From assembly GCA_964467155.1 (NCBI GenBank), contig CAYXNZ010000005.1, positions 2,059-66,058 on the forward strand: a DNA stretch of 64,000 bases, given 5' to 3'. Below are positions 1 through 64,000 of this stretch, piece by piece. Position numbers and translations under genes: made by a program. The notes beneath the pieces were generated by a model that searched no databases, had not been told where the DNA came from, and was given only the letters and a program-made list of their open reading frames with translations. This DNA is from an uncultured Gammaproteobacteria bacterium. Lineage in GTDB: Bacteria; Patescibacteriota; Patescibacteriia; Patescibacteriales; GWC2-42-12. Position 1 is the stretch's first letter, and every line of letters begins with the position of its first letter.

Positions 1-204
1 ATTCGTGACGCTATTGGCATTAGACGATATCTTGGTCAACACGGCCGAACGTTAAACGTGTTAGTAAAAGATTTACGCGATGATAATGTATTGGAAGAAA
101 ATTATCCACGTTTACTTGAAAAAATTGGACACACACCGATACAAGTTTTAATAGGTTCAATGATAGGTTTTATTACCAGTATTATTGGATATTTTATTTT
201 TTAA
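1..204 (+). CDS. DUF212 / divergent PAP2-family membrane protein, C-terminal 67 aa (5' end outside window)
   Basis: Frame 1 is open from base 1 to the TAA at 202-204. The translation ...NYPRLLEKIGHTPIQVLIGSMIGFITSIIGYFIF has the GHTP-x-QV-x-x-G motif and terminal hydrophobic helix typical of this family (recognised by eye). Confidence 0.5.
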   Translation: MRDAIGIRRYLGQHGRTLNVLVKDLRDDNVLEENYPRLLEKIGHTPIQVLIGSMIGFITSIIGYFIF

Positions 205-224
205 ATCCATTATAATCATATCAT

Positions 225-258
225 AAAACCGCCCCTTTAATAAAGAGCGGTTTTTTTA
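225..258. terminator. Bidirectional rho-independent terminator between convergent genes
   Basis: aaaaccgcccctttaataaagagcggttttttt forms a stem (accgc/gcggt plus an inner imperfect stem) flanked by an A-run and a T-run. Confidence 0.55.
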
Positions 259-270
259 TTTTTCAATATA

Positions 271-2991
271 TTATTCTGCCATAAAAGTATATCGACAATA
301 GACAGTTGTACAACAACCAACCCCTTGAGCCCAAATTTGCGCATAAGGCAAATAATTACCAGCTCTAATGCCGGCTGTGCCTGGATATCCATATGTAGCA
401 GATAGCCAAGAAGAATCGTCATAGCTTGTACTATTCCACCCACTTCCTGGAGAGGTTGTACATTTCCAGTTAGTTAGTTCATTTGTAGTCATACTACTGC
501 AACTACCTCTATTGAGAGTAGCTGAAACACCGTATAAAGCACCCCAATCTGTAGCTTTAGTAGATATTACATTTTTCCCTGGTTGTATGGTGACCTCAAA
601 CTCTTGAACTGAACTCCAATCACACGCACTACTAACATATTGTCCATTAAAATAGGTTTCATGGCAATTATCAGCGCATACTTGAATGCCAGCTGTGGAC
701 GGACAACACCTGCCAGCACTACACATATTTGGAGAAACACAAGTACCACAATTTATTGTACCCGTACAACCGTCACTATAAGTTCCACACTCATAACCAA
801 GCGAAGCACAAGTTATTGGCGTACAACAAACTCCACAATCATCAGCATTAACATCGCACTCCTCATCTCCATTACATGTGTCATCACCATACCATTCATT
901 TGGATTAACCGTAATCATAAAATCAGTTTGAGCAATGGCACCACAGAGATTAATTGCAATAACAGTAATAGTATAAGTGCCTAGATCGTTAGTATTGTCG
1001 GTTGGCGTACCTTGAATAACACCAGAGTTTTGGTCAATAGATAACCAAGCTGGGTTATTAACTAAACTGTAAATAACCGTATTGTCTGTATTGGCGACCG
1101 AGGCTGTAGCATTAAATTGGGTTGGGCCATAATAGAGCGGTAAGGTAGCGTTATTTGGATAGACATAGATGGTGGTATTGTTAATCGGATTAACATTAAA
1201 TTGTTCGTCTACAACATTAAGTGTGAAAGTTTTGATGCCTTGGGCTGAATATGGTGGGATGGTTTGATTGTAGAACTGGTCTTGGACAATTGCTTCTATC
1301 GGGTATTCACCTGTGATAATTGGCTGACCGGTTATTCTGTTGTTGGTAGTATCAAAATTTAAATTTAGTGGTAGATTGTTGACTTGATAGTTGTCAATCG
1401 AATGACCGTCAGGATCAGTTGCTACGATTGCCTGCTCGTAATTAATGCAGGCTGTTGCTTGAGTCAGATTGTCAGTTGCAATATTCGGTGGATTATTTTT
1501 GACTGTGATAGTAAAATTAATTGGTACTGATTGACCTTGATAACTATCTTGGGCGGTTAATGTAATATTGTAATCCTTGGTTTGGTCTATCGGTACACCA
1601 GTTATTTGATAATCATGTTGATTGACTACTGTGCCAGTTAAACCACTAGGTAATCCTGATACTTCAAATGTTAATGGATATTGACTATCAGTCTCACTGG
1701 CAATAATGGTTAGATTAAAATTATGACCAATTATTATCTCTTGATTAGCTGGTTGCATAATAATCGGTACATTATCGTTAGTTGTTTTGATATAGTAATT
1801 TTTACTGACTTGTCCGTTCTCACGACTATCGTTAATTGTAATAGTGACTTGGCAATCACCGGCTATACCAGCTGAATCTGCTTTAATTTCTTTTTGGCTG
1901 GCAACTTGTGTATTCTCTAGCATAATATTTTCCCACATATCACAACCTGACATTGGTTCAATACTCCAATTTAAATAATCACCGTCAGGGTCACTAGCTT
2001 CAATATATGATTTACTGTAGGCAAAACCTGAATGAGCTTTAGCTAAATTATCACCCATAAATATTGGCTGATTATTTTCAATAATAAATATCTGCTCAAC
2101 TGCACTGATAGCGCAAGCGCCTAGGTCTAGGTTTGTAATGAAACCTGACTCCATAACTCCACATATACCGGTTAAACCTATGCCTTCAGTTGAATAGACA
2201 TAGACTTGGCTATTCTCTGGTAAATCATCTGGAATAGAACCAGAGAATTCTTTAGTATCGCTATCCCAACAGGTTGTTTCGTCATAGCCTTCGCAGGAAC
2301 CTAACTCGTTAACAGGATCAATCGGCAACACTATGCCCAATTCAGTCGCTAGATTATCTTGCCAACTTGGCCAAGTTGAGAGAGTCTTATTTGGCAAATA
2401 ACTACCTGATTCTAATTGAGGATAATGTCCACGAATCTCTTTGTAATTTTCTAATGCCCTATTAATCTCAACCATATCAGATAATCTTCTGGTATCTCTG
2501 ATAGTTTTAGCTTTCTGACTCAAGCAGTATTCATTGATTGGACAATTGCCATTGGTCAGACAAATAATATCATTTGACTGGCTACAAATGCCTGGCTCAA
2601 CTAAATTAGTATTAAATTTCCAATGAGATAATATTTGACCAAAAATATCAGTCGTGGCTGTTTCGGCTGATTGGTTATATGAAATAATATATATATTGGT
2701 GTAGAGATCGCTACTGACTGAGACATTGGCAGCATTAACATAAACAGTCCGACCATCGCGAACTGCTTCATAACCATCAACTGTTATTGACTGAGGTGAA
2801 CCATCAAACCCTTGTTCATTGTACCAACGATAGGCGCTATAGTGTTCGCTATTTGGCATCACCCGTAAACCAATAGCGTCTGGCGAAGTGGCGGCAGATA
2901 CTAGAAATGAATAAAAGAAAAATAGTCCAAATACCACTAAAAATATGGATAATAATTTATATTTATTTTTAGTAAAAAATAAATTCAGCAT
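271..2991 (-). CDS. Large secreted surface/adhesin-like protein, paralogue A (shared N-terminal module with a pilin-like segment, Ig-like repeats, Cys-rich block, C-terminal jelly-roll lectin-like domain)
   Basis: 906-aa ORF with an N-terminal hydrophobic signal/anchor. Residues ~35-295 are near-identical to the 3895-7287 product. The RDTRRLSDMVEINRALENYK..GHYP segment resembles the start of the type IV pilin globular domain. It has repeated Ig-like modules. The C-terminal pattern CADNCHETYFNGQYV...GKNVISTKATDWG resembles galactose-binding-like jelly rolls. Confidence 0.75.
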   Translation of the reverse strand: MLNLFFTKNKYKLLSIFLVVFGLFFFYSFLVSAATSPDAIGLRVMPNSEHYSAYRWYNEQGFDGSPQSITVDGYEAVRDGRTVYVNAANVSVSSDLYTNIYIISYNQSAETATTDIFGQILSHWKFNTNLVEPGICSQSNDIICLTNGNCPINEYCLSQKAKTIRDTRRLSDMVEINRALENYKEIRGHYPQLESGSYLPNKTLSTWPSWQDNLATELGIVLPIDPVNELGSCEGYDETTCWDSDTKEFSGSIPDDLPENSQVYVYSTEGIGLTGICGVMESGFITNLDLGACAISAVEQIFIIENNQPIFMGDNLAKAHSGFAYSKSYIEASDPDGDYLNWSIEPMSGCDMWENIMLENTQVASQKEIKADSAGIAGDCQVTITINDSRENGQVSKNYYIKTTNDNVPIIMQPANQEIIIGHNFNLTIIASETDSQYPLTFEVSGLPSGLTGTVVNQHDYQITGVPIDQTKDYNITLTAQDSYQGQSVPINFTITVKNNPPNIATDNLTQATACINYEQAIVATDPDGHSIDNYQVNNLPLNLNFDTTNNRITGQPIITGEYPIEAIVQDQFYNQTIPPYSAQGIKTFTLNVVDEQFNVNPINNTTIYVYPNNATLPLYYGPTQFNATASVANTDNTVIYSLVNNPAWLSIDQNSGVIQGTPTDNTNDLGTYTITVIAINLCGAIAQTDFMITVNPNEWYGDDTCNGDEECDVNADDCGVCCTPITCASLGYECGTYSDGCTGTINCGTCVSPNMCSAGRCCPSTAGIQVCADNCHETYFNGQYVSSACDWSSVQEFEVTIQPGKNVISTKATDWGALYGVSATLNRGSCSSMTTNELTNWKCTTSPGSGWNSTSYDDSSWLSATYGYPGTAGIRAGNYLPYAQIWAQGVGCCTTVYCRYTFMAE

Positions 2992-3025
2992 AACAATATA
3001 TCAATTAGCTATGTTTATTATAACA

Positions 3026-3060
3026 CAAAAACCGTCGCTTACATAAAGGACGGTTTTTTA
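3026..3060 (-). terminator. Rho-independent terminator downstream of the 3084-3902 gene
   Basis: aaaaaccgtc-N12-gacggtttttt hairpin with flanking A/T runs. Confidence 0.55.
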
Positions 3061-3083
3061 TTTAAAAAAGTGAATATCAAGAC

Positions 3084-3902
3084 TTACAACTTCCCTTCTC
3101 CGTTTGGGTTATAGCCGTTTTTCACTTCATCACCATCATTATAACCATCACCGTCAGTATCGGGATTGTTGGGGTCAGTTTTATATTTACTTAATTCATC
3201 AATATCAATCAGATCGTCTTCATCAGAATCAATCTTGAACGGATTTGTTCCATATGACCTCTCTTCGCTGTCTGATAGCCCATCACTATCACTATCTTTC
3301 GGTTTATTAATAATTATATTTTTACAATCAGCGCTCAAAGCAATATCACTCATACTGTTACACAATTCAACATCGTTATTTTTATAAGCTATTTTTTTAT
3401 TTATGATATCTTCACAATTCATTTTTTCTTTACCTTCAAAATCAACACAATTACCTATGTCATCCCATTCCCTAAAAAAACTATCCAGACATTGTTGATA
3501 AAATTTATTTACTATTAAAGATTTACAACGAACAACATCTCCTGTTATGACAATTTCTTGGTATATAAAATATTCATAACATTCTTTTTGTATATCTTCG
3601 TTTTGAATCTCTTCGCATAATTCCTTCTTCTGATTAAAACTAGCGACAATATAAATACACTCATCGGGATCGTCTTGCTCCATCTGATAACAATATTCTA
3701 TATTATTTTCTTTTCTTGCTTTTTTTCCAATTTCATAATCACTAAGCTGTTCTTCCTCTACTTGCAAAATGTCTGTCTGAATTACGCCTGTTTTTTTTAA
3801 GTCTTTCTTGTAAAACACAAAAACAGTCATCACTAAAAATAATGATAAAAATATGACAATTAAAATTATAATTTTTTGTTTTCTTTGCATAAATTTAATC
3901 AC
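3084..3902 (-). CDS. Membrane-anchored Cys-rich protein with C-terminal thrombospondin type-3-like Ca-binding repeats
   Basis: 272-aa ORF with an N-terminal TM helix (IIILIVIFLSLFLVMTVFVF). Cys pairs recur through the middle. The C-terminal acidic repeats DSDSDGLSDSEE / DSDEDDLIDIDE / DPNNPDTDGDGYNDGDE match the DxDxDG TSP3-type pattern. Its start overlaps the upstream gene's stop by 8 nt. Confidence 0.7.
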   Translation of the reverse strand: MIKFMQRKQKIIILIVIFLSLFLVMTVFVFYKKDLKKTGVIQTDILQVEEEQLSDYEIGKKARKENNIEYCYQMEQDDPDECIYIVASFNQKKELCEEIQNEDIQKECYEYFIYQEIVITGDVVRCKSLIVNKFYQQCLDSFFREWDDIGNCVDFEGKEKMNCEDIINKKIAYKNNDVELCNSMSDIALSADCKNIIINKPKDSDSDGLSDSEERSYGTNPFKIDSDEDDLIDIDELSKYKTDPNNPDTDGDGYNDGDEVKNGYNPNGEGKL

Positions 3903-6900
3903 AATTCATTTTTAAACCCCATAAAACTGGAGTAATACCTTTTTCGCTTGAACGCATTTTAATTTTTATCTGCGCATATCTGCCTTTTCTAATATCATCA
4001 TTATATTCTAGACTATTCCATGTCTGTGTAGTGACCCAGTTGAAATTATTCAAGTTACTGTCATTACTTGCCCTGACAAATATCTCAATACTTTGTTTTT
4101 CAGAAGTCATAATTGCTTCCCAGCTAATATCACCCCAGTGCTGATTAACAAAACCACTATCAAAAGTATCTTCCCATACTCCGGACCTTAAAAGTAACGC
4201 TCTATTCAAACCGGTCATGTCGCTATAAGAATAAGTCGTCGAAGGTGCTCCGTCTTCATACGCTTTAAATACTCTCAAACCATCTGTGCCTATTGTAGCA
4301 TTACTCACAGTACTATTAGCACCTAAAATATTCCCACCAGAGTCAAGTACTCTTATTGTTCCTGAGGAATTATTCACAACCCAAATATTTCCTTGTGAAT
4401 CTCCGCACGCGCCATGCGCGTCAGAGCCGCCGCTGTTTATGCGAAACACATAGTCTAATCCGGCAGGATGATTACCAGGAGAAATTTTTAATATCCCGTT
4501 ATTGGTATACGTACTGGGCCATATATTATTATTTAAATCAACCGTAATACCTAGGCCATTGTATCCTGTGCCAAAATAATTTACACCACCTGTTGATGAA
4601 TTTAATCTTATAGCTCCGTGTCCACCATTATACCCACCAAGCCAAACATTATCATCCAAATCAATTGTAATGCCATAACCTCCACCGGCAGGATAGTGAG
4701 TGGTTGTAAAATTATTATTCACGTCTATTTTTGTAGCTCCGTTAGTACCATGAGAAGACCAGATATTACCATTACTATCAATTGCTAATCCGTAAGAACC
4801 TACATTAATCGTTTTTAAAATTTCACAATGCGTGTCATCTCCTGAAATTTTAACAACACCACCGCCAGAGTAATTACCGACCCAGACATCTCCGTTCTTT
4901 TCAATTGCCACACCTCTTGGTCCAGATCCCGTAGCGCAAGTTTTTAAGTGCACTCCATTAATATCAAGCTTTGTCACATTTCCTGAATTTCTGTTAGCAA
5001 TCCAAATGTCTCCTGTCTCTACATTAACAGCTGTTCTCGACGGATTAGATCCGACATTATAAGTGCCGATCAATTGTCCCATTTTTTCCCATGTTCCATC
5101 TACCCACCAACAATCAACCGTACCATCAGTATTTCTTTTACAATCTCTTTTTGGACCGTCAAAAGTTCTCAATTTAGCTACCTTTTCAATGCCACTGTTA
5201 GCTATCCATATATACGGTGTAGGCATTACGCCTAATAATTTTAAATATTCACCTTCGTTTACATCTTCTACGTGACTAGAGTTATTGTCGTCATCATACA
5301 CCACTCCATCGCCTCTACCATTATTAAAATCTATATCCATCGCTTTACATGTCCACTGACAAGTATCACTACAAGCATCAATATTTTCAGTATTTCCATC
5401 TTCACAAACTTCTTCATCACCTTCATCATTAGGGTTTTGCTGTAAACCATCACCGCAATAAGTTTTTACCCAAAGCTCATAATTCTGTCTACCCACTGCA
5501 TCATATTGATCTATGGCCTCCAAGTCTATTTCATAACGTCCGATTGGAACACTAGCTATGCCATCCACCAAGCCAGTTGAACTATCGATATTTAAATCAG
5601 ATATACGCCTATCGCCAAAACGATATTGAGTTATCAAATGATTGTCCTGACTATCTGTTGCTTCAACATCATAACTGTAATAATTTCCTACTCGCACCTC
5701 AGTAACAGGTGTGGTGGTAAAGATTGGTGGATTATTGACTACTGTTATAGTAAAATCTTCTTCACTGGAAGCTCCGTAATTATCAGTCACTGAAATATTC
5801 AATTGATAATCAGTGTCTTGAGGGTATGAACCGACGGGAATACCATCAATTTGAAAAGTGTTATCATCAATTTTTTGTCCTGACAAACCTTGCGGTAATT
5901 GCCCTAAAATATTAAAAGTTAATGGGTAATGATTATCATAATCAGTTGCTCTGATTGTAAAAGGATTGACAACAAAATCATTGTGTCCAGCAACCACAGA
6001 TGCACTATTAACTTCAATGACTGGCGGTTGATTAGTAACAACTACTCTAAAATTTATGTTATCTATACCGCCACGGCCATCATTAACCGTGACTGAAAAA
6101 TAATATTCCCCCGCTTGTCCAACTGATTGAACATAAATCTTTTTTATGTTAGACACTTCGGTGTTCTGTCTTTCTGGAACAGATGACCATTGACTATCTA
6201 TCCAATTATTAAGATTCCCGGCATTAATTTCCCACAAAGAGATTGGCGACAAGTCATCGTTATCTGGATCAAAAGCAGACAGAAAATATTCTAATTTCTG
6301 ACCAGCAACTAAATTAATCACTGCGTATCCAGCCCTTAAACCGCTAGTTGGTAGCTGAATTATCGGTGGATGATTTTCTATCTGTTCAAAATATTCAATT
6401 GTACTTTGAGCGCAGACATTATTCTGCGATGTATCAAAATATCCTGACTCCATAACACTGCAACCACTGTAACTTGAACCATCAGACGAAACGTCAAAAA
6501 CATAAGCTTGGCTGTTTTCAGGCAGATTATCTGGGATTGAACCGGCGAATTCTTTTATTTCGCTATTCCAGCAGGTAGTTTCGTCATAATCATCACAAGT
6601 CCCGAGTTTATTAATTGGATCAACTGGCAACACTATGCCCAATTCAGTCGCTAGATTATCTTGCCAACTGGGCCAAGTTGAGAGAGTCTTATTCGGCAAA
6701 TAGCTACCTGATTCTAATTTAGGATAATAACCATGAATTGCTTTGTAATTTTCTAATGCCCTATTAATCTCAACCATATCGGATAATCTTCTAGTATCTC
6801 TAATTGTTTTAGCTTTCTGACTCAAACAATATTCATTGATTGGACAATTGTCATTAGTCAGACAAACAACATCGCTTGATTGGCTACACATGCCAGGCTC

Positions 6901-7287
6901 GGTTAGATTAGTATTGAATTTCCAATGAGATAATATTTGACCAAAAATATCGGTCGTGGCTGATTCGGCTGATTGGTTATATGAGATGATGTATATATTA
7001 GTGTAGAGATCCCCCGTAGTTGAAACGTTGGCAGCATTAACATAAACAGTCCGACCATCGCGAACTGCTTCATAACCATCAACTGTTATTGACTGAGGTG
7101 AACCATCAAACCCTTGTTCATTGTACCAACGATAGGCGCTATAGTGTTCGTTGTTTGGCATTACACGTAAACCAATAGCGTCGGGCGAAGTAGTAGCTTG
7201 TCCAATAGAATTATTTAACAATAAAAACCCTAGTAGCAATAATGTAAAAAGTATTAATTTAAAACAATTTTTATTTTTTAAATTCAT
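3895..7287 (-). CDS. Large secreted surface/adhesin-like protein, paralogue B (shared N-terminal module, Ig-like repeats, CGDG Cys-rich repeat, beta-propeller)
   Basis: 1130-aa ORF with a signal peptide and the same N-terminal ~260-aa module as 271-2991. It has a YCGDG...EVCEDGN Cys-rich repeat. A run of NHL/Vgb-like propeller blades follows (GDIWIANRNSGNVTKLD, GNIWVVNNSSGTIRVLD, DNVWLGGYNGG). Confidence 0.75.
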   Translation of the reverse strand: MNLKNKNCFKLILFTLLLLGFLLLNNSIGQATTSPDAIGLRVMPNNEHYSAYRWYNEQGFDGSPQSITVDGYEAVRDGRTVYVNAANVSTTGDLYTNIYIISYNQSAESATTDIFGQILSHWKFNTNLTEPGMCSQSSDVVCLTNDNCPINEYCLSQKAKTIRDTRRLSDMVEINRALENYKAIHGYYPKLESGSYLPNKTLSTWPSWQDNLATELGIVLPVDPINKLGTCDDYDETTCWNSEIKEFAGSIPDNLPENSQAYVFDVSSDGSSYSGCSVMESGYFDTSQNNVCAQSTIEYFEQIENHPPIIQLPTSGLRAGYAVINLVAGQKLEYFLSAFDPDNDDLSPISLWEINAGNLNNWIDSQWSSVPERQNTEVSNIKKIYVQSVGQAGEYYFSVTVNDGRGGIDNINFRVVVTNQPPVIEVNSASVVAGHNDFVVNPFTIRATDYDNHYPLTFNILGQLPQGLSGQKIDDNTFQIDGIPVGSYPQDTDYQLNISVTDNYGASSEEDFTITVVNNPPIFTTTPVTEVRVGNYYSYDVEATDSQDNHLITQYRFGDRRISDLNIDSSTGLVDGIASVPIGRYEIDLEAIDQYDAVGRQNYELWVKTYCGDGLQQNPNDEGDEEVCEDGNTENIDACSDTCQWTCKAMDIDFNNGRGDGVVYDDDNNSSHVEDVNEGEYLKLLGVMPTPYIWIANSGIEKVAKLRTFDGPKRDCKRNTDGTVDCWWVDGTWEKMGQLIGTYNVGSNPSRTAVNVETGDIWIANRNSGNVTKLDINGVHLKTCATGSGPRGVAIEKNGDVWVGNYSGGGVVKISGDDTHCEILKTINVGSYGLAIDSNGNIWSSHGTNGATKIDVNNNFTTTHYPAGGGYGITIDLDDNVWLGGYNGGHGAIRLNSSTGGVNYFGTGYNGLGITVDLNNNIWPSTYTNNGILKISPGNHPAGLDYVFRINSGGSDAHGACGDSQGNIWVVNNSSGTIRVLDSGGNILGANSTVSNATIGTDGLRVFKAYEDGAPSTTYSYSDMTGLNRALLLRSGVWEDTFDSGFVNQHWGDISWEAIMTSEKQSIEIFVRASNDSNLNNFNWVTTQTWNSLEYNDDIRKGRYAQIKIKMRSSEKGITPVLWGLKMNCD

Positions 7288-7291
7288 ATAA

Positions 7292-8149
7292 CTATTTTTG
7301 ACATTTAGGACAATAATGAGTTCCTCTTCCGCCTAGTTTTATTTTTAAAATAATTGAACCACATTTTTTACATCGCTCCCCTGCCCGACCATAAACTTTT
7401 AAAAATCTACTAAAATTACCCTTGTCCCCTTTTGTATCAATGTAATTATTAAATATAGTTCCTCTATATTTTATTGCTAATTTTAATTTTTTTCTTATGG
7501 CTTGTAATAATTTTTTTATCTCAGCATCCTTTAAGCTATCCACTCTTCTTGAAGGATTTATACCAGCTTCAAATAAAGATTCGTCAGTATAAATATTACC
7601 TATGCCAGCAATTATTTTTTGATCCAACAATGTTTGTTTAATAGTAGACCTCTTTTTATGTTTTAAAATTAATTTAAATTTAAAAAAATCAAATTCTTTA
7701 TCCAGGGGTTCAATACCTAATTTATCTAATATACATTTCAACTCTTGTTCTTTGAATAATTTTACCCAGCCAAAACGTCTCTGGTCATTAAAATACAAGC
7801 AACTCTTATCTTTAAATTCAATTATTAATCTACTATATTTATTAGGTAAATCTTTTCCGATATTTTTTATAGTATGTCCGCCAGCTATTACTTTTTTTTT
7901 ATCAACAAAAACCAATTGCCCTGTCATTTTTAAATGAATGGTCAAGTAATCTCTTCTCAATTTCATTATAATGAGCTTAGCTCTTCTCTTTACACTTACA
8001 ACTTTCTCATTATTTAATAATTTTATAAATAGATTAGGCTGAATATTGATTGTTTTATTATCAACAATTTCTATTTTTTTAATCGTTTTACCAATAATTT
8101 TCTTTGCCAAGTCGTTTACAATTGTTTCTACCTCTGGCAACTCTGGCAT
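7292..8149 (-). CDS. mutM: Formamidopyrimidine-DNA glycosylase (Fpg/MutM)
   Basis: N-terminal MPELPEVE catalytic motif, H2TH region and a C-terminal zinc finger CKKCG...THYCPKCQ. Confidence 0.9.
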   Translation of the reverse strand: MPELPEVETIVNDLAKKIIGKTIKKIEIVDNKTINIQPNLFIKLLNNEKVVSVKRRAKLIIMKLRRDYLTIHLKMTGQLVFVDKKKVIAGGHTIKNIGKDLPNKYSRLIIEFKDKSCLYFNDQRRFGWVKLFKEQELKCILDKLGIEPLDKEFDFFKFKLILKHKKRSTIKQTLLDQKIIAGIGNIYTDESLFEAGINPSRRVDSLKDAEIKKLLQAIRKKLKLAIKYRGTIFNNYIDTKGDKGNFSRFLKVYGRAGERCKKCGSIILKIKLGGRGTHYCPKCQK

Positions 8150-8153
8150 AAAA

Positions 8154-8723
8154 TTAAATTATTATTTTGCCAAAATGATTATCACTATCAATACCAGCAG
8201 CATTAGCTTCATCTGTGTCAATATGCATAGCTGGTCTATAGTCTTCTCTGACCCTAACCACAACATTTTCAAATATTAAGTCTCTAACACCATCAACATC
8301 AACTTTGACTCTGCTGTTATCTTTTACGCCAAGCTTGCTAGCGGTTTTTGGATCCAAATGGATGTGACGCAGAGCAATAATCACACCTTCGTTCAGTGTT
8401 ACCTCGCCTTTTGGACCAACTATTTTTATACTAGCTGATCCACTTAAATCCCCTGATTCACAGACAGGAGGATTAACACCAAGTTTACAGGCTTCTGTTT
8501 TCGAAATTTCAATTTGAGTTTTATCACGACAAGGACCTAAAACTCTTACTTTTTCTATTTTTCCCTCTGGACCAACAAGGGAAACTGTTTCCTCAGCTGC
8601 AAACTGCCTAGGCTGTGAAAGGTCTTTATATTTTTTGAGTTCATAATCTGCACCAAAAAGTTTTTCCAAATCTTCTTTTGACAAATGTATATGGCGTGCT
8701 GATATTTCAATTGGAATTCTCAT
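8154..8723 (-). CDS. pduL: Phosphate propanoyl/acetyl-transferase PduL
   Basis: Two PduL half-domains with the signature ISARHIHLS and IIALRHIHLD. Length of 189 aa is typical. ATGA overlap with the upstream kinase gene. Confidence 0.85.
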   Translation of the reverse strand: MRIPIEISARHIHLSKEDLEKLFGADYELKKYKDLSQPRQFAAEETVSLVGPEGKIEKVRVLGPCRDKTQIEISKTEACKLGVNPPVCESGDLSGSASIKIVGPKGEVTLNEGVIIALRHIHLDPKTASKLGVKDNSRVKVDVDGVRDLIFENVVVRVREDYRPAMHIDTDEANAAGIDSDNHFGKIII

Positions 8724-9703
8724 AAAACATTTTCTTTATTTAATAATCCATTTTGTGCACCCTGTTGACTGACAACAGACGCTGAATTTTTTGCACCTAA
8801 AATCAATGATTTTTTTATATCACCGTCAAATAATTCTAATCCAGTAACAAAAGATGAATTAAAAGCGTCCCCTACTCCAGTTGTATCTATTCTTTTAGTC
8901 TCTTTAATAATCGCTTGATGATAAAATTTACAACCATCATATGCGTCTGCGCCATACTTTCCGTTAGTAATAACTACTATTTTAGAGCCCCATGATTGCA
9001 AAATTGATAATAAATTTTTTATATTATTTAGATAATCTCTGGATTTTAATTTATTCTTTTTATCCGATAGCACCAACTCTATAGCTTCATCTTTGTTCAA
9101 CATTAATACGTTAGTTTTTTTTATAAACTTTTTAATAATCTGACAACCAGCATCCAGCTGAACATGTCCTGGATTCCAAGCGATTTTAATATCTTTCAAA
9201 GAAAATAATTTTTTTAACAATTCTCCCCAATCACCACTCAAGGAAGTCAAATAAATCCATTTAGTTTTTTTCAATATTTGTAAATCATAATTTGTAATCT
9301 GTAGTTGGCTATTTGCTGCCCGATTAGAAAAAACAATATGTTCATTCTTTTGCCCGACTAGCAAAAAAGAAAAACCACTTTCATAATCTTTTAATTTTTT
9401 AATTAACTTTACGTCTACTTTTTGTTTTTTAAGATTATTTATGATATTTTTTCCCCTATCATCTCGGCCAACTGCTAGTAGACTACCCACTTTAAAACCT
9501 AATTTAGAAAAGCAAACTGCCGTATTAGCTGCACCACCGCCAAATGTGCTGTGAGCACGATTAATTTTCATTTTTGCACCATATTCAAAAGCCAATAATT
9601 TCTGCCTCAAAATATCCTTTTTATTGTTTATTAAAACGCCGTCGTTGGTATAAAAAGTAATATCTTCGGTTGCGCCACCAATAGTTATAAAATCATATTC
9701 CAT
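8720..9703 (-). CDS. PfkB-family carbohydrate kinase (ribokinase-like)
   Basis: N-terminal GGA.N motif (TFGGGAANTAV) and the C-terminal PfkB signature DTTGVGDAFNSSF. Confidence 0.8.
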   Translation of the reverse strand: MEYDFITIGGATEDITFYTNDGVLINNKKDILRQKLLAFEYGAKMKINRAHSTFGGGAANTAVCFSKLGFKVGSLLAVGRDDRGKNIINNLKKQKVDVKLIKKLKDYESGFSFLLVGQKNEHIVFSNRAANSQLQITNYDLQILKKTKWIYLTSLSGDWGELLKKLFSLKDIKIAWNPGHVQLDAGCQIIKKFIKKTNVLMLNKDEAIELVLSDKKNKLKSRDYLNNIKNLLSILQSWGSKIVVITNGKYGADAYDGCKFYHQAIIKETKRIDTTGVGDAFNSSFVTGLELFDGDIKKSLILGAKNSASVVSQQGAQNGLLNKENVL

Positions 9704-9756
9704 AATTATTTTTTATTTTTTATCTTCTTATATTATAACACAAAGTAAACTATAAA

Positions 9757-9785
9757 TAAAAACATCTCAAGTGAGATGTTTTTTC
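9757..9785. terminator. Rho-independent terminator (bidirectional shape)
   Basis: aaaaacatctca-ag-tgagatgtttttt, a 9-bp stem flanked by A and T runs, downstream of the 9808-10740 gene. Confidence 0.6.
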
Positions 9786-9807
9786 TAAAAAAATAAATAG
9801 TATTTAC

Positions 9808-10740
9808 TTATCTTAACTGCCAAATTTGCTTGTCTAATATATTTTTTTGTTCTTCGGTGATCAAATAGATATTATCGCTATCAGCACGTTTAGCATAATA
9901 AAATCCGCTATCATTTTTATTGCCAATCATAATCGTATTACTAAAGTCATCACCAGATACTTCAATAATAATCAAATGTTTCTCTAATCCAGTTTTCTCA
10001 AAATCCTGTTCTGGAATCATTATTGAATATAAACTTGATATCATATTAGTTGTTTCTCTTATTTTTTCTTCTGAGACTGTAAAGTCATACGGCAAAACTC
10101 CTGTCCAAATTTCATTTTGTTTTTCGATAGTAAATTCACGATTTGGATACTGAAATCTTATTTTATTAATTTTATCCTGATCAAAAGAAAAAATCATTAA
10201 ATCACGCCAATCAGTTCGAGCAAATATATTTTTTAATAATACTTTCACGGAACAAACTTTTTCTGAATCAGTTAAACTTAAATAGTTAGAAGAATAATCA
10301 CTACTAATTTTTCCTACAAAAAAACTACTGAGTAAATCATCGTCAAAATACACTTTTAATTCAATTGTTTCTTTATCTAAGCCAAACTCTGATTGACGAT
10401 CCTTGTCTTTGCTTACTAAATCAAAATTGTTTTCTTTTATCTGAGTTAATTTATTTAATAGTTCCTTCACTCTTATCTGGTCAGCATAAAAATCTTTTGT
10501 ATTATCAATTTTCCATTTAGTAATAATATCACCATTGACTGCTTTATCTTGTTTTAATAAAACGGTAACCTTATTATCTTGTTTGATTTCTATTTTATTA
10601 ATTTGATTAATATCTACTTCTGATAAAAAATTATCTGAACTGAAAATATCTGAATACCATTTATTAATCGGCAATTTATAAATTAACGCTACTACTAACA
10701 AAATTATTAAAACTAAAAACAGTCGAAATGTTTTACTCAT
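9808..10740 (-). CDS. Membrane-anchored DUF4340-like protein
   Basis: 310-aa ORF with an N-terminal TM. The pattern INKIEIKQDNKVTVLLKQ...WKIDNTKDFYADQIRVKELLNKL resembles DUF4340 repeats (by eye). Confidence 0.5.
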   Translation of the reverse strand: MSKTFRLFLVLIILLVVALIYKLPINKWYSDIFSSDNFLSEVDINQINKIEIKQDNKVTVLLKQDKAVNGDIITKWKIDNTKDFYADQIRVKELLNKLTQIKENNFDLVSKDKDRQSEFGLDKETIELKVYFDDDLLSSFFVGKISSDYSSNYLSLTDSEKVCSVKVLLKNIFARTDWRDLMIFSFDQDKINKIRFQYPNREFTIEKQNEIWTGVLPYDFTVSEEKIRETTNMISSLYSIMIPEQDFEKTGLEKHLIIIEVSGDDFSNTIMIGNKNDSGFYYAKRADSDNIYLITEEQKNILDKQIWQLR

Positions 10741-10744
10741 AATT

Positions 10745-11011
10745 TTATTTATCTAAATTTTCCTTGATAGTTTTTACTAATTCTTCTTTATTTTGAAGAC
10801 CAACTAAACGTAATATTTCTTTATCCTCTTTATCTAAAAAGATAAAGGTTGGAATACCTTCAACATTATATTTTTCCATAGTTTCTTTACTGTCATCAGC
10901 TTCATGAAATTCAGTTTTTAATTTAGGCATTTCTTGCTCAATTTCTATGAACATAGGTTTCATAATAGCACACTCCTTACACCACGTAGCTCCAAATTTT
11001 AAAATTTTCAT
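10745..11011 (-). CDS. Thioredoxin-fold protein
   Basis: 88 aa with a WCKEC (WCxxC) active-site motif at the usual position and thioredoxin-like spacing (..GIPTFIF..). Confidence 0.75.
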   Translation of the reverse strand: MKILKFGATWCKECAIMKPMFIEIEQEMPKLKTEFHEADDSKETMEKYNVEGIPTFIFLDKEDKEILRLVGLQNKEELVKTIKENLDK

Positions 11012-11136
11012 AGATTTTAAAAAATTAATTTATTAATATTATTATTCAAATATAAATTACAGCAATTGAGCAAAAATAGTCATAAAAAAATTCGCAAAAT
11101 AATACGAATTCTTTTATTTAAATATGAGACTAATTA

Positions 11137-12261
11137 CTATTCTTTAAATTCATCCAATGTTACCACTCTAATTATTACCTTATCACCTCGTCTGATTTTT
11201 AAACCGATTTTGTCGCCTGGTTTGTATTTTTGTATTACGGATAATAGAGTATTTTTACCTTCTATTTTTATCGCGTTAATTTCCATCACAATATCTCCTT
11301 CTTCTATACCACCTTTTTGTGCTGGAGAATCAGACAACACCGCTGGTAAATCTAATCTATCACCACGACTTATCCAAGCGCCAATATTGATCGGCAAATC
11401 ATAATCTAGAGCAATTTGTGGAGTTAGCATAAAATAACGAATACCGAGACGAGTTCTAACTATTCGTCCAATTTCTTTTACACTATTAATTACCGGACGA
11501 GCATCATTGATTGGGATAGCAAAACCGATTGACGAACCAGCTTCATCGATGGCTACGTTAATACCAACTATTTTACCTTCAAGATTAATTAATGGTCCAC
11601 CAGAATTACCAAGATTAATTTCTGCATCAGTTTGGATGACGTTATCAAAAGATTCAGCATAGCCTGACTGGTCTGAAGCGACCAACTTTCTGCCTAAACC
11701 ACTAACAATACCCTTGGTTACGCTATTTTGATATCGACCCAAAGCGTTACCTATCGTCATAACCGTTGATCCAAGCTCTAAATTGTCGCTATTACCTAGC
11801 TCAACATAAGGCAAATCTTTATCAAATATTTTCAAAATTGCTAAATCATTTAGCGGGTCTTTACCGATTAATTGAGCATAATATTGTTTTCCAGAATTTA
11901 ACAAGATCCTGTATTCAGCAGTTTTTTCTTGCCCAGCGCTAACTACGTGTTTATTGGTTAGTATTAACCCATCAGAAGAAATAATAAAACCGGTTCCCCT
12001 GCCCTTCTCAATTTTTTTATCTTGGCTTATTTGCTGTCCAGTTGATAAATTAATTGTAAAATGTTCTTGTTGATCATAAACAATAATACTAACTACTGAT
12101 GGTATTACTTTTTTTATTGCTCTGATTGTTGCTTCCTGATCGTCTAGACTCAAATCATCAGCCACTACAGTATTTATTGTTGAATAATAAAAACCGAATA
12201 CGCCCAAACCAACACTTAAACCTATAACAAAAATTAAACTAATAAATATAATTTTCTTCAT
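11137..12261 (-). CDS. htrA: HtrA/DegP-family serine protease with PDZ domain
   Basis: Catalytic triad contexts TNKHVV, DLAILKI and GNSGGPL, with a C-terminal PDZ-like region. The start is moved to the ATG at 12261 (MKKIIFISL signal/anchor), which removes the overlap with the upstream stop at 12266. Confidence 0.85.
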   Translation of the reverse strand: MKKIIFISLIFVIGLSVGLGVFGFYYSTINTVVADDLSLDDQEATIRAIKKVIPSVVSIIVYDQQEHFTINLSTGQQISQDKKIEKGRGTGFIISSDGLILTNKHVVSAGQEKTAEYRILLNSGKQYYAQLIGKDPLNDLAILKIFDKDLPYVELGNSDNLELGSTVMTIGNALGRYQNSVTKGIVSGLGRKLVASDQSGYAESFDNVIQTDAEINLGNSGGPLINLEGKIVGINVAIDEAGSSIGFAIPINDARPVINSVKEIGRIVRTRLGIRYFMLTPQIALDYDLPINIGAWISRGDRLDLPAVLSDSPAQKGGIEEGDIVMEINAIKIEGKNTLLSVIQKYKPGDKIGLKIRRGDKVIIRVVTLDEFKE

Positions 12262-12265
12262 ATTT

Positions 12266-12874
12266 TTATTTATCATCATCCTCGTCAAAAGGACCAAATA
12301 TATCTACTCTTTTTTTAATTTGCTCGATTTTTCTTTGTTCATCCTCTGAAATACTGAGGTGTTTTTTTACTTTTTCTTCTTCTTCTTTTTTTCCTTCAAT
12401 ACCTAGTTGCACTCTTAATATACGTATAATTTCACTATCCACTATTATATTTTTCCTTGCCAATATATAAATAATTTTTAAAGTTTCTAAGGCCTGCTGA
12501 TGACATTTTATTTCGTTCAACGTCTGTCCACTTACAGGAAATTCATCACCGTCATTTTTCTCTTCTTTGAATCGAGTTTTACATACTGACTGTATGAAAC
12601 TAAATAAACCTAGTAATATTTTATTTTTATTACCGTCCAATTGTTCAATTTCATTTTTATTTTTTTCATCATCTATTATCTCTTCTATTGTTTTTTCCAA
12701 TTCATTATCACCTTCTTTGATCCAATCCATTTCTTTCTGATTAATCTTTAATTCAGTCAATCCACTTTCACTATTTATTGATTCTATCAAATCTATTTGT
12801 TTACATTCTGTCGATGTCTTTAGCCCCTTAATTTCTAATTGATTTTTTTTAGATAGACATTCATTATTATTCAT
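12266..12874 (-). CDS. Hypothetical acidic coiled-coil protein
   Basis: 202-aa ORF in an operon with htrA. It is E/K-rich and has no recognisable motif. Confidence 0.5.
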   Translation of the reverse strand: MNNNECLSKKNQLEIKGLKTSTECKQIDLIESINSESGLTELKINQKEMDWIKEGDNELEKTIEEIIDDEKNKNEIEQLDGNKNKILLGLFSFIQSVCKTRFKEEKNDGDEFPVSGQTLNEIKCHQQALETLKIIYILARKNIIVDSEIIRILRVQLGIEGKKEEEEKVKKHLSISEDEQRKIEQIKKRVDIFGPFDEDDDK

Positions 12875-12934
12875 ATAATTTTGTTTAATTATAAGATAAT
12901 GACATTATATCACTATAAACAAAAAAATAAAATT

Positions 12935-12963
12935 TTGACAAATACTTAATAATATCTTAATAT
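12935..12963 (+). promoter_or_regulatory. Sigma-70-type promoter upstream of tRNA-Gln
   Basis: TTGACA (12935-12940), a 17-nt spacer, then TAATAT (12958-12963). Confidence 0.55.
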
Positions 12964-13002
12964 ATTTACATCCGCCAGAAATGGTGGTTTTAAATTGATT
13001 AT

Positions 13003-13048
13003 TCGGGGGTCGTTCCGCCTATATTGGCGGAGACAGCTGGTTCCCCTG
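13003..13048 (+). pseudogene. Pseudo 5' half of tRNA-Gln with the D-loop replaced by a GC hairpin
   Basis: TCGGGGGTCGT (identical to the tRNA-Gln 5' end), then the hairpin TCCGCC-tatatt-GGCGGA (13014-13031), then GACAGCTGGTT (identical to the D-stem 3' strand plus anticodon stem), then CCCCTG. Confidence 0.7.
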
Positions 13049-13064
13049 TTTAGTGAAAAAATAT

Positions 13065-13135
13065 TCGGGGGTCGTCTAACGGTAGGACAGCTGGTTTTGG
13101 TCCAGTCAATCGGGGTTCGATTCCCTGCCCCCGAG
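13065..13135 (+). tRNA. tRNA-Gln (anticodon UUG)
   Basis: Manual cloverleaf: acceptor TCGGGGG/CCCCCGA (U1:A72, G73), anticodon stem GCTGG/CCAGT with loop TTTTGGT, T-arm CGGGG-TTCGATT-CCCTG. CCA is not encoded. Confidence 0.85.
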
Positions 13136-13183
13136 CAGATTTTTTAAAAAAAATATCGTTATTTTAAATTTAATATAAATACT

Positions 13184-13717
13184 ATGCAGGAACTTATACT
13201 TAATTTTATAAAACAAAATATAACAGATGCTATCTGGATTATTATTTTATTCTTTTTTAGCAGAATAGTTTTAAAGATTATAGTTATGCGGTTTGCGAAG
13301 ATAGTCGATGACGGAGACGATGATTATGAATCACAAAAAGAAAAACGGGCAAAAACTCTAAGTCATATCATCATAACAACCGGGAATATTATTATTTACG
13401 CTATAATTTTAATTATGATTTTAAGTGTATTTGGAGTAGATATTCGACCTATTCTGGCCGGGGCAGGTGTTGTTGGATTGGCAATCGGTTTTGGCGCGCA
13501 ATCATTAGTCAAGGATTTTGTTTCAGGACTTTTTATTTTAGTTGAAAATCAATATGGAATAGGTGATAAGATAAAAATAGGTAGTTTTGAGGGGGTTGTT
13601 ATTAGAATTACGATGCGTTCCACAGTATTAAAAAATAAAGAAGGAATGTTATATTATATTTCTAACGGATTGATAAAGGATGTGCTTAATATGTCTCAAC
13701 AAAAAAAATCTTTATAA
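13184..13717 (+). CDS. Small-conductance mechanosensitive channel (MscS)-like protein, short form
   Basis: 177 aa. The pore helix and start of the beta domain (GLAIGFGAQSLVKDFVSGLFILVENQYGIGDKIKIGSFEGVV) are paralogous to 36878-37732. It ends before the C-terminal alpha/beta domain. Confidence 0.65.
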   Translation: MQELILNFIKQNITDAIWIIILFFFSRIVLKIIVMRFAKIVDDGDDDYESQKEKRAKTLSHIIITTGNIIIYAIILIMILSVFGVDIRPILAGAGVVGLAIGFGAQSLVKDFVSGLFILVENQYGIGDKIKIGSFEGVVIRITMRSTVLKNKEGMLYYISNGLIKDVLNMSQQKKSL

Positions 13718-13729
13718 TATATTAATTTT

Positions 13730-13759
13730 GGTTCGAACATCGTCCACGACCCCGAGCAG
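13730..13759 (+). repeat. tRNA-Gln 3'-end-like direct repeat, copy 1 (att-like)
   Basis: GGTTCGAAcatcgtccacgaCCCCGAGCAG mimics the T-loop and acceptor 3' end of tRNA-Gln (GGTTCGATTCCCTGCCCCCGAGCAG), with a TCGT-cc-ACGA mini-palindrome. The core aacatcgtccacgaccccgagc (13736-13757) recurs at 19332 and 19704. Confidence 0.7.
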
Positions 13760-13763
13760 TTTT

Positions 13764-13792
13764 AAATAGCCCTGAAATAGGGGCTATTTTTG
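13764..13792 (+). terminator. Rho-independent terminator
   Basis: aaatagccc-tgaaata-ggggctattttt. Confidence 0.55.
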
Positions 13793-13927
13793 ATACCTTG
13801 GTAGGGTTTAGAACTTTTAGTTAAGGTAATTTTAGAGTATAATAAATTAATGAACGACGCTGTTGCATTAGATTCTAGAAACTGAGTAATATATAAAAGC
13901 GAAATTTATAATAATCCTTTTAAATTT

Positions 13928-14317
13928 ATGATTGGTTTAAAAAAAATAGACAAGCGCGGCGAAGCTATTCCCGGACTGTTAACGCTCCAAGTGGAAAGAC
14001 CATGGGGCTATTTTAGGCAATTTTGCGAGAACTCACCGGTAACCGTTAAGCTTATTGTTGTTAAACCCAATAAAATTCTGAGTTTACAAAGCCATGCTAA
14101 ACGTTCAGAATTTTGGCGCGTGCTAGAGGGTAGCGGACAAGCGGAGATAGACGGAAAAATGCAATCTCTAAAGATTGAAGACGAATTAATTGTTCCCGTT
14201 AAGGCTAAGCACCGTCTAAGAGCCGGAATTAATGGCTTAGAAGTTTTAGAAATATCATTTGGAGAATTTACCGAGAACGATATTATTCGCTATGAAGATA
14301 AGTATGGACGAATTTAA
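13928..14317 (+). CDS. Cupin-domain protein (mannose-6-phosphate isomerase type II C-terminal-like)
   Basis: 129 aa. ERPWGYF...LSLQSHAKRSEFWRVLEGSG...H is the cupin motif pattern seen in type II PMI cupin domains. Confidence 0.7.
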   Translation: MIGLKKIDKRGEAIPGLLTLQVERPWGYFRQFCENSPVTVKLIVVKPNKILSLQSHAKRSEFWRVLEGSGQAEIDGKMQSLKIEDELIVPVKAKHRLRAGINGLEVLEISFGEFTENDIIRYEDKYGRI

Positions 14318-14322
14318 TTTTT

Positions 14323-17300
14323 ATGTTTAAACTTAAACGCTATGAAGCCGGACCGATTCTTCGCCCCGATGATAAATTAATTTGGGAACGGGGCGGCGTT
14401 TTTAATCCCGGCATAACTAAAATCGGAGATAAAGTATATATGCTTTATCGCGCCGTCGGGGAAGATGGAACTTATGTTTCTCGCTTGGGCTTAGCCACCA
14501 GTCGGGATGGCGTTAATTTTACGCGCGTTTCTCAGGAACCAGTCTTCGGGCCGAAAGAATTTTTTGATAAATGGGCAACAGAAGATCCGCGCATTACAAA
14601 AATCGCTAATGATTACTACGTTACTTATGTGGCGGTGGCGCAACGTATTATGAATAACAGCCAACCGATAAATCGCTTCTTGCCGCTTGAAACTTCGACC
14701 GCTCTGCTAGAAACTCATGATTTTTTGACCTATGAAAATTTAGGAGTCATTTCTCCGCCTAATTCAGATAATAAAGATATTGTTTTGTACCCGCGTAAAA
14801 TCAAAGGGCGCTATTATATGCTCCATCGCCCAAATCGCTGGTCCCAGGAATGGTTTAAGGGGCCATACGAAAAATATGTCAATGAAGGCTTACCTTGCAA
14901 TGTTAAAGATTTGCCGGCTAAGCCCAGTATTTGGATTTCCTCATCAGAAGATCTTAGTAATTGGGTAGATCATCGTTTATTAATAAGCCCAGCGCATCCC
15001 ACTGACGCTAAAATTGGGCCGGGTTTGCCGCCATTGGAAACGCCGGACGGCTGGCTGATTATTTATCATCATGTAGAAAAGGGAGCGGAAACAAATAAAC
15101 CGATCTATTCTATAAGAGCGGCTTTGTTTGATCGCAAAGACCCTACTCGCCTCATCGCCGAGCTGCCTTATGATATTTTATCTCCGGAAATGCCGTACGA
15201 AACAGAAAATTGTTCCGGTATTATTTTTCCAACCGGCGGATTTATAGCCGGAGATAATCTTTATGTTTATTATGGAGCATCTGATCGCTATGTTTGTTTG
15301 GCCACCGGGTCGCTATCTGAACTTTTATCAGAACTTAAAAAAGAGGCCGTTAAAAAAACGTCTTTAAAAAATATCAAACAATTAAGCAATAAAATGTGGG
15401 TTGTTTTTTTAGCAACATATCCGCCCCGGGAATGTGGCATTGCCACTTTTACCTCGGATTTGATTAAAAATTTTGATTCTCTTTTTGCGCCTCGCGAGGA
15501 GACAAAAGTAGTGGCGATGAATACGAATTTTTTACAGACTTATAACTATCCTAAAAAAGTTATTTTTCAAATTTCGGAAAATAAGCCAGCCGACTATTTG
15601 GTGGCCGCCAAAAAATTAAATGAATTGACCGAAGTTAAACTCGTCTCTATTCAGCATGAATTCGGGATTTTTGGAACTAATTATGGCGAAAATCTCTTAA
15701 TTTTTTTGGCTGAATTAAAAAAGCCGGTAGCGGTTACTTTTCATTCTGTTTTGCCGCAACCGACTGTAGAGATGAAGCAAGTGGTGCAAAAAATAATCAA
15801 GCGCGCTGATCGTCTAATCGTTATGACCAATCAATCTAAGAATATACTGGAAAAAGTTTATGCGGCGCCAAATGAAAAAATAAAAATTATTCCGCACGGA
15901 ATCCATCCCTTACCTTATGCCGATGTTAAGGTTGCTAAATTAGCCCTAGGTTTTGCTGATAAAAAAGTGCTATCAACTTTTGGCCTGTTAAGCCGAAACA
16001 AGGGAATTGAAAATGCTATTGCCGCTCTTCCGCCAATAATTGCCGCCTGTCCGAATGTTGTTTATTTGGTAATCGGAGCAACTCATCCGGTAGTGTTACG
16101 CCGAAAAGGGGAAACTTATCGTAATCAATTGATTGCCCAAACTCTAAAACTAGGCGTTCAGGATCATGTTATTTTTTATAACGAATATTTAGAAACCAGT
16201 GAGTTATTAAAATTTCTTCAGGCGACTGATATTTATTTATCACTTTCGCAAAATCCGGATCAGGCCGTGTCAGGAACTTTAACCTATGCTTTAGGCGCGG
16301 GCCGTCCGGTAATTTCTACTTCTTTCGGCCAAGCCAAAGAAATGATAACGCCGGAAGTAGGCGTGTTGGTAGATTTTCAAGATAGCGCCGGTATCGCGCG
16401 AGAAACGATCGCTTTACTTAGTGATTCTGATCGCTGGGCAACTATGAGTCGAGCGGCATATTTTAGAACTCGGGGCATGGCTTGGCCGAATGTCGCCCTT
16501 TCCTATATGCGTGAATTTATAGAGATATCTCCGGAATTGGCGAAAAAAGAAAAAAATCTGCCGGCCATTAAATTAACTCATCTTTCCCATCTCACGGATG
16601 ATTTTGGTATTTATCAATTCGCGATTTTAGATAAACCGGACCCGCAGTGGGGTTATACGCTTGATGATAACGCCCGCGCTTTAATTGTTATTTGTCGGTA
16701 TTATCAAATTTATAGTGGTATTACCGCTAAACGTTTAGCTGATATTTATTTAAATTTTTTAGAACGAGCGGCGCAAAGCTCTGGAGGATTTTTCAATTAT
16801 TTTACAGCTGACTATCAAGCGGACCATTCTCGTAATCAGGACGAAAATTTAGAAGATTCCGAAGCGAGAGCATTGTTTGCCTTAGCAACCGCTTCCGCCA
16901 GTAAACTACCGGATGAGTTAAAAAAACGGGCGACAGACTTATTGAATAAACAGTGGGACAAATATAGCCAAGTACTTTCTCCCCGCGCCGTCGCTTTTCA
17001 CATTAAAGCCCTGGTGGCTTGGCAAGAAGTTGCGACTAATAAAAAAATAGTTGAGCAACTAACTCATTACGCTGACTTTCTTTTAACCTTATTTAATAGT
17101 AATTCTACTAATGATTGGCAATGGTTTGAACAGTCTTTGACTTACTCTAACGCTATCCTACCAGAAGCTTTGTTATTGGCATTTAAGGTTACCGGCAAAC
17201 AGGCTTATTTTACGGCCGGACAAGCCGCTTTAAATTTTTTAATTAGCCAATCTTTTCAAGAAGATGTTTGTGTGCCGATTGGACAAAACGGCTGGTACAA

Positions 17301-17583
17301 ACGGGGTGGGGAAAAAGAAATTTACGATCAACAGCCCGAAGAAGTGTCAGCCTTAGTGCAAACGCTGAAAACAATACATAAACTTACCGGCGATATATTT
17401 TATTTACAAAAAATGACCCAAGCCTTTAATTGGTTTTTAGGCAACAATCTACTTAATCAAGTTGTTTATTCTCAAGCCACCGGTGGCTGCTATGACGGGT
17501 TAGGAGAACAACAAATTAATCTCAATCAAGGGGCGGAATCAACAATTTCCTATCTTTTAGCCAGATTGGCAGTTAATTCTTAA
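14323..17583 (+). CDS. Three-domain fusion: GH130-like glycoside phosphorylase + GT4 glycosyltransferase + C-terminal domain of unknown function
   Basis: 1086 aa. The N-terminal part (..GGVFNPG..MLYRAVGEDG..SRLGLATSRDGVNF..EDPRITK) looks like GH130/DUF377. The middle part (MWVVFLATYPPRECGIATFTSDL ... GTLTYALGAGRPVISTSFGQAKEMI) looks like GT4. The last ~350 aa are unassigned. GC content is visibly higher than in the flanks. Confidence 0.75.
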   Translation: MFKLKRYEAGPILRPDDKLIWERGGVFNPGITKIGDKVYMLYRAVGEDGTYVSRLGLATSRDGVNFTRVSQEPVFGPKEFFDKWATEDPRITKIANDYYVTYVAVAQRIMNNSQPINRFLPLETSTALLETHDFLTYENLGVISPPNSDNKDIVLYPRKIKGRYYMLHRPNRWSQEWFKGPYEKYVNEGLPCNVKDLPAKPSIWISSSEDLSNWVDHRLLISPAHPTDAKIGPGLPPLETPDGWLIIYHHVEKGAETNKPIYSIRAALFDRKDPTRLIAELPYDILSPEMPYETENCSGIIFPTGGFIAGDNLYVYYGASDRYVCLATGSLSELLSELKKEAVKKTSLKNIKQLSNKMWVVFLATYPPRECGIATFTSDLIKNFDSLFAPREETKVVAMNTNFLQTYNYPKKVIFQISENKPADYLVAAKKLNELTEVKLVSIQHEFGIFGTNYGENLLIFLAELKKPVAVTFHSVLPQPTVEMKQVVQKIIKRADRLIVMTNQSKNILEKVYAAPNEKIKIIPHGIHPLPYADVKVAKLALGFADKKVLSTFGLLSRNKGIENAIAALPPIIAACPNVVYLVIGATHPVVLRRKGETYRNQLIAQTLKLGVQDHVIFYNEYLETSELLKFLQATDIYLSLSQNPDQAVSGTLTYALGAGRPVISTSFGQAKEMITPEVGVLVDFQDSAGIARETIALLSDSDRWATMSRAAYFRTRGMAWPNVALSYMREFIEISPELAKKEKNLPAIKLTHLSHLTDDFGIYQFAILDKPDPQWGYTLDDNARALIVICRYYQIYSGITAKRLADIYLNFLERAAQSSGGFFNYFTADYQADHSRNQDENLEDSEARALFALATASASKLPDELKKRATDLLNKQWDKYSQVLSPRAVAFHIKALVAWQEVATNKKIVEQLTHYADFLLTLFNSNSTNDWQWFEQSLTYSNAILPEALLLAFKVTGKQAYFTAGQAALNFLISQSFQEDVCVPIGQNGWYKRGGEKEIYDQQPEEVSALVQTLKTIHKLTGDIFYLQKMTQAFNWFLGNNLLNQVVYSQATGGCYDGLGEQQINLNQGAESTISYLLARLAVNS

Positions 17584-17857
17584 CTTTATAAAAATAAATC
17601 GCATTATTTTTTATCTCTGATTGTTTTATTAGTTTTATCTCTGCTTTTTCGTTTTCTGAGTGCCGTTTTCTAATCAATAGCTTCGCAACATCTGATTAGG
17701 AGTTTGAAGCCCCAAACTAAGGTGGAGTCTTAATTTTCTTCATAATTAGCCATTCGAGTTCGAAAGCAGTCCCTCTAGGAGAGCAGAGTAGAATGAGTAT
17801 GAAGAAAATCAATAAAAAAATAAAAAATATGCTATTTATTATTTATATATTTTAGTA

Positions 17858-19315
17858 ATGTTTTTAAGAAAAATTATAAAAAAGAATAGTTGGATTTTTG
17901 TTGCCAATTTGATTATAAGTTTGATTTTATCTTCAACGCGAAGAGGTGTTGACGCTACATTCTTTAATTTAGTGCCTGCTATATTTGTTTTGTTTTTATT
18001 ATTGCCCCTAGTAAGCGGAATTATATTGGTATTAATTCAAAATAAAAATAGGAGTTACGAATTTTTGCCGAATCTATTGTTCGGTTCCTGTCTGAATAAC
18101 GCTATTATTATTTTGGTTATAAGTTCAACCGAATATTTCCGTCATGGTTATGCATATTGCCAGTTCATCGATATTTTTGAAATGATTCATTTATTTCTAC
18201 CTTTGTTTGCCATTTCTATTTTTGGCGGTTTGATTGGGTTGGTTATCAAAGGCACTTCTATACAATTTAAGAAATATCCCGATTCAAAAATAACCTTGGT
18301 TCTCAGGAAAATATTTGGAGGAATCTTTTTAAGCATCGGGGCAATCGGGTCATCCGTAGCTATCGTGGTTTTTTTAATATTAGTGCTTCATCCTTCAAGT
18401 TCTTGGCTTAATATGGTGATGGTTGATTTTAAACTTATAGAAGTGGTGGGATTTATGGCTTATTACTTATTACTTTTGTCAGCTTTGTCTATTGTTCTGA
18501 TTCCCTTGATTTTAATCATGATTTTGGGCTTAATGCTGTTCTTTTTTAAAAAGAAATTTTTTAATAAAAAACTATTTTCTCGCCTGATTATATATTTTTT
18601 TATCTGGCTAGTGATATTTTTACTTCTATCTTCTTACACCAAATCTAACTTTGAATTGAAAAAAGCAGAAATGAAAGAAAATCAAATAGAAAGACATTTT
18701 AATATTAAAAATTTTGATAATATTTACATTTCGCGTTTTGTTAAATTTGATGAAATAATAATCGGACAAGGCGATCAATTTGATATCATGACTAGCGGGA
18801 GCCAATACGATCAGATAGGTTTAAATTTTGAAAAAAAAGATGACGATACTTTATTGATAAAAAGATCTGAACTTGAAACTTATTATAATACTGATACATG
18901 GACAATGGAAAATAGAAATGCCTTATTTCCTGCAGGTACAAAACATTTAACAATAAAGATTATAATGCCAGATATAAGTAAGATAAAATCTGAGGGTGGA
19001 CATATCGAATTGCTTGATTTTAATATCGATAATATTGATATTAAATTAAATAAAAGGTTTAATAATATAAAAGGAAATATTTCAGTCAAAGATACATTAA
19101 AGCTTGATACCAAAGGTGGGATAATAAACTTAGTAGGATCGGCAAAAAATTTAGTAATAAATTCAGGTGACTGTTGGATAGAAATGGACAAGTTTAGTGT
19201 CGAAAATGCGACAATCAATGCAAAAAACACAAGCAGATTGAATGTAAATGTGAGTAACAATATGAAAATAGAGTTAAACAAAAATTCTGGCATCACTAAT
19301 CATTATATCGAATAA
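17858..19315 (+). CDS. Polytopic membrane protein with C-terminal DUF2807/DUF4097-like beta-helical (putative adhesin head) domain
   Basis: 485 aa with ~8 hydrophobic helices. This is followed by FNIKNFDNIYISRFVKFDEIIIGQGDQFDI..LIKRS.. and repeated I-x-L-x-V strands. Confidence 0.55.
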   Translation: MFLRKIIKKNSWIFVANLIISLILSSTRRGVDATFFNLVPAIFVLFLLLPLVSGIILVLIQNKNRSYEFLPNLLFGSCLNNAIIILVISSTEYFRHGYAYCQFIDIFEMIHLFLPLFAISIFGGLIGLVIKGTSIQFKKYPDSKITLVLRKIFGGIFLSIGAIGSSVAIVVFLILVLHPSSSWLNMVMVDFKLIEVVGFMAYYLLLLSALSIVLIPLILIMILGLMLFFFKKKFFNKKLFSRLIIYFFIWLVIFLLLSSYTKSNFELKKAEMKENQIERHFNIKNFDNIYISRFVKFDEIIIGQGDQFDIMTSGSQYDQIGLNFEKKDDDTLLIKRSELETYYNTDTWTMENRNALFPAGTKHLTIKIIMPDISKIKSEGGHIELLDFNIDNIDIKLNKRFNNIKGNISVKDTLKLDTKGGIINLVGSAKNLVINSGDCWIEMDKFSVENATINAKNTSRLNVNVSNNMKIELNKNSGITNHYIE

Positions 19316-19331
19316 ATATAATTTTAATTCT

Positions 19332-19353
19332 AACATCGTCCACGACCCCGAGC
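19332..19353 (+). repeat. Direct repeat, copy 2 (aacatcgtccacgaccccgagc)
   Basis: Exact 22-bp match to 13736-13757, 17 nt after the stop of 17858-19315. Confidence 0.8.
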
Positions 19354-19361
19354 CTCGAATA

Positions 19362-19392
19362 AAAAACATCCGCCCTTAGCGGATGTTTTTTA
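19362..19392 (+). terminator. Rho-independent terminator
   Basis: aaaaaacatccgc-cctta-gcggatgtttttt. Confidence 0.65.
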
Positions 19393-19408
19393 TTTTTCTC
19401 CTAAATTA

Positions 19409-19417
19409 TGCTATAAT
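19409..19417 (+). promoter_or_regulatory. Extended -10 promoter element TGCTATAAT
   Basis: The same 9-mer is found upstream of two other plus-strand genes (21508, 38390). Here it lies 48 nt upstream of the GTG start at 19465. Confidence 0.45.
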
Positions 19418-19464
19418 TTAGAATAATAATATCTTTATTTAAATAAAAATTAATAATTAAAACT

Positions 19465-19689
19465 GTGAAAATCAAAAAGTTATTTTTATTAAGCTGGAGA
19501 AAACTTTGGATAGTTGTTGTTGGAGGATTTATTTCAATAATTCTGCACAACTTAATAAGTGAATTGACGGGAACAGAGGAAGTTTTCTTCTTCATGCTCG
19601 TAATTTTCGTGTTACCCATTTATATTTTAATTGCCGTCATATACAGCTTGATTTACAAAATCAAAAATAGAAACCATAAGAATCCTTAA
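19465..19689 (+). CDS. Small two-helix membrane protein (hypothetical)
   Basis: 74-aa ORF with a GTG start and two hydrophobic segments. It is bracketed by a promoter-like element, direct repeat copy 3 and a terminator. Confidence 0.4.
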   Translation: MKIKKLFLLSWRKLWIVVVGGFISIILHNLISELTGTEEVFFFMLVIFVLPIYILIAVIYSLIYKIKNRNHKNP

Positions 19690-19703
19690 ATTACACCTAC
19701 TTA

Positions 19704-19721
19704 AACATCGTCCACGACCCC
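19704..19721 (+). repeat. Direct repeat, copy 3 (aacatcgtccacgacccc)
   Basis: Exact 18-bp match to the core of copies 1 and 2, 15 nt after the stop of 19465-19689. Confidence 0.75.
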
Positions 19722-19749
19722 AAATAAAAAATACTCAAAAAAATAAGAT

Positions 19750-19776
19750 AGCCCCGACCACTATGTGATCGGGGCT
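19750..19776 (-). terminator. Rho-independent terminator of the beta-CASP gene
   Basis: agccccga-ccactatgtga-tcggggct. The T-run is on the minus strand (the A-run at 19735-19749 on plus). Confidence 0.6.
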
Positions 19777-19781
19777 TTCTG

Positions 19782-21353
19782 TTATAAAATTTTGATTTCC
19801 TCATTCAATTGCGGAATTGAAATTTTACCTCTCCAATTACGTTCTGGAAAATCTAAAAGTTTTCGTTTTAATGCCAATCCGCTTTTTCTTTCTCCGTGGA
19901 CAATAAGTATCCGTGATTCATTGTCAGTTACCGCATTGGCATATTCTGTTAAATAACGACTGTCAGCATGAGCCGATAAACTGTCAAAAGAAACTATTTT
20001 CGCTCTAATAATAATTTCTTCATCATTCATATTGACAGCTCGGACTCCCTCCTTGAGTCTTCTCCCTAAGGTATCCTTTGCCATATAACCGACTAGACAT
20101 ACAGTGGTGTCATAGCGTGGTAACCCGCAACGCAAATGATTTCTGACTCTACCAGCATTGCACATGCCAGAACCAGCGATAACAATATAGGGCCCAGGTA
20201 ATTTTAATAAATTAACTGAGTCTAGCTCATCTGTTATCACCTTCAAAAAAGAATTATCATCTACAGCAAAAGGGTTAAAAGGTAAAACGTCTTGTCCTTT
20301 AAACATCGGGGAAGACCAATGTCTGGCATATACCGCAGTAATTTTGGAAGCCATGGGGGCGTCCAAGTAAATCGGGATTGAAGAAATCTTTCCTTCATGT
20401 ATTGCACAAGATAAAAGATAAATAATTTCCTGTGCTCTTTCAAGAGCAAATGAAGGAATGATTATTCTGTGTTTTTGTTCAATCGCCTCAGATACAAGAC
20501 TGAATAATTTATCTATTTCTTGCTGTCTTTTCGGATGCCTCCTATCACCGTAAGTAGATTCAATCATTAAATAATTAATTTTTGACTTAGGCATTTGAGG
20601 TGCAGGCAGTATAATCCCATCTTTTCTGCCTAAATCTCCAGCAAAAGCAAGCTTAAAATCCGGTGCATTATTTCGCGTAATACTAATTACGCCTAATGCT
20701 CCGCCTAAAACATGCCCAGTTTCATAAAATTCTAAATGAATACCTGTATTCAATTTAATTGAACGTCTATAGCCAAAACCTTCATTTTTCACTGAAGCAA
20801 GACAATTCTCTACATCTTTTACTGTAAAGAGGGGCTGTGTTTTTTTAATAACAGGATTCTTTTGTTTTTTATACTCTCCCCTGTGTCCCGCACAACCGCT
20901 ACGTCCACCTCTGTACCCCCCTTTGCTATGACCGTTACTCTTACATTTTCTTTGATTTTCGCTTACTCTCTTTTTTTGTTTGTCTTGATTTTTTGCATTC
21001 TGCATTTGTATCTTGGCAGAGTCCAAAAGCATTACTGGCAATAAGTCGCTAGTAGCTTCAGTGCAAATTACTCTACCTCGAAAACCTTTCCGAACAAGCA
21101 ATGGTAAACGCCCAACATGATCAATATGTCCGTGAGTAAGAAAAACGTAGTCAATACTACTCACATCCACCTTTTCTAAAATAGCGAGATTATTTTCTAC
21201 AAAATTTTTGAATCCACACTGGAACAATCCAACGTCCGTTAAAATTCTTGTAGTCCTTTTGCCTCTTTTTATAGTTGTTAAATAGCAAGATCCAGTTAAA
21301 TTTTCCCCAGAAGCAGTCCCACCTAAAATTTTCATATCAACCGTAACTCTCAT
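19782..21353 (-). CDS. MBL-fold beta-CASP ribonuclease (RNase J/CPSF-like) with a basic RGG-like insertion
   Basis: HGHIDH metallo-beta-lactamase motif (LTHGHIDHVG), beta-CASP-type downstream motifs (..ESTYGDR.., ..SAHAD.., ..VHGE). A K/R/G-rich insert lies at about residues 117-172. Confidence 0.8.
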   Translation of the reverse strand: MRVTVDMKILGGTASGENLTGSCYLTTIKRGKRTTRILTDVGLFQCGFKNFVENNLAILEKVDVSSIDYVFLTHGHIDHVGRLPLLVRKGFRGRVICTEATSDLLPVMLLDSAKIQMQNAKNQDKQKKRVSENQRKCKSNGHSKGGYRGGRSGCAGHRGEYKKQKNPVIKKTQPLFTVKDVENCLASVKNEGFGYRRSIKLNTGIHLEFYETGHVLGGALGVISITRNNAPDFKLAFAGDLGRKDGIILPAPQMPKSKINYLMIESTYGDRRHPKRQQEIDKLFSLVSEAIEQKHRIIIPSFALERAQEIIYLLSCAIHEGKISSIPIYLDAPMASKITAVYARHWSSPMFKGQDVLPFNPFAVDDNSFLKVITDELDSVNLLKLPGPYIVIAGSGMCNAGRVRNHLRCGLPRYDTTVCLVGYMAKDTLGRRLKEGVRAVNMNDEEIIIRAKIVSFDSLSAHADSRYLTEYANAVTDNESRILIVHGERKSGLALKRKLLDFPERNWRGKISIPQLNEEIKIL

Positions 21354-21507
21354 ACACTCTCCTTTCGATTTGGAAGTCAGAATGAGTTTTAATTTATTTT
21401 TTCAACGAACATCTCCTCCTTATTATTATTTATATTATCTAACAAAAATTAATCTCTCACAAGTTGATAACTTTTTAGATTAATTTACTGCTATTTACTC
21501 TGAAATA

Positions 21508-21516
21508 TGCTATAAT
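21508..21516 (+). promoter_or_regulatory. Extended -10 promoter element TGCTATAAT
   Basis: Lies 37 nt upstream of the ATG at 21553. Confidence 0.5.
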
Positions 21517-21552
21517 AATAGATAATAAAAACTTAAAATTAACAACAACTCT

Positions 21553-22695
21553 ATGAGTAAACAAAGTTTTTTTATTTCTTTGACGATAATCTTCGTCATA
21601 GCTTTCTCATTCAGCTCAATGGTCTTGGCTGAAGAAACAAATATAATAGATGAGAGTATTATCACTGCTGAAAACTTAGAAGAAATTGTTGATAAAGCAA
21701 TCGCTGATGCCGAAGACATAGTGTTAGCACCAGCTGAAGAACTAGAAGGAATTGAAATTAATGAATTAACTAAAATTCCTAGCGCTTTTGGTTTATTTTG
21801 GAAAAATATCAAAGAAAATGTCTCCCTGGCGTTTACTTTTAATGAAGAAAAAAAGACTGAACTACAATTAAAATTTGCTGAAGAACGAATAAAATTAGCC
21901 GAACTGATTACTGAATCAAGTGATAGTTCAGAAATGCAAGAAAAAGCAACTGCCATGATAAAAAAAGCCAAACAATATATGGAAAAAATTATGACCAAAA
22001 AGGAAAAATTTATTGAAAAAACTGATGACAGAACTACAAAACTATTAAAAAATATTTCTAAACATGAATTAAACAAAGAACGAGTGTTAGAAAAAATTGA
22101 AGATAAAATACCAGTCGAAAAATTAGAACAATTCCAAGCTTTCCGTCAAGAGATTGAACAAAAAGCTAAAACATTTTTTGATGATATAGAAAGTAATGAA
22201 AATATTTCTGATGAATTAAAAGAATTAATTATTGAAAAACAACAGCTTATTAAAAATAAAATACAAGAACGAGAAGAAGTTAGAAATGGACATCAAGAAC
22301 TATTAGAAGAAGCTTTGTCTGGCAATGACAAGGCAAAAGTTGAATTGCAAACACTTCGCACAGAAACTCTTGAGCAGAGAAAAGAAACAACCGATAATAT
22401 GCAGCTCTTGAAACAAGAATTGTTGGATAAACTAACTTCTGGTGATGAAAAATTAAAAACCGCTGCACTAGAACAACTTAAAAAATTGAAAGCTTCAACA
22501 ACCATGATTCAAAACCAATTAAAAGCTGAGGTAAAAAATATGATTAGAACAAGAAATGAAATAAAACAAAATGATAGTGGGAATAGCGATGAAGCCAGTC
22601 GAGTCAGAGCAGAAAACCAAAATAAAATTGAACGAGCTGAAAAATTAATTGATATGGTCATGCCAGCTAAAAACCAAACTGGACAAAACGAATAA
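21553..22695 (+). CDS. Secreted coiled-coil protein (hypothetical)
   Basis: 380 aa with a signal peptide (FFISLTIIFVIAFSFSSMVLA) and a long E/K-rich heptad-like sequence. It has its own promoter element and terminator. Confidence 0.65.
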   Translation: MSKQSFFISLTIIFVIAFSFSSMVLAEETNIIDESIITAENLEEIVDKAIADAEDIVLAPAEELEGIEINELTKIPSAFGLFWKNIKENVSLAFTFNEEKKTELQLKFAEERIKLAELITESSDSSEMQEKATAMIKKAKQYMEKIMTKKEKFIEKTDDRTTKLLKNISKHELNKERVLEKIEDKIPVEKLEQFQAFRQEIEQKAKTFFDDIESNENISDELKELIIEKQQLIKNKIQEREEVRNGHQELLEEALSGNDKAKVELQTLRTETLEQRKETTDNMQLLKQELLDKLTSGDEKLKTAALEQLKKLKASTTMIQNQLKAEVKNMIRTRNEIKQNDSGNSDEASRVRAENQNKIERAEKLIDMVMPAKNQTGQNE

Positions 22696-22713
22696 AAAAC
22701 AAAAATATATATT

Positions 22714-22752
22714 TAGACTAGACCATTTTATATAAAATGGTCTAGTTTTTTT
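22714..22752 (+). terminator. Rho-independent terminator
   Basis: ctagaccatttt-atat-aaaatggtctag followed by ttttttt. Confidence 0.7.
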
Positions 22753-22845
22753 AATGATATAAATATTAATTTAAGTCATTGGATAAAAATTCATTTTTGC
22801 AAGAAAATATTGTTTTTTTCGTATTACTTTATGTATACTATAGTT

Positions 22846-23433
22846 ATGATAGATAGCGAAAAATATCGCAAAAAAACCGACAATGAATTAGTTGAATTAA
22901 CTTTGGAAAACCAAAGCTATTTTTTGTATTTAATCGAAAAATATGAAAATAAACTTTTAAACTATATTTTAAGAATTTCTAATGTTAGTTACGAAGAAGC
23001 TGAAGATATTTTGCAAGACTCATTTATCAAAATTTATACAAATTTAAATGACTTTGACTTTAATCTAAAATTTTCTTCGTGGGCCTATCGTATTGTTCAC
23101 AATCAGGTTATAAATAATTATCGAAAGATACAGGCTCGCCCTCAATTATCAAATTTGCCCGACATTGATGACAATATGTTGAACAATTTAGCTTCTGATT
23201 TAAATTTAGAAAAAGAAATTGATTTCAAATTTTTGAAAAAAAATATCAACAAAATTTTAGATAAAATGGATATCAAATATAAAGAAATTTTAATATTAAA
23301 ATTCTTAGAAGAAAAAAATTACAATGAAATTTCAGATATTTTAAAAAAATCTTCGGGTACAGTTGCTTCTTTAATTAATCGAGCTAAGAAAAATTTTCAA
23401 CAAGAGCTAATCAATCAAAAAATTAAATTATAA
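22846..23433 (+). CDS. ECF-type RNA polymerase sigma factor (sigma-70 family, group 4)
   Basis: Region 2 (DILQDSFIKIY...FSSWAYRIVHNQVINNYRK) and region 4 HTH (YKEILILKFLEEKNYNEISDILKKSSGTVASLINRAKK). The start is set to the ATG at 22846 rather than the TTG at 22810. Confidence 0.85.
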   Translation: MIDSEKYRKKTDNELVELTLENQSYFLYLIEKYENKLLNYILRISNVSYEEAEDILQDSFIKIYTNLNDFDFNLKFSSWAYRIVHNQVINNYRKIQARPQLSNLPDIDDNMLNNLASDLNLEKEIDFKFLKKNINKILDKMDIKYKEILILKFLEEKNYNEISDILKKSSGTVASLINRAKKNFQQELINQKIKL

Positions 23434-23437
23434 ATAT

Positions 23438-24481
23438 ATGACTAATCATATCATTAGCAAAAAAATTCTCAACACCATAAAAGAAAAGAAAATACTACCT
23501 AAACCAAGATGGGAATTTGTATTAAAAAATTATTTTGTTTGGTCAATTGGCATTTTAGCTTTAATTGTTGGCAGTTTGGCGTTCTCGGTAATTATTTACA
23601 TGTCAAAATATAATGATTGGGATGTTTATCAAAACATTGAGAGTAATTTGGTAAAATTTATTTTAATGACTCTCCCCTATTTTTGGCTTATTTGTCTTGT
23701 CCTTTTTATTATTGTTGCTTTTTATAATTTTAAACATACTAAAAAAGGTTATAGATTTAATTTAATGGAGATAATTATCGCAATTATCTCCATCAGCCTT
23801 CTTTTTGGCGTTTTGTTGTATAATTTTGGTCTTGGACACGCAATTGATAAATTATCAACTGAACGTCTACCTTTTTATGAAAAATTAATGAATAACCGAC
23901 GTGCAATTTGGCAAAATCCAAATAAAGGTTTTTTAATCTGTGAAGTGATAGAAGTTGTGGACGATAAAAATATTATTACCGAAGATCCTACGGGAAATAT
24001 ATGGAATATCATCATAAAAGATATTCTGTCAAATTTTTCTAATATAATTCAAAAGGGAGATAAAGTTAAAATAATTGGTGAAAAACAAAACGATAATCTA
24101 TTTTATGCAAAAATAATTATACCAGCTCGACCACCAATGGAGACTTGGTTTAATGCTAGACGACCAATGCCTCACGATAATATAAAAAACAAATTAGAAA
24201 TGATAAATCAATTAGAAAAAGACAAAAAAGAAATTGGTAAAATTTGTGAAAATAATAACGATTGCCGAGTTCCCTTTTTCTACGCTATACGATCAGATTG
24301 CCCCTACGAATCAAAATGTATTGATAATAAATGTACTGTTCTCTGTCCCTGGACTGGACCAAATATTATAAATGCACCCTGTGAACAAACTTCAGACTGC
24401 GACTGCTCAAACTACTTACTAAACAATAAGGGAGAATGTATTTGTTTTGAAAAAAAATGTGCAATTGTTATAGATAAATAA
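23438..24481 (+). CDS. Membrane protein with extracytoplasmic Cys-rich C-terminal domain (possible anti-sigma partner, by position only)
   Basis: 347 aa with 4 TM helices after a short cytoplasmic N-terminus. The C-terminal region has 12 Cys. It starts 5 nt after the sigma gene. Confidence 0.55.
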   Translation: MTNHIISKKILNTIKEKKILPKPRWEFVLKNYFVWSIGILALIVGSLAFSVIIYMSKYNDWDVYQNIESNLVKFILMTLPYFWLICLVLFIIVAFYNFKHTKKGYRFNLMEIIIAIISISLLFGVLLYNFGLGHAIDKLSTERLPFYEKLMNNRRAIWQNPNKGFLICEVIEVVDDKNIITEDPTGNIWNIIIKDILSNFSNIIQKGDKVKIIGEKQNDNLFYAKIIIPARPPMETWFNARRPMPHDNIKNKLEMINQLEKDKKEIGKICENNNDCRVPFFYAIRSDCPYESKCIDNKCTVLCPWTGPNIINAPCEQTSDCDCSNYLLNNKGECICFEKKCAIVIDK

Positions 24482-24544
24482 TGAAAGAAAAAAACATTTT
24501 AAACGTATTAATTATAAGAAGGTTATTATTTAATTTCTATATTT

Positions 24545-26413
24545 ATGAAAAATTTTTTAGCTTTGATACTGAGGCATAAAATAATTGTCTCAATTATTGT
24601 GCTGTCATTGGTTGGTGGCAATTATTTTATTTATCAAAAAACAAATACTAGCGAAAGTGTTGTCAAATATACAACAGCAACAGTTGAATATGGCATGCTA
24701 ATTAATTCTCTGTCTGGCACAGGGCAAGTGTTGGCTAGCAATCAAGTAGAAATTAATCCAAAAGTTTCAGGTGATATTGTTCTATTGAATATCAAAAATG
24801 GACAAGAAGTTAAGAAAAATGATTTAATCACACAAATTGATGCTCGAGATGCAGTTGGCGAAGTCAACGAAGCTAAAAATGCATTAGAAAATGCTAAATT
24901 TGATTTAGAAGAGTTATTGGAGTCAGTTGATAGCTACATTCTTCTTCAAGCTGAAAATAATTTAGCTGACTCCCGCGACACTTTATCTAAATTAATAGTC
25001 AACCAAAAAAACGAATATCAAGATTTTTTGAAAGACAAGGATGACGCGGAAGATGATTTAGTTGAATCTTACGAAGATGCTTATAGCACTATCTCTAATG
25101 TATTTCTAGATTTACCTGATGTAGTCACCGGACTCTACGACACCTTATTTGGTGATACATTATCTGAAGCTGAAATTGTTTTTGGCAATAGTACGAACGA
25201 TCAAGCTTTGCTAAGTTCTTTTGATTCTAATGATTATGAACAACGAGACGAATTTGAAGAATTTGTTGATAGAGCTATTGACTACTACAACGATACTAAA
25301 GAATATTACGATTTAACTTTTGATCATTATAAAAATACCAACAGATATTCTAACGAAACAACAATAGAAGAACTTCTAGCAACAACCATTGAAACAATAA
25401 AAAAAACATCTGACACAATTAAAAGTGAGGTTAATATGTTTGATTATTGGATTGCTTATCGTACAGAAAAAAATTATGAAATTTATGGACAGATTGACAA
25501 TTATCAATCTGCTTTAAATTCATATACTTCTCTAACTAACAGTCATTTATCTAGCCTTTTGTCTGCCCAAAGATCAATTAAAAATTATAAAGAAGCTATA
25601 GAAGACGCTGAAAAAAATATAACCGATGCTGAAGTGGATAATCCGCTTGATTTAGCCCAAGCCGAAAGAAATGTAAAAGAAAAAGAAGAAAATTTAGCTG
25701 ATTTAATAGAAGGCGCCACTGAATTAGAAATTAAAAATGAAAAAATAACAATTCAGCAGAAAGAAAATTTATTAGTAACTGCTCAACAAAATTTGGCTAA
25801 TTGCTATATACGTGCCCCATTTGACGGTATTATGGCAGAAGTGAATATAAGTTTAGGCGATACGGTTTCTTCAGGCACAAATATAGGCTCTATAATTACT
25901 AATCAAAAAATTGCTGAAATAACTCTCAATGAAATTGATGCTGCTCAAGTAGCAATTGGGCAAAAAGCTAATCTAACTTTTGATGCAATATCAGATTTAT
26001 CAATTACTGGTGAGGTAGCTGAAATTGACACATTAGGAACAGTTAATTCGGGTGTAGTTAGTTATGATATAAAAATCGCCTTTGATGTCCAAGACGAAAG
26101 GATTAAGTCTGACATGAGTGTGAGCGTAGATATTATTACTGAATCTAAAGCTAATGTATTATTAACACCAATTAATGCTGTTAAAACTGTTGGTACAAAT
26201 AATTATGTAGAAATTTTAATTGACGGGCAAGTACAGAAAAAAAATGTAACGATTGGACTGAGTAGCGACATAATGATTGAAATTGTAGAAGGATTAGAAA
26301 AAAACGAAGAAATCATCACTCAGACTACAAATGGCTCCACCAGCTCTCAAACACAAAGTTCAAGTAAAAATAAAAACTCAAGCAAAATGGGTGGCATGAT
26401 GATGCTACGTTAA
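24545..26413 (+). CDS. Periplasmic adaptor (MacA/HlyD-family membrane fusion protein) with very long coiled-coil hairpin
   Basis: N-terminal TM, lipoyl-like (VSGDIVLLNIKNGQEVKKNDLI ... APFDGIMAEVNISLGDTV) and beta-barrel motifs. It is adjacent to ABC ATPase and permease genes. Confidence 0.75.
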   Translation: MKNFLALILRHKIIVSIIVLSLVGGNYFIYQKTNTSESVVKYTTATVEYGMLINSLSGTGQVLASNQVEINPKVSGDIVLLNIKNGQEVKKNDLITQIDARDAVGEVNEAKNALENAKFDLEELLESVDSYILLQAENNLADSRDTLSKLIVNQKNEYQDFLKDKDDAEDDLVESYEDAYSTISNVFLDLPDVVTGLYDTLFGDTLSEAEIVFGNSTNDQALLSSFDSNDYEQRDEFEEFVDRAIDYYNDTKEYYDLTFDHYKNTNRYSNETTIEELLATTIETIKKTSDTIKSEVNMFDYWIAYRTEKNYEIYGQIDNYQSALNSYTSLTNSHLSSLLSAQRSIKNYKEAIEDAEKNITDAEVDNPLDLAQAERNVKEKEENLADLIEGATELEIKNEKITIQQKENLLVTAQQNLANCYIRAPFDGIMAEVNISLGDTVSSGTNIGSIITNQKIAEITLNEIDAAQVAIGQKANLTFDAISDLSITGEVAEIDTLGTVNSGVVSYDIKIAFDVQDERIKSDMSVSVDIITESKANVLLTPINAVKTVGTNNYVEILIDGQVQKKNVTIGLSSDIMIEIVEGLEKNEEIITQTTNGSTSSQTQSSSKNKNSSKMGGMMMLR

Positions 26414-26418
26414 AACAT

Positions 26419-27126
26419 ATGATAAAATGTAAAAATATTTCAAAAGTTTATAAAACTGGTGACGTAAAAGTTGAAGTTTTAAAACAAATAAATTTTGATA
26501 TAGCCCAAGGTGAATTTGTAGCTATCATCGGTCCTTCTGGTTCTGGCAAGTCAACTTTGATGCATATACTAGGGGCTTTAGACAAACCGAGTGACGGTAA
26601 ATATTTTCTTGATAAAAAAGATATTTCAAAATTTTCTGAAGATGAATTAGCAGAAATCCGCTCGCGAAAAATTGGTTTTGTTTTTCAATCTTTCAATCTA
26701 TTATCTCGTTCCACTGTCTTGCGAAATGTAGTTATGCCATTACTGTATGACAATAAAATTTCAAAGGATAAGCGTCAACAAAGAGCAGAAAACGCTTTAA
26801 ATGCTGTTGGTTTAGAAAAAGAACGATGGCATCATTTATCAAACCAATTGTCTGGCGGACAAATGCAAAGAGTAGCTATCGCTAGAGCATTAGTCAACGA
26901 ACCAGACTTAATTTTGGCTGATGAACCAACTGGCAATCTTGACTCCAAGACTGGGGATATTGTTCTAGCTACTTTTAAAAAATTAAATAAAGAAAAAAAT
27001 CATACTGTTATTTTAATTACTCATGAGCGTTATGTAGCTGATCATGCCGACAGAGTTATCGAAATCAAAGACGGTCAAATTATTTCCGATAAAGAATCAA
27101 ATCATAATGGTCTAAAAAATAAATAA
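26419..27126 (+). CDS. ABC transporter ATP-binding protein (MacB/LolD-type)
   Basis: Walker [10 protein letters not shown], signature [15 protein letters not shown], Walker [10 protein letters not shown]. Confidence 0.9.
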
Positions 27127-27142
27127 TACCAATAAAATAAAT

Positions 27143-28369
27143 ATGCTATTCCCAGATCTATTACAAGAAACATATTTTGCTTTATCTGCCAATAAATCAC
27201 GTTCAGCTTTAACAATACTTGGAATTGTTATTGGTATTGGTTCGGTAATATCCATGATTTCTATTGGACAAGGTGCAGCTAAAAATATTGAAGAGAATAT
27301 ACAATCTCTCGGATCAAATCTATTGGTTGTCATGCCTGGTTCGCAAGGAGGTGTTGGTTCAATGGTTAAGGGTGGTATGGGTTCGGCTGATACATTAACC
27401 ATGGAAGATGCAGAAGCTATAAAAGAACAAATTGAATACGTAGAAGAAATAGCTCCCTATGTATCATCCAAAAAACAAGTTAAAACTACACAGGGTACTA
27501 ATACAAATACTAGTATTTATGGAGTAACCGAAGCATATACAACAGTAAAAAATATTGAAATTGAGCTAGGTAATTTTTTAAATACTGTCCAAGTTGATAA
27601 AAATTCTAAGGTAGCAGTAATTGGACCAACTACTCGAGACGATTTATTTGGTGAAACGATCGACCCAACTGGACAAAAAATTAGGATTGATAATTTAGAA
27701 TTTACAATTATTGGCATGACCACTAGTAAAGGTAGCTCTGGAATGGGTAATTCTGATGATTTAATCTATATCCCAATTTCCACTGCTCAACGATATTTAA
27801 CGGGAAATGATTCTGTGAGCACTATAAACATCCAAGTTGCAGATGCAGAAATGATGACAATTGTTGAAGAGAAAATTACCAATTTACTTTTAGATAGACA
27901 TAATATCGCTGATGCCACTCAAGCTGATTTTAGCATCATGAACCAAGCCAATATTATAAATACCATGACATCAGTCACGGACACTCTAACATTACTTCTT
28001 GGCGCTATTGCTGGAATTTCTCTTCTGGTTGGTGGTATCGGCATAATGAATATGATGCTAACTACAGTTACAGAAAGAACCAGAGAAATCGGTTTACGCA
28101 AATCACTAGGAGCCAAAAATAAAGATATTAGCACGCAATTCTTAGCTGAATCTATTGCCCTAACTTTTATCGGTGGGTTTATTGGCATTATATTCGGCTA
28201 TATTGCCTCTATTTTAATTACTAAATTTTCCGGCACTACCACAAGTATTAGTGCTAACTCAATTTATTTGGCTTTTGGAGTTTCAGCTGCTATCGGCATT
28301 ATCTTCGGCTATTACCCTGCTCGAAGGGCAGCTAAGCTGAACCCAATTGAAGCTTTAAGATATGAATAA
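27143..28369 (+). CDS. ABC transporter permease (MacB-type: periplasmic core domain + FtsX-like 4-TM domain)
   Basis: 408 aa with a TM1-large periplasmic domain-3 TM layout. The C-terminal FtsX-family motif is TERTREIGLRKSLGA. Confidence 0.85.
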   Translation: MLFPDLLQETYFALSANKSRSALTILGIVIGIGSVISMISIGQGAAKNIEENIQSLGSNLLVVMPGSQGGVGSMVKGGMGSADTLTMEDAEAIKEQIEYVEEIAPYVSSKKQVKTTQGTNTNTSIYGVTEAYTTVKNIEIELGNFLNTVQVDKNSKVAVIGPTTRDDLFGETIDPTGQKIRIDNLEFTIIGMTTSKGSSGMGNSDDLIYIPISTAQRYLTGNDSVSTINIQVADAEMMTIVEEKITNLLLDRHNIADATQADFSIMNQANIINTMTSVTDTLTLLLGAIAGISLLVGGIGIMNMMLTTVTERTREIGLRKSLGAKNKDISTQFLAESIALTFIGGFIGIIFGYIASILITKFSGTTTSISANSIYLAFGVSAAIGIIFGYYPARRAAKLNPIEALRYE

Positions 28370-29024
28370 AATAAACATTATGTTTACAAAAAAAAGTCTT
28401 TTTATTATTCCTTGTTTAGCTATTACTCTAATATTTTTTACGGGTTGTGCAACAAAAAATAAAGTTAACGAAGATATTCAAGAAAATCACAGCCAAACAG
28501 AAACAAAAGATTCAAATGCCCCAGCCAATACTTTTGGCAATAACCTTGAGGAAGCTAATTTAGACGATTTAACAATCGGCCAAAAAATTATAGTTATGGC
28601 AACCGAAGATTCTGACGGTAATGCATCTGCCAATCAAATTCTTATCGGCAACGCAGAAACTGATTTTAAAAAATTTAATCAAATGGCGCGACCAAAAATC
28701 CAGACCGTAGAAAATAACGTTGAATCAAAAACAATAACTCACCCAACTAATATGCCAGACAGGCAAAATTTTGAACAATTTCAAAATATGACCGAAGAAG
28801 ATCGTGCTAAATTGCGAGAAAAAATGCAAGCCAACAACGTGAATAAGGGTACTAAAACGTTTAGTACTAAACAAGCTATAACTCGATTTATAGGAGAAAT
28901 TATAAAAAAAGATAAAACTAGTTTAACCATAAAGCTTGATGTTGGTGGCTCTAAATTAATATTTTTTTCCACAGATACTAAAGTCAATATTATAAAAATA
29001 GAAGCAGAAAATCAATCAAAATAA
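28362..29024 (+). CDS. Lipoprotein (hypothetical)
   Basis: Signal peptide with a lipobox-like FFTGC. Its start overlaps the permease stop. Confidence 0.6.
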   Translation: MNKINIMFTKKSLFIIPCLAITLIFFTGCATKNKVNEDIQENHSQTETKDSNAPANTFGNNLEEANLDDLTIGQKIIVMATEDSDGNASANQILIGNAETDFKKFNQMARPKIQTVENNVESKTITHPTNMPDRQNFEQFQNMTEEDRAKLREKMQANNVNKGTKTFSTKQAITRFIGEIIKKDKTSLTIKLDVGGSKLIFFSTDTKVNIIKIEAENQSK

Positions 29025-29092
29025 TGAAAGAAAAAATTTAAAAATGCGTATTAAGTAGTAGGTACCTAATTAATTATTAAGTCTACAAAAAT

Positions 29093-29683
29093 ATGAATAA
29101 TACAATTTGGCGAATGAGTGCCGTTGCGTTAGCAATCGTCGCTACCACAGCAATCGTCGCTGGCGCAACATACGCTAAAGATAACGAAATGTTTGGCAAA
29201 AACCTTAGACCTAATTCAGAGAATATGCAAGCTGTTAAAACAGCCCTAGCTAACAACGATTATAGCGCTTGGCTAGAAGCTATCGATACAGACAGCCCAA
29301 CGGCAAAAAAAATTACTGAGGAAAATTTTCCTAAATTAATTGAAATCAATGAGCTACGCAACCAAATCAACGCATTAGAAGAAGAATTAAAATTAACTCC
29401 TAGTAGGGGCACTATGGATGCCAACCAACCAAATTTCCGCGGTCCGAGAGCAGGCGGAGATATGGCAAAAAACATGGAAGTCGCTAAAACAGCATTGGAT
29501 AATAATGATTACACTGCTTGGCTAGAAACTGTTGGCACAGATAGCCCAATAGCAGAAAAAATTACAGTAGAAAACTTCCCTAAATTAGTTGAAGCGCACA
29601 ATTTAATGCAGGCTGGTAATTTTGAAGAAGCCAGACAAATCAGAAGTGATCTAGGCTTAAATCAAGGACACAACAGAAAATAA
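29093..29683 (+). CDS. Secreted protein with two ~70-aa internal repeats (hypothetical)
   Basis: Signal peptide. The repeat ALANNDYSAWLEAIDTDSPTAKKITEENFPKLIEINEL recurs as ALDNNDYTAWLETVGTDSPIAEKITVENFPKLVEAHNL. Confidence 0.6.
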   Translation: MNNTIWRMSAVALAIVATTAIVAGATYAKDNEMFGKNLRPNSENMQAVKTALANNDYSAWLEAIDTDSPTAKKITEENFPKLIEINELRNQINALEEELKLTPSRGTMDANQPNFRGPRAGGDMAKNMEVAKTALDNNDYTAWLETVGTDSPIAEKITVENFPKLVEAHNLMQAGNFEEARQIRSDLGLNQGHNRK

Positions 29684-29790
29684 TATATTTAAAACAAGCA
29701 TGGAGATTCCATAAAAAAATCGCTAGGGTAAAACCGAAGCGGTTTTTTTATTTAGCTATATTTTTGTTGTTTTAACTCTTTTTTTATCTC

Positions 29791-29819
29791 TTGACAAATT
29801 CCTATTTTGGGTATATACT
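29791..29819 (+). promoter_or_regulatory. Canonical sigma-70 promoter of the DUF5320-DUF134-metal cluster
   Basis: TTGACA (29791-96), a 17-nt spacer, then TATACT (29814-19). It lies 28 nt upstream of the ATG at 29847. Confidence 0.6.
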
Positions 29820-29846
29820 CATAATATAATTATTAAATATAAATTT

Positions 29847-30086
29847 ATGCCTGGATTTAATGGAACTGGCCCAAGAGGCACAGGAGCTGGCAGCGGTCGA
29901 GGTTTAGGACCTTGCGGAGCTGGTCAAGGACGTGGATTTTTTGGTCGCGGTTTTGGCAGAGGTGTTGGCCAATTTTTCGGAGGGAATTCCAATTCTAATG
30001 TAAGCAAAGAAGATCAATTGTCAGGACTTGAAGAAGAAAAGAAATACTTAGAGGAAGAAATTAACAGCCTCAAAGACAAAAAATAA
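29847..30086 (+). CDS. DUF5320-family small protein
   Basis: MPGFNGTGPRGTGAGSGRGLGPCGAG... Gly-rich N-terminus with a single Cys, followed by a C-terminal coiled coil, as in DUF5320. Confidence 0.7.
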   Translation: MPGFNGTGPRGTGAGSGRGLGPCGAGQGRGFFGRGFGRGVGQFFGGNSNSNVSKEDQLSGLEEEKKYLEEEINSLKDKK

Positions 30087-30092
30087 ACCACT

Positions 30093-30128
30093 CCCCTCCT
30101 TCACGGGAGGGGTGTTGTGTTTATTTTT
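30093..30128 (+). terminator. Terminator/attenuator-like hairpin between the DUF5320 and DUF134 genes
   Basis: cccctcc-ttcacg-ggagggg followed by the T-rich tgttgtgtttattttt. Confidence 0.45.
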
Positions 30129-30149
30129 AACTAATAATGAATCTAAATT

Positions 30150-30425
30150 ATGCCTAGACCAAGAATGTGTCGGCGCATCAATTTTCGCCCCAAAGCTAGT
30201 ATTTTTAAACCTCAAGGTGTTCCCTTGAGATTTTTGGATTATATAACCGTCACCCATGAAGAAATGGAATCATTGCGTTTGAAATATATTGAAAACCTTG
30301 ATCAGGAAACATCCGCCAAACAAATGAAAACATCACAAAGTACTTTTCAACGAATTCTTGCGTCAGCGAACAAAAAAACAGCTAAAGCATTGATTGAAGG
30401 GAAAGCTATTAGCATGGTTAAATAA
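30150..30425 (+). CDS. DUF134 (UPF0251) predicted DNA-binding protein
   Basis: MPRPRMCRRINFRPKASIFKPQGVP...EEMESLRLKYIENLDQETSAKQMKTSQSTFQRIL matches the DUF134 N-terminal MPRP..CR..FKP motif and HTH. Confidence 0.8.
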   Translation: MPRPRMCRRINFRPKASIFKPQGVPLRFLDYITVTHEEMESLRLKYIENLDQETSAKQMKTSQSTFQRILASANKKTAKALIEGKAISMVK

Positions 30426-30444
30426 TCAATGTTATAATAAAGAT

Positions 30445-31677
30445 ATGCTAAACGCGAAAAATCTTTCATTATTATCAGCTTTAACTAATTTAGTTTTAGC
30501 TTTAGCGAAATTTTTTATCGGTTTTCTAACCCATAGCATGGCTATTATGGCCGATGCTCTTCATTCCAGTCTTGATGTAATTTCTTCTCTGGTTGCTTAT
30601 GTTGGAATAAAAATATCAGGCAAACCAGCTGATAGTCAACATCCCTATGGAAAGGAAAAATATGAAAGCCTAGCTAGTTTTATAATTGTTTTATTGCTTT
30701 TTTTATCGGCTGGCTGGATTCTTTTTGAGGCAGTTGACAATATTTTAAAAAAAGAACACATAGCTATTTTCAGTTTTTGGGGAATCGGTTTAATCGCCTT
30801 GACGATTGTTATAAACGAAATAATGGCCAGACTTAAGTTTACTGTTGGTAATAAATATTCGTCTCTAGCTTTAGTATCTGACGCCGAACATTCAAGAGCT
30901 GACGCCATATCTTCTGTTGGCGTGTTAATCGGATTATTTTTTATAAAATTTTACCCGCTAGCTGATAGTATTCTAGCGATTTTGGTTTCATTTTATATTT
31001 TTTATGAGGCTTACCACTTAAGCAGAGAAGCCATTGACTCTTTAGTTGATAAAGCTAATCCTGAGTTGGAGGAAAAAATCAGAAAATTCTTAGAAAAAAA
31101 TAATTTTAAATTTTCCGAAATAAAAACAAGAAAAATTAGCGCTAATAGTTTAGCAGAAATATCCCTGCTCTGTGATGCCAAGGCAAAAATAGAAGAAATA
31201 ACTTTAATGACAGAAAAGCTTGAAAAAAAATTAATTGACTATATCCCAAATCTTAAACAAGTAACCATAAAAGTAAAATCTCATAAATATTCAAGGGGTT
31301 CTATCCGACCAGGTTTTGGCAGAAGATTGAGGTTTTTAGACGCTGGGCAACTACGAGCACCCTTAGAAAAAGGCCAACGTATACTAATCCCTTTGATTGA
31401 TAATAAAATAGCTGACAAATTCGGTGTAGCCGACTATTTATTAATAGAAATTGATTCTGACAAAAAAATCATCAAAAAACAAAAGATAACCAACCCTTAT
31501 TATGACATAGAAGCAGGCGCCCATGGATCTAAATTTATAAAATCAATTTCTGCCGACAAAATAATAGCCAAACATATAGGCGATAGTGCCAAGGCTAATC
31601 TAAAAGCACAAAAAATTGAAATAGAAATAGTTGGAGAAGATAAAAACATAGAAACTATCTTGTCTAGATTTAAATAA
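30445..31677 (+). CDS. Cation diffusion facilitator (CDF) transporter fused to a C-terminal NifB/NifX-like (FeMo-cofactor-binding fold) domain
   Basis: CDF motifs HSMAIMADALHSSLDVISS and DAEHSRADAISS in a 6-TM core, plus the cytoplasmic CDF domain. The last ~105 aa (RILIPLIDNKIADKFGVADYLLIEID...IIAKHIGDSAKANLKAQKIEIEIV) follow the NifX-like pattern. The start is set to the ATG at 30445 rather than the TTG at 30394. Confidence 0.75.
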   Translation: MLNAKNLSLLSALTNLVLALAKFFIGFLTHSMAIMADALHSSLDVISSLVAYVGIKISGKPADSQHPYGKEKYESLASFIIVLLLFLSAGWILFEAVDNILKKEHIAIFSFWGIGLIALTIVINEIMARLKFTVGNKYSSLALVSDAEHSRADAISSVGVLIGLFFIKFYPLADSILAILVSFYIFYEAYHLSREAIDSLVDKANPELEEKIRKFLEKNNFKFSEIKTRKISANSLAEISLLCDAKAKIEEITLMTEKLEKKLIDYIPNLKQVTIKVKSHKYSRGSIRPGFGRRLRFLDAGQLRAPLEKGQRILIPLIDNKIADKFGVADYLLIEIDSDKKIIKKQKITNPYYDIEAGAHGSKFIKSISADKIIAKHIGDSAKANLKAQKIEIEIVGEDKNIETILSRFK

Positions 31678-31692
31678 TATAATTTATAATTT

Positions 31693-32067
31693 ATGAAAAT
31701 TTGCATTTCTTCAACCGGACCAAACATTTCCGACCAAGTAGACCCTCGCTTTGGCAGATGCCAATATTTTTTAATTTTTGACACTGAAACAAAAAAAACT
31801 GAAGCTATCTCTAATCAAGGTGTCAGACAAGGCAGTGGCGCCGGCGTCAGTGCGGGCCAATTAGTAGCTGACAAAAACGTTGAAGCTATTATTACTGGGA
31901 ATATCGGTCCAAACGCCTTTACGGTTCTCGGGCAAGTCAAAGTAAAAATATATGCCGGTGTTTTTGATTTATCTTGCGAAGAAGCATTAAAAAAATTCCA
32001 AGCCAATGATTTAACTGAAACTTCTGGAGCAACTGGACCTGGTCAACATGAACACGAACCAGAATAA
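31693..32067 (+). CDS. NifB/NifX-family (dinitrogenase FeMo-cofactor-binding fold) stand-alone protein
   Basis: MKICISSTGPN..VDPRFGRCQYFLIFDTE...AIITGNIGPNAFTVLGQVKVKIYAG is the typical family pattern. Confidence 0.8.
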   Translation: MKICISSTGPNISDQVDPRFGRCQYFLIFDTETKKTEAISNQGVRQGSGAGVSAGQLVADKNVEAIITGNIGPNAFTVLGQVKVKIYAGVFDLSCEEALKKFQANDLTETSGATGPGQHEHEPE

Positions 32068-32104
32068 TTAAAAGGCCGATCTGGCTCTGGACACAATAAA
32101 TAAT

Positions 32105-32929
32105 ATGAAAAAAATTGCAATTACTGGCGGTAAAGGTGGCACGGGAAAATCTACCTTTGCCGTTCTCTTTGCCAATAAACTTATAAAAAAAGATAAAAAA
32201 ATCTTTTTGGTTGATTGTGATATTGAATGTCCCAATCTTCATCTCTTAATTGGCAAAAGAATTGGCAAAGCACAAAAAAAAGTTTATACCCAAAAACCAG
32301 TTATTGATAAAAATAAATGCCAAAAATGTGGCTTATGTGTTAAGAATTGTCGCAACAATGCAATTTTCATGCCCTCTGGAAAATATCCCATTATTTTGGA
32401 ACATTTATGTTCAAGTTGTGGTGCTTGTTGGCTAACCTGTCCACATGAAGCCATAAAAACCAAGAAAGAAGAAATTGGTAAAATCCATTTAAATAAAATA
32501 AGTCCAAAATTAACTTTAATCACCGGCGTAGCTAAACCAGCGCTTGAAGATACTTCAGCTGTCGTCAAACAACTCAAGGATTTTACTTTAGATTTAGCTC
32601 GCAAAAACAAAATTGATTATATAATTTACGACACAGCTGCCGGCACACATTGTCCAGTTGTCGTTGCATTGCTTGATAATGATTTAACTTATGTTGTAAC
32701 AGAACCAACTCCTTTGGGAGCACATGATCTTGATCTTATTTTACAATTAATAAAAAAAATTAAAATAAAGAGCAAAATTGTTTTAAACCAAGCTGATTTA
32801 GGAAAAACTGATTCCACTCTTAAAATATTAAAAAAACACAAAATAGCAAAAATTGATATAAAAATCCCCTACTCAAAAAAAATAGTAAAACATTATTCCA
32901 CAGGTAGTATGCTTAACTGTTCAATATGA
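32105..32929 (+). CDS. MinD/ParA-type P-loop ATPase with inserted 2x[4Fe-4S] ferredoxin domain
   Basis: Deviant Walker A GGKGGTGKST. Two CxxCxxCxxxC motifs (CQKCGLCVKNC, CSSCGACWLTC). Confidence 0.85.
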   Translation: MKKIAITGGKGGTGKSTFAVLFANKLIKKDKKIFLVDCDIECPNLHLLIGKRIGKAQKKVYTQKPVIDKNKCQKCGLCVKNCRNNAIFMPSGKYPIILEHLCSSCGACWLTCPHEAIKTKKEEIGKIHLNKISPKLTLITGVAKPALEDTSAVVKQLKDFTLDLARKNKIDYIIYDTAAGTHCPVVVALLDNDLTYVVTEPTPLGAHDLDLILQLIKKIKIKSKIVLNQADLGKTDSTLKILKKHKIAKIDIKIPYSKKIVKHYSTGSMLNCSI

Positions 32930-33516
32930 AACAAAGTCCCCAGCTAAAAAAAATAAAAGATGAAGTCATCTCTTGTCAAAAATGCCCGCTTTATAAAACC
33001 AGAAATATGCCGGTTATCGGACAAGGCAATCATGAAGCTGATATTATGTTTATCGGAGAAGCGCCGGGTGCTAATGAAGACCGAACAGGCTTCCCTTTTT
33101 GTGGTCGTGCTGGCGACATTCTTGATCGTTTGTTGACTTCTGCCAATCTCAAAAGAGAAGATATCTATATTGCCAATATATTAAAATGTCGTCCACCAGC
33201 TAATCGTAATCCGGATAAAAATGAAATTAAAGCCTGCTCTCTATATCTTCAAAAACAAATTGAATCAATCAAACCAAAACTAATTTGTACCTTAGGTAAT
33301 TTTGCCACTGCTTTCATATTTGAGCAATATGGTCTAAACGAAAAAATACAAGGCATAGGCAAGCTTCATGGATTATTGCATAAAACAAATGGAATATCTA
33401 TTATGCCTCTTTATCATCCAGCTGTTGCTACCTATAACGCAAATATGATTGAACTTTTGATTGAAGATTTTAAAAAAATTAAACTACGCACCGATCTTGT
33501 CGGTGGAATTAGTTAA
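32926..33516 (+). CDS. Uracil-DNA glycosylase, family 4 (4Fe-4S type)
   Basis: CQKCPL...GEAPGANEDRTGFPFCGRAG...C..PP.NR ... LYHPA motifs. ATGA overlap with the upstream ATPase gene. Confidence 0.85.
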   Translation: MKQSPQLKKIKDEVISCQKCPLYKTRNMPVIGQGNHEADIMFIGEAPGANEDRTGFPFCGRAGDILDRLLTSANLKREDIYIANILKCRPPANRNPDKNEIKACSLYLQKQIESIKPKLICTLGNFATAFIFEQYGLNEKIQGIGKLHGLLHKTNGISIMPLYHPAVATYNANMIELLIEDFKKIKLRTDLVGGIS

Positions 33517-33554
33517 TTAACGAACTTCGTTCTTGATACTAACAACTTTTTTTC

Positions 33555-33660
33555 CTGTCATTCTGGAATGGAGCGAAGCGAAATGATAGAATCTAAACCG
33601 AACAGTGTTTTAATGTTTGACTATCGGCAGAGTCCTCTGCGAGAGACTCTGCCACAACTG
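33555..33660. repeat. GC-rich hairpin modules (gtcattctgg...agaatc type and a 9-bp perfect hairpin)
   Basis: ctgtcattctggaatggagcgaagcgaaatgatagaatc and ggcagagtc-ctctgcgaga-gactctgcc. The gtcattc motif recurs at 38088 and 48622. Confidence 0.5.
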
Positions 33661-33692
33661 AAAATTTCTTAAAAAATTAAAACAGACGCAAT

Positions 33693-34430
33693 ATGAGTAT
33701 TTTATCATGGATTATTCTGAGTACTTCGGCCATGAGCCTGATAGCTTTAGTTGGCGTAGTAACGATATTTTTAAATGAACGATTACTTAAAAAAATAATC
33801 TTGCCACTAGTAGCCTTTTCAGCTGGTGCCTTGATGGGTGGCGCTTTTTTACATATGCTACCTGAAGCAATTAATTCTATTGGCCCGAATATTGGAATTT
33901 TTGTTTGGTTAATAGTCGGTTTTTCTCTATTTCTATTACTTGAACAATTCATAAATTGGCATCATTGTCACAAACTACCATCAGAACATAAACGACCAGT
34001 TACTTATTTAATATTGATTGCCGACGGTATTCATAATTTTATCGGTGGTTTAGCTATCGCTGGAGCCTTTCTGGTTGATATAAAAGTCGGCATTATTACT
34101 TGGTTAGCCTGCGCTGCCCATGAAGTACCGCAAGAATTAGGTGATTTTGGAATACTAGTACATGGTGGCTGGAAAAGATCAACCGCTTTAATATTTAATT
34201 TTTTATCAGCCTTAACTATAATACTAGGAGGATTAACCGCTTATTTTATTTCTTTTAAAATAAATGTAGCATTTTTATTACCCTTTGCTGCTGGTAATTT
34301 TATTTATATCGCTGCTTCTGACTTGATTCCAGAAATAAAACATAGTAAAAATATAAAAAACGCCATAATTAATTTTTCTTTTTTCGCCTTGGGTATTTTA
34401 TTACTCTTGGCGGTAAGGTTAATCGCATAA
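33693..34430 (+). CDS. ZIP-family divalent metal transporter (ZupT/GufA-like)
   Basis: HNFIGGLAIAGAF and AHEVPQELGDFGIL signature helices, with ~8 TM. Confidence 0.85.
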   Translation: MSILSWIILSTSAMSLIALVGVVTIFLNERLLKKIILPLVAFSAGALMGGAFLHMLPEAINSIGPNIGIFVWLIVGFSLFLLLEQFINWHHCHKLPSEHKRPVTYLILIADGIHNFIGGLAIAGAFLVDIKVGIITWLACAAHEVPQELGDFGILVHGGWKRSTALIFNFLSALTIILGGLTAYFISFKINVAFLLPFAAGNFIYIAASDLIPEIKHSKNIKNAIINFSFFALGILLLLAVRLIA

Positions 34431-34437
34431 AATCAAA

Positions 34438-35331
34438 ATGAAAAATAAACCATTCAAAATAGCTGTTGCTTCCGGCAAAGGTGGTGTGGGTAAAACTATG
34501 CTCGCGTCGTCTCTAGCTATACTTTTTTCCCGAGCAAAGAAAAAAATAGTTGCCTGTGATTGTGATGTCGACGCACCAAATTTATCGATTTGGCTAAATG
34601 AAACAGGAAAGCCAGAAAAGACTTCAAAATTATCAACTCTTTATAAACCAGAAATTGATCGGAAGAAATGTACAAATTGCGGACTCTGTGCAAGCAATTG
34701 TCGGTTTAACGCTCTGTCTATTTCAAAAAATAAGCTTAAATTTAATTATTTTCTATGTGAAGGTTGTGGCGTCTGCGAATTAATTTGTCCAAACAAAGCC
34801 ATCACATTAAAACCTGTAAATAATGGGGAGATAAAAATAAGAAAAACCAAATACGGCTTTCCTCTAATTAGCGGTCATCTTTTGCCAGGAGAATCCAATT
34901 CTGGCAAAGTGGTAGTTGAGACAAAAAACAAGGCAGAAAAATATAATTATGATATAATGATTATAGATTCAGCTCCAGGCACAGGTTGCCCAGTAATAGC
35001 TTCTCTGCAAGATTCAAATCTTGTTGTTTTAATAACAGAACCAACTCCATCTGCTTTTTCTGATTTAAAAAAAGTCATACAAACTGTTGAATATTTTAAA
35101 TTGCCATATTTAGTCGTAATAAATAAATGGGATATTAATAAAAAATTAAGTAAAAAAATTGAAGCTGAATACAATAATAAACTGCTAGGTAAAATTTCCT
35201 ACGATCAAAAAATTTTTCAAGCAATTTCTGAATTAATACCAATACCGGAAAGCAATCTGCAAGCTAAAAATGAAATAGATTTAATTTTTAATAAAATAAA
35301 AGAAAAAATAAAACAGAATCAATATGTTTAA
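34438..35331 (+). CDS. MinD/ParA-type P-loop ATPase with inserted 2x[4Fe-4S] ferredoxin domain (second paralogue)
   Basis: Deviant Walker A SGKGGVGKT, plus CTNCGLCASNC and CEGCGVCELIC. Confidence 0.85.
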   Translation: MKNKPFKIAVASGKGGVGKTMLASSLAILFSRAKKKIVACDCDVDAPNLSIWLNETGKPEKTSKLSTLYKPEIDRKKCTNCGLCASNCRFNALSISKNKLKFNYFLCEGCGVCELICPNKAITLKPVNNGEIKIRKTKYGFPLISGHLLPGESNSGKVVVETKNKAEKYNYDIMIIDSAPGTGCPVIASLQDSNLVVLITEPTPSAFSDLKKVIQTVEYFKLPYLVVINKWDINKKLSKKIEAEYNNKLLGKISYDQKIFQAISELIPIPESNLQAKNEIDLIFNKIKEKIKQNQYV

Positions 35332-36646
35332 AAAACTCTTTACTATTGTTTTTTTTGTTGGGTTATTTTTTGTTGGTAATTTTTCTTTGGCCTCAGAAGG
35401 CACAACTGAAATAAACTTTTTTTATAGCATAACTTGTCCTCATTGCGCTAGAGAACAAGTCTTTCTTGGTGATTTAGAGGCTAAATACCAGAATATTACT
35501 ATCAACCGTTGGGATATAGCTGAAAACCAAGAATTAATTAGGCAATTCTATCAAAATGCCAACATCCCTACTAATTACTGGGGCTTAACACCGGTTACTT
35601 TTATCGACCAAAAAGTATTCCTCGGCTTTAGCGAAACACAGACTGGCCCGGCAATTGAACAATATTTGTCGCAAATATTCAAATCTTGCCCAGAAGAAGA
35701 TGAATTAGATAATGCTAATATAAATAATACTAATAAAGAAAATAATACAGCAGGAGAAGAAGCTGATGAAAACGAGAAAGAAACAGTCGCCAATGAAGAA
35801 AATAATAATAATCAAGACAATGAAGACTGTGTTGTACCAGAGAAAGACATGTCGCCAGAAATCGCCCAAACAATTAAAAATGTTAAAATTCCGTTAATCG
35901 GCGAAGTTGATCTGTCTAATCTCTCCATCATGTCATTAACTGTAATTATTGGCCTTTTAGATGGTTTTAATGCTTGCGCTATGGCCGCGCTCGGATTTTT
36001 GTTAGCAATTTTGGTGGCCACTGGCGTCAGAAAAAGAATTTTTTGGATTGGTGGTACCTTTATTTTTATATCCGGTTTAATGTATTTTTTGTTTATTTCT
36101 GCCTGGCTTAATCTGTTTCTATTTGTCGGTTATTTAAAAATTATTTCTTTGATTATTGGCGTTTTGATTATTGCATTTTCTTTATTCCTACTCAAAGATT
36201 ATTTTTCTGGCATAGTTTGCAAACTATGTAATATTGATCCAAAAAATACTAGTATCTTAACTGGTTGGCAAAGAAAACTATTCTCTCAAATGGACAAGCT
36301 GATTTCCGCAGAAATGGCTTTGCCGATTACACTTCTTGGCGTAGCGATAGTGGCTGCTGGCATAAATTTGATTGAATTGGTTTGTTCGCTGGGCTTTCCA
36401 ATGGTTTACGCTAAAATATTGGCTTCATCTGATCTTTCCGCTTTTTCCTATTATGGTTATTTACTTCTCTATATATTTTTCTACATGCTGGACGATTTTA
36501 TTATATTTCTGGTTGCCGTTATGACATTAAGATTAACAAATGTCGGCGACAAATATCTAAAAGCAATTAAGCTTATCAGCGGTGTAGTCCTCTTGATAAT
36601 GGGAATAATCATGTTATTCAGACCAGAATTACTATCATTGTCATAA
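35324..36646 (+). CDS. Thioredoxin/glutaredoxin-like periplasmic domain fused to a polytopic membrane domain (possible thiol-disulfide or metal-handling protein)
   Basis: Signal/anchor, then a CPHC motif in FFYSITCPHCAREQVFL, an N/E-rich linker, and ~6 TM helices containing LDGFNACAM. It overlaps the upstream gene by 8 nt. Confidence 0.55.
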   Translation: MFKKLFTIVFFVGLFFVGNFSLASEGTTEINFFYSITCPHCAREQVFLGDLEAKYQNITINRWDIAENQELIRQFYQNANIPTNYWGLTPVTFIDQKVFLGFSETQTGPAIEQYLSQIFKSCPEEDELDNANINNTNKENNTAGEEADENEKETVANEENNNNQDNEDCVVPEKDMSPEIAQTIKNVKIPLIGEVDLSNLSIMSLTVIIGLLDGFNACAMAALGFLLAILVATGVRKRIFWIGGTFIFISGLMYFLFISAWLNLFLFVGYLKIISLIIGVLIIAFSLFLLKDYFSGIVCKLCNIDPKNTSILTGWQRKLFSQMDKLISAEMALPITLLGVAIVAAGINLIELVCSLGFPMVYAKILASSDLSAFSYYGYLLLYIFFYMLDDFIIFLVAVMTLRLTNVGDKYLKAIKLISGVVLLIMGIIMLFRPELLSLS

Positions 36647-36663
36647 TTAAATATCAATATTAT

Positions 36664-36701
36664 AAAAAAAAGGTTTAGAATTAATTCTAAACCTTTTTTT
36701 T
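36664..36701. terminator. Bidirectional terminator (perfect 24-nt palindrome)
   Basis: aaaaaaa-aggtttagaatt|aattctaaacct-tttttttt. A near-identical copy is at 48433-48467. Confidence 0.7.
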
Positions 36702-36718
36702 ATTTCTAAATTTTATAA

Positions 36719-36877
36719 CCCCCACCCCAGCCCCTCCAGAGGCGGGCAGGAGTAAACCGTATAAACGTTACTTCCCCCACCCCAGCCCTCCCCCACAACA
36801 AGTTGCGGGAGAGGGAGCACAACATTTACATAGTTCCCTCTCCCGCGAGGAACGAGCGGGGGAGGGTTAGGGAGAGA
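36719..36877. repeat. GC-rich modular palindromic repeat locus A (MITE-like)
   Basis: Contains module ggcaggagtaaaccgtataaacgtta, the left hairpin ccctccccc-acaacaagttgc-gggagaggg, the centre gcacaacatttacatagt, and the right unit CCCTCTCCCGcgaggaacgaGCGGGGGAGGGTTAGGGA (36836-36873). It ends 1 nt before the mscS stop codon. Confidence 0.8.
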
Positions 36878-37732
36878 CTACTTCCCTGCCTGATGCACCA
36901 CCATCTGTGGAAATGGAATCTCAATCCCCTCTTTATCAAAAGCAATTTTTAATCTTTTGCGGAACTCTCCAGCAACTGCCCATTGTTGAAGTGGTTTGGT
37001 ATCGCCTAATATCTTTACTATTATTGCTGAATCAGCAAACTCATTTACTCGAACAAAATGCGGTGCCTCAATTATAAATTCTTTCCATTCTGAATCATTA
37101 AATAATTCTTGTCCAACTTTATCTATCACTTTTATTAATTTTTCTAAATCAGTATCGTAAGCAACACCTAAATCAATATTTACTCTGGCAAATTCTTTTG
37201 ACAGATTAGCAACCTTGGTAATCTCACCGTGAGGAATATGATGAACTGTACCGTCTAAATCTCGTAAAACCGAAACGCGCAAATTAATATCCTCAACTGT
37301 GCCAGAGATATCTCCAACACGAATGACATCACCAACGCGATATTGATTTTCCAAAATTATAAATAATCCTGAGATAAGATCACGGATTAAATACTGACCG
37401 CCAAAACCAACTGCTAATCCAATAATCCCAGCCGCTGCAATCATCGGTCCAATTTCTACGCCAAACTCAGACACAATCATAATAGCCGCTACTATCCAAA
37501 TAATTAATTTAAGTGTTGTGTCAAAAATCTTGATTAAAGTATCTTCTCTTTTTTTCTCCGCTTCTGGGCTAATAAAATTTTTCGAAACCACTGTTTTTCT
37601 AACAGTTTTTTCAATTAATGAACCACTGAATGTTTTTATCAACCAAGCAACAATTATAATCGCTACTATTTTTAAACCATGAGTAATTAACCACGGTTCA
37701 AGTGTCTTGAATATATTTTCCACAATTTCCAT
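36878..37732 (-). CDS. mscS: Small-conductance mechanosensitive channel MscS
   Basis: 284 aa with 3 TM. The pore helix GLAVGFGGQYLIRDLISGLFIILENQYRVGDVI is present, along with full beta and alpha/beta cytoplasmic domains. Confidence 0.85.
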   Translation of the reverse strand: MEIVENIFKTLEPWLITHGLKIVAIIIVAWLIKTFSGSLIEKTVRKTVVSKNFISPEAEKKREDTLIKIFDTTLKLIIWIVAAIMIVSEFGVEIGPMIAAAGIIGLAVGFGGQYLIRDLISGLFIILENQYRVGDVIRVGDISGTVEDINLRVSVLRDLDGTVHHIPHGEITKVANLSKEFARVNIDLGVAYDTDLEKLIKVIDKVGQELFNDSEWKEFIIEAPHFVRVNEFADSAIIVKILGDTKPLQQWAVAGEFRKRLKIAFDKEGIEIPFPQMVVHQAGK

Positions 37733-37800
37733 ATTTTTTATATTAATTAATAAATAAATTATTAAGCATCGCTATTTTAGTATATCACAAAACCTTTATA

Positions 37801-38260
37801 TTCCCCCACACCAGCCCCTCCAATTCGGAGGACGGGAGAGGGAGCATATATTTATTATAGTCCCCTCTCCCGTGAGGAACGAACGGGGGAGGCCTGCCCG
37901 CCGAATTGGAGGGGTTAGGGAGGTTAAAATAAGAAAAAAAATAACCCCCTTAATCCCCCTTTACAAGAGGGACAAAATAGTTCCCTCTCCCGTGAGGAAC
38001 GAGCGGGGGAGGGGTTAGGGAGGGGGTTTCTTTCACTTTAGTCCACAAAAACCTAGACTAAAGTCTATATTTTAAATTTCTATTCTGTCATTCTGAGGAT
38101 CTTTATAACCCCCACCCCAACCCTCCCCCACAACAAGTTGCGGGAGAGGGAGCACACATTTGCATAGTTCCCTCTCCCGTGAGGCACGAACGGGGGAGGC
38201 CTGCCCGCCGAATTGGAGGGGTTAGGGAGGGGGTCTCTTATCCCCTCCTTCTCCCCTTTC
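37801..38260. repeat. GC-rich modular palindromic repeat locus B (three right-hand units plus accessory hairpins)
   Basis: Right-hand units lie at 37863-37923 (long variant), 37983-38026 (short) and 38170-38233 (long). The accessory hairpin ccccctttacaagaggg lies in 37941-37980. A gtcattctgaggatc module is at 38088-38101. Confidence 0.8.
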
Positions 38261-38389
38261 TTATCCACATTTTTTTATGAGCGTTATCCCAGAATCATCA
38301 ACTTGACTACTTACCTAGTTTTAATTTTTAATATAAAGATATAGCACGTCTTTTTATTCTTGAAATTTATTTTTTTTATTTTTAAAAAA

Positions 38390-38398
38390 TGCTATAAT
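38390..38398 (+). promoter_or_regulatory. Extended -10 promoter element TGCTATAAT upstream of the giant surface-protein gene
   Basis: Same 9-mer as at 19409 and 21508. It lies ~390 nt upstream of the ATG at 38787. Confidence 0.4.
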
Positions 38399-38617
38399 AT
38401 AACAAAGTTATCCACATTAAAAATTTATTAAAATAATCTAAAAATCACAAATAGATTTTTCTGTAATAATTCTAATAATAATATTTGCATACATAAAAGA
38501 TAATAATATAATATTATTAAAGTATTATTATCTAGATTTAAATTTTTATCTAGTTATTTTATTTCTGTTTTATTACCCATGCAAGGTTTAACTCAGACAA
38601 TCAAACAAACAAATATA

Positions 38618-38666
38618 AAAGCTTGCTTTTTTATAAAGGTCGACTTTAAGCAAGCGGTTTTTTATA
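38618..38666 (+). terminator. Terminator-like hairpin inside the long leader (possible attenuator or sRNA end)
   Basis: gcttgctt (38621-28), a 19-nt loop, aagcaagc (38648-55), followed by ggtttttta. Confidence 0.3.
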
Positions 38667-38786
38667 TCCAAAAAATTAATTAATTAAATACTAAATAAAT
38701 CAATTTCCAAAACACACTCATTAGCGTTTAACATATAATTTATTTAATTTAAAAAACGCTAAGTGGTTTGGAATAAGGAAAATATT

Positions 38787-41700
38787 ATGATTAAAAAAAC
38801 TAAAAAAATGAAACTTCTATCAAAGCTTTTTATTATAGCTTTGGTTATTAGCTTTGGCGCTCTAGGTAGTGCTTTTTCACCAATTGAACAAGCGCAAGCG
38901 GCGGCGGATATCACTCTATCAGATGATACCATCAATGAAGGTTCGGAAAATGAAGAATTAATTACTGTCACGTTAGCAGGTGATACCTTTGTTGGTTCTC
39001 TTAATACAGCCAACTGGGCGGTTACCAATCTCCCAGCTGGAGTAGTAAAATCAACTATCTCCAGGACAGACGAAACTACTGTCACGATTGCTTTAAGCGG
39101 TGATAGAGCTGTGGATTATGATACCAGTATTGAAAATGTGACTGTGACAATAGCAGCTGCTGAATTTACAAGTTCTGCAGTCCAAGTTTCAGCAAGCACT
39201 GGCGTAACTTTAGTAGCCACTGCTGACGATGAATCTGTTACTGCTGCCTGGGCAACTTCTCCTGGTACAAGTGGAGCAGAAGCTACAATGGATGCTGAAG
39301 TTCTAACTGTTACCTTAGCTGGCGGTACTTTGATTTCAGAGCAAGTTACTATTGGTAATATCACCGCTACTGGAACAGCTGTTAGTGCAGCAGGAGTAAC
39401 TATTGAAAGTGTTACCTGGACTGATGCCACACACTTTGATGTTGCTTTGGCTTGGACTGCGACAGATTATGACGAAGATAAAACACTTATTATTAATGTA
39501 GCCGCAGCTGCCTATGATGAAGGAGCTATCGCCATTGCTACTGACGAGATTACTCTGACGGCAACTGTTGAGCCAATTGCGATTGCTCTCAGTGACAATA
39601 CTATCGCTGAAGGTTCGGAAAGTGCAGGAGTGATTAATGTGACACTGACAGAAGATACTTTTATAGCAACCTTGGTTCAAGGAAACTGGGCGGTTACCAA
39701 CCTTCCAACTGGAGTAACAAAAGGAACTGTTACCAGGTTGAGCGATACTACTGCTACGATCGCTTTAGTTGGCGACAGAGATGAAGATTATGATACCAGT
39801 ATTACTAACGTGATTGTGACTGTTCAGGCTGGAGACTTGACTCTTTCAGATGCTATAGTCGCTTCAGATGGCACCGGTGTGACCTTAGTAGCCACTGACG
39901 ATGCTGAATCTATTGCAATTACAAATGATGGAATAACAGAAGGCGCAGAAGGTGGCGAAGTTATTACCGTTACTTTAACAGGCGGTACATTTGCAGACCC
40001 ATTAGTCCCAGCAAGCTGGGTAGTTACCAACCTTCCAAGCGGCGTTACAGCTGGTGATCCCGAGAGGACAAGCGCTACAGAAGCCACGATTACTTTAAGT
40101 GGAAACAGAGATGTAGATTATGATTCAAATATTACTGATTTAACAGTAACAGTAGCTTCTGATGACATAGACGATATTGATGTTCCTGTTTCAATAGCTA
40201 CAGGTGTTACATTCACGGCCTCTAATGATGCAGAATCTGTTGCTGCTACTTGGAATGGGGATCCTGGAACTAATGGAGCAGAGGCAACTTTAGATGCAGA
40301 TATAATAACTGTTACTCTTACTGATGGTACTTTTGTTAAAGCTAGTGTGGATAATATTACAATAAGTGCCGGTGCAGGAATAACAAAAGAAAGTGTAACT
40401 TATACCGATTCAACTAATGTAGATATATTATTGGCTTGGGATGGAACAGATTTTGACGATCATGAAACAATAACAGTTAGTGTGCCGGTCACGGCTTACG
40501 CAGATTCAACAAGCGGCGACGCGATTACAGATACAATTAATACTGTTGCAACTGATGATGGTGAATCTATTGCAATTACAAATGATGGAATAACAGAAGG
40601 CGCAGAAGGTGGCGAAGTTATTACCGTTACTTTAACAGGCGGTACATTTGCAGACCCATTAGTCCCAGCAAGCTGGGTAGTTACCAACCTTCCAAGCGGC
40701 GTTACAGCTGGTGATCCCGAGAGGACAAGCGCTACAGAAGCCACGATTACTTTAAGTGGAAACAGAACTGTAGATTATGATTCAAATATTACTGATTTAA
40801 CTGTGACAGTGGCTGCTGGTGACATAGATGATTCTGGCGGCTCTGTTTCAATAGCTACTGGTGTTACATTCACGGCAACTGATGATGGTGAATCTATTGG
40901 AGTTGCCTGGGCAGGAACTCCCGGTACTAATGGAGTAGAAGCGACAATGGATGCTGAAATAGTAACTGTTACTCTATCTGACGGTACTTTGATTGAAGGT
41001 TCGGTTAATGCTACGAATATTACTGCTACTGGAACAGCCGTTGATGATGCTGGAGTAACTATTGAAAGTGCTACTTATGTCGATGCTACAAGTTTTACTG
41101 TCGCTTTGGCTTGGGATGACACGGATTATGATGTTAATAAAATTTTAACTATTAATGTAGCCGCAGTTGCCTACGATGATGCAGGTGGCGCCATCACCGG
41201 AGATATTACTTTGACAGCAACTGTTGAGCCACCTTCGATAGCCTTGACAGACGATACTATCAATGAGGCTGCAGAAACTGGCGAACTGATTACCGTCACG
41301 TTGACAGGTGATACTTTTGTTGAGAGTTTGACTCAAATAAACTGGACAGTCACCAACCTCCCAACTGGAGTATCAAAAGGAACTGTCACCAGGACAGGCG
41401 CTACTACTGCTACGATTGCTTTAAGTGGAAACAGAACTGTAGATTATGATACAAGTATTGAAAATGTGACTGTGACTATTGCAGCCGATGAACTTTATTC
41501 ATATACTCTTGGTTCAATTTTAGCAAGCACCGGCGTAACTTTGGTAGCCGATGCTAGCGCTGAAACTATCGGAGTTGCCTGGGCAGGAACTCCTGGCACT
41601 AGTGGAGTAGAGGTGACTATGGATAGCGAAATCGTAACTGTTACCTTGACTGAAGGTACTTTGATTTCAGATCAGGTTAATATGACTAATATCACCGCTA

Positions 41701-44700
41701 CTGGAACAGCTGTTAATAGCGCGGAAGTAACTATTGAAAGTGTTACTTATACTGACACCACACACTTTAATGTTGCTTTGGCATGGAGTGGACTAAATTA
41801 TGATGTTGAAAAAACACTTACCATTAATGTAGCTGGAGCTACCTATGATGAAGGAACTGATCCTATTACTGACGATATTACTTTGACGGCGACTGTTGAG
41901 CCAACAGTAGAAGTAACCATGGGTGCTAATACTTTTAAGGTTGAAGAATCAACCCTGGTTACATTTACCTTCTCATCAGCTCCAACTGGATTTACAGTTG
42001 ATGATGTGACTACTATTGATAATGGTCTTCTTTCAGGATTCACAGTTACTGGTGATACAAAGATTTACACTGCAACTTTTACACCAACTGATGATACAGA
42101 AGCCGCAACAAATGTTATTACAGTTGGAACTGATTGGACTGATGGCACAAGCGCTCCATTAGCAGGAGATAGTTCTCCTAATTATACTATTGATACGAAG
42201 GAACCAACAATTACTATTACATCAAATGACGAAGCTCTATATACCGGAGATGCTGTCGCCACAATTACTTTTGATATTATTGGAGGCACGGTAGACTTTG
42301 CCCTTGAAGATGTTGTCGCGGTTGGTGGCAATCTTAATGCTTTCACAGAAGTATCAGCTGGAGTTCAATATACTGCTATCTTTACCGCGAGTAACGATAG
42401 TACTACTGGCGCAACAATTAATGTAGCGGCTGGAACATTCACAGATGCTGCTGGAAATAACAATACAGTTGCAATTCAAGAAACAATGACGGTTGATACT
42501 CTTGCTCCAACAATAAATACTGTTACTTCTAATGCTACAGAAACTGGTACATTAAAAGTGGGTGATGCGATTATTTTCACAGTTACACCTACTATCCAAG
42601 AAGCTGGCTTAACTGTTCTTCCTGCTACTTATAATGGAGGTGCTTTATCATGGTCAACTGGCGATAGTGGAGTAACCTATACCGCAACCTATACTGTTGC
42701 AGAAGACCAAACTGACCAGGATCCAGCTTTACAATTATTAGGCGTTACTTTGACAGATGCGGTTAGTAATACTGGCGCTGGTGTTAATGGTACTGATGTA
42801 GCAAAATTGATTGATGCTAATTCACCTGACATAACTTCTGTTACTTCTAATGCTACAGTAGAAGGTACATTAAAAGTAACCGATATGATTGTTTTCACAA
42901 TTACACCTGTTGTTCAAGAAGCTGGCTTAACTGTTGCTCCTACTACTTACAATGGAGGGACATTAGAATGGTCAAGTGTTGATGGAACAACCTATATCGC
43001 AACTTATACTGTTGTAGAAGACCAGGACGATCAGGATCCAGCTTTACAATTAACAAGCGTTACTTTGACAGATGCAGCTGGGAACGATGGTGTTTCTGCT
43101 GATGGCGCCGATGTAGCGAAGAAGATTGATGCTAATACTCCAACCGCAGCCTTTACGGCAGCCACAGATAATGTCGGTTCTGTCATGGGTCCTTTGAATA
43201 CTGGCGACACGACCGATGATACTGAGCTTCTACTTACCGGTGCCAATGAAACCGGTTCGACTGTGGAAGTCTTTAACGGAGCAGCATCGTTAGGCGCAGC
43301 CACAGTTAATGGCACTGGTTGGACTTACTCCGCTACTGTTGTTAATGGCACAACTTATCAATTCAATATTAAAGAAACAGACGCGGCAGGAAATATTAGC
43401 GATGCAACAGATGACTTCACAGTGATAGGAGATACCGCCGCTCCAACAGCCGTAGTTGTAGCCAACGAGGTTGCTATTTATGACAGTGATGCTGGTACTG
43501 ATGCATTTATAATTACTGCAACATTCTCTGAGGCTATGGATAATACAAAGATTCCAACCGTAGTATTCGATGCTGCTTTAGACTCAACTTTAACAAGTCC
43601 AGAAGGTGCTTGGAGTACAGTTGCTCATGATAATGATACATATACCTGGACTTATGATATTGCAGATGCAGGTGTTACAGTTGCAGATGTTGATGTCACT
43701 GTTGATGGTGGTGATGATATAGCAGGTAATGATCAGACTGCTAAAACTAATACAGATTACATTGATGTTGATACAGAAAATCCAACCACAACAATTTCCG
43801 ATGACGAAGATGGCGTAGCCAATATTACCGGTGGCAATATTACTTATACTTTTACCTTCGGTGAAGGTGTAACAGATTTTACTGTTGCTGAAGCTGTTGT
43901 AACGGGTGGTACTAAAGCTGTGGATTTCGCATCAGGTGTTTCTGGTGAGGCCGTCTATACTCTTGTAGTTACCCCAGACTCTGATTCTACAACTAATATT
44001 ACTGTCAATGTCGCCGGTGGCGTAGCTATTGATATAAACGGTAATGACAATGTTGTAGCTGCTGAATCAACACAGACAGTTGATACTCTGAGACCAACCG
44101 TTGGCATTACTGATGATAATGCTGGTACCGTCAATGACGGTAATCCCGAAGTGCTTTATACTTTTGAATTCAGCGAAAATGTTACCGGCTTTACCACCGA
44201 CGATGTCACTGTGACCGCTGGAGGAATCGCAGGCGAATTCAGCGCCACTGATGGCAGCAATACATATACTTTGGCTGTGACTGCGGACGATGGCAGTACC
44301 ACAAATATTAGTTTAACCATTTCTAATGCTGATTTAATTGATGCTAATAGCAATACTATGGCCGCTGATGCGACTGACACCGATCAAGCGGTTGATAGAA
44401 TAGAGCCAACCCTCTCAAGCGCTGCGCGAGATAACAATACACAAATTACTGTTACTCTAAGTGAACTTGCTAATGGAAGTAGCATTACTGATGCAAGTGA
44501 TGGTGGTTTCGTTGTTGCTGAAACTGACGCAGCTGAAACTACTTATGCAGTTTCGGATATCACTCCAGGAGTTACTAACGATTTAGTAGTCTTAACTGTT
44601 GCTGATCTCGGAGTATCTGCTAAAGAAGGCATTACCGTTACTTACTCTTCTGCAAACAACGGAGCCGTAACCGATGTAGCAGAGAATGATCTTGCTACAG

Positions 44701-46454
44701 ACACAACCGGTGTGACAATCGCTGCCTGGGATACGACAGCTCCAACTGTCATAGATGTGACATCTAATTTAGAAGATGGCTCATACAAAGTAGATCAAGT
44801 TGTTGATATTGATGTGACTTTTTCGGAAAATGTTATTTCTTCTGGCGATGTAACTATTACTTTTGATACAGGCGGAACTTGTACTTTCACAGTAGATGAT
44901 TCTGATACTGGAACATGTAACTACACTGTACTTGTAGGACATACCAGCGCTGATCTAACAGTCTCTTCTATTACTGGTGTGGTGAATGATATTGCAGGTA
45001 ATACGCTTGTAGTACCTGCGACACCGACTACAAATCTTGCGGCTAATAAGGCATTCGTTATTGACACAACCGCGCCAGCACTTTCAGTTGATGCTATAGT
45101 TGGTACTACTGTTTCTGAAGCCAATGATACAATCGTCTTGAATTTTGACGGTCCAGTAGTAACACATGATGGCGGAGCTTGGGCGGTTGAAGAATTTGAT
45201 TCTATTTCAGGATCTGAATCCGGCACTCTTGTTCTTACTACTGCAACCTTTGAATATACTAGTAATACATTGACTATTACTCTAGATGAAACAACAGATC
45301 ATGAATACTTAAAAACTGGAGAAACATTAACAGTCAATCCAGCTACTGATAAGATTAAAGATGCCGCTGACAATTCTCTAGTTACAACTGCAGTGGAAGC
45401 GACAAATCCTGTTGGTGGTGATAGTGTAGCCCCAACAATCTCATCCATGGTTTATACCCAAGGGGAAACTACTGTTACCGTTATTAGACCATCAGTATAC
45501 GGTTTAACAACAAGAGTAACTACAACATTTGATGAAGCCATGGAAGAAGGAGTTAAACCTCAAATTGCAATTGATGCGCAGGGAACAAGCGTTGATGTTA
45601 CAGCAACTAATATGACAAAAACATCGAGTACCGTTTGGTATTATGATTGGACCGTCCCAAATATTGATGCTATTCAAGGTGAAGCGACTATTACGCTTAC
45701 AGGAACAGACCTTGCCGGTATTGCCTTTAATTCCGCCTCTACACAAACAGTAACTATTGATGAAAAAAGTCCGGTAATAGCAAATGGTGGAGTTACTTTA
45801 GATAAAGATTCATATAGAATAACTCAAGATGCTAATGTAGAGGTTACTGTGGTTGAAGATAACACTGCTTCAACGATAACTGTAAATGGAGTTTCAGCAA
45901 TTGAGTCTGAAACGGCAGGAACATGGATCGGAACATTTGCTCATGGACAAGTAGCCGTCAGCACTTATTCATTTGATGTTGTCTTGACAGACGCTTATGG
46001 AAATGTAACTACCCAGATGGTTCAATATAGAGTAGTAGCTGATACTGCAACTGAACCAACAGAAATATCTGTTACTACTGCTTTAGTTAAACGAATTGCT
46101 ACTAAAAATGGTGAGTTTGACGATGGTTGGAGATGGGTTTTAGATGTTACTCTTCCAACTGCTTCAACAACTTTAAGTATGAGTTTTGATGATTTGACTG
46201 GTGCTGGAACGATTGATGCTACTAATATCCGTTTCTATTCAGCTGAATCTGACCATACTTCTGCCGGTCCAATAGTAATTGCGGCATCAGGAGCTGGTAC
46301 AGAATGGTCAGAAAGCATACTTCTCGATACTGATTTATATTCTAATATTGCTGGTAGACAAATTCAGATTACTGTCCAAGCCGCTGTTCCAGAAGGTAGT
46401 ACTAGCGGTGCCTATTCTGCCAGTTATGACATTCAAGCCAGTTTAGTGGAATAA
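38787..46454 (+). CDS. Giant repeat-rich secreted surface protein (S-layer/adhesin-like), 2555 aa
   Basis: AAGGA RBS 8 nt before the ATG at 38787. Signal peptide MIKKTKKMKLLSKLFIIALVISFGALGSAFSPIEQAQA. About 8 N-terminal ~110-aa modules (..NWAVTNLPxGV..T.TR...T.ATIALSGNR.VDYD..I.N.TVT..) alternate with a second module type. These are followed by many ~95-aa bacterial Ig-like modules (TxDTxxPT...FSE.V.GFT..D........). The protein is T/A/V/D-rich and has no Cys. Confidence 0.85.
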   Translation: MIKKTKKMKLLSKLFIIALVISFGALGSAFSPIEQAQAAADITLSDDTINEGSENEELITVTLAGDTFVGSLNTANWAVTNLPAGVVKSTISRTDETTVTIALSGDRAVDYDTSIENVTVTIAAAEFTSSAVQVSASTGVTLVATADDESVTAAWATSPGTSGAEATMDAEVLTVTLAGGTLISEQVTIGNITATGTAVSAAGVTIESVTWTDATHFDVALAWTATDYDEDKTLIINVAAAAYDEGAIAIATDEITLTATVEPIAIALSDNTIAEGSESAGVINVTLTEDTFIATLVQGNWAVTNLPTGVTKGTVTRLSDTTATIALVGDRDEDYDTSITNVIVTVQAGDLTLSDAIVASDGTGVTLVATDDAESIAITNDGITEGAEGGEVITVTLTGGTFADPLVPASWVVTNLPSGVTAGDPERTSATEATITLSGNRDVDYDSNITDLTVTVASDDIDDIDVPVSIATGVTFTASNDAESVAATWNGDPGTNGAEATLDADIITVTLTDGTFVKASVDNITISAGAGITKESVTYTDSTNVDILLAWDGTDFDDHETITVSVPVTAYADSTSGDAITDTINTVATDDGESIAITNDGITEGAEGGEVITVTLTGGTFADPLVPASWVVTNLPSGVTAGDPERTSATEATITLSGNRTVDYDSNITDLTVTVAAGDIDDSGGSVSIATGVTFTATDDGESIGVAWAGTPGTNGVEATMDAEIVTVTLSDGTLIEGSVNATNITATGTAVDDAGVTIESATYVDATSFTVALAWDDTDYDVNKILTINVAAVAYDDAGGAITGDITLTATVEPPSIALTDDTINEAAETGELITVTLTGDTFVESLTQINWTVTNLPTGVSKGTVTRTGATTATIALSGNRTVDYDTSIENVTVTIAADELYSYTLGSILASTGVTLVADASAETIGVAWAGTPGTSGVEVTMDSEIVTVTLTEGTLISDQVNMTNITATGTAVNSAEVTIESVTYTDTTHFNVALAWSGLNYDVEKTLTINVAGATYDEGTDPITDDITLTATVEPTVEVTMGANTFKVEESTLVTFTFSSAPTGFTVDDVTTIDNGLLSGFTVTGDTKIYTATFTPTDDTEAATNVITVGTDWTDGTSAPLAGDSSPNYTIDTKEPTITITSNDEALYTGDAVATITFDIIGGTVDFALEDVVAVGGNLNAFTEVSAGVQYTAIFTASNDSTTGATINVAAGTFTDAAGNNNTVAIQETMTVDTLAPTINTVTSNATETGTLKVGDAIIFTVTPTIQEAGLTVLPATYNGGALSWSTGDSGVTYTATYTVAEDQTDQDPALQLLGVTLTDAVSNTGAGVNGTDVAKLIDANSPDITSVTSNATVEGTLKVTDMIVFTITPVVQEAGLTVAPTTYNGGTLEWSSVDGTTYIATYTVVEDQDDQDPALQLTSVTLTDAAGNDGVSADGADVAKKIDANTPTAAFTAATDNVGSVMGPLNTGDTTDDTELLLTGANETGSTVEVFNGAASLGAATVNGTGWTYSATVVNGTTYQFNIKETDAAGNISDATDDFTVIGDTAAPTAVVVANEVAIYDSDAGTDAFIITATFSEAMDNTKIPTVVFDAALDSTLTSPEGAWSTVAHDNDTYTWTYDIADAGVTVADVDVTVDGGDDIAGNDQTAKTNTDYIDVDTENPTTTISDDEDGVANITGGNITYTFTFGEGVTDFTVAEAVVTGGTKAVDFASGVSGEAVYTLVVTPDSDSTTNITVNVAGGVAIDINGNDNVVAAESTQTVDTLRPTVGITDDNAGTVNDGNPEVLYTFEFSENVTGFTTDDVTVTAGGIAGEFSATDGSNTYTLAVTADDGSTTNISLTISNADLIDANSNTMAADATDTDQAVDRIEPTLSSAARDNNTQITVTLSELANGSSITDASDGGFVVAETDAAETTYAVSDITPGVTNDLVVLTVADLGVSAKEGITVTYSSANNGAVTDVAENDLATDTTGVTIAAWDTTAPTVIDVTSNLEDGSYKVDQVVDIDVTFSENVISSGDVTITFDTGGTCTFTVDDSDTGTCNYTVLVGHTSADLTVSSITGVVNDIAGNTLVVPATPTTNLAANKAFVIDTTAPALSVDAIVGTTVSEANDTIVLNFDGPVVTHDGGAWAVEEFDSISGSESGTLVLTTATFEYTSNTLTITLDETTDHEYLKTGETLTVNPATDKIKDAADNSLVTTAVEATNPVGGDSVAPTISSMVYTQGETTVTVIRPSVYGLTTRVTTTFDEAMEEGVKPQIAIDAQGTSVDVTATNMTKTSSTVWYYDWTVPNIDAIQGEATITLTGTDLAGIAFNSASTQTVTIDEKSPVIANGGVTLDKDSYRITQDANVEVTVVEDNTASTITVNGVSAIESETAGTWIGTFAHGQVAVSTYSFDVVLTDAYGNVTTQMVQYRVVADTATEPTEISVTTALVKRIATKNGEFDDGWRWVLDVTLPTASTTLSMSFDDLTGAGTIDATNIRFYSAESDHTSAGPIVIAASGAGTEWSESILLDTDLYSNIAGRQIQITVQAAVPEGSTSGAYSASYDIQASLVE
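39906..40109 (+). repeat. Exact 204-bp intragenic repeat, copy 1
   Basis: Base-for-base identical to 40563-40766 (checked by eye). The offset of 657 bp equals 219 codons. Confidence 0.9.
40563..40766 (+). repeat. Exact 204-bp intragenic repeat, copy 2
   Basis: Identical to 39906-40109. Near-identity continues for ~40 bp further downstream. Confidence 0.9.
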
Positions 46455-46503
46455 ACCAAAATGATAACTTCTAATTTGTTAATAAATTAATATATATTAT
46501 GAT

Positions 46504-48252
46504 ATGAAAATACATAAAATTATCTTTTTGGTTACTCTAGGGCTATTGTTAACCGCTTCAACTTGTCTTGCTACCTGGACAATCGATAACGGTATTAGTA
46601 CTGGTAGTGGTGAAGCCATTACTGCTTACGAACCCGTTGCTAGTCCAGCTGCAGGAACATATCATGCTACCCAAAGTGTTATTTTAACAGCTACTGACGC
46701 TTCAGCTATTTGTTATACTATCGATGATAGTGATCCAGATTGCGCGACTGCAACTACTTGTAGTACTGGTACGGTTTATGATTCGGCTATTTCCGTGACC
46801 TTAACGGATACTATTAAAGCTATTTCTTGTTATGATGATAATAGTTATGTTTCTAAGTCTACTGTTGCTACTCATACTTATACTTTAACCTGCACAACCA
46901 GCAGTGTAACCAACGGAACAGTTGGAGCTTATTCGGGTTGTGCTGTTACTTGTAATTCTGGTTATACTTTGAGTGGTAGTACCTGTGTTACTTCCGGCGG
47001 AGGTGGCGGAAGTAGTGGTGGCTCTACAGCTACTGTACCAACCACACAACAAACTTCCATTACAACTACTGATGGAACACAAGTAACTACTTCAACTGAT
47101 ACTACTGGCGGAACCGCTACTGCTACTATTAATACTGTTTCATCCCCTACTAATAGCCAAACAGTTACCCTAGATACTTCCACTGTTGCTGATGCAAGCA
47201 GTGTTTCTGTTGAACTATCTGCTTTAGTTATGCAGGAGCTGGTCGCTGATCATGGCGCTGACATAGACTTAACCGTTAATATTACTAGTCAAACTGCTTC
47301 CTCTGACCAAAGAACAAGTACTGCTCTAGGTACTGGTACATTTTTAGTCGGTCTTGATGTTTTTAATGTAGAAATTCTGGCTGGAGACACTTCTATTACC
47401 AATTTTGACAATCCGCTAACTCTTTCTTTTGATGTTTCAGATATACCAAACCCAGAAAATTTAACTATCTCTTGGTTTGATACAACGCAAAACAAATGGG
47501 TGGATTTAGGTGGTACTCTATATGATGGTGTGCTAACAATTACTGTTAATCACTTAACTGACTTTGCAGTTATTAGAACAGGCACTACTACTGAAACTAC
47601 ACCTGCTACTACCCCTGAAACCAGTCCTACCGCTACCGTCACTACACGTGAACAACAAATCGTAAATATCTTAAATGAATCTTCTCTGATTTTTGATAGT
47701 GGTTATGATTTGACCAATTTACTATCTCATAATGGAGTAGCAGAAAATGCAACCGAACAAACTGCTAGCATGGAAAAATATACCAATACTTTAACTGCCG
47801 ACATGACTGACCTGACAACTGAAAATACTTACTCAATCAACAACTTTATTCTTTATGGTACTCAAACCACGAGAGTATTAGGCGCTGGTGAAAGAGCTGG
47901 TGTGGTTAATTCCTATAAATCAGCCTTTGATAAATTACCAACTACCGCTGATGAATGGGCTGATGTCATTAAAATCGGTAATGGTCGCTGGCCAAGCGAG
48001 GCTAGTCAAACTGCCGAAGATCGAGCAAAAATTAGCTTCAATACAATTTACTTGCGTGAAGCAGACATGGCTAATCCAAATGATAATGCCGCTGTCACCG
48101 TTATGGCCTACGGACTACGACCGGATGCGAGAAATTTAGACAGTGAGAAAGTCGCCATTAAAACCTTCAAAGCAATCTTTGGTTACAACCCAGTCGAAGC
48201 AACTTCTTGGGATGCAGTCAGAGCTATCGCCTACTCAGGTGCTGTGAGATAA
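46504..48252 (+). CDS. Secreted protein with N-terminal chitobiase/hexosaminidase-C-like (Fn3-associated) domain and a conserved C-terminal domain
   Basis: 582 aa with a signal peptide. PAAGTYHATQSVILTATDASAICYTIDDSDP is the typical CHB_HEX_C-like pattern. There are T/S/G-rich linkers. The C-terminal part is ...GAGERAGVVNSYKSAFDKLP...GNGRWP...WDAVRAIAYSGAVR. Confidence 0.75.
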   Translation: MKIHKIIFLVTLGLLLTASTCLATWTIDNGISTGSGEAITAYEPVASPAAGTYHATQSVILTATDASAICYTIDDSDPDCATATTCSTGTVYDSAISVTLTDTIKAISCYDDNSYVSKSTVATHTYTLTCTTSSVTNGTVGAYSGCAVTCNSGYTLSGSTCVTSGGGGGSSGGSTATVPTTQQTSITTTDGTQVTTSTDTTGGTATATINTVSSPTNSQTVTLDTSTVADASSVSVELSALVMQELVADHGADIDLTVNITSQTASSDQRTSTALGTGTFLVGLDVFNVEILAGDTSITNFDNPLTLSFDVSDIPNPENLTISWFDTTQNKWVDLGGTLYDGVLTITVNHLTDFAVIRTGTTTETTPATTPETSPTATVTTREQQIVNILNESSLIFDSGYDLTNLLSHNGVAENATEQTASMEKYTNTLTADMTDLTTENTYSINNFILYGTQTTRVLGAGERAGVVNSYKSAFDKLPTTADEWADVIKIGNGRWPSEASQTAEDRAKISFNTIYLREADMANPNDNAAVTVMAYGLRPDARNLDSEKVAIKTFKAIFGYNPVEATSWDAVRAIAYSGAVR

Positions 48253-48410
48253 AGCTTGCTTGTCCGCCGAAGCTTTAGCGTAGGCGGAGGATGCAGTCAG
48301 AGCGATTGCCTATTCAGGAGCTGTAAGATAAAGCTTGCTTGTCCGCCGAAGCTTTAGCGTAGGCGGAGGATGCAGTCAGAGCTATCGCCTACTCCGGAGC
48401 TGTGAGATAA
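48253..48410 (+). repeat. Two tandem 79-bp units, each a 37-nt GC hairpin spacer plus a copy of the last 13 codons and stop of the upstream gene
   Basis: Spacers at 48253-48289 and 48332-48368 are identical (TCCGCC-N14-GGCGGA). Tail copies at 48290-48331 and 48369-48410 still encode DAVRAIAYSGAVR-stop. Confidence 0.9.
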
Positions 48411-48432
48411 TACTTGATTTCAATTACATACC

Positions 48433-48467
48433 AAAAAAGGTTTAGAATCAATTCTAAACCTTTTTTT
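48433..48467. terminator. Bidirectional terminator (copy of the 36664-36701 hairpin)
   Basis: aaaaaa-aggtttagaat-ca-attctaaacct-ttttttt. Confidence 0.7.
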
Positions 48468-48488
48468 ATTGTCTAAATTTTTTGTCAT

Positions 48489-48700
48489 ATCCCCCTCCCT
48501 AACCCTCCCCCACCTCGCCGATTCGGCGGGCGGGAGAGGGAGCACGCGTTTGCATAGTTCCCTCTCCCGTGAGGAACGAGCGGGGGAGGGTTAGGGAGGG
48601 GGAAAATCCCCTCTCTTTTTTGTCATTCCCGCGAAAGCGGGAATCCCTGCCCGCCGGCAGGCAGGCAGGAGTAAACTGTATAAACGTTATTTGTTCCATT
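48489..48700. repeat. GC-rich modular palindromic repeat locus C (112-bp MITE-like unit with perfect 21-bp terminal inverted repeats, plus accessory hairpins)
   Basis: ccccctccctaaccctccccc (48491-48511) is the exact reverse complement of gggggagggttagggaggggg (48582-48602). The inner arms are cgggagaggga / tccctctcccg. Downstream lie the hairpin attcccgc-gaaa-gcgggaat (48625-48644) and the module ggcaggagtaaactgtataaacgtta. Confidence 0.85.
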
Positions 48701-48929
48701 TCATATCATGTAATAAATCTCTCCAAGTTGGATTTTCTTTTTTATACTCCATATTTCTACTGCTCTCTCCTGGATCCCCAGTCAAGCTGAGGATGACAAG
48801 CAGAGATTTATTTGTTCCTTAGTTGTACCTAGAGTATAAATGCCAATGATTATTTAGACATTATTTATTCTTTAGACGGTTTGCATTAAAAGCTCCAGTT
48901 AAAAACTGGAGCTAGCGAGGTAACCTAAA

Positions 48930-49101
48930 TACGTCCCCTCTCCCGTGAGGAACGAGCGGGGGAGGGTTAGGGAGGGGGAAGAAATAAAAATTAAAATAAC
49001 CCCCTCAATCCCCCTTTGCAAGGGGGACAAATACGTCCCCTCTCCCGTGAGGAACGAACGGGGGAGGCCTGCCCGCCGGATTGGAGGGGTTAGGGAGGAG
49101 G
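48930..49101. repeat. GC-rich modular repeat locus D (two right-hand units plus the ccccctttgcaaggggg hairpin)
   Basis: Units lie at 48936-48978 (short) and 49038-49101 (long, with a nested cctgcccgccggattggag insert). The hairpin lies in 48996-49030. The locus ends directly at the ftsX stop codon (49102-49104). Confidence 0.8.
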
Positions 49102-50016
49102 TTACACCTTCGAGTACTTCCCTACTGCTATCAAACTAGCTAAAACATTTATAAATGCTGCCGCTAAAAATTCCAACCCAAATATCATGAAGAAGTTGCT
49201 ATTATAAAAAGAAATGAGATTAAAACCATAATCTGAAAAGAATGATGCCAAATAAGGCTGCAGAAGCCCCAAAAATGGATAGAATAACGCTATAGTTATC
49301 AACACACCAATAAACGTATAAACTAAGCTAGAAACAAGATATGGCGCTCTAATAAACCAATTTGAAGCCCCCACTAGCTTCATAATGCCAATTTCTCTTT
49401 TGTGGGTATAAATTGCTACCCTGATTGAATTGTAAACTACCAAAAGCATAATAATCACAAAAAGCGCACTGATAAACAAACCTGCTTGACTGGCTTTTTC
49501 AGCTATCAAATTAATCTTGGTAATCATTGCTTTGTGGTCATCAAAATTCTTTGATTCAATAATATCATCTTCTACCTTTACTAAAGATTCAATCAACTCA
49601 TCATATTTATTAGTATCTTTTGGTTTGACTATTAAACTGGGTGATAACGGATTTTTTCCTAATTCAATCAACGCCTCAAGTATCTCTGGGTCGTTTTTAT
49701 GTTCAATTCGAAATGTTTCCAAAGCTTCAGCTTTAGAAATATAATTAACTTGTTTAACTTGACTTAATGCATTAATTTTTGATTGTAAATTAACAATTTC
49801 CGTTTCAGCTGAATCTGATTTCAGATATAAACTAACATCAATTTTTTCTTTGACAGCTTGAATTGTTTCACTACTAATTATTTTTACAACAAGCAATAAA
49901 TTAATAGAAAAGAGTGCTAAAACTAAAATAGTAATAGTAGCGATTGATAACCAAATATTTCGCCCCACGTCTTGTACGCTCGCTTTTATTACTCTTAAAA
50001 ATGATAAAATAAACAT
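49102..50016 (-). CDS. ftsX: Cell-division ABC transporter permease-like protein FtsX
   Basis: TM1, a periplasmic domain and 3 TM, immediately downstream of ftsE. The start is set to the ATG at 50016 (MFILSFLRVIKASVQDVGRN..), just after the ftsE stop at 50021. Confidence 0.8.
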   Translation of the reverse strand: MFILSFLRVIKASVQDVGRNIWLSIATITILVLALFSINLLLVVKIISSETIQAVKEKIDVSLYLKSDSAETEIVNLQSKINALSQVKQVNYISKAEALETFRIEHKNDPEILEALIELGKNPLSPSLIVKPKDTNKYDELIESLVKVEDDIIESKNFDDHKAMITKINLIAEKASQAGLFISALFVIIMLLVVYNSIRVAIYTHKREIGIMKLVGASNWFIRAPYLVSSLVYTFIGVLITIALFYPFLGLLQPYLASFFSDYGFNLISFYNSNFFMIFGLEFLAAAFINVLASLIAVGKYSKV

Positions 50017-50020
50017 AAAT

Positions 50021-50701
50021 TTATAAAAAATATTTACCGACTTGCTGATCATTAACCAGCATTCCGTCTTCAACAGTAATCACGCGCCGTCTAAGCTTGT
50101 TAACTATGTCACGATTATGCGTAACTAAAACTACTGTTGTGCCAAATTTATTTATTTTTTGTAACAACTCAATAATTTCATCAGCATTGATTGAATCTAG
50201 ATTCCCTGTCGGTTCATCAGCCAAAAGTATCCTTGGTCGATGCACTAAGGCTCGAGCGATTACAACTCGCTGTTGCTCACCACCAGAAATCTGCTGAGGA
50301 TAACGATGCATCTTGTCTTCCAGTCCGACTATTTTCATAACCTGAGGTACTACACTGTCAATTTTTTTTATTGGTTGACCGCAAACTTGCAAAGCAAAGG
50401 CAACATTTTCAGCCAAAGTTTTTCTATTTAACAATTTGAAATCTTGAAATACTACGCCAATTTGACGTCTCAAAATAGGAATCTCTGGTTGAGCAATATT
50501 TGTAATATCCCAACCACCAACTACAATTTTTCCTCCATCTACTTTTTCTTCTCCGATGAGTAATTTTACTAATGTTGTTTTGCCAGTCCCTGATTGTCCA
50601 ACAATTGACACAAATTCTCCCGGCTTGATATGTAAGTTAACTTCATGCAATGCCCTAGTATCAGGTTCGTATAATTTTGAAACATTATGTAATTTTATCA
50701 T
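50021..50701 (-). CDS. ftsE: Cell-division ATP-binding protein FtsE
   Basis: Walker [10 protein letters not shown], signature [15 protein letters not shown], Walker [10 protein letters not shown]. Adjacent to ftsX. Confidence 0.9.
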
Positions 50702-50706
50702 TTTTT

Positions 50707-52311
50707 TTATTGTGTTAATCTCAATAATCCAAATTTAGCTAAATCTTCTGCTTCAAAGAAACTATTATTTCTAGAATTAGCATTCAAGACGACAACTATG
50801 ACTTTGTTATTCCCCTGCTCTGCTCTCAACATTAAACAATAACCCGCCTCATCTAAATATCCGGTTTTTGAACCAGTGATATTTAAATTACTAATATGAA
50901 TTAATAGATTTGTATTTCTAAGTGTATGTTTTTCCTCGGTGTTAATGGTGTAAAAAACATATCTACCCATAGTGCTAGCTTTTTGGATTATGGGATGCTT
51001 AAACAATTCTTTTGTTATTATAGCATAATCCAAAGCTGAACTCACGTTTTCCGGTGATAAACCTGTCGGTTCTACAAATTTAGTAGATACTGTACCCCAA
51101 TTTTTAACCGCTAAATTCATTTGATTAATAAATTCGTCTCTAGCTAGACCACTAACTCTAACCAATGACTCAACTGCATTATTAGCTGACCCGACTAAAG
51201 CCGAATAAACCAAATCTTCAATCGTCAAAGTGTCGCCGTCATTTAATGTCACGCGTGCTGATTCCCATTTATTGCAATATTGATAATTGTATTCCTCATC
51301 TTTAACGCTATAACTTACTTCCCTACTCAATGTTGGACGCATATCCAAAAACACCTTTATCGCCACTAATTTTGTTAAACTAGCAATCGGCAAAGTAGAC
51401 GTAGCTTTCTTTTGCCATAGCACTTCCATTGTAGATTCATCCAATAAAACAGCTGAAACAGCCCCCACGCTAGGATTAAATTCCGCACCAATTTCTGAAA
51501 TACCCAAAACACGTCCATTATCAGAAGCTGTTTCCAGAGACTCTATTCTTACATTAATAATGCCCGCACCAAGTGAAGCAATTTGTTTAAAAGCTACTTT
51601 GTCTAAATCGACCACTCTGTTAGGATGTAATTTTCTTTCTGGACCAAAATCATTAACTTCAACGTCAACAAATTTGTTATTATCTGTATTATAAACCCTT
51701 ATTTTTGAACCTTTTGGAAAATCTGGAGAAGCTGTGTAATTTCCGCCTTTGTAACCATACCAACTTGCCTGACCGATTGCTAAAACATCAGGATTAGAAA
51801 AAACAGCTATTCTGGCAAATGGCAAATGGATCAATGATCTGACAAATTTTTCATCAGGATAATCTTTGGTTGGTAAAGGTCGCCAAGTTGAATAATTTTT
51901 ATCAAAAAAATAAACCTGTTTTAAATAATTAGATTCGTCTTCATATGAAAATTGAATATAAAAAGGTTTATGATCGTCATAGGCTTCTTTATTTTTAAAT
52001 TCAAACTGATAAATATTACTTAATTTTTCTAATTTCCAAGACACATCAATTGTTTCGTTTAGTTTGACAACATCAACGCCTGTCGCCTCGCTTAAAATAC
52101 CCGGCACTAATGACAATTTTATCGAATTATCAAACGCTGAAACAGTATAACCCTTAGCTATCGTCGATTGATCTAAATTAATATGATAAAATTTATTTAA
52201 TTCTTCTGCAATTATTTCTTCACTAGCCACAACAAAATTACCAGCTACAACAGCTAGTAAAATTAAAAATAATAATAAAAATCTTTTCCACATTTGACTG
52301 AATATATACAT
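50707..52311 (-). CDS. Secreted fusion: RlpA-like double-psi beta-barrel domain + D-alanyl-D-alanine carboxypeptidase (peptidase S11)
   Basis: Signal peptide. The RlpA-like segment is GQASWYGYKGGNYTASPDFPKGSKIRVYN..VDVEVNDFGP. The S11 motifs SLTK (SxxK), SANN (SxN) and KTGY (KTG) are present. Confidence 0.8.
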   Translation of the reverse strand: MYIFSQMWKRFLLLFLILLAVVAGNFVVASEEIIAEELNKFYHINLDQSTIAKGYTVSAFDNSIKLSLVPGILSEATGVDVVKLNETIDVSWKLEKLSNIYQFEFKNKEAYDDHKPFYIQFSYEDESNYLKQVYFFDKNYSTWRPLPTKDYPDEKFVRSLIHLPFARIAVFSNPDVLAIGQASWYGYKGGNYTASPDFPKGSKIRVYNTDNNKFVDVEVNDFGPERKLHPNRVVDLDKVAFKQIASLGAGIINVRIESLETASDNGRVLGISEIGAEFNPSVGAVSAVLLDESTMEVLWQKKATSTLPIASLTKLVAIKVFLDMRPTLSREVSYSVKDEEYNYQYCNKWESARVTLNDGDTLTIEDLVYSALVGSANNAVESLVRVSGLARDEFINQMNLAVKNWGTVSTKFVEPTGLSPENVSSALDYAIITKELFKHPIIQKASTMGRYVFYTINTEEKHTLRNTNLLIHISNLNITGSKTGYLDEAGYCLMLRAEQGNNKVIVVVLNANSRNNSFFEAEDLAKFGLLRLTQ

Positions 52312-52396
52312 AACAATATAATTATATCATAAATAATTATAAGCTACGAAATAAAATATTTCTAAACTTAAAATTTTGCAAATTTTAGACAAATTT

Positions 52397-52611
52397 GCGG
52401 GTGTCGTATAATGGTTATTACATCAGCTTCCCAAGCCTAATAAAAATAAATATGCAGGATTAGTACAATGGTAGTACATTTGCTTCCCAAGCAAGAAACA
52501 CGAGTTCGATTCTCGTATCCTGCTCAATCCGGCAGGCAGGCAAGCTGAGAAAGCCAGTCCCCTGCCCGCTCGTGCCTCGCGAGAGGCAGGCGGGGATTCT
52601 GGTCACCCGCT
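52397..52611 (+). pseudogene. Disrupted tRNA-Gly(CCC): the 5' part (52397-52436) and 3' part (52544-52611) are separated by an insertion that contains an intact tRNA-Gly; a 37-nt hairpin sits in the T-loop
   Basis: The 5' part is GCGGGTG-TC-GTATAATGGTTATTAC-A-TCAGC-TTCCCAA-GC. The 3' part is GCTGA-GAAA-GCCAG-T[hairpin 52559-52595]ATT-CTGGT-CACCCGC-T. The acceptor and anticodon stems are complementary across the gap. CAAGC occurs at both junctions. Confidence 0.7.
52454..52524 (+). tRNA. tRNA-Gly (anticodon CCC)
   Basis: Manual cloverleaf: GCAGGAT/ATCCTGC acceptor, D-arm GTAC-AATGGTA-GTAC, anticodon stem TTTGC/GCAAG with loop TTCCCAA, T-arm ACGAG-TTCGATT-CTCGT. CCA is not encoded. Confidence 0.85.
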
Positions 52612-52620
52612 CAAATATAA

Positions 52621-52693
52621 GCCGACCTAGCTCAACTGGTAGAGCAACGGTATCGTAAACCGTAGGTTGTGGGTTCAATTCCCACGGTCGGCT
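52621..52693 (+). tRNA. tRNA-Thr (anticodon CGU)
   Basis: Manual cloverleaf: GCCGACC/GGTCGGC acceptor, D-arm GCTC-AACTGGTA-GAGC, anticodon stem ACGGT/ACCGT with loop ATCGTAA, T-arm GTGGG-TTCAATT-CCCAC. CCA is not encoded. Confidence 0.85.
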
Positions 52694-52700
52694 CAAATAA

Positions 52701-52820
52701 ACGGTATCGCCCGCCCGCAACGACTTACGTCTTGCGGAAGTCGAGCGGGTAAACCGTAGGTTGTGGGTTCCCTGCCCGCTCGTGCCTCGCAGAGGCAGGC
52801 GGGAATTCCCACGGTCGGCT
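52701..52820 (+). pseudogene. Partial tRNA-Thr copy A (anticodon stem to 3' end) with a 40-nt hairpin inside the anticodon and a 33-nt hairpin in the T-loop
   Basis: ACGGTATCG[52710-52749]TAAACCGTAGGTTGTGGGTTC[52771-52803]AATTCCCACGGTCGGCT. Apart from the two inserts it is identical to tRNA-Thr positions 27-73. Confidence 0.8.
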
Positions 52821-52827
52821 CAAATAA

Positions 52828-52947
52828 ACGGTATCGCCCGCCCGCAACGACTTACGTCTTGCGGAAGTCGAGCGGGTAAACCGTAGGTTGTGGGTTCCCT
52901 GCCCGCTCGTGCCTCGCAGAGGCAGGCGGGAATTCCCACGGTCGGTT
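52828..52947 (+). pseudogene. Partial tRNA-Thr copy B (second 127-bp tandem unit)
   Basis: Same structure as copy A, with inserts at 52837-52876 and 52898-52930. There is one C>T change in the acceptor 3' strand (GGTCGGT). Confidence 0.8.
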
Positions 52948-52954
52948 CAAATAA

Positions 52955-53047
52955 ACAGTGCTGGATCCGGGCTTTGTCCGGAGCTATAGTGAAATTTTAC
53001 CCGTCCGAATCCGCCAACTGGCGGAATATGCGGGCCCACGGTCGGTT
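52955..53047 (+). pseudogene. Third, more degraded tRNA-Thr 3'-end remnant preceded by other GC hairpins
   Basis: Ends in CCCACGGTCGGTT (the T-stem 3' strand plus acceptor). Upstream are the hairpins TCCGG-gctttgt-CCGGA and TCCGCC-aact-GGCGGA (53010-53025). Confidence 0.55.
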
Positions 53048-53065
53048 CAGAAATAATCATATAAT

Positions 53066-53098
53066 AAAAAATAATCCATGAAAAATGGATTATTTTTT
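53066..53098. terminator. Bidirectional rho-independent terminator
   Basis: aaaaa-ataatccat-gaaaa-atggattat-ttttt. Confidence 0.7.
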
Positions 53099-53107
53099 AT
53101 TATATGA

Positions 53108-54637
53108 TTATTTCACTAAACTAAAAATTTTAGCATTTCTTATTTGATTATCTATATATTCATTAAAACTTAACCCTTTTACAAAAATAAATCTCAAACC
53201 TGAAGAATTTTCTCTTTGTCCGTATTTAAATAAAATATAATAACCATTATCTTTAATAATAACTTCACTGATTTGATTTACTTCTAAACCCAAAGCCACC
53301 CTGCCAAATCGTTCCAAAATATCATTTTCATTTAGATAATCGCCATAACTAGAACTATCTGCGTATTTTTTTACTTCATCAATAGTTTGGCCTAATTGCA
53401 TTTTCTTTCTCATGTCATTAATTCTAGCTATACCGATTTGATTATAATCTTCATCCATTAAAAAATTAGAATTTAATATTTGTTCGAGAGGTTTTTGAGA
53501 AATTTTTGTCAAAAAATATTTTTCTGTAAATTCTTTTATTATTAAATCTTTTATCATCTTGTTATCCATGACTTCTGATGCAAATTGGGAATATTGATTA
53601 TCATATTCTTTTACATAGTCAATATAATCATAAAAATCTACTGAACCAACATTACTTACAATTGCTGGGATAAAAATATAATCATTAATTTTTCTTAAAC
53701 ATTTGTTGTCAATCTTAAAAATTATTAATAATGAAAAAAGTATAAAATATAAAAATATAAAAATAATCAAAATCATTATCAAAAACTTAAAAAAAAATTT
53801 TTTGGCTTTATACAAAAACCTAATTCCATAAAAAAGTGTTGTTGTTACCCAATTTTTAATATTTAACTTTAAAGCCTTTAATTTTCGAATTCTTCTATTT
53901 TTATTTCTTCGTCTGTCTTTGGTCTTTTTTTTCATTGCTTCTATCTTTATTCCCACCTCTATTTCAGTTTTCTCTTTTTTTTCCCGCTCCAACTGCTCTT
54001 TAGCTAATTGTTTTTGTCTCGCTATACCTACTTTTAACTTTATTTTTCCTAATTTTAAATCTTCTCTTTTTTTTAATCTCTTTTCTTCTTCCTCTCTTTC
54101 TCGCTTTTTTAATTCTTCTTTTATTCTTTCCTTTTCTCTTTTTTCTCTCTCTTTCTTTCTGGCTTGTTTCTCTTTTTTTATTTTTTTATCTTCTTCATTT
54201 TTTAATTTTTCTTCCAATATTCTTGTTTTTTGTGCTTTTTCTATTTCTTCTTTTTTTCTTTCGATAACCTCTTTTTCTTCTTGATGTCTTTTATTCTCTT
54301 CATCTAAAATTTTTTTTCTAGCATCTCTTTGTTTTTCAATTGCCTCTTTTATTCTTTCCTTTTCTGCTCTTTCGTTTAATGCCTTTTCTTCTTGCAATTT
54401 TTTCTGTTTTTCTTTTTCAATAATCTTTTCCTGACGTTTTAGCTCTGTCTTCATTTTTTCTTTTTCTTCCTTTGACAAAACACCATCAACCTTAGAGATT
54501 AACTTCTTCTGTGAATCTTTTGACAATAAATTCTTCCTCGTCTTGTCTTGCTCGCCAATATATTTCAATAAGACATTTCTTGATTTTTTTAATTCTTCCG
54601 AATTTATTTTTTTTATACTATCAACGTCTTTGTTCAT
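53108..54637 (-). CDS. Membrane protein with K/E-rich cytoplasmic N-terminus and extracytoplasmic parvulin/PrsA-like (PPIase-like) domain
   Basis: 509 aa. About 240 aa of charged coiled coil are followed by one TM (FLIMILIIFIFLYFILFSLLIIF). The C-terminal ..YADSSSYGDYLNENDILERFGRVALGLEVNQISEVIIKDNGYYILFK resembles a degenerate PpiC-type domain. Confidence 0.55.
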   Translation of the reverse strand: MNKDVDSIKKINSEELKKSRNVLLKYIGEQDKTRKNLLSKDSQKKLISKVDGVLSKEEKEKMKTELKRQEKIIEKEKQKKLQEEKALNERAEKERIKEAIEKQRDARKKILDEENKRHQEEKEVIERKKEEIEKAQKTRILEEKLKNEEDKKIKKEKQARKKEREKREKERIKEELKKREREEEEKRLKKREDLKLGKIKLKVGIARQKQLAKEQLEREKKEKTEIEVGIKIEAMKKKTKDRRRNKNRRIRKLKALKLNIKNWVTTTLFYGIRFLYKAKKFFFKFLIMILIIFIFLYFILFSLLIIFKIDNKCLRKINDYIFIPAIVSNVGSVDFYDYIDYVKEYDNQYSQFASEVMDNKMIKDLIIKEFTEKYFLTKISQKPLEQILNSNFLMDEDYNQIGIARINDMRKKMQLGQTIDEVKKYADSSSYGDYLNENDILERFGRVALGLEVNQISEVIIKDNGYYILFKYGQRENSSGLRFIFVKGLSFNEYIDNQIRNAKIFSLVK

Positions 54638-54664
54638 AAACTTATTATACCTGTTTTAATATTT

Positions 54665-55093
54665 TTATTCAAAAAAATAAACTAGCCATTTTTGTGTATT
54701 CGTAATATTATCCTTAGAAATACTTTTTTCAAGCCATGGTATTTTAATCATTGAATCAGAAATTGTATCAACACTACCAGAAATATTTTGAGAATCTTCA
54801 ATAACAATTACTTTTTCGCCCTGTTTTTTTAATCCCAAATTAAGACGTGCTTGTTCTTCTACGAATTGATCAGATTCTAAATAATCTATAAGCCCTCTCA
54901 ATTCATGGTTATTATTACCTAATTTTTTTATATCATCTTCTAAACTTTTTATTTCATTATTTATTTTATTTCTCTGACGAATATTCTTCACTAGTGGTAT
55001 AGCAATTAATAAAATTATAATCAAGCCGACAAGAGTTAAAAACTTCTGATTTAAAATCGTCTTATTAAAATTTACATTTTTTTTATTTAACAT
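54665..55093 (-). CDS. Septum formation initiator family protein (FtsB/DivIC-like)
   Basis: 142 aa. An N-terminal TM is followed by a coiled coil and the conserved DYLESDQFVEEQARLNLGLKKQGEKVIVI motif. Confidence 0.75.
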   Translation of the reverse strand: MLNKKNVNFNKTILNQKFLTLVGLIIILLIAIPLVKNIRQRNKINNEIKSLEDDIKKLGNNNHELRGLIDYLESDQFVEEQARLNLGLKKQGEKVIVIEDSQNISGSVDTISDSMIKIPWLEKSISKDNITNTQKWLVYFFE

Positions 55094-55095
55094 AA

Positions 55096-57789
55096 TTATA
55101 TAGCTTCCCTGTCTTTCCGTTGTGCAAAAATGAATTTAATTATTTCAATAATAATTAAATTAGTTAAACCTATGGCAATAACTGGTAACCACATTTTCAT
55201 CGACAAACTTGAGGTAGATATAAAAGTCATCAAAGGTGGCCAATAAATAGCTCCCAGTAGCAACGTTAAGCTTATTAATACAGCACCAATTAAATACATA
55301 TTCTCGAATGGATTTAAACGCCAAATTGGTCGATGTAAACTTCTCAAACCAAAGACATATATTAATGAATCCAAACCGATAGCGGCAAAAACTACAGTTC
55401 TAGCATAACTTAATTCAACTTGTTTAAATAATAAATAATAAAACAAACCAAATATCATGAAATTACGGATTGTACCAGCAATAAAAATTATTAATTTCAT
55501 CTTGGTATTGATTATCGACTCATTTCTCTTGACCGGCTTTTTTTTCATAATACCGGATTCACCTTTTTCAAAAGCTAAAGCAAAATCTGGTAATCCATCA
55601 TTAACAATATTTATCCATAAAATCTGAACGGCAATAATCGGCAATGGCAATTTTAAAATAATTGAACCGATTATTAAAAACATACCGCAAAAACTATCAG
55701 AAATAAGATAAATGACTACTTTACGAATATTAGAAAAAATAACTCTGCCCTGTTCAACTGCCGAAACTATTGTTTTAAAATTATTATCAAGCAAAACTAT
55801 ATCAGATGTTTCTTTCGCTATATCTGTGCCTGTACCAAGAGATATCCCAATATCAGCAGCTTTTAGCGCTGGCGCATCATTAATACCATCACCCGTCATG
55901 GCAACGACTTCACCCGTCTCTTGTAAAACTTTAACTATTCTTAATTTGTGATGCGGACTAACTCGTGCATAAACATTTATTTTTTTTATAATTTTTTTTA
56001 ATTCTCTATCGTCAATTTTATCTAAAGCGTCACCAGTCACAATATTATCTGCGCCGACTTCTAGACCCACCTCTTTGGCAATAGCCCAGGCAGTCAATTT
56101 GTGATCACCCGTAATAATAATTGGTCTAATACCGGCTTGACGACATATTTCAATTGTTTCTTTACTTTCAGGTCTCAGTGGATCTTTAATGGCAATAAAC
56201 CCAACAAAAATTAAATCTTTATCTAATTCTGCCCAATTTATATTATCAATTAATTTCTCATTTAAATTTTCTGATCCTTTTGCGTATTCTTTCATAGCTA
56301 CTCCGATAACTCTTAATCCTTGATTAGTCATTTTTTCATAAACCAAGTTAAGTTTTTTTAAATTGTCCTTGGTTAAATTAACTATTTTACCATGATGAAA
56401 AAATTTACTTGATTTAGCTAATAATTTTTCTGGTGCACCTTTTTCATAAAAAACAAAATCACCCGATTTTTTCTTATGTAAGGTGGCCATAAATTTTGTC
56501 TCACTAAAAAATGGCAAGGTAGCAATCTTAGATTCAATATTCGATAAACTAGTCTTATTAAGACCTGATTGAACCGCCGCTGATAACAAAGCAGCTTCTG
56601 TCGGGGTGCCAATAATCCTCCATTTTTTCAATACATCATTTGGGTTTTCAATAACTGCTTCATTACACATCATACCAATCTGCAAAGCTAAACTAACATT
56701 TTTTGCTTCCTGTTTATTTTGTCTTGAACCTAGATTTTTTATCTCAAATTCCTTTTCTCCGATAACGATATGGGCAACACTCATTTTGCCTTCAGTCAAA
56801 GTGCCTGTCTTGTCTGAACAAATAACTGTTGTTGATCCTAACGTCTCAGCGGCTACTAATTTTCTAATTAATGCCTTACGCTTCAGTATTGTTTGCATGC
56901 CTAATACTAGAATAACCGTAACAGCAGCAGCTAAACCCTCTGGTATAGCCGAAACAGCAATAGCGATACTTAATGTGAATAATTCAAAAAAATCTTTACC
57001 TGCTAAACTACCGACAATTAATAAAATTAATAATATTGCACCTACTAAAAAACCAATAAATTTTGATAATTTAGCTAGCCTTACTTGAAGAGGAGTTTTT
57101 TCTTCTTTTGTTGTTTTAACCATCTCGGCAATCTGCCCAATCTCTGTTAATCGACCGATATCAGTCACTAAGGCTCGGCCACTCCCTCTAATAATAATCG
57201 TACTAGCAAAAACCATATTACTACGATCAGCTAAAGCAACTCCTTTACCGACTTTTTCTATATTTTTCTTCGATGGCATTGATTCACCAGTTAAATTTGC
57301 TTCATCAACAGTCAGCTCAGTTGCCTCAATTAGTCTAGCATCAGCTGAAATTCGATTACCTGGTTTTAAAATAATAATATCACCAGCTACTACCAAAGAA
57401 CTATCTATTTCCATCTCTTGTCCATTACGTAAAACAATCGCTTTATAAGCAATTATTTTTTTCAAAGCATACAAGGCATTGTTAGCTTTATTTTCCTGAA
57501 AAAAACCAATTAATGTATTCAAAAAAACTGCCGTAAAAATAACGACAGCGTCAATATATTCCTTGAGTAAAATAGAAATAAAACCAGCGATTAGTAAAAT
57601 AAAGACTAATGGACTTTTTAACTGCTCCAATAATATAATCAATTTCCCAAGTTTTTTTTCTTCAGCCAATTTATTTGGTCCAAAATTATCATGTCTTTTT
57701 TTTGCTTCAGCTGTATTCAAACCTTGTCTATCTGACTGAAGTTCTTTAAAACAAGTTTCTATCGATTGATGATGAAAATTCATTTTCAT
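55096..57789 (-). CDS. Cation-transporting P-type ATPase (P2-type, Ca2+/Mg2+-like)
   Basis: TGES (LTGESMP), phosphorylation motif CSDKTGTLT, hinge MTGDGINDAPALK, ~10 TM and an N-terminal Cation_ATPase_N-like segment. Confidence 0.9.
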   Translation of the reverse strand: MKMNFHHQSIETCFKELQSDRQGLNTAEAKKRHDNFGPNKLAEEKKLGKLIILLEQLKSPLVFILLIAGFISILLKEYIDAVVIFTAVFLNTLIGFFQENKANNALYALKKIIAYKAIVLRNGQEMEIDSSLVVAGDIIILKPGNRISADARLIEATELTVDEANLTGESMPSKKNIEKVGKGVALADRSNMVFASTIIIRGSGRALVTDIGRLTEIGQIAEMVKTTKEEKTPLQVRLAKLSKFIGFLVGAILLILLIVGSLAGKDFFELFTLSIAIAVSAIPEGLAAAVTVILVLGMQTILKRKALIRKLVAAETLGSTTVICSDKTGTLTEGKMSVAHIVIGEKEFEIKNLGSRQNKQEAKNVSLALQIGMMCNEAVIENPNDVLKKWRIIGTPTEAALLSAAVQSGLNKTSLSNIESKIATLPFFSETKFMATLHKKKSGDFVFYEKGAPEKLLAKSSKFFHHGKIVNLTKDNLKKLNLVYEKMTNQGLRVIGVAMKEYAKGSENLNEKLIDNINWAELDKDLIFVGFIAIKDPLRPESKETIEICRQAGIRPIIITGDHKLTAWAIAKEVGLEVGADNIVTGDALDKIDDRELKKIIKKINVYARVSPHHKLRIVKVLQETGEVVAMTGDGINDAPALKAADIGISLGTGTDIAKETSDIVLLDNNFKTIVSAVEQGRVIFSNIRKVVIYLISDSFCGMFLIIGSIILKLPLPIIAVQILWINIVNDGLPDFALAFEKGESGIMKKKPVKRNESIINTKMKLIIFIAGTIRNFMIFGLFYYLLFKQVELSYARTVVFAAIGLDSLIYVFGLRSLHRPIWRLNPFENMYLIGAVLISLTLLLGAIYWPPLMTFISTSSLSMKMWLPVIAIGLTNLIIIEIIKFIFAQRKDREAI

Positions 57790-57819
57790 ATACTACTTAT
57801 TATAACATAGAATAAATTA

Positions 57820-59337
57820 CTATCGTTTTTTTGGTGTTATCCAAAAACCTAAATATTTTCCAAACATTAATCGTGTCTGAGCTGATAAGCCAGGTATAGC
57901 GCCAAAAATAATAATACTAAAAGGCAAAACTAACCATTGAAAAAACATAATAATATTTTTACTAAAACCATATTTTTTTGGACGAGGCGGTAATAACAAT
58001 GTAGAAATTATAGCGGAAAAAACTAAACCAACCATAGCTAAAGTCATTAAACTTCTTGTAACGACAGGTAGATTGGTTGACAATACTGTTGTGTTAAATC
58101 TATCACCTCCTAAAAGTATCGGCATCCATCCAATTACTGCAATAAGTAAGGCATTAGTTGCCCATGAATGAAAACCATGGAGCTGAACTAAAATTTTATT
58201 AACAAATTTACCACGCGGTAAATTTTTCCAATTTTTTATGGTATTAAACATTAGATAGGGCACATTTTCTACTCCCCAGCCCCAACGACGTTGTTGCTTA
58301 TACAAACTCTTCATCGTTTGCCAAACATTTCCTGCCATACAAACATCCATAGAAACTGGATAATAAAGAGGTTGAACTTTGTAATCACCTTTATAATGAA
58401 GTAAACAATGCCAAAATATTCTTGAATCCTCACTTACCATATGAGTACCCCAAAAACCAATATCAACTAACGCTCGCCAAGTCATTGAATGAGAAGAATA
58501 AGTCGCTAATTTGTCTTGTCTAATTTGTTGCATCATTTGCCAAAAAGTATTTGAAGAAGATGCTACTCTAGCAAAAAACGGAGATTGCCATAAATTATTA
58601 TGATAAACTGGAATCGGTTGGTAACTGGTCTGATATGGTTTCTCTACTGTTAAAAATTCATATGTTAAACGGAAAAAATAACCACAGCTAACAATAGTAT
58701 CTATATCAAAAATACTAACCATAATCTTGTCGTAATTATAATGGTATTTGTCAATAATCTGACGCTTTACTTCTTTAGCTGACCACGCTTGATTTGATCC
58801 TTTACCCTTGATTTCACCAGCTAAATTTTCTGGATGAATTGTAATTACAAAATGCTTAAATTTATTACCAAATTCTCGTTCAATTTTTTTTGCTCTTGTC
58901 TGAGCTTCTTCGCCAGCTCTTTCCTCTGTAGCTAAAACAACTATCATCTTATCTGTTGGATAACCATCGTCCAATAATGCCTGAAAACTTGTTCTAATTA
59001 CTTCAATGTCTTCATTGCAAACTGGAAAAATAATCAAATGTAAAACGTTTTGCCAATCTAAATCACGACACTTCCTCTTCCAATTTATTTTTACATTGTC
59101 TTTCATCTTAAAATAAGCGGCAAATAGATGAACTCCCAAATATATTACTAATAATAACCAATAAACATCAAAGGCTATCATAAAATAAGCCACCCAGATT
59201 GGTTTAAAGTAGGATAAAACAAGTAGACCCAACAAAGTGGACCAAGACAAAAACCCCGGAAAAATTTCCAGTAAACGATAAAGAAATCTATCTCGCCCTT
59301 CTAAATCAGTTGCTTTACCTATTTTTAAATAATCCAT
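57820..59337 (-). CDS. Membrane-embedded family-2 glycosyltransferase (processive synthase-like, QxxRW type)
   Basis: N- and C-terminal TM helices flank a cytoplasmic domain with DxD-like FDIDT and a QQRRWGWG (QxxRW) motif. Confidence 0.75.
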   Translation of the reverse strand: MDYLKIGKATDLEGRDRFLYRLLEIFPGFLSWSTLLGLLVLSYFKPIWVAYFMIAFDVYWLLLVIYLGVHLFAAYFKMKDNVKINWKRKCRDLDWQNVLHLIIFPVCNEDIEVIRTSFQALLDDGYPTDKMIVVLATEERAGEEAQTRAKKIEREFGNKFKHFVITIHPENLAGEIKGKGSNQAWSAKEVKRQIIDKYHYNYDKIMVSIFDIDTIVSCGYFFRLTYEFLTVEKPYQTSYQPIPVYHNNLWQSPFFARVASSSNTFWQMMQQIRQDKLATYSSHSMTWRALVDIGFWGTHMVSEDSRIFWHCLLHYKGDYKVQPLYYPVSMDVCMAGNVWQTMKSLYKQQRRWGWGVENVPYLMFNTIKNWKNLPRGKFVNKILVQLHGFHSWATNALLIAVIGWMPILLGGDRFNTTVLSTNLPVVTRSLMTLAMVGLVFSAIISTLLLPPRPKKYGFSKNIIMFFQWLVLPFSIIIFGAIPGLSAQTRLMFGKYLGFWITPKKR

Positions 59338-60007
59338 AAAAATCTATATCTATAAATAAAAACTTGCCTATAAAATATAACAAATATAAAAACAATGAAA
59401 AAACTAACCAATTAATAAATAAAGTAAAATCTGTAATATAAAATAAAATGCTTCTTAAAACTTCTACTGGATAGATAAAAATATCCCAACTATTCCAACG
59501 ATTAAATAAACCTAGTAAAACTCCCAACGATATGATTGGAATAATTAAAAAAAGACAATATTCAGCCATTTTATTCCCAATCATTTTTTTAATTAATTTT
59601 AAAAATTCTGCCAGAATATAATAATATACCAACCAGCCTATCAATGAATAAAGGAAGAATAAAGTAATCATCCAGGCATTATTTAAACAAATCTGATTAA
59701 TTGAGTCAATTGGACAATAATTCAACAAATGCCTTATGTCTGCAATAACATATGGTGCATTGGGTAGAAATAAAAAAGTACTAACGCCGACAACGATAGC
59801 CTTAAATTTTTGACTATTTTTTTTAAATCCAGTATTTTCATATTGCTCACGCAACCACAATAATAATATTAAGGGAATGAAAGCTAAAAATAAATTCCAA
59901 AATATCGTTAATACATGAAAATTATTAATAATAAAACCATTTAAAAAAAGGCTATTTTGATAAATTGCCTCTAATCCATAAGAAGATTGCCCAAATATGT
60001 TAAGCAT
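59315..60007 (-). CDS. DUF1361-family integral membrane protein
   Basis: WNLFLAFIPL and LPNAPYVIADIRHL motifs are characteristic of DUF1361. It overlaps the GT2 gene by 23 nt. Confidence 0.7.
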   Translation of the reverse strand: MLNIFGQSSYGLEAIYQNSLFLNGFIINNFHVLTIFWNLFLAFIPLILLLWLREQYENTGFKKNSQKFKAIVVGVSTFLFLPNAPYVIADIRHLLNYCPIDSINQICLNNAWMITLFFLYSLIGWLVYYYILAEFLKLIKKMIGNKMAEYCLFLIIPIISLGVLLGLFNRWNSWDIFIYPVEVLRSILFYITDFTLFINWLVFSLFLYLLYFIGKFLFIDIDFYGLFKNR

Positions 60008-60025
60008 GACAAAAAAATAATAAAT

Positions 60026-61816
60026 TTATAATTTTATACTCCGCCCTTCTTCTAATTCTTCCTCATTGTTTTCTGAATGAAAATTATTTGTCTGTTTATG
60101 AATTTCATTCGACGAATCTTGAATTTTTTTACCATTGAAATTGACTGGTCCTTGACTAACTGCCTGCTGTAATGACACTGCACTTGCTGATTCAATGTTA
60201 TTTATTTGATTTCCATCCAATTTATTTAATTCTTCTTTTTTTATTTTTTTCCTTAATTCTATCTCTTCTCTTTTTTCTGCCCTAATTAAAGCTAAGCATT
60301 CTTTACAATAAATCGGACGAATTTCGTCTGGCTTAAAAGATATTTTAGTTAGTTTACTACAACGAGCGCAAACAGCTTCAAATTTATATATACTATCAAT
60401 GTTTGTTTCTGCTGGTTTTGTTTCTGCTGGTTTTGTTTCTACCAGATTACTTTGTTTAATTTGTTGCTTAATATTCTGGACAGGCTTTTTGTCAAAAAAA
60501 GTTTTTTTTCTGGGCTCTGATTTTATTTCATCTTCATTATTTTCGTGCCATTTAGAAATTTTTTCTTCAACTTTTAATTTTTCACCAGAATATCTCTCCC
60601 TAGAAACTCTAACTACTTTATCGATACAGCCAGTCTTTTCTCCTTCGGTTAATGGTGCTAAACCAGTGGCCGAGAAAGGATCTGAGGCTACCCCGTCAAT
60701 CATCAATTTTATATAAAAATTATATTTTGGTAAATTTACAATATCTTCTTCTATGAAAGTTGGGGAAAACTCTTTAACTAACTCTTCAGCATCAATAGCA
60801 CCAACTCTAAAAACAACCAAAGTGCCTACGTTGCCAAACACAGCTGCTTTAACTACGTCACCCAACTGCTCAATATATTGATGAGCCATAATTAAATTTA
60901 AACGATATTTTCTGGCTTCAGATAAAATATTAGCAAAACTCTCTGTAGTAAAATTCTGAAATTCATCAATATATAAATAAAAATCACGACGTTCATTTTC
61001 TGGAATATCTACTCGACTCATAACCGCCAATTGTATTTTGGTAATCATCATCGCCCCCAACAAAGCTGAATTGTCTTCACCGATTCTGCCTTTACTTAAA
61101 TTTAAAATCAGAATCTTTCCGTTATCCATTACTTCTCTCAAATTAATTGAAGATTTTATCTGACCAACAATATTTCTAATTAAAGAACTGGACAAAAATT
61201 GCCCAACTTTATTTTGGATTGGTGACACAGCTTCAGATGCAAACTTGTCAGCATAGCCAGAAAATTCATTTACCCAAAAAGCTTTGACAACTGGGTCCTG
61301 AATTTTTTCAATAACCCTCTTTCTAAAAGATTTGTCGGATAACATTCGAATCACACCCAATAAAGTCGATCCTGGATAATCTAAAATCGCTAAAATTGTA
61401 TTTCTTAAAATATATTCTAATCTCGGTCCCCATGAATCAGCCCACAATTTTTGAAATACGCCGATTAAACCAGAAGCAACTAGATGCCGAAGATGTGGCT
61501 CGACTTGTTCAACCACATTAAAAGCAATTGGATATTCCGTATCTGCCGGATTAAAGTAGATAACATCATTAATTCTATCCGTTGGAATATAATTAATTAT
61601 TTTTTCTGCCAAATCACCATGTGGATCAACTACAGCCACTCCATGTCCAGCTCTAATATCTTCCACTATCATATTTTCTAAAATAGTGGATTTCCCCATG
61701 CCCGTTTTACCAATCAAATACATATGACGTCGACGGTCATCTTCTTTGATACCGAAACGTTTAAAACTATTTCTAAAATTTGTTTCGGCAAATGCAACTA
61801 TTTCTTGATTAGACAT
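60026..61816 (-). CDS. T4CP(VirD4/TraD)/HerA-like P-loop ATPase with C-terminal zinc ribbon
   Basis: Walker A GKTGMGKST, then VVDPHGD, and Walker B-like YLYIDEFQNF. The C-terminal tail has a tandem ETKPA repeat and CARC-x17-CKEC. Confidence 0.7.
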   Translation of the reverse strand: MSNQEIVAFAETNFRNSFKRFGIKEDDRRRHMYLIGKTGMGKSTILENMIVEDIRAGHGVAVVDPHGDLAEKIINYIPTDRINDVIYFNPADTEYPIAFNVVEQVEPHLRHLVASGLIGVFQKLWADSWGPRLEYILRNTILAILDYPGSTLLGVIRMLSDKSFRKRVIEKIQDPVVKAFWVNEFSGYADKFASEAVSPIQNKVGQFLSSSLIRNIVGQIKSSINLREVMDNGKILILNLSKGRIGEDNSALLGAMMITKIQLAVMSRVDIPENERRDFYLYIDEFQNFTTESFANILSEARKYRLNLIMAHQYIEQLGDVVKAAVFGNVGTLVVFRVGAIDAEELVKEFSPTFIEEDIVNLPKYNFYIKLMIDGVASDPFSATGLAPLTEGEKTGCIDKVVRVSRERYSGEKLKVEEKISKWHENNEDEIKSEPRKKTFFDKKPVQNIKQQIKQSNLVETKPAETKPAETNIDSIYKFEAVCARCSKLTKISFKPDEIRPIYCKECLALIRAEKREEIELRKKIKKEELNKLDGNQINNIESASAVSLQQAVSQGPVNFNGKKIQDSSNEIHKQTNNFHSENNEEELEEGRSIKL

Positions 61817-61818
61817 AA

Positions 61819-63261
61819 TTAAACAAAAGGTAAATTATTTGGTGGAGCATTTTTTACCACCAGTTGATCTTTTTCTTTTTTATCTAAATTACTATTGCTA
61901 TCAATCTCATCAGTAAAGAAAGATGAATCACCTCCTAAAACTTTTTTCTTACTTAAAGGTAAACTAGCTGGCGGTTCAACTTTTTTAGCTGGAGTTTTTT
62001 GTACTAAAGGCCCTTTAACAACTGATTCAACTGGAAAGTGCCATAAACTAGCCATTTCTTCTGTGTTTAATATCATTCGCGATCGACCGGCAGTATCATC
62101 CCTATCTTTGTATGTCCTAATAACTTTATTTTTTTTGAGCGTTAGACGTTTTTCAGCAAAAATAGGATAATTAACTTTTGTAATTGTTCCTTTATCACCA
62201 ATATCAGGCTTAAAAGAGTTTAAATGAGTAAAAGTAAATTGTTTCATAAAACCAACTATACCACTACCAGCCTTGGGTTTATTCATCACATCTTTTTTAG
62301 CTAAATAAGCAACTCTAACTTTTATTTCGTAACCTAACTTGCCAGTTTTTTCTTCTACGGCTTCAACCTGTTTTTTTTGAATCGGTGTTAAATTCATCAT
62401 TCTGAATACGTCTTCTTTTTCTTCTTTTTTTTCTTCATCAGCAATAACAAAAAGCTTGTCCCAGCGATTTAAAAAATCTAACATCCCATCAATCGCGTCA
62501 CCAAAGATAGATGATGATTTTTCTTTTATTCCAACAATTTTATTTATTTCTTTCTCGGCTTGTTTAACCCAGTCAAAACCAGTCGGAATAACTATAATTT
62601 GATACCAAAATTGCTCACCCTTTTTCATACTACTACACAAATCCATTAAAGCCGCCATTGTATCTTTATACTGCGTATCTGGTGAAGATGTTGCATCTTC
62701 AAAATCCTTAAAAGTTTTTATCGGATAAACAAAGGGCTTTACCTGAATAAATTCTCCACCCCATATATCATATTCATCATCAGGAAATCTGTCAGGTGTA
62801 CCAACAGTATAATCATTTACTTCTGTTATTTCGGCATCTGGATATTGCGAATATATAGATGATTCAAGTACGTCGCGATATTTCTCGAAAGTACGTACTA
62901 AAAATTGAGTATAACCCTCTATACTGACTATTTCAAAACTAAAATGAAGTTGAAATTCACCAACCCACCATTTCTCATGTAAATTAAAAGTGCTATGCGC
63001 GCCAGCTAAATAAGCAAATACATTTTCGACTGCTTTCGGCGTTTGTTGATTGCCTTTTGGTATGTCAATTGCCAAAAAAACATATTTTTGTTTGGCAATC
63101 CATAAGCCTCGTCGATATTTTAACCAAACTTGAGCTGAACCCCAGATAAAAGTCAATGCAATTGGCATCCAGCCAAACATCCAAAACAGCCTTTGCATCA
63201 TTTGGTCCAAAGGTAGATTCAAAAAATTTAATATTGGCTCTAGATTAATTACAAACTCCAT
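61819..63261 (-). CDS. Membrane-anchored partner protein of the ATPase (hypothetical)
   Basis: 480 aa with an N-terminal TM (LFWMFGWMPIALTFIWGSAQVW). Its stop lies 2 nt before the ATPase start. No recognisable catalytic motif. Confidence 0.6.
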   Translation of the reverse strand: MEFVINLEPILNFLNLPLDQMMQRLFWMFGWMPIALTFIWGSAQVWLKYRRGLWIAKQKYVFLAIDIPKGNQQTPKAVENVFAYLAGAHSTFNLHEKWWVGEFQLHFSFEIVSIEGYTQFLVRTFEKYRDVLESSIYSQYPDAEITEVNDYTVGTPDRFPDDEYDIWGGEFIQVKPFVYPIKTFKDFEDATSSPDTQYKDTMAALMDLCSSMKKGEQFWYQIIVIPTGFDWVKQAEKEINKIVGIKEKSSSIFGDAIDGMLDFLNRWDKLFVIADEEKKEEKEDVFRMMNLTPIQKKQVEAVEEKTGKLGYEIKVRVAYLAKKDVMNKPKAGSGIVGFMKQFTFTHLNSFKPDIGDKGTITKVNYPIFAEKRLTLKKNKVIRTYKDRDDTAGRSRMILNTEEMASLWHFPVESVVKGPLVQKTPAKKVEPPASLPLSKKKVLGGDSSFFTDEIDSNSNLDKKEKDQLVVKNAPPNNLPFV

Positions 63262-63440
63262 TAAAAACGCTTAAGTTAATATTTTCCATTAACCAACTTT
63301 AAACATATTTTACCATATTTTTGTCTTTTTTGCCAAACAAAAAACAGATTCAAAAATAACTATTCATCTAATTATCTTAGAATCTGCTTCTAATTTTGTC
63401 ATATTATTAATTTTTATTTTTATTTTTGCTAACTAATAGT

Positions 63441-64000
63441 TTAAGCTGTTTTCAAGCTATATTTTCCGTCTTCAGCTTTTTCAAATTTTTGTTTATTCAT
63501 TAAGGCTAAATTAATAGTTGCCTTTTTTACCATCCTTTGTTCGAAAACCTTTTCGATTATTTCGTCTCGATTTAAAGTCTTGTCAGATTTCTTTAAAATA
63601 TCTTCAATAATATCTGCCACTGTACCTTGTTGATACCCCCAATCTTTTAAACCGTAAAGACCGCGACCAATTAATACATACTTTTTATCCAGAATAAGTT
63701 CATTGTGGACAGTAGCTGCATTAGCTTTTTTATTATCAAAACTAATTTTATTAATTTCATCAGCGATTTCTACAAAATGCATTGGCTTACCACGATGCTT
63801 CAAAACTAAATAAATCTTATCATTAATTGTTTTTGGCTTAATGTCTCTCCAGTCATCCATGCCCCAATAACCAAATTTATTTTGTTCTAATTTCTTTAAT
63901 GCTTGCATTATTGAATAAATAATTTTATTTCTATTCACAATATCTGTATTTTCATCAAAATAATCACCACCCAAAACATTAGAAATATCTAAATTACTAG
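63441..64000 (-). CDS. HARE-HTH domain protein (RNA polymerase delta-subunit-like winged helix), N-terminus may lie outside the window
   Basis: The frame stays open to base 64000 upstream of the TTG at 63974. ..KIYLVLKHRGKPMHFVEIADEI......TVHNELILDKKYVLIGRGLYGLKDW matches the HARE-HTH pattern. Confidence 0.6.
   Translation of the reverse strand, partial: SNLDISNVLGGDYFDENTDIVNRNKIIYSIMQALKKLEQNKFGYWGMDDWRDIKPKTINDKIYLVLKHRGKPMHFVEIADEINKISFDNKKANAATVHNELILDKKYVLIGRGLYGLKDWGYQQGTVADIIEDILKKSDKTLNRDEIIEKVFEQRMVKKATINLALMNKQKFEKAEDGKYSLKTA

Follow-up and report, generated by a model that had tools for sequence, protein, structure and literature searches.

What process leaves displaced pieces of genes lying beside intact counterparts, with GC-rich hairpins in or next to the pieces? 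This question is raised by a 64,000-nucleotide stretch of DNA (the window; coordinates are counted from its first base) whose host is a tiny-genome CPR/Falkowbacteria bacterium. The original prediction was that five loci in the window share one 'replace-and-displace' architecture with no recombinase in sight. The latter point is correct: no window ORF of at least 100 aa matches a recombinase or transposase family. A single mechanism for all five loci is not supported. On balance, we lean towards reading the window as containing remnants of small palindromic insertion elements with GC clamps, from a family widely distributed among CPR bacteria (Patescibacteria).

Sequence features of the window lie far above chance. 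Hairpins of the TCCGCC…GGCGGA type occur four times, at 13014, 48263, 48342 and 53010 (0.03 expected), and the core CCTGCCCGC occurs eight times, at 36742(-), 37893, 38200, 48646, 49068, 52561, 52771 and 52898 (0.10 expected). Both families had been proposed at these sites, apart from 36742(-), including intergenic repeats and the tRNA-Gly and tRNA-Thr loci, and the window hairpins are backed by folding. Generic GC islands within 300 nt of tRNA genes are enriched only ~2-3-fold; the strong signal is the exact position of hairpins within tRNA fragments, not generic GC enrichment. The clearest fragments surround tRNA-Gly and tRNA-Thr:

52397..52436, + strand: 5' shell of an older tRNA-Gly(CCC), positions 1-40, acceptor GCGGGTG, identical in assemblies L001-L005
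52437-52453, + strand: 17-nt AT-rich filler 3' of the tRNA-Gly 5' shell
52454..52525, + strand: intact tRNA-Gly(CCC) between the halves of the old copy, from which its acceptor stem, GCAGGAT, differs
52529..52540, + strand: remnant of a right arm, CCGGCAGGCAGG, directly against the old tRNA-Gly at its anticodon position 35/36
52541..52613, + strand: 3' shell of the old tRNA-Gly, positions 36-76
52621..52694, + strand: intact tRNA-Thr(CGU)
52702..52822, + strand: displaced tRNA-Thr part, positions 27-76
52829..52949, + strand: second copy of a 127-bp unit, one base different, absent from three other assemblies
52956..53047, + strand: third, degenerate tRNA-Thr 3' end, CAGT…CCCACGGTCGGTTCA, with hairpin TCCGCCAACTGGCGGA (53010-53025)

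At tRNA-Gly, where displaced copies had been predicted, an intact gene sits within a broken older one (52397-52436 and 52541-52613). The T loop of the 3' shell holds a 34-nt CCTGCCCGC…GGCAGGCGGG hairpin (52561-52594), and the junction …GGGCAGG/CAAGC (slashes mark junctions) equals that of a complete anticodon-loop tRNA-Gly nest in a relative, L153. The displaced tRNA-Thr part, also foreseen with its hairpins, carries a 40-nt hairpin at 35/36 (52710-52749) and a 33-nt hairpin at T-loop position 56/57 (52771-52803); with both removed, it matches the intact gene at 48/48 bases, and target bases are neither duplicated nor lost. The window tRNA-Thr shells begin at position 27 after an AATAAA spacer, have no GC arm, and may be a plain tandem duplication that hairpins colonised later. 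At the tRNA-Gly and tRNA-Thr loci and on the 5' side of tRNA-Gln lie decayed shells left by earlier tRNA copies and dotted with GC hairpins.

The anatomy of the elements, their fixed sites and precision, the agreement of cargo with target and their spread across genomes can be observed directly in the sequences. The tRNA-Gly/tRNA-Thr pair beside a PBP5-like gene is kept in ~30 Falkowbacteria relatives, with a simple state in L006 and L007. The intact form, visible in relatives only, is a CCTGCCCGCC…GGCAGGCGGG hairpin-armed cassette with a complete same-anticodon tRNA, lying inside a resident tRNA without target duplication; the key point missed by the earlier reading is that an entire tRNA gene lies between the arms of a loaded element. 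Replacement and displacement fit the tRNA loci, where relatives have an intact tRNA inside or next to replaced pieces with hairpins of one superfamily, and do not extend to all five loci. In L016, three tRNA-Thr genes are nested, each split 3' of GGTAGA by CCTGCCCGCC…GGCAGGCGGG; L013, L021 and L014 have two nesting levels of tRNA-Thr, and depth reaches three to four levels in relatives. Cassettes enter at D stem 23/24 and anticodon 35/36, and empty hairpins lie at 23/24, 35/36 and T loop 56/57.

Such small GC-rich hairpin elements at fixed tRNA points occur in the window bacterium and in >100 related metagenome contigs. The D-arm counts from the metagenome scan rest on the matches listed (at least 120), which contain at least 105 distinct D-arm insertions. 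Among these matches, 98 D-arm cases have enough sequence; in 95 of them, a complete tRNA on the same strand lies no more than 140 nt from the left arm, and none of the 98 has an antisense cargo tRNA. Again among the matches listed, the D-arm cargo is Thr (three anticodons), Val, Ala, Phe, Lys, Met or Ile; the inner anticodon equals the outer in 24 of 27 readable outer genes, with the three exceptions being mis-splices; and the cassette family with linker ATCGCCTAA is found in 11 different outer genes, in line with mobility between genomes. Identity between inner and outer copies is mostly 65-85% and reaches 90-100% in several (e.g., L214). At least 35 different linker/arm variants flank the cargo, which is as compatible with a tRNA having been placed time and again into different hairpins already present as with one evolving cassette. 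Because one cassette family holds different anticodons, each that of its target, and the middle of the L137 cargo equals the outer gene, recombination or gene conversion is needed on top of insertion.

The D-arm junction is GGTAGA/…/GCAA, without duplication; the 35/36 site has nests and hairpins in the window, L142, L153, L179, L165, L225, L167 and L133; and clean T-loop hairpins all lie 3' of TTC (two window tRNAs, L163, L247 twice, L225 and L161). Left flanks are GGTAGA/ at 23/24, (C/T)(C/T)G/ or TCC/ at 35/36, GGTTC/ at 56/57, and GGAGG/ or GAATC/ for intergenic hairpins; no sequence feature was found that links the three tRNA target sites. Between L013 and L021, the inner tRNA and arms are identical, the outer T arm differs by C56T and by a change in its stem, and the tRNA-Gln locus differs as well. 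The innermost copy alone scores as a tRNA. These comparisons suggest that outer shells are dead and that some events are recent.

The same hairpins are not confined to tRNA genes. In the window, they include:

48646..48669, + strand: free-standing empty hairpin CCTGCCCGCCGGCAGGCAGGCAGG, intergenic
37893..37912, + strand: 20-nt CCTGCCCGCCGAATTGGAGG piece within a larger GC-rich palindromic repeat, interrupting this host repeat
38200-38219 and 49068-49087: further copies of the CCTGCCCGCCGAATTGGAGG piece
36741-36750, - strand: relative of the CCTGCCCGCCGAATTGGAGG piece
48210..48410, + strand: 79-bp unit in 2.5 repeats at the tail of ORF 46504-48252
48263-48288 and 48342-48367, + strand: hairpin TCCGCCGAAGCTTTAGCGTAGGCGGA of the tail repeat

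The host repeat occurs without interruption at 37980, 48557 and 48933. Empty hairpins found in AT-rich intergenic DNA and inside other repeats support a genuine insertion activity. The tail of ORF 46504-48252 had also been expected to be duplicated with hairpins, and it is: the 79-bp unit comprises the last 13 codons and stop, a 10-nt linker and TCCGCCGAAGCTTTAGCGTAGGCGGA, and the third tail copy runs into ancestral downstream sequence. The six variable sites among tail copies all fall on synonymous third positions, and no differences exist in the 37-nt non-coding part. Homologues of this ORF in L252, L253 and L254 have one tail and no hairpin, and the hairpin family of the tail repeat also occurs within tRNA shells of L227, L247, L175 and L031. 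The tail repeat probably records the same process at a protein-gene end, in a single case from this lineage alone.

The tRNA-Gln locus is of mixed origin:

12971..12993, + strand: terminator-like hairpin tCCGCCagaaaTGGTGGtttt upstream of tRNA-Gln
13003..13042, + strand: shell of an older tRNA-Gln, positions 1-33, as read from the sequence
13043..13064, + strand: linker CCCCTGTTTAGTGAAAAAAT between shell and intact gene
13065..13136, + strand: intact tRNA-Gln(UUG) (ARAGORN, Rfam)
13730..13759, + strand: attR-like junction 1, GGTTCGAACATCGTCCACGACCCCGAGCAG, then terminator
19333..19353, + strand: attR-like junction 2, ACATCGTCCACGACCCCGAGC, then terminator
19705..19721, + strand: attR-like junction 3, ACATCGTCCACGACCCC, then terminator

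The 5' fragment predicted at 13003-13048 is confirmed by sequence: hairpin TCCGCCtatattGGCGGA (13014-13031; folding z -4.2) replaces the D loop of the old shell, and comparable tRNA-Gln 5' shells, with hairpins in the D loop or anticodon, are present in L011, L021, L023 and L025. By eye, linker CCCCTGTTTAGTGAAAAAAT is similar to the AT-rich left arms CCCTGTTAAATC (L133) and CCCCGTTAGAAAT (L167). The remaining features have other causes, and the idea of one architecture for five loci fails here. The 12971 hairpin had been counted as a scar of the TCCGCC family; since a CCGCC…GGTGG-TTTT hairpin is kept ~20 nt upstream of tRNA-Gln in six relatives (L011, L013, L021, L028, L034 and L043), it is not a scar but a conserved hairpin of terminator-like form. 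The three tRNA-Gln '3' mimics' (13730, 19332 and 19704), likewise taken for scars, are closer to one another and to a copy in L034 than to the tRNA, and their motif ACATCGTCCACGACCCC occurs three times in the window, at 13737, 19333 and 19705 (0.00 expected). Motifs of the form ACATCGTCCACGACCCC(GAGC) lie 0.6, 6.2 and 6.6 kb downstream of tRNA-Gln, as in an attL/attR pair; junction 1 closes a 0.6-kb island with a truncated MscS-like gene, and junction 2 closes a 5.6-kb island with cupin, GH130-glycosyltransferase and DUF2807 genes. In L034, ACTTCGTCCACGACCCCGAGC lies 5.05 kb downstream of that genome's own tRNA-Gln with a large serine recombinase gene between them (L034:18856-20640, beside tRNA-Gln; homologues in L028 and L043). 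Judged by sequence, with motif and enzyme together in one relative, the mimics are far-end (attR) junctions of serine-recombinase islands; the enzyme occupies the same site in relatives and was lost from the window. The kb-scale intervals at tRNA-Gln belong to ordinary integrated islands.

For the tRNA loci, the insertion-element reading would run as follows. Element ends 5'-CCYGCCYGCC… and …GGCRGGCRGG-3' pair together around a variable, co-varying interior, and the element sits precisely, without target duplication, at D stem 23/24, anticodon 35/36 or T loop 56/57. Empty hairpins (about 20-45 nt) would destroy the copy hit. The loaded form holds a complete same-anticodon tRNA gene in its apical loop, so that one event would both kill and replace the resident gene, and repeated events would build nested 'Russian-doll' genes. 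Dead outer shells would then decay and gather more hairpins, and recombination between nested direct repeats would trim them to an intact tRNA plus a displaced 5' or 3' piece with hairpins, the state suggested for tRNA-Gly, tRNA-Thr and the 5' side of tRNA-Gln in the window. Insertion itself appears to be a DNA-level, transposition-like step by an enzyme encoded elsewhere, the cargo-target match would reflect selection, and partial shells likely arise by recombination. As a guess, the enzyme could be of a hairpin-recognising, single-strand type. The original suggestion of IS200/IS605 or REP-RAYT logic agrees with precise insertion without target duplication (48/48 in tRNA-Thr; GGTAGA/…/GCAA), but insertion 3' of a fixed tetra- or pentanucleotide is absent because left flanks differ (…AGA/, …TCG/, …TTC/). 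A non-exhaustive search of the window and of ~1.4 Mb from related loci identified no inserting enzyme, and no description of hairpin-armed, self-replacing nested tRNA genes was found in the literature searched.

Other explanations need to be weighed against insertion elements. It is hardly conceivable that an assembler stitched strain variants or repeat loops in tandem. The exact 127-bp unit would fit such an artefact: three assemblies (L001, L003 and L004) have it once but the window has two copies, and two contigs end within it, so its copy number is uncertain. Yet this is the sole difference between assemblies; the tRNA-Gly/tRNA-Thr locus is reproduced in independent assemblies L001-L005, the tail locus in L248 and L001, and the tRNA-Gln locus in L249-L251, so that apart from that copy number the predicted duplications are base-identical in up to five assemblies, and the same architectures recur in >100 contigs of unrelated projects and assemblers. 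A more serious, although still unlikely, alternative dispenses with a dedicated enzyme. CPR cells would take up DNA from relatives, with conserved tRNA halves or conserved protein tails as short homology anchors for RecA recombination or one-sided illegitimate joining; hairpins would act as break points (e.g., through cleavage during replication) or as uptake or drive signals, and nests would spread like homing alleles. Cargo would equal target because homology is required, which suits the constant co-orientation and shared anticodon of cargo and outer gene among the matches listed. Many inner genes are foreign alleles, the L137 cargo is a mosaic of cassette ends and outer-gene middle, the three tail copies differ at synonymous sites only, like diverged alleles, 5' shells in L021 precede AT-rich filler of foreign appearance, after which comes a new 5' part that is identical, and the window has no recombinase gene. 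Uptake nevertheless leaves unexplained the first insertion, the exact same sites in different tRNA species whose flanks have just 5-16 nt in common, the empty hairpins that lie within other repeats or in intergenic DNA outside tRNAs, and the conserved 10-nt arm ends; moreover, the window motif occurs only ~1 per 8 kb, and known uptake sequences are far denser.

That all five loci are scars of tyrosine- or serine-recombinase islands, with interiors deleted, tandem attachment-site remnants left behind and hairpins as unrelated repeats settling in dead DNA, is quite improbable. Large serine recombinase genes do abut tRNA-Gln (L028, L034 and L043) and tRNA-Gly (L036), the window motif occurs at the far end of the L034 island, and partial tRNA genes from integration are known and common (10.1101/2022.07.05.498093). 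Nested cassettes of 100-130 bp are, however, too small for an enzyme, their junctions have no shared core dinucleotide or direct repeat (GGTAGA/GCAA becomes GGTAGA/CC…GG/GCAA), and hairpins recur at the same three tRNA positions across many genomes rather than randomly in dead DNA. Very little probability attaches to an intron-like reading, in which outer genes are transcribed, the hairpin or cassette is removed from RNA and outer copies are functional. The insert sites (D arm, anticodon loop and T loop) resemble those of archaeal non-canonical introns, and ~24 outer genes fold as tRNAs after insert removal. CPR tRNA genes are also known to hold group I introns (PMC13011429). Against this, many shells lack the 5' half, 3' half or anticodon, outer copies gain disabling hairpins and substitutions (e.g., C56T in L021), the arms read as a flush three-way junction without a bulge-helix-bulge, the same hairpins lie in intergenic DNA, and Rfam matches in the window and eight nest-bearing loci are only to tRNA (and rRNA and LOOT), with no group I/II intron or ribozyme.

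Several known systems share parts of the insertion-element anatomy. Fungal mitochondrial GC clusters or double-hairpin elements and Rickettsia palindromic elements are GC palindromes that spread in small AT-rich genomes and can land inside genes; neither carriage of a replacement gene nor nesting in tRNA genes is known for them. Archaeal non-canonical tRNA introns and split or permuted tRNA genes likewise place related short inserts at several positions in different tRNAs and join tRNA halves by GC-rich helices, whereas the present host is bacterial, the interrupted copies are decaying pseudogenes that are truncated or mutated, the arms are flush without 3-nt bulges, and the insert can be another tRNA gene. 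Free-standing homing endonuclease genes of organelles and phages bring a substitute gene end and leave the old end downstream, as with the tails of ORF 46504-48252; units here are 79-130 bp, the 79-bp and 127-bp units have no ORF, and no ORF for an endonuclease is present within the insert or beside it. MITEs and mobile insertion cassettes have terminal inverted repeats around a passenger and no transposase gene. The inverted ends are present here, but the target-site duplication expected of a DDE derivative is absent wherever uninterrupted sequence is known, the target is strictly a tRNA position, and the passenger equals the target.

Further parallels are REP/REPIN (RAYT) and IS200/IS605-derived palindromes, which are short, GC-rich, imperfect, non-autonomous, present in many copies with co-varying stems, and inserted without target duplication. 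A REPIN consists of two inverted repeats around a spacer, and the arms of the window family similarly surround a tRNA. REPs carry a conserved GTAG or CGTC tag at one palindrome end (PMC3733652). This end tag is absent here, where the ends are CCYGCC… and …GGCRGG and GTAG occurs only in the loop, beside the 3' arm (…GCGTAGGCGG). The palindromes, with 8 + 4 copies in 64 kb, are not purely extragenic, since many lie within tRNA-gene fragments. They also differ from REP/REPIN and IS200/IS605 in having no fixed flanking tetranucleotide, and in that no RAYT or TnpA was seen in window ORFs or related loci, the ends pair with each other rather than each forming its own hairpin, and the element enters genes at defined structural positions and brings a gene along. 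With tRNA-targeting integrative elements, which use tyrosine or large serine recombinases and regenerate the gene end, the family shares disruption and repair of an essential target in one step by a carried copy, and displaced partial tRNA copies that record past events. An encoded recombinase is absent from the window and occurs in relatives for the tRNA-Gln islands only, and no attL/attR pair frames the Gly shells, Thr shells or nested cassettes. In contrast to integrative elements, nested cassettes are ~100-130 bp without an encoded enzyme and carry the whole tRNA instead of its 3' part. They enter at 23/24 or 35/36, where neither a shared core nor a direct repeat is present, and they in turn target the tRNA that they brought, which leads to nesting.

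Insertions of GC-hairpin units, which as cassettes of ~100-130 bp hold a whole tRNA gene between their arms and as empty hairpins lack it, are precise, duplicate no target bases and lie at three fixed positions of tRNA genes: 23/24 in the D stem, 35/36 in the anticodon and 56/57 in the T loop. The paired arm ends are conserved, the cargo matches the target, the insertions are nested and they have spread across genomes; the broken older copies around the cassettes (shells) appear to decay. The window in which they were first seen is AT-rich (34.5% GC) and contains ordinary bacterial genes (PBP5-like carboxypeptidase, FtsEX, MscS, P-type ATPase, glycosyltransferases). Searching species-representative genomes with the PBP5-like protein returned 39 loci, mostly named Candidatus Falkowbacteria, Parcubacteria or Patescibacteria, the closest match being 80% identical, which identifies the source organism as a CPR bacterium. 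Other genes include a TrwB/TraG-like type IV coupling protein ORF (60026-61816), an adjoining 480-aa ORF (61819-63261) with a weak match to a phage protein family without assigned function, a 2563-aa Big_12 repeat protein (38763-46454) with internal repeats of ~660 bp, and two He_PIG-domain genes that share a 300-nt stretch at 85% identity (2198-2497 and 6500-6799). The window has three tRNA genes:

13065-13136, tRNA-Gln-UUG
52454-52525, tRNA-Gly-CCC
52621-52694, tRNA-Thr-CGU

The original prediction held that GC hairpins mark duplicated gene ends at these tRNA genes and at one protein gene, with no recombinase in sight. Hairpins and duplications are far above chance: TCCGCC…GGCGGA hairpins occur four times (0.03 expected), CCTGCCCGC eight times (0.10 expected) and ACATCGTCCACGACCCC three times (0.00 expected), and the hairpins fold better than shuffled controls. 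Independent assemblies agree base for base at the Gly/Thr locus (L001-L005, apart from the copy number of a 127-bp unit), at the protein-tail locus (L248, L001) and at the Gln locus (L249-L251). Tandem Repeats Finder reports a 79-bp unit in 2.5 copies and the 127-bp unit in 2.2 copies. The exact 127-bp unit is present twice in the window (within 52677-52956) versus once in L001, L003 and L004 from the same population, and two contigs break inside it; its number is uncertain and may reflect copy-number polymorphism or an assembly loop. Enrichment of GC islands near tRNA genes was only modest (2-3-fold) and noisy, and was discarded as a signal. As predicted, no recombinase or transposase was found among window ORFs of at least 100 aa (Pfam, NCBIfam, PHROGs).

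The tRNA-Thr relics show insertion at base resolution. Downstream of the intact gene, AATAAA is followed by a copy of tRNA-Thr positions 27-76 that is interrupted twice: by a 40-nt hairpin in the anticodon, between bases 35 and 36, and by one of 33 nt in the T loop, after C56. With both hairpins removed, the copy equals the intact gene at 48/48 bases, so no bases were duplicated or lost at either site. A second copy of this unit and a third, degenerate 3' end follow, adjoined by a 509-aa ORF (53108-54637) that consists mostly of low-complexity, pyrimidine-rich repeats (+ strand) and matches no family. An older tRNA-Gly (acceptor GCGGGTG) is split around the intact tRNA-Gly (acceptor GCAGGAT): its 5' part (positions 1-40) lies upstream and its 3' part (positions 36-76) downstream, directly after CCGGCAGGCAGG, with a CCTGCCCGC…GGCAGGCGGG hairpin after position 56, as in the tRNA-Thr copy. 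Upstream of tRNA-Gln lies a 5' fragment (positions 1-33) in which a hairpin has replaced the D loop.

Related loci in other assemblies reveal the complete arrangement. The tRNA-Gly/tRNA-Thr pair beside the PBP5-like gene is kept in ~30 relatives, and its plain state survives in L006 and L007, with spacers of 10 nt and 3 nt and no GC inserts. Three tRNA-Thr(CGU) genes are nested in L016. Genes 1 and 2 are both split after GGTAGA (23/24), by CCTGCCCGCC-AGTCGCTTAGT and CCTGCCCGCC-ATCGCCTAA, respectively; gene 3 is innermost, intact and followed by GGCATAGGCAGGCGGG, after which come the remainder of gene 2, still a good cloverleaf, then GGTAAGCGGGG, and outermost the degenerate remainder of gene 1, with extra hairpins in its anticodon and T loops. 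Two nesting levels occur at the same GGTAGA junction (23/24) in L013, L021 and L014. L008 and L011 contain displaced 3' ends of tRNA-Gly whose T loops bear CCCGCC…GGCGGG hairpins, in tandem in the latter. At tRNA-Gln loci, shells with hairpins in the D, anticodon or T loop are of the 5' type in L011, L021, L023 and L025 and of the 3' type in L013, L022, L023, L025 and L038; the sister genomes L013 and L021 differ here, which makes the events recent. In L247 (1457-5359), the spacer after the 16S rRNA gene also contains nests and tRNA fragments studded with hairpins; the match to this 16S rRNA gene spans 1705 nt against a 1533-position model, which suggests an insertion in it too.

Scanning metagenome contigs for the pattern AGCTCA-N(2-3)-GGTAGA-CCTGCCCGCC gave at least 120 matches; those listed, together with the genome loci, comprise at least 105 distinct D-arm insertions. 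Of the 98 insertions with enough sequence, 95 have a complete same-strand tRNA no more than 140 nt from the left arm; antisense tRNAs were absent. The three that lack a tRNA nearby are deeper nests, and ORF-bearing (autonomous) cassettes were absent from the at least 105 D-arm insertions. Cargo among the insertions listed is Thr-CGU, Thr-UGU, Thr-GGU, Val, Ala, Phe, Lys, Met or Ile. Outer and inner anticodons agree in 24 of the 27 cases where the outer gene could be rejoined and read (chance agreement computed from anticodon frequencies is ~0.4 per case), and the three mismatches are mis-joins through extra hairpins. Among the insertions listed, the cassette family with linker ATCGCCTAA sits in 11 different outer genes and therefore moves between genomes. 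Identity between inner and outer genes is typically 65-85%, as expected of foreign alleles, and reaches 90-100% in several cases, such as L214 with three identical levels. At 35/36, a tRNA-Gly nest in L153 has the right junction …GGGCAGG|CAAGC, the same as CCGGCAGGCAGG|CAAGC in the window; further cases are L142, L179, L165, L225, L167 and L133. A brute-force T-loop scan produced many false positives, so only clean cases were kept, and all of these follow TTC.

Arm ends are conserved as CCYGCCYGCC / GGCRGGCRGG, and the inner arm parts vary yet stay complementary (ATCGCC/GGCG in Thr, TGTGCT/AGCACA in Ala); L133 and L167 have long AT-rich arms. Empty hairpins occur at 23/24 (L143, L147, L148, L152, L230), in AT-rich intergenic DNA (L182, L131 and window position 48646) and within other repeats (window positions 37893, 38200 and 49068). 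Three intergenic regions of the window contain clusters of a separate family of GC-rich palindromic repeats, ~110 nt long and bounded by 21-bp ends CCCCCTCCCTAACCCTCCCCC…GGGGGAGGGTTAGGGAGGGGG (copies at 36700-36880, 37800-38240, 48490-48605 and 48930-49100); a 20-nt CCTGCCCGCCGAATTGGAGG piece breaks some of the copies. Viral collections returned only chance matches to both cassette patterns, in GC-rich phages, so phages are not carriers of the cassettes.

Of the nested copies, the innermost alone scores as a tRNA. Many shells are missing one half or the anticodon; those in 52300-53100 are so broken that they went unscored even in a permissive Rfam search, which returned no other RNA family. 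Matches to intron or ribozyme families were absent from the window and from eight nest-bearing loci. Inner tRNA and arms are identical between L013 and L021, and the outer T arm differs by C56T and a stem change, two changes that are suggestive of dead outer shells.

The protein gene at 46504-48252 ends in a 79-bp repeat whose three tail copies all encode DAVRAIAYSGAVR*, a conserved motif of its protein family. All six variable sites are synonymous third positions (~27% synonymous is expected of random changes), and the 37-nt linker and hairpin are identical between units. The same hairpin family lies inside tRNA shells and at 23/24 in L175, L227, L247 and L031. A diversity-generating retroelement was rejected, since the changes are not specific to adenine and the repeat spans just 42 nt. 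Homologues in L252-L254 have a single tail, a plain terminator and no repeat; sequence downstream of the tail in L253 resembles that after the third window copy, which is therefore ancestral. This single case fits a substitute gene end that arrived with a hairpin, and given L252-L254 it is not generalisable. About 1-1.5 kb downstream of the homologue in L254 (GCA_974770705.1), three TTGCCTGCCCGCCAA pieces lie in antisense tRNA fragments, so that genome too has hairpin-studded tRNA relics.

Two features that had been assigned to the same pattern at tRNA-Gln belong elsewhere. The hairpin at 12971 is not a scar; six relatives have it too, upstream of tRNA-Gln. The supposed tRNA-Gln 3'-end mimics (13730/13737, 19333, 19705) share ACATCGTCCACGACCCC, which is absent from the tRNA, and each lies directly after a stop codon and before a terminator. 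In L034, ACTTCGTCCACGACCCCGAGC lies 5.05 kb downstream of tRNA-Gln, and the island between them contains, adjoining the tRNA, a gene for a large serine recombinase with Resolvase, Recombinase and Zn_ribbon_recom domains. This gene and its homologues are located at:

L034, 18856-20640, large serine recombinase gene adjoining tRNA-Gln
L028, 13505-15238, large serine recombinase gene adjoining tRNA-Gln
L043, 14148-15746, large serine recombinase gene adjoining tRNA-Gln
L036, 8610-9641, large serine recombinase gene adjoining tRNA-Gly

In all four, the recombinase reading frame extends into the antisense strand of the tRNA. The ACATCGTCCACGACCCC motif is best read as an element-side attachment-site arm joined to the old downstream flank and terminator, with ACATCGTCCACGA|CCCCGAGC as the putative attachment site at tRNA-Gln; the window intervals of 0.6, 5.6 and 0.4 kb would then be stacked islands minus the enzyme. 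A 177-aa MscS-like ORF (13184-13717), which lacks the C-terminal domain of its 284-aa paralogue (36878-37732), is the sole gene of the 0.6-kb interval that separates tRNA-Gln from the first attR-like motif.

For the cassettes, we favour insertion at the DNA level by an enzyme encoded elsewhere. Selection would impose the match between cargo and target because these genomes have single tRNA copies, and recombination between nested direct repeats would produce partial shells: between outer and inner positions 1-23 it would leave an intact gene, right arm and displaced 3' part, and the mirror event would leave a 5' shell, left arm and intact gene, as in L237, L131 and L136. The main rival is that DNA is taken up and then recombines, the tRNA halves acting as homology anchors. 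This accounts for orientation, anticodon match and mosaics (L137) but leaves unexplained the first insertions, the identical sites in different tRNA species and the intergenic hairpins.

Known agents suit the cassettes poorly. A large serine recombinase was rejected as their agent because, as read from the sequence, both junctions lack a repeated 2-bp core, and a tyrosine integrase because no identity block links the R|L junction and the target. An IS91-like GTTC/CTTG target suits the tail and T-loop sites; at 23/24 and 35/36 it does not fit. Constant arm orientation had pointed to a sense-strand, RNA-level origin, a reading since dropped: the two 'orientations' differ at only two non-Watson-Crick positions, both are found at 35/36, and hairpins also occur in intergenic DNA. 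It is possible, although we consider it unlikely, that the cassettes are CPR mobile elements of a new class: palindrome-clamped units that destroy an essential tRNA gene, carry only a copy of it and insert at structure-defined tRNA points by a mechanism outside described transposase and integrase families, either a novel structure-specific enzyme or a drive through DNA uptake and recombination with the conserved 10-mer as signal.

If so, an element that supplies a whole replacement for the single-copy essential gene it disrupts would cost the host nothing. This would account for the abundant tRNA fragments in CPR genomes and for the detection of the innermost copy alone by standard finders, which matters for annotation and completeness estimates. 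Because the inner genes are in many cases foreign alleles, horizontal replacement is affecting core tRNA genes in organisms whose genomes are believed to be static and minimal. Helix-in-helix insertions are known in the ribosomal RNA genes of CPR bacteria and may have arisen by the same process; such precise insertions offer a tractable model for helix gain in structured RNA genes, an open question in rRNA evolution. CPR bacteria are difficult to manipulate, and a short cassette with a conserved tRNA integration site could be developed into a genetic tool for them.

The literature searched contained no description of nested tRNA genes or of the cassette and hairpin motifs. It does report that group I introns occur in tRNA genes of CPR bacteria (PMC13011429) and that integrations of kb size produce partial tRNA genes (10.1101/2022.07.05.498093), and it describes REP families with tags (PMC3733652). 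Definitions of integrases, MITEs, IS200/IS605 and REP-RAYT elements, introns and homing endonucleases each miss at least one tested feature. Integrases regenerate only a gene end and introns splice, whereas the cassettes carry an entire spare gene.

Follow-up and report, generated by a model that had tools for sequence, protein, structure and literature searches.

Positions 13137-19721 of the window, i.e., of the whole 64-kb stretch of DNA that was analyzed, probably represent an accretion array: four small segments gathered at the 3' end of a tRNA-Gln gene by site-specific recombination via attP-type half-sites of a large serine recombinase (LSR). Support for this model is comparative throughout, and recombination itself is predicted. 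Serial accretion of small islands at one tRNA attachment site, as suggested in the initial annotation, was borne out by the linkage of the repeats to the tRNA, by their rarity, and by differing cassettes. The following features were identified in the region:

About 13065-13136, plus strand: tRNA-Gln(UUG) (ARAGORN; Rfam, 56.4 bits); its 3' end is GGTTCGATTCCCTGCCCCCGAGC, with the core CGAGC at 13132-13136.
13137-13757, plus strand: cassette 1, with a truncated MscS-like gene (13184-13717, 177 aa); ends in site A1.
13730-13757, plus strand: site A1, GGTTCGAACATCGTCCACGACCCCGAGC, 28 nt, a perfect motif A, the same in many contigs of the candidate phyla radiation (CPR).
13758-17784, plus strand: cassette 2, with cupin and GH130::GT4 genes (Pfam); ends in degenerate site B.
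13764-13789, plus strand: hairpin at the start of the cassette 2 leader (fold, terminator scan).
13928-14317, plus strand: cupin/mannose-6-P-isomerase-like gene (Pfam).
14323-17583, plus strand: GH130::GT4 fusion gene (Pfam).
17757-17784, plus strand: site B, degenerate, AGTTCGAAAGCAGTCCCTCTAGGAGAGC, 6 mismatches to motif B AGTTCGGAAGCTGTCCCTGTACCCGAGC.
17785-19353, plus strand: cassette 3, with a gene for a DUF2807-like membrane protein (17858-19315; Pfam); ends in site A2.
19326-19353, plus strand: site A2, AATTCTAACATCGTCCACGACCCCGAGC, 3 mismatches to motif A.
19354-19721, plus strand: cassette 4, with a small ORF; ends in site A3.
19357-19395, plus strand: hairpin at the start of the cassette 4 leader (fold z = -5.2).
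19698-19721, plus strand: site A3, a truncated motif A without GAGC, TACTTAAACATCGTCCACGACCCC.
19722-19781: right flank of the array, conserved and chromosomal, AAATAAAAAATACTCAAAAAAATAAG...; contains a bidirectional terminator (19750-19776).

The 18-mer AACATCGTCCACGACCCC was found on the plus strand at 13736, 19332, and 19704, as initially annotated; these are its only copies in the 64-kb window, all downstream of tRNA-Gln, and no further match with up to three mismatches was detected in the window (shuffles predict 0.01). Copies 1 and 2 have 35 nt in common with 91% identity. The copies start 18, 16, and 14 nt past the stops at 13717, 19315, and 19689, respectively, confirming their position close behind plus-strand genes, and the hairpin described after each copy was located at 13764-13789, 19357-19395, and 19750-19776. 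Site B belongs to a sister family, and a match to motif B with 7 or fewer mismatches did not arise in any of 200 shuffles. Because site B divides the second of the three segments originally delimited by the repeats, there are four cassettes; the boundaries drawn at that time were real, but their number was too low. All sites of the window, three plus the degenerate one, lie within 6.6 kb of tRNA-Gln. Site A1 is proposed to be an attP-type left half-site with the core, while site A3 would be the distal edge of the variable region, an attR-like joint of an element-side half-site and the chromosomal flank.

The array is proposed to be anchored at the 3' end of tRNA-Gln, which would also provide the attB-type left half-site and the core for crossover. 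Copy 1 has GGTTCGA and CCCCGAGCAG in common with this end, which upholds the resemblance to the T-loop and the acceptor 3' end noted at the outset. The repeat was no plain copy of the tRNA 3' segment: only GGTTCGA and CCCCGAGC(AG) were common to both, and the middle part of the repeat was different and 5 nt longer. Across lineages, the repeat was better conserved than the 3' ends of those lineages' own tRNAs. Crossover at the internal mini-palindrome TCGT-CC-ACGA was considered and rejected since it would wreck the tRNA, yet the tRNAs beside LSR genes are intact.

The MscS-like protein of cassette 1 contained only the Pfam domains MS_channel_1st and MS_channel_2nd and was 46% identical to the full-length MscS of the window (36878-37732), in agreement with its annotation as a truncated paralogue. 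G+C content of cassette 2 was 0.40-0.41; that of the GH130::GT4 gene was 0.406 versus a window mean of 0.345, a value within the highest 11% for windows of equal size. Thus, the first two genes of the original second segment are indeed GC-richer than their immediate flanks but are no outliers window-wide. The tetranucleotide outlier of the window was found at 39-45 kb, outside the array. As a sign of foreign origin, GC and tetranucleotide skew (13-20 kb versus the window) was discarded as weak, and base composition is no strong argument for foreign cassettes. Cassette 4 contained the previously described plus-strand ORF of 74 aa (19465-19689), said to encode a membrane protein, but gene callers on the population contigs choose an alternative minus-strand ORF of 72 aa (19401-19619); a weak PrgI match was found in Pfam for this cassette. 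Hairpin leaders open two of the four cassettes (2 and 4). A hairpin homologous to 13764-13789 was found behind the motif A site in the related loci L058 and L070, with 84% identity over 95 nt in the case of L058; the hairpin of cassette 2 would be the counterpart of the element-side right (P') arm. The hairpin at 19357-19395 is followed by an extended -10-like box, TGCTATAAT, at 19409-19417. The terminator of the right flank also serves the beta-CASP RNase gene (19782-21353), which converges on it from the minus strand.

Different cassette content in related genomes, which the initial annotation proposed to look for, was found between common flanks in four pairs: the window and L029, the window and L008, L058 and L065, and L074 and L076. 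Homology between the window and L029 stopped exactly at the tRNA 3' end. With L008, it reached 19704 (copy 3), including a beta-CASP gene with 90% identity, and was lost upstream; L008 had the same right flank after its last site and a different cupin cassette between two sites. L074 and L076, both from one metagenome, were 98% identical up to ...CCCCGAGC of tRNA-Gln, wholly different past it, and rejoined at another CCGAGC. The DUF2807 gene was found in other contexts in L055 and L089 (77-82% amino acid identity), and in L082 it was followed by motif A and a different right flank. More distant beta-CASP neighbors (L009, L010) had neither sites nor synteny.

The 28-nt sequence of site A1 recurred with hardly any change in dozens of contigs from Patescibacteria, where it frequently formed arrays on one strand, and three site families (motifs A, B, and C) were distinguished. 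In 70 unique instances, conservation spanned positions -6 to +26 and stopped sharply after GAGC. In all 17 loci with an upstream tRNA, it was tRNA-Gln or tRNA-Asn, encoded on the strand of the site; L050 is a further case, with tRNA-Asn interrupted by a group I intron. A dispersed terminator-associated (REP-like) repeat does not fit this distribution: copies were confined to the vicinity of tRNA-Gln, and each contig of 235-593 kb gave a single matching stretch. The initial annotation would have been contradicted by a terminator motif spread over the genome without relation to the tRNA, together with cassettes syntenic in all relatives; neither was observed. Twelve core-motif matches in viral contigs were all coding-sequence coincidences in GC-rich phages and were rejected; the phage database gave no match. 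No description of the site was found in the literature on integrons or serine recombinases in Patescibacteria.

Neither an LSR nor a XerD-like gene was detected in the 64-kb window with four CPR LSRs and with XerD and Hin probes of approximate sequence; the statement that no integrase gene is present holds for the window. In related loci, LSR genes (Resolvase + Recombinase + Zn_ribbon_recom) adjoin the tRNA (L069, L093, L095) or the site (L088, L095, L101, L112), and their ORFs read antisense across the tRNA end or the site, the last codons included. The corresponding C-termini were ...LGDRDSNP... (tRNA), ...LLGVVDDVRT... (motif A), and ...LAYRDSFRT... (motif B). The distance from the GGTTC box to GAGC was 23 nt in the tRNA versus 28 nt in motifs A, B, and C alike. 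Of the tails found in the 120 closest LSR homologues, all tRNA-type ones (49/49) and all attP-type ones (12/12) lay at fixed offsets, 5 nt apart. Rutherford et al. (2013, PMC3783163) showed for serine integrase sites that the motif for the zinc-ribbon domain lies 5 bp farther from the center in attP than it does in attB; judged by sequence, the tRNA end and the repeat appear to form such a pair, sharing a distal box that is 5 bp nearer to the center in the tRNA. L095b and L101 had a common right arm from CGAGCAG on and different left arms, which confines crossover to the core. In two LSR-linked junctions aligned by hand (L067, L088), an inverted GGnnnTAA-like box was found about 27 nt to the right of GAGC, giving a site of about 56 bp centered at GAGC|(C)A; right half-sites had weak dyad symmetry with the left ones and no right-arm consensus over 70 sites. 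A rolling-circle Rep gene and defense cargo were also present on the LSR-bearing elements, and the LSRs had only 22-25% identity to known phage integrases. C-terminal remnants of LSR genes were found after sites or tRNAs in L063, L075, L094, and L067/L079, indicating loss of the recombinase in place.

In the proposed mechanism, each repeat would consist of an element-side left half-site of the attP type and the crossover core CGAGC of an LSR attachment site, and it would mimic the T-loop and acceptor 3' strand of the tRNA, the attB-type half-site. From its distal GGTTCGAA box to the core, the repeat is 5 bp longer than the tRNA end, and it is by this displacement that serine integrases distinguish attP from attB. 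With crossover in its last bases, the tRNA would stay intact, and the incoming segment would land directly 3' of it; an attP-type half-site would remain at the far end of the inserted segment, and older segments would be shifted outwards by later insertions. We infer that an LSR was the enzyme responsible, that crossover occurred at this exact position, and that insertion followed this order. In the window, every recombinase gene may have been lost, or the recombinase may be supplied in trans from elsewhere. By the textbook view, serine integrases recombine attP only with attB, and under this rule repeated insertion at an already occupied tRNA (attL) is unaccounted for. The lack of an LSR gene in the window, the invariance of the array in its population with neither an empty site nor a circular junction seen, the weak dyad symmetry of the half-sites, and the unremarkable base composition of the cassettes also speak against the model.

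A different origin of the segments is conceivable, although we consider it doubtful: the cassettes could be independent, integron-like mobile units, captured at the tRNA and excised again by a recombinase encoded elsewhere. It is equally doubtful that each unit was a small circle comprising a leader of conserved sequence, a single attP-type site, and at most a few genes. Dense arrays of tiny cassettes agree with this, such as L085 with five sites within 2.8 kb and conserved leaders (a hairpin, a tRNA-like box, and TGnTATAAT), as do homologous cassette genes at differing array positions and tRNAs (L066 versus L058; the DUF2807 gene in the window, L055, and L082). So do the perfect conservation of the site amid unrelated flanks and the co-oriented ORF ends within 60 nt upstream of 50 of the 77 sites. 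Against this, the LSR gene remnants beside sites imply that at least some cassettes are decayed larger elements, and neither a circular cassette nor an empty site was recovered. Circular excision products, which the initial annotation had proposed to look for, were not seen: there was no circular contig among the LSR-bearing loci, and no circular junction was observed. Likewise, the search in the window's own population for an empty site or an alternative array, by exact-protein look-ups with three flanking or cassette proteins, returned an identical array in all of the approximately 10 contigs recovered from several samples.

It is very unlikely that the repeat acts at the RNA level as a tRNA-mimicking 3'-UTR element, e.g., a processing or stability signal before the terminator, with an incidental link to variable genes. 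Its location 14-18 nt past stop codons and ahead of terminator hairpins, its T-loop-like box and acceptor 3' strand, and the co-orientation of most sites with the upstream ORF would suit such a role. However, the cassettes offer no 5' partner for the acceptor stem, and the site itself does not fold stably, only the downstream terminators being folded. In Rfam, the tRNA alone was matched, both at the gathering threshold and at E values up to 10. It is the sequence and not the pairing that is conserved, with a sharp end at GAGC; site orientation goes with the tRNA and not with the gene (the cassette gene of L029 lies on the opposite strand), and the homology of relatives breaks at the site.

Clusters of attC sites without an integrase are known as CALINs, and a classical integron or CALIN with attC sites and an IntI-type tyrosine recombinase is suggested by the co-oriented small cassettes and the lack of an adjacent integrase but is extremely improbable. 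The site is essentially unstructured and no imperfect palindrome (no inverted partner of the GC-rich core downstream, no R''/R' core pairs, no R''/L''-L'/R' boxes); it imitates the end of a tRNA and overlaps with LSR genes. A tRNA serves as the anchor in place of IntI, attI, and Pc, cassettes apparently have their own promoters, and an approximate XerD probe, which is a weak test, revealed no tyrosine recombinase in either the window or the loci. The integron-style array of the initial annotation therefore stands as an analogy only, given the absence of an attC-like palindrome, the seemingly promoter-like leaders of the cassettes, and an LSR instead of IntI in the relatives.

Beyond the accretion array itself, we tentatively suggest that Patescibacteria might possess a phylum-wide, integron-like gene-cassette capture system run by LSRs, a proposal more likely wrong than right. 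The docking site would be a fixed tRNA-Gln or tRNA-Asn 3' end, the cassette sites would form a family of pseudo-tRNA ends of about 28-33 nt (the tRNA end plus 5 bp), and single-gene cassettes, each bringing a terminator/promoter leader, would be traded in trans among CPR lineages that are very far apart. The genomes of CPR bacteria are tiny, with few recognized mobile elements, and their gene acquisition and exchange are poorly understood. A conserved, easily searchable site marking hypervariable cassette arrays beside two tRNA genes would offer a handle on their flexible gene pool, here comprising surface, glycan, defense, and toxin-antitoxin genes. The natural pair of a tRNA end and a tRNA end plus 5 bp in several independent families agrees, as comparative evidence, with the attP/attB spacing model of serine integrases, and for applications, these LSRs could represent a large, untapped integrase family with a defined, short, conserved target.

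Integron and superintegron arrays (e.g., Vibrio VCR) consist of small, mostly single-gene, co-oriented cassettes with a conserved recombination site between them; their content varies among strains, and they grow at one fixed anchor, as proposed here. The present array differs in having a tRNA gene and not attI as the anchor, a site that is no folded palindromic attC, cassettes that seemingly supply their own terminator and promoter leader, and an associated serine, not tyrosine, recombinase.

The attachment sites of the Listeria A118-type LI integrase (PMC3783163) likewise have one distal recognition box in the attP and attB half-sites, displaced by 5 bp; in that model, attP is about 50-56 bp long with a central crossover dinucleotide, and the recombinase gene lies beside it. 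In contrast, the CPR target is a tRNA 3' end, the CPR box is about 4 bp farther from the presumed center, and the CPR sites, known from sequence alone, occur in long tandem arrays not predicted by recombination restricted to attP and attB. The pSAM2-type AICEs of actinomycetes (review, PMC2440964) are also small tRNA-gene elements with a site-specific recombinase and a rolling-circle-type replication initiator, and the CPR Rep gave a RepSA-like match. AICEs differ in their tyrosine integrases and conjugation functions and are not known to form cassette arrays.

Close parallels were found in the tycheposons and tRNA-seeded islands of Prochlorococcus, where elements consisting of an integrase, a replication module, and cargo insert at tRNA genes, newcomers shift older elements deeper into the island, and partial tRNAs and degenerate remnants are strewn over a hypervariable island; 910 of the 937 elements use tyrosine recombinases and a minority use LSRs (Hackl et al., bioRxiv 10.1101/2020.12.28.424599). 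The Prochlorococcus repeats are copies of the host tRNA segment, whereas the CPR site is a pseudo-tRNA end that is independent of lineage and always contains a 5-nt insertion, the presumed enzyme is an LSR with its ORF running through the site, and a large number of the cassettes consist of one gene of 0.4-1.5 kb. As in such accretion islands, the array of the window lies directly 3' of a tRNA, with repeats on the tRNA strand and with variable content between conserved flanks.

Three exact plus-strand copies of the 18-mer AACATCGTCCACGACCCC were present in the window at 13736, 19332, and 19704 (copies 1, 2, and 3), as initially annotated; no further copies were found in the window at up to 3 mismatches, with 0.01 expected from shuffles. 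Each copy starts 14–18 nt past the stop of a plus-strand ORF and precedes a hairpin; copies 1 and 2 are alike across 35 nt. The reported mimicry of a tRNA end was also borne out: copy 1 and the 3' end of tRNA-Gln have GGTTCGA and CCCCGAGCAG in common. Pfam searches recovered the expected truncated MscS, cupin, GH130::GT4 fusion, and DUF2807 protein. The initial annotation, however, delimited three segments; an additional degenerate site at 17757–17784 splits one of them, and the window therefore contains four cassettes.

Organization of the cassette array
13065–13135: tRNA-Gln(UUG)
Cassette 1: truncated MscS; ends in site A1 (copy 1)
Cassette 2: cupin and GH130::GT4; ends in degenerate site B
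17757–17784: site B, degenerate fourth site of a sister family, between GH130::GT4 and DUF2807
Cassette 3: DUF2807; ends in site A2 (copy 2)
Cassette 4: small ORF; ends in truncated site A3 (copy 3)
Beyond cassette 4: conserved chromosomal flank and beta-CASP terminator

The G+C content of the cupin and GH130::GT4 genes was indeed higher (0.40–0.41; window mean of 0.345) but not exceptional for the window, ranking among the highest 11% of windows of equal size. In tetranucleotide composition, positions 39000–45500 stood out most (distance of 0.42–0.47 vs. a mean of 0.25, standard deviation of 0.075), far beyond the cassette region. At 19401–19689, small ORFs overlap on opposite strands: 74 aa on the plus strand (GTG start) and 72 aa on the minus strand (ATG start). 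The former resembles a small membrane protein (weak PrgI match) and has a promoter-like box upstream; gene callers picked the latter in the population contigs.

The neighboring genes place the window within Patescibacteria (CPR); the beta-CASP protein had its nearest named relatives in Falkowbacteria and unclassified Patescibacteria MAGs. About 10 contigs were retrieved by exact-protein look-ups, from several samples of the saline-lake type (JGI 3300005916 and others; ENA ERZ273155xx). The array was identical in all of them, i.e., it is fixed within the population among the contigs recovered. No recombination activity was seen, and neither an empty site (tRNA-Gln ...CCCCGAGC joined with AAATAAAAAATACTC...) in these contigs nor a circular contig among the recombinase-bearing loci was recovered.

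Cassette content was checked in related loci fetched for comparison (L numbers) and differed between the window and both L029 and L008. In L029, tRNA-Gln is identical and the HtrA and 202-aa genes are syntenic; the alignment reaches the last tRNA base and then diverges, with one cassette behind tRNA-Gln in L029 and four in the window. L008 and the window, whose beta-CASP genes are 90% identical, align from that gene to copy 3, upstream of which they differ; the L008 cassette encodes a 113-aa Cupin_2 protein and is bounded by two site variants. L058 and L065 have the left flank and tRNA-Asn in common and differ downstream of the tRNA. L074 and L076, from one metagenome, match at 98% identity as far as ...CCCCGAGC of tRNA-Gln (position 432), are unrelated past it, and rejoin later at another CCGAGC. 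Thus, the tRNA 3' end and the last site precisely bound the variable region. The lone cassette between tRNA-Gln and the site in L027 (3111–3684) contains a HicB/HicA-like pair, recognized by sequence motifs only (e.g., KHGKGSHVLVKHP), which, if so, represents toxin-antitoxin cargo.

When one genome per species was scanned, 43 stretches matched the motif. Of these, about 25 were low-GC CPR contigs with the full sequence (G/A)GTTC(G/T)AACATCGTCCACGACCCCGAGC(A), belonging to Falkowbacteria, Shapirobacteria, Saccharibacteria, and unnamed MAGs; the remaining stretches were coding coincidences. Another 40 loci came from a metagenome scan. In the 70 unique instances, conservation spans −6 to +26 and ends sharply after GAGC, with nothing but a generic A-run, hairpin, and T-run beyond it. 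Per genome, the site is rare (one matching stretch each in contigs of 235–593 kb), and same-strand arrays are frequent (five sites per 2.8 kb in L085, three each in L049 and L070). A tRNA lies upstream of the site in 17 loci, always tRNA-Gln or tRNA-Asn and always on the strand of the site; the only other tRNA (Thr, L046) is located on the downstream side. Several contigs terminate at the site or tRNA, as expected if the locus is repeated or varies among strains. L050 contributes another tRNA-Asn, one that a group I intron seems to interrupt: on the L050 minus strand (7366–8000), the tRNA, missed by ARAGORN, is apparently split by an insert of ~550 nt with the intron (Rfam, 81 bits), and a SAM riboswitch is located nearby (5724–5830).

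Regarding taxonomy, many low-GC (0.29–0.44) site-bearing contigs from TPA assemblies are titled "uncultured Gammaproteobacteria" (L027, L029, L030, L035, L039, L049, L050, L056, L058, L059, L065, and L066), including L029 with its gene synteny to the window; L026 bears the title Endomicrobiaceae and L061 that of Planctomycetota. All of these are probably CPR contigs that were mislabelled or mis-binned.

The 3' ends of CPR tRNA-Gln and tRNA-Asn read GGTTCGAATCCCTGTCCCCGAGC. The stretch from GGTTC box to GAGC is 23 nt long there and 28 nt long in each of the three site families.

Site families
Motif A (window sites A1, A2 with 3 mismatches, and A3, truncated): GGTTCGAACATCGTCCACGACCCCGAGC
Motif B (degenerate in window site B): AGTTCGGAAGCTGTCCCTGTACCCGAGC
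Motif C: GGTTCCAACTATATCCCAAACTCCGAGC

When all ORFs in the fetched loci were clustered, a single recombinase family recurred, namely large serine recombinases (LSRs) of 440–550 aa with Resolvase, Recombinase, and Zn_ribbon_recom domains. The family comprises at least 1315 proteins at E ≤ 1e-20, and its named members belong almost entirely to Patescibacteria lineages; none is encoded in the 64-kb window, in agreement with the integrase absence noted initially. In L069, L093, and L095, the LSR gene lies directly downstream of the tRNA, convergent with it, and its ORF enters the tRNA antisense, giving C-termini of the type ...WLGDRDSNPD.... Motif A is likewise overlapped in L088/L112 and at a second L095 position, with the C-terminus ...LLGVVDDVRTKI, an exact antisense translation of the motif-A site, and motif B in L101 (...LLAYRDSFRTF). 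The LSR-bearing autonomous elements also encode a rolling-circle-type Rep and restriction-modification or other defense cargo, and their far end is a motif-A site. The Rep genes of L113 (159–987) and L095 (2466–3293) are 87% identical at the DNA level, while the recombinases belong to different LSR subfamilies, which suggests modular shuffling between these elements.

Among the 120 closest LSR homologues, 49 had tRNA-type tails (..DSN..) and 12 had attP-type tails (..xRT.., representing at least 8 distinct sequences); each type keeps a constant distance to a conserved PxHP anchor, and the two distances differ by exactly 5 nt. In serine integrases, the zinc-ribbon-domain motif is 5 bp nearer the center in attB than in attP, and this shift underlies directionality (Rutherford et al. 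2013, PMC3783163). The repeat thus has the anatomy of an attP-type (element-side) left half-site and the tRNA end that of an attB-type (tRNA-side) one. The putative crossover must lie in or beside CGAGC, because the tRNAs adjoining LSRs are intact, between-site variation begins right past GAGC, and L095b and L101 differ in their left arms and have the same right arm from CGAGCAG onward. An inverted GGnnnTAA-like box ~27 nt rightward in two LSR-linked junctions, aligned by hand, is suggestive of a ~56-bp site centered on the end of GAGC.

In the proposed model, tRNA-Gln would be the attB-type arm, and an attP-type left arm would stand behind every cassette, directly followed by the right arm and hairpin of the next-older cassette; if the tRNA were always the insertion point, cassette 1 would be the youngest. 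A truncated MscS, a truncated site A3, and a decayed site B are consistent with an array no longer undergoing fast turnover. To our knowledge, canonical serine integrases do not carry out attP × attL recombination; therefore, tandem growth is beyond what the canonical rule explains. The small cassettes might be trans-mobilized units of an integron-like system, for which dense small-cassette arrays such as that of L085 argue. They might also be deletion remnants of larger elements: short LSR C-terminal remnants lie behind sites or tRNAs in L063, L075, L094, and L067/L079, so recombinase genes have been lost in place.

A leader module common to cassettes was found in L085 (1–3000, minus strand), L049 (5100–7000), L076 (433–620), and the window (~13803–13843). 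It consists of a terminator hairpin and a degenerate tRNA-Gln-3'-like box without the 5-nt insertion (e.g., GGTTCGAATCCCTGTTGGG), with the own-genome T-loop variant TTCGAGT in L076. An extended −10-like TGnTATAAT follows the box, so the cassettes appear to supply their own promoter. A pseudo 5' half of tRNA-Gln was also located 62 nt upstream of the real gene (13002–13050). It has TTCGGGGGTCGT and GACAGCTGGTT in common with the real tRNA, carries the hairpin TCCGCC-TATATT-GGCGGA instead of the D arm, and ends in the anticodon loop. This half is conserved in the relatives L029 and L071, and its fold is stable (−25.6 kcal/mol, z = −3.3). Another integration system, one that uses the anticodon loop, may have left it as a scar; alternatively, it may be a leader element.

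No description of the CPR site, the 5-bp rule, or LSR-linked cassette arrays at tRNA-Gln/Asn was found in the searchable literature. The general phenomenon, in which islands anchored at a tRNA receive one insertion after another and bear partial-tRNA scars, is already known; tycheposons (Hackl et al., bioRxiv 10.1101/2020.12.28.424599) are an example.

Follow-up and report, generated by a model that had tools for sequence, protein, structure and literature searches.

[quoted passage not shown]

The window (the whole stretch of DNA that was analysed, 64,000 nucleotides) contains a gene in which a cation diffusion facilitator (CDF) transporter continues, within a single chain, into a NifX-like domain. 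The protein has four parts, which from the N-terminus onwards are a six-helix CDF core, a cytoplasmic domain, a linker and, last, a Nitro_FeMo-Co (IPR003731) domain. Such fusions recur in Patescibacteria and archaea, where databases label them only as ‘CDF family transporter’ or ‘hypothetical’, and the gene appears, from its conserved neighbourhood, to belong to a stereotyped same-strand operon. No paper describing a CDF-NifX fusion was found in the literature searched, and an earlier interpretation based on the DNA letters (hereafter the sequence-only reading), which knew of no described example, stands within that scope. Searches for literature on the fusion, DUF134, DUF5320 and COG1433 yielded nothing relevant besides papers on ORP, IssA and methanogens.

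Results

Architecture of the fusion protein

The sequence-only reading had claimed a single-chain fusion of a CDF with a NifX-family domain, and this was borne out by Pfam and NCBIfam profiles, by a profile-to-PDB search and by a fold search. The Pfam profiles Cation_efflux, ZT_dimer (weakly) and Nitro_FeMo-Co each match the protein, and the peptide strings that had been quoted are all present in the translation of the gene. The same reading had also raised the question of a frameshift or assembly join at about position 31330. Four independent assemblies contain the identical 410-aa protein with the same neighbours, and homologous fusions are numerous; a chimera or a frameshift read-through at this position was therefore ruled out.

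The transmembrane core matches Cation_efflux (PF01545) over residues 9-201 (E 3.4e-49; 167.8 bits for a cut-off of 26.6) and the NCBIfam CDF model TIGR01297 (217.6 bits for a cut-off of 82.35), which places the protein in the CDF family. The full-length model, a monomer without inter-domain confidence values, consists of six long helices followed by an alpha-beta cytoplasmic domain, and Foldseek matches it to YiiP and to ZnT7, ZnT8 and ZnT1. Transport site A is made of H40 and D44 in TM2 and of H149 and D153 in TM5, which align with D45/D49 and H153/D157 of YiiP. Among 76 homologues, H40 is present in 74, and D44, H149 and D153 in all 76. The model, the YiiP alignment and this conservation thus confirm the six helices and the metal-site residues first recognised in the sequence.

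The match of the cytoplasmic domain to Pfam ZT_dimer (PF16916, residues 207-277) is weak here (17.2 bits for a cut-off of 26.7), but the profile is above cut-off in many homologues and is recorded for most of them. In addition, the Foldseek alignments to YiiP and ZnT structures span about 280 columns, cytoplasmic domain included, and together with the model fold these matches agree with the earlier view that this domain is of the usual CDF kind. Three site-C histidines of YiiP align, in an alignment read by eye, with S224, S240 and approximately residue 252. They are not conserved here, so that another sensor could take over their role.

Compared with YiiP/FieF, CzcD, ZnT and MamB/MamM, the protein has the same six-helix core, the same tetrahedral site A in TM2 and TM5 (H-D/H-D, as in the ZnT/CzcD type) and the same alpha-beta cytoplasmic domain, to which it adds a C-terminal extension of about 125 aa (linker and NifX-like domain). 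Its scores are below every NCBIfam equivalog cut-off (MamM 157.8/350, MamB 155.3/350, MntE 139/500, FieF 103/420), and it is thus assigned neither to MamB (NF033616) nor to MamM (NF033615). The highest of these sub-cut-off scores are nevertheless those of the iron transporters MamM and MamB, and not that of ZitB. CDFs normally export metal out of the cytoplasm, and an H-D/H-D site A is the classical signature of Zn-CDFs. The clues to the metal are split: site A and the ZIP neighbours fit zinc, whereas the MamM/MamB scores and the FeoAB neighbours fit iron. Judging from these clues, Fe(II) or Zn(II) is the likeliest substrate.

The linker has a pLDDT below 50 at residues 290-305 of the full-length model. 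Across the family, it is composed of 24.6% R/K and 15.4% G (vs. 10.7% and 5.9%, respectively, in the core), with a mean net charge of +4.5. A full likeness to the IssA tail was considered and dropped: the linker, though cationic and Gly-rich, shows no enrichment in aromatic residues.

Table 1. Features of the fusion gene and its neighbourhood (positions in the window)
Feature	Position	Strand	Basis or remark
Promoter-like site, TTGACA-17-TATACT, upstream of the first gene of the cluster	29791..29819	+	Consensus match only
DUF5320 protein, 79 aa, Gly/Arg/Phe-rich N-terminus and coiled-coil tail	29847..30086	+	Pfam PF17253, E 3e-15
DUF134 (UPF0251) protein, predicted small DNA-binding regulator	30150..30425	+	Pfam PF02001, E 2.6e-18
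CDF-NifX fusion ORF	30445..31677	+	ATG start, TAA stop, 410 aa
CDF transmembrane core, aa 1-201	30445..31047	+	Profiles, six helices in model, YiiP alignment
CDF cytoplasmic domain, aa 206-283	31060..31293	+	Alpha-beta-beta-alpha-beta fold in model (residues 206-277)
Linker, aa 284-310, ~27 aa, SRGSIRPGFGRRLRFLDAGQLRAPLEKG	31294..31374	+	Cationic, Gly-rich, predicted disordered
NifX-like (Nitro_FeMo-Co / IPR003731) domain, aa 311-410, and stop codon	31375..31677	+	Profiles, fold
Free-standing NifX-like protein, 124 aa	31693..32067	+	Pfam Nitro_FeMo-Co, 81.3 bits
MinD/ParA-type P-loop ATPase with inserted 2x[4Fe-4S] ferredoxin domain (Orp3/Orp4-like)	32105..32929	+	Pfam CbiA, ParA, Fer4
Family-4 uracil-DNA glycosylase (UDG; Fe-S enzyme class)	32926..33516	+	TIGR00758, 201.8 bits vs. 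125.3
ZIP (ZupT-like) divalent-metal importer	33693..34430	+	Pfam Zip, E 5e-39; weak ZupT match
Second MinD/ParA-ferredoxin ATPase	34438..35331	+	Profile matches
Thioredoxin-like (CPHC motif) and multi-TM protein	35324..36646	+	Recurs beside cluster; membership in system uncertain

The C-terminal domain

The Nitro_FeMo-Co profile matches residues 319-409 with 26.9 bits in the whole protein, i.e. marginally (+0.6) above the cut-off of 26.3, and the domain alone with 30.5 bits; a match was obtained in all 32 relatives scanned. A single-sequence search of the domain against PDB sequences gave no match. With a profile built from 49 fused C-termini, the PDB matches were MTH1175 (1.7e-7), TM1816 (3e-7) and PH0822, with E-values ranging from 2e-7 to 2e-6. 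Moreover, the 11 best Foldseek PDB matches of an AlphaFold model of the domain (pLDDT 84) all belong to this family with E < 0.001; PH0822, TM1816, TA1041, NifX, NafY and ORP are among the members matched (TM-scores 0.55-0.66), and no other family reached this E-value. The predicted structure has the ribonuclease-H-like alpha/beta fold of MTH1175, NafY and ORP.

About a dozen positions of the fused domain are near-invariant among the ~76 CPR homologues, and together with the recurrence of the protein this marks the fusion as a real gene under selection. G327 and N350 are invariant, Y331, D335, G361, F364, K366, G379, A382 and L386 are conserved in at least 90%, and these invariant or near-invariant residues fall on the cleft motifs of the family (F-G, N-P-Y, G and I-G-x-x-A). 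The family is characterised by binding of an Fe-S, Mo-Fe-S or Mo-Cu-S cluster. Its canonical H-F-G-R-A motif has shrunk to F-G in the CPR-type domain, with loss of the His and the Arg. There is no conserved Cys, and His360 is retained in 70% of the homologues. From these residues, the CPR-type domain may no longer bind any cluster and may act only as a protein-protein module.

No nif genes were detected in the annotated ~17-kb contigs holding the locus or in related loci, nor was the association with nifHDK, nifEN or nifB that characterises NifX/NafY sensu stricto. A nitrogenase link was ruled out on this context and on the closest structures, which are non-nif. The sequence-only reading had spoken of a ‘NifX/NifB-type cofactor-binding’ domain: the family was correctly recognised, but the cofactor type was too specific, given the missing nif genes, the non-nitrogenase nearest structures and the loss of the His and the Arg. 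The fused domain falls in the non-nitrogenase MTH1175/IssA/ORP branch. It is also, as had been suspected, a paralogue of the free-standing NifX-like protein encoded downstream (27% identity, E 7e-6); the intergenic gap is 15 nt and not 16 nt.

Distribution of the fusions

We identified about 76 full-length relatives in Patescibacteria (37-85% identity) and, among species-representative genomes, about 50 full-length loci, two complete ~640-kb Nealsonbacteria genomes included. A second, distant group (~24% identity), which lacks the linker and has a different site A, is very common in archaea (a search gave 544 clusters), and the three domains were found in 120 out of 120 among the matches listed. 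Besides Patescibacteria, the hosts of CDF-NifX fusions include DPANN, Thermoplasmatota, Bathyarchaeota and Asgard archaea. The sequence-only reading knew of no described example and asked for a database survey; with hundreds of clusters in Patescibacteria and archaea, the architecture is not rare. On archaeal-type contigs, the fusion sits in the same gene set as the CPR type, and at one locus (L066) FeoA, FeoB and a DtxR-like gene come after it. One archaeal homologue (P0086) is located outside any such operon.

Sister transporters with a Cys-rich module

Nested in the same clade, some sister CDFs carry a Cys-rich module (CxCPxCG...H...PC...CPxC) in place of the NifX domain, preceded by the same R/G-rich linker. 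Tail lengths were used to tell the fusion types apart on the CDF-core tree. The module belongs to no Pfam family and gives weak matches to zinc-ribbon and DUF5320 N-terminal profiles. As a free protein of about 70 aa, it was found in 31 of the analysed loci with a NifX-fused CDF, complete or cut off by the contig end. The Cys-rich-fused CDF occurs in the same operon type: at loci L068 and L071 it lies beside MinD/Fer4 genes and, at L071, also beside a free NifX-like gene. Since the module is fused to the transporter in the sisters and free in the operon elsewhere (a Rosetta-stone relationship), the comparison argues that the transporter physically joins the operon-encoded module. A strict coupling between loss of the NifX domain and loss of the operon partners (loci L012, L018 and L062) was also considered; it is only partly true, being contradicted by L068 and L071.

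Operon context

We used domain-restricted HMMs for a census of the operon in 33 well-flanked loci. A DUF5320 gene lies beside the fusion in 30 of them and a MinD/Fer4 ATPase gene is also present in 30, while one or two free NifX-like genes are found in at least 25. The DUF134 gene, whose product shows weak sigma-70 region 4 / HTH matches, is present in 24 loci, and the UDG gene is inside the operon in 17. A ZIP gene was found in seven, plus L062 and L070, and FeoAB sometimes adjoins the cluster (L066 and L068). The thioredoxin-like and multi-TM protein gave no significant family match in profile searches; a split version, thioredoxin plus a 399-aa protein, occurs at L068 and L070. The DUF5320 proteins of the operon, and some of the free NifX-like proteins, have W/G/R-rich tails, a chemistry like that of IssA. 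The promoter-like site should be read with caution, as promoter and terminator scans of the region returned sites no more frequently than in shuffled sequence.

The operon context and the Cys-rich fusion, neither of which figured in the sequence-only reading, are the strongest functional clues.

Discussion

Likeness to known systems

When the composition of the Desulfovibrio ORP complex is taken as a yardstick (PMC6345978), the genes of an ORP-type cluster are all found here: two Orp3/Orp4-like MinD-ferredoxin ATPases, an Orp8-like free IPR003731 protein and an IPR003731 fusion. The Desulfovibrio proteins form a physical complex, with a Mo-Cu cluster on the free domain. In MrpORP (Orp9, DVU2109), too, such a domain is joined C-terminally to a further member of an ORP-type gene cluster, and the C-terminus of the present fusion aligns to positions 262-360 of the MrpORP profile. 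Here, however, the domain is attached to a membrane transporter and not to a soluble Mrp/NBP35 ATPase; the predicted regulator in the present cluster is DUF134, and orp is described with sigma-54 regulation. The fused domain of MrpORP has a proline-rich TPPPHXPGXXP motif and binds a poorly transferable Fe-S cluster, and fusions of this kind arose several times (PMC6345978). The localisation of MrpORP is polar, and the MinD-like ATPases Orp3 and Orp4 have a C-terminal amphipathic helix, which in MinD was shown to mediate polar or membrane binding (PMC6345978).

IssA (PF2025), the thioferrate storage protein of Pyrococcus furiosus, shares with the fusion the IPR003731 globular domain and a disordered, cationic, Gly-rich segment. 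It binds thioferrate and forms nanoparticles; its globular domain binds Fe and S, and its cationic Gly-rich tail was proposed to wrap anionic thioferrate (PMC5524996). In M. voltae, IssA-clade proteins rise on FeS2 (PMC8516115, PMC9431491). The segment of the fusion is N-terminal to the domain and not aromatic-rich, whereas the IssA tail is C-terminal and aromatic; moreover, the fusion is membrane-embedded, and nanoparticle formation is described for IssA.

NifX, NafY and the C-terminal domain of NifB have the same fold (NifX in NifEN, 9ian_F, TM 0.57; NafY, 1p90, TM 0.55), but at 11-14% identity, and the present genes lie in hosts with very small genomes and in a context free of nif genes. 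FmpB (DMR_41100) of Desulfovibrio magneticus also contains a fused NifX/NifB-type domain and belongs to a pathway of metal biomineralisation that involves CDFs (MamB) as well (PMC4287615). The domain is there carried by a magnetochrome/PDZ protein and not by a CDF, and the present hosts are not known as magnetotactic.

Proposed function

We tentatively propose, at somewhat less than even confidence, that the tethered domain is a cytoplasmic sensor or docking module that links the export of Fe(II)/Zn(II) with a metal-sulfide system of the IssA/ORP kind. The gene product would be a functional, dimeric CDF divalent-metal/proton antiporter whose cytoplasmic end continues into a cationic, flexible linker and then into a NifX-like domain from the IssA/ORP/MTH1175 branch, which is not that of nitrogenase. 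Within a conserved module encoded by the operon and resembling the Desulfovibrio ORP complex and the IssA storage system, it would be the part located in the membrane, the other members being Gly/Arg/aromatic-rich DUF5320 proteins, one or two free NifX-like proteins, two MinD/ParA-ferredoxin ATPases, DUF134 as a regulator and, often, the Fe-S DNA glycosylase. The tethered domain would bind a metal-sulfide species, a loaded soluble paralogue or a partner, and through this binding the dimeric transporter would open according to how full a cytoplasmic metal-sulfur pool is. Its role would be analogous to that of site C, with which the cytoplasmic domain of canonical CDFs senses metal, and it may even replace that site. 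The architecture, the fold, the transport-site residues, the recurrence, the operon and the alternative fusion are observed, and from them we infer the ligand, the metal, the direction of coupling and the partners.

Several observations speak against a sensor or docking role: metal export by a CDF is not obviously needed by a storage or biogenesis system, the fused domain is divergent, the linker is not enriched in aromatic residues, and P0086 lies outside the operon.

The sequence-only reading had offered two mechanisms, substrate hand-off and allosteric gating, and the sequence data are compatible with either. In a hand-off, the tethered domain would be a built-in metallochaperone that takes up metal, whether from the soluble NifX-like carrier or out of a store of metal sulfide, and passes it to site A, much like the metal-binding domains of P1B-type ATPases. 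Domains of the NifX/NafY family carry and pass on metal clusters, the adjacent gene encodes a soluble paralogous carrier, the flexible ~27-aa linker would let the domain swing, and the alternative fused module, being Cys/His-rich, is a plausible metal binder. Furthermore, IssA reconstitutes ferredoxin clusters (PMC5524996). We nevertheless consider such a hand-off unlikely, because the fused domain has no conserved Cys, its His360 is kept in 70% of the homologues, and the linker that would allow the swing is absent from the archaeal-type group. Free cations enter CDFs through a cytoplasmic cavity, as in the YiiP and ZnT structures, and we know of no chaperone requirement. The cluster of the MrpORP fused domain, in addition, is not efficiently transferred (PMC6345978).

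Alternatively, transport could be independent of the domain, which together with the linker would serve only as an anchor or scaffold that brings the soluble proteins (NifX-like, DUF5320 and MinD-ferredoxin) to the membrane. The ORP-like complex would in this way get a fixed location. The same CDF C-terminus is fused to one operon partner in some loci and to a different one in others, as expected if co-localisation alone were selected, and the divergent ligand motif of the CPR-type domain fits a protein-protein role; the polar MrpORP and the MinD-kind amphipathic helix of Orp3/Orp4 (PMC6345978) point the same way. However, a transporter is unnecessary for simple anchoring, the strictly conserved site-A residues indicate that transport is under selection in the same protein, and the conservation on the cleft motifs points to a retained ligand site. 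We therefore regard a purely anchoring role as rather improbable.

Still less probable, in our view, is a zinc exporter with an accessory zinc-sensing domain, beside which the Fe-S-looking genes would be an unrelated, co-located system. Site A has the classical Zn-CDF signature, ZIP/ZupT-like importers adjoin the gene here and in several other loci, and the alternative Cys-rich module matches zinc-ribbon models, if only weakly. Chance co-location is however hard to uphold, since CPR and archaeal-type lineages share the gene order with NifX-like and MinD/Fer4 genes at only ~24% identity. FeoAB and a DtxR-like gene are adjacent at L066, and FeoAB at L068, and the top equivalog scores are those of MamM and MamB (iron) and not of ZitB. 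Finally, the marginal Pfam score of the fused domain and a family name taken from nitrogenase might suggest an assembly chimera, a frameshift read-through or a FeMo-co (nitrogenase-cofactor) function, which we give practically no credence in view of the identical protein in four assemblies, the hundreds of homologous fusions, the nif-free ~17-kb contigs, the non-nif nearest structures and the ~640-kb Nealsonbacteria genomes among the hosts.

Implications

The regulation of CDFs is attributed to their own cytoplasmic domain and to histidine-rich loops. A conserved CDF subgroup bearing a cluster-carrier-type domain or a Cys-rich module would therefore represent a new regulatory or coupling principle for these transporters. 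More broadly, the operon might encode a previously unrecognised, membrane-anchored machine for storing and delivering metal sulfide (thioferrate-like or Fe-S), a reading that we advance as speculative and doubtful. In that machine, DUF5320, the small Cys-rich protein, the NifX-like carriers, the two MinD-ferredoxin ATPases and DUF134 would work with the CDF-NifX protein, the Fe-S glycosylase would be a client, and an IssA-like mineral pool would either gate the CDF or be fed by it. If true, genome-reduced Patescibacteria and DPANN archaea may have in it a principal route for supplying Fe-S or buffering iron.

With the fusion, an orphan cluster of NifX-like, MinD-ferredoxin, DUF134 and DUF5320 genes is for the first time physically linked to a transporter. 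As these genes persist in Nealsonbacteria genomes of only ~640 kb, they are probably important for the metal or iron-sulfur economy of organisms that are as yet unculturable.

Domain architecture of the fusion protein

The open reading frame encoding the fusion starts with an ATG and codes for a protein of 410 aa, in whose translation the peptides quoted by the sequence-only reading were found. A TTG at 30394 is an alternative upstream start that would add 17 residues, yet all homologues start at the ATG. Pfam searches recovered three domains in this single protein: Cation_efflux (residues 9-201, E 3.4e-49), a weak match to ZT_dimer (residues 207-277) and Nitro_FeMo-Co (residues 319-409; 26.9 bits, cut-off 26.3, rising to 30.5 bits when the domain is searched by itself). 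In NCBIfam, membership of the CDF superfamily was recovered with TIGR01297 (217.6 bits), and a match to MrpORP, through its NifX-like end, covers the C-terminus.

The marginal Pfam score of the fused domain is backed by three independent tests. First, the proposed resemblance to the stand-alone NifX-like protein encoded downstream held in BLASTP (27% identity, E 7e-6), the gap between the two genes being 15 nt rather than 16. Second, a profile of 49 homologous C-termini retrieved MTH1175, TM1816 and PH0822 from the PDB sequences (E 2e-7 to 2e-6). Third, the AlphaFold model of residues 285-410 (pLDDT 84, pTM 0.75) had PDB matches at E < 0.001 solely within the NifX-like family, namely PH0822, TM1816, TA1041, NifX bound to NifEN, NafY and orange protein. 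In the full-length monomer model (pLDDT 78), six long helices and an alpha-beta cytoplasmic domain can be recognised; confidence is low at residues 290-305 and high in the C-terminal domain. This model superposes on YiiP and ZnT7/8/1. The protein is, by both membership tests, a CDF family member carrying an IPR003731 domain. Strict membership of NifX, NafY, MamB or MamM was rejected by the corresponding tests.

Conserved residues

Alignment to E. coli YiiP places the transport site (site A) at H40/D44 and H149/D153. This site is strictly kept among the homologues (H40 in 74/76; D44, H149 and D153 in 76/76). Three histidines of the YiiP regulatory site C correspond to S224, S240 and about residue 252 in an alignment read by eye. 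The cationic linker (mean net charge +4.5) contains 24.6% R/K and is rich in Gly (15.4%). In the fused domain, G327 and N350 are invariant and Y331, D335, G361, F364, K366, G379, A382 and L386 nearly so, all mapping onto the defining motifs of the NifX-like family. In these Patescibacteria (CPR-type) proteins, the His and Arg of the H-F-G-R-A motif are lost, no Cys is conserved and His360 is present in only 70% of homologues, all of which counts against cluster binding by this domain.

Distribution of the fusion

The possibility of an assembly or frameshift artefact was dismissed, as the identical protein with identical neighbours was found on contigs from four different samples. Full-length homologues form about 76 clusters (385-435 aa, 37-85% identity, 95-100% coverage). 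Restricting the search to the DAEHSRAD motif, we obtained 57 loci from species-representative genomes. In about 50 of them the fusion is full-length; two complete Nealsonbacteria genomes of about 640 kb are among these. Source names, low G+C (30-42%) and hosts all agree and point to Patescibacteria (CPR).

We searched 1.84 billion representatives with a profile of the fused domain. From the 232 matches, 32 were long and 27 of these were CDF-NifX fusions, about half belonging to a second, archaeal-type group with about 24% identity to the window protein. With one archaeal-type member as query, 544 clusters were retrieved at E <= 1e-20, and PF01545, PF16916 and PF02579 occurred together in 120 out of 120 clusters among the matches listed. 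Named sources were Thermoplasmata, Aenigmarchaeota, Woesearchaeota, Bathyarchaeota and Portnoybacteria, in addition to one Hodarchaeota protein. The CDF-NifX architecture is therefore common in public data, where it is merely labelled "CDF family transporter" or "hypothetical". A full-text literature search found no description of such a fusion, and the sequence-only reading had been aware of none: it is abundant in databases and its function is undescribed.

In the archaeal-type group, the NifX-like domain directly follows the cytoplasmic domain without a linker and retains the canonical H-F-G-R-A motif. Site A reads H-D / E-(D/H); among 120 proteins (P0168, P0275-P0393), the TM5 Glu replaces His in 111 and the last ligand is Asp in 74 and His in 41. 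This different site suggests a metal preference unlike that of the CPR-type H-D/H-D proteins.

An alternative Cys-rich fusion

Close CDF relatives without the NifX-like domain (such as P0025, P0029, P0077, P0079, P0087 and group P0091-P0101) present the same R/G-rich linker followed by a Cys-rich module of about 45 aa (GPxGxCxCPxCGxxxxHxRGxPCxxxxCPxC). This module belongs to no Pfam family, with only weak zinc-ribbon and DUF5320 N-terminal matches. A free-standing version (typically about 70 aa, range about 60-80 aa; RG-rich N-terminus, then CxCPxCGxxxxHxRGxPCxxxxCPxCG) has its gene immediately 5' of the free NifX-like gene in 31 loci whose NifX-fused CDF is either intact or truncated by the contig, and also in locus L066; it is absent from the window. 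In a midpoint-rooted neighbour-joining tree of the CDF core, which is distance-based and indicative only, the Cys-rich and truncated variants are nested within the NifX-fused CPR clade, and unfused CDFs separate this clade from the archaeal-type one. The fusion to NifX has probably originated, or been reshaped, on more than one occasion. As both modules exist fused or free, the CDF C-terminus has been joined to two different operon proteins, a classical argument that transporter and soluble proteins would function in physical contact.

Genomic context

Features of the window and of related loci (L-numbers); the last column gives the number of loci with such a neighbour among 33 with sufficient flanking sequence, detected with HMMs built for this analysis
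Feature	Locus	Position	Strand	Loci (of 33)
MacB-type ABC efflux system	window	26419-28369		
196-aa secreted-looking protein	window	29093-29683		
Terminator-like site	window	29730-29746		
Promoter-like site	window	29791-29819		
DUF5320 (gene 1)	window	29847	same as fusion	30
G+C-rich hairpin	window	30093-30112		
DUF134 (gene 2)	window	30150	same as fusion	24
CDF-NifX fusion (gene 3)	window	30445-31677	+	
Free NifX-like protein (gene 4)	window	31693	same as fusion	at least 25
MinD/ParA ATPase with 2x[4Fe-4S] ferredoxin insert, MinD/Fer4 (gene 5)	window	32105	same as fusion	30 (MinD/Fer4)
Family-4 uracil-DNA glycosylase, UDG (gene 6)	window	32926-33516	same as fusion	17
ZIP transporter (gene 7)	window	33693	same as fusion	7
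Second MinD/ParA-ferredoxin ATPase (gene 8)	window	34438	same as fusion	
Thioredoxin-like membrane protein, 440 aa (gene 9)	window	35324-36646	same as fusion	
Free Cys-rich protein	L007	6348-6563		
Free Cys-rich protein	L010	7275-7496		
Free Cys-rich protein	L066	3805-3987		
Free NifX-like protein with W/G/R-rich tail, or W/Y/G/R/P-rich DUF5320 protein	L067	5657-6028		
Free NifX-like protein with W/G/R-rich tail, or W/Y/G/R/P-rich DUF5320 protein	L066	2752-3301		
FeoA and FeoB	L066	8461-11465		
FeoA and FeoB	L068	5692-7865		

The gene order is stereotyped in CPR: DUF5320 (1-2 copies), free NifX-like protein, CDF-NifX, MinD/Fer4, sometimes UDG, MinD/Fer4 and DUF134. The same gene set surrounds the archaeal-type fusions. 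The window UDG (TIGR00758, 201.8 bits for a cut-off of 125.3) sits between the two MinD/ParA-ferredoxin genes, a position kept in 17 of the 33 well-flanked loci; family-4 UDGs are Fe-S enzymes with a [4Fe-4S] cluster, and this conserved position makes UDG a possible Fe-S client encoded within the operon. In two lineages that are not related, the cluster has FeoA and FeoB directly downstream, followed by a DtxR-type iron repressor in L066 and near a sister CDF in L068, which hints at iron as the relevant metal.

The thioredoxin-like membrane protein has a CPHC motif near its N-terminus and a multi-TM region at its C-terminus, joined by an acidic spacer rich in Asn and Glu, and has no significant match in Pfam or NCBIfam. 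Beside related CDFs in L068 and L070, it occurs as two separate proteins, a thioredoxin of 87-89 aa and another of 399 aa. Directly 3' of the DUF5320 gene, the hairpin (CCCCTCC...GGGAGGGG) precedes a T tract and might serve as an attenuator separating DUF5320 from the remaining operon. Another terminator-like site lies ahead of the promoter-like site; all three are consensus matches only, not commoner than in shuffled sequence. Between the MacB-type system and the cluster, the secreted-looking protein has an internal duplication (…NNDYSAWLEAIDTDSPTAKKITEENFPKL… / …NNDYTAWLETVGTDSPIAEKITVENFPKL…) and matches DUF5752 only at the borderline (24.8 bits for a cut-off of 23).

Possible function

In composition, the gene set matches the Desulfovibrio ORP complex (PMC6345978): both have a pair of MinD-like ferredoxin ATPases together with IPR003731 in a free and in a fused protein. 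MrpORP is the closest precedent, the same domain being fused to another component of the ORP cluster; its fused domain binds a poorly transferable Fe-S cluster, and such fusions arose repeatedly (PMC6345978). In IssA, the globular domain binds iron and sulfide, and a proposal has the cationic Gly-rich tail wrapping around the thioferrate anion (PMC5524996). In M. voltae, proteins of the IssA clade go up on pyrite (PMC8516115, PMC9431491). Some free NifX-like proteins finish in a tail rich in W, G and R (…WHGWGGWRRGRRFF); in L067 and L066, DUF5320 proteins are extremely W/Y/G/R/P-rich, compositions matching the chemistry described for the IssA thioferrate-binding tail (PMC5524996).

We propose that the tethered NifX-like domain would be a cytoplasmic sensor or docking module. 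It would link the export of Fe(II) or Zn(II) by the CDF dimer with the state of a metal-sulfide pool, similar to that of IssA or ORP, which the operon partners handle. That it is instead a built-in chaperone handing metal off seems unlikely, and we consider a pure membrane anchor equally improbable. Concerning the metal, zinc would fit the H-D/H-D site A and the ZIP neighbours. Iron would fit the FeoAB/DtxR neighbours and the Fe-S theme, as well as the NCBIfam scores, the best of which (MamM/MamB) are sub-threshold. A zinc exporter with merely incidental neighbours is less probable still. The operon context of the fusion is informative and renders an orphan ORP/IssA-like cluster testable.
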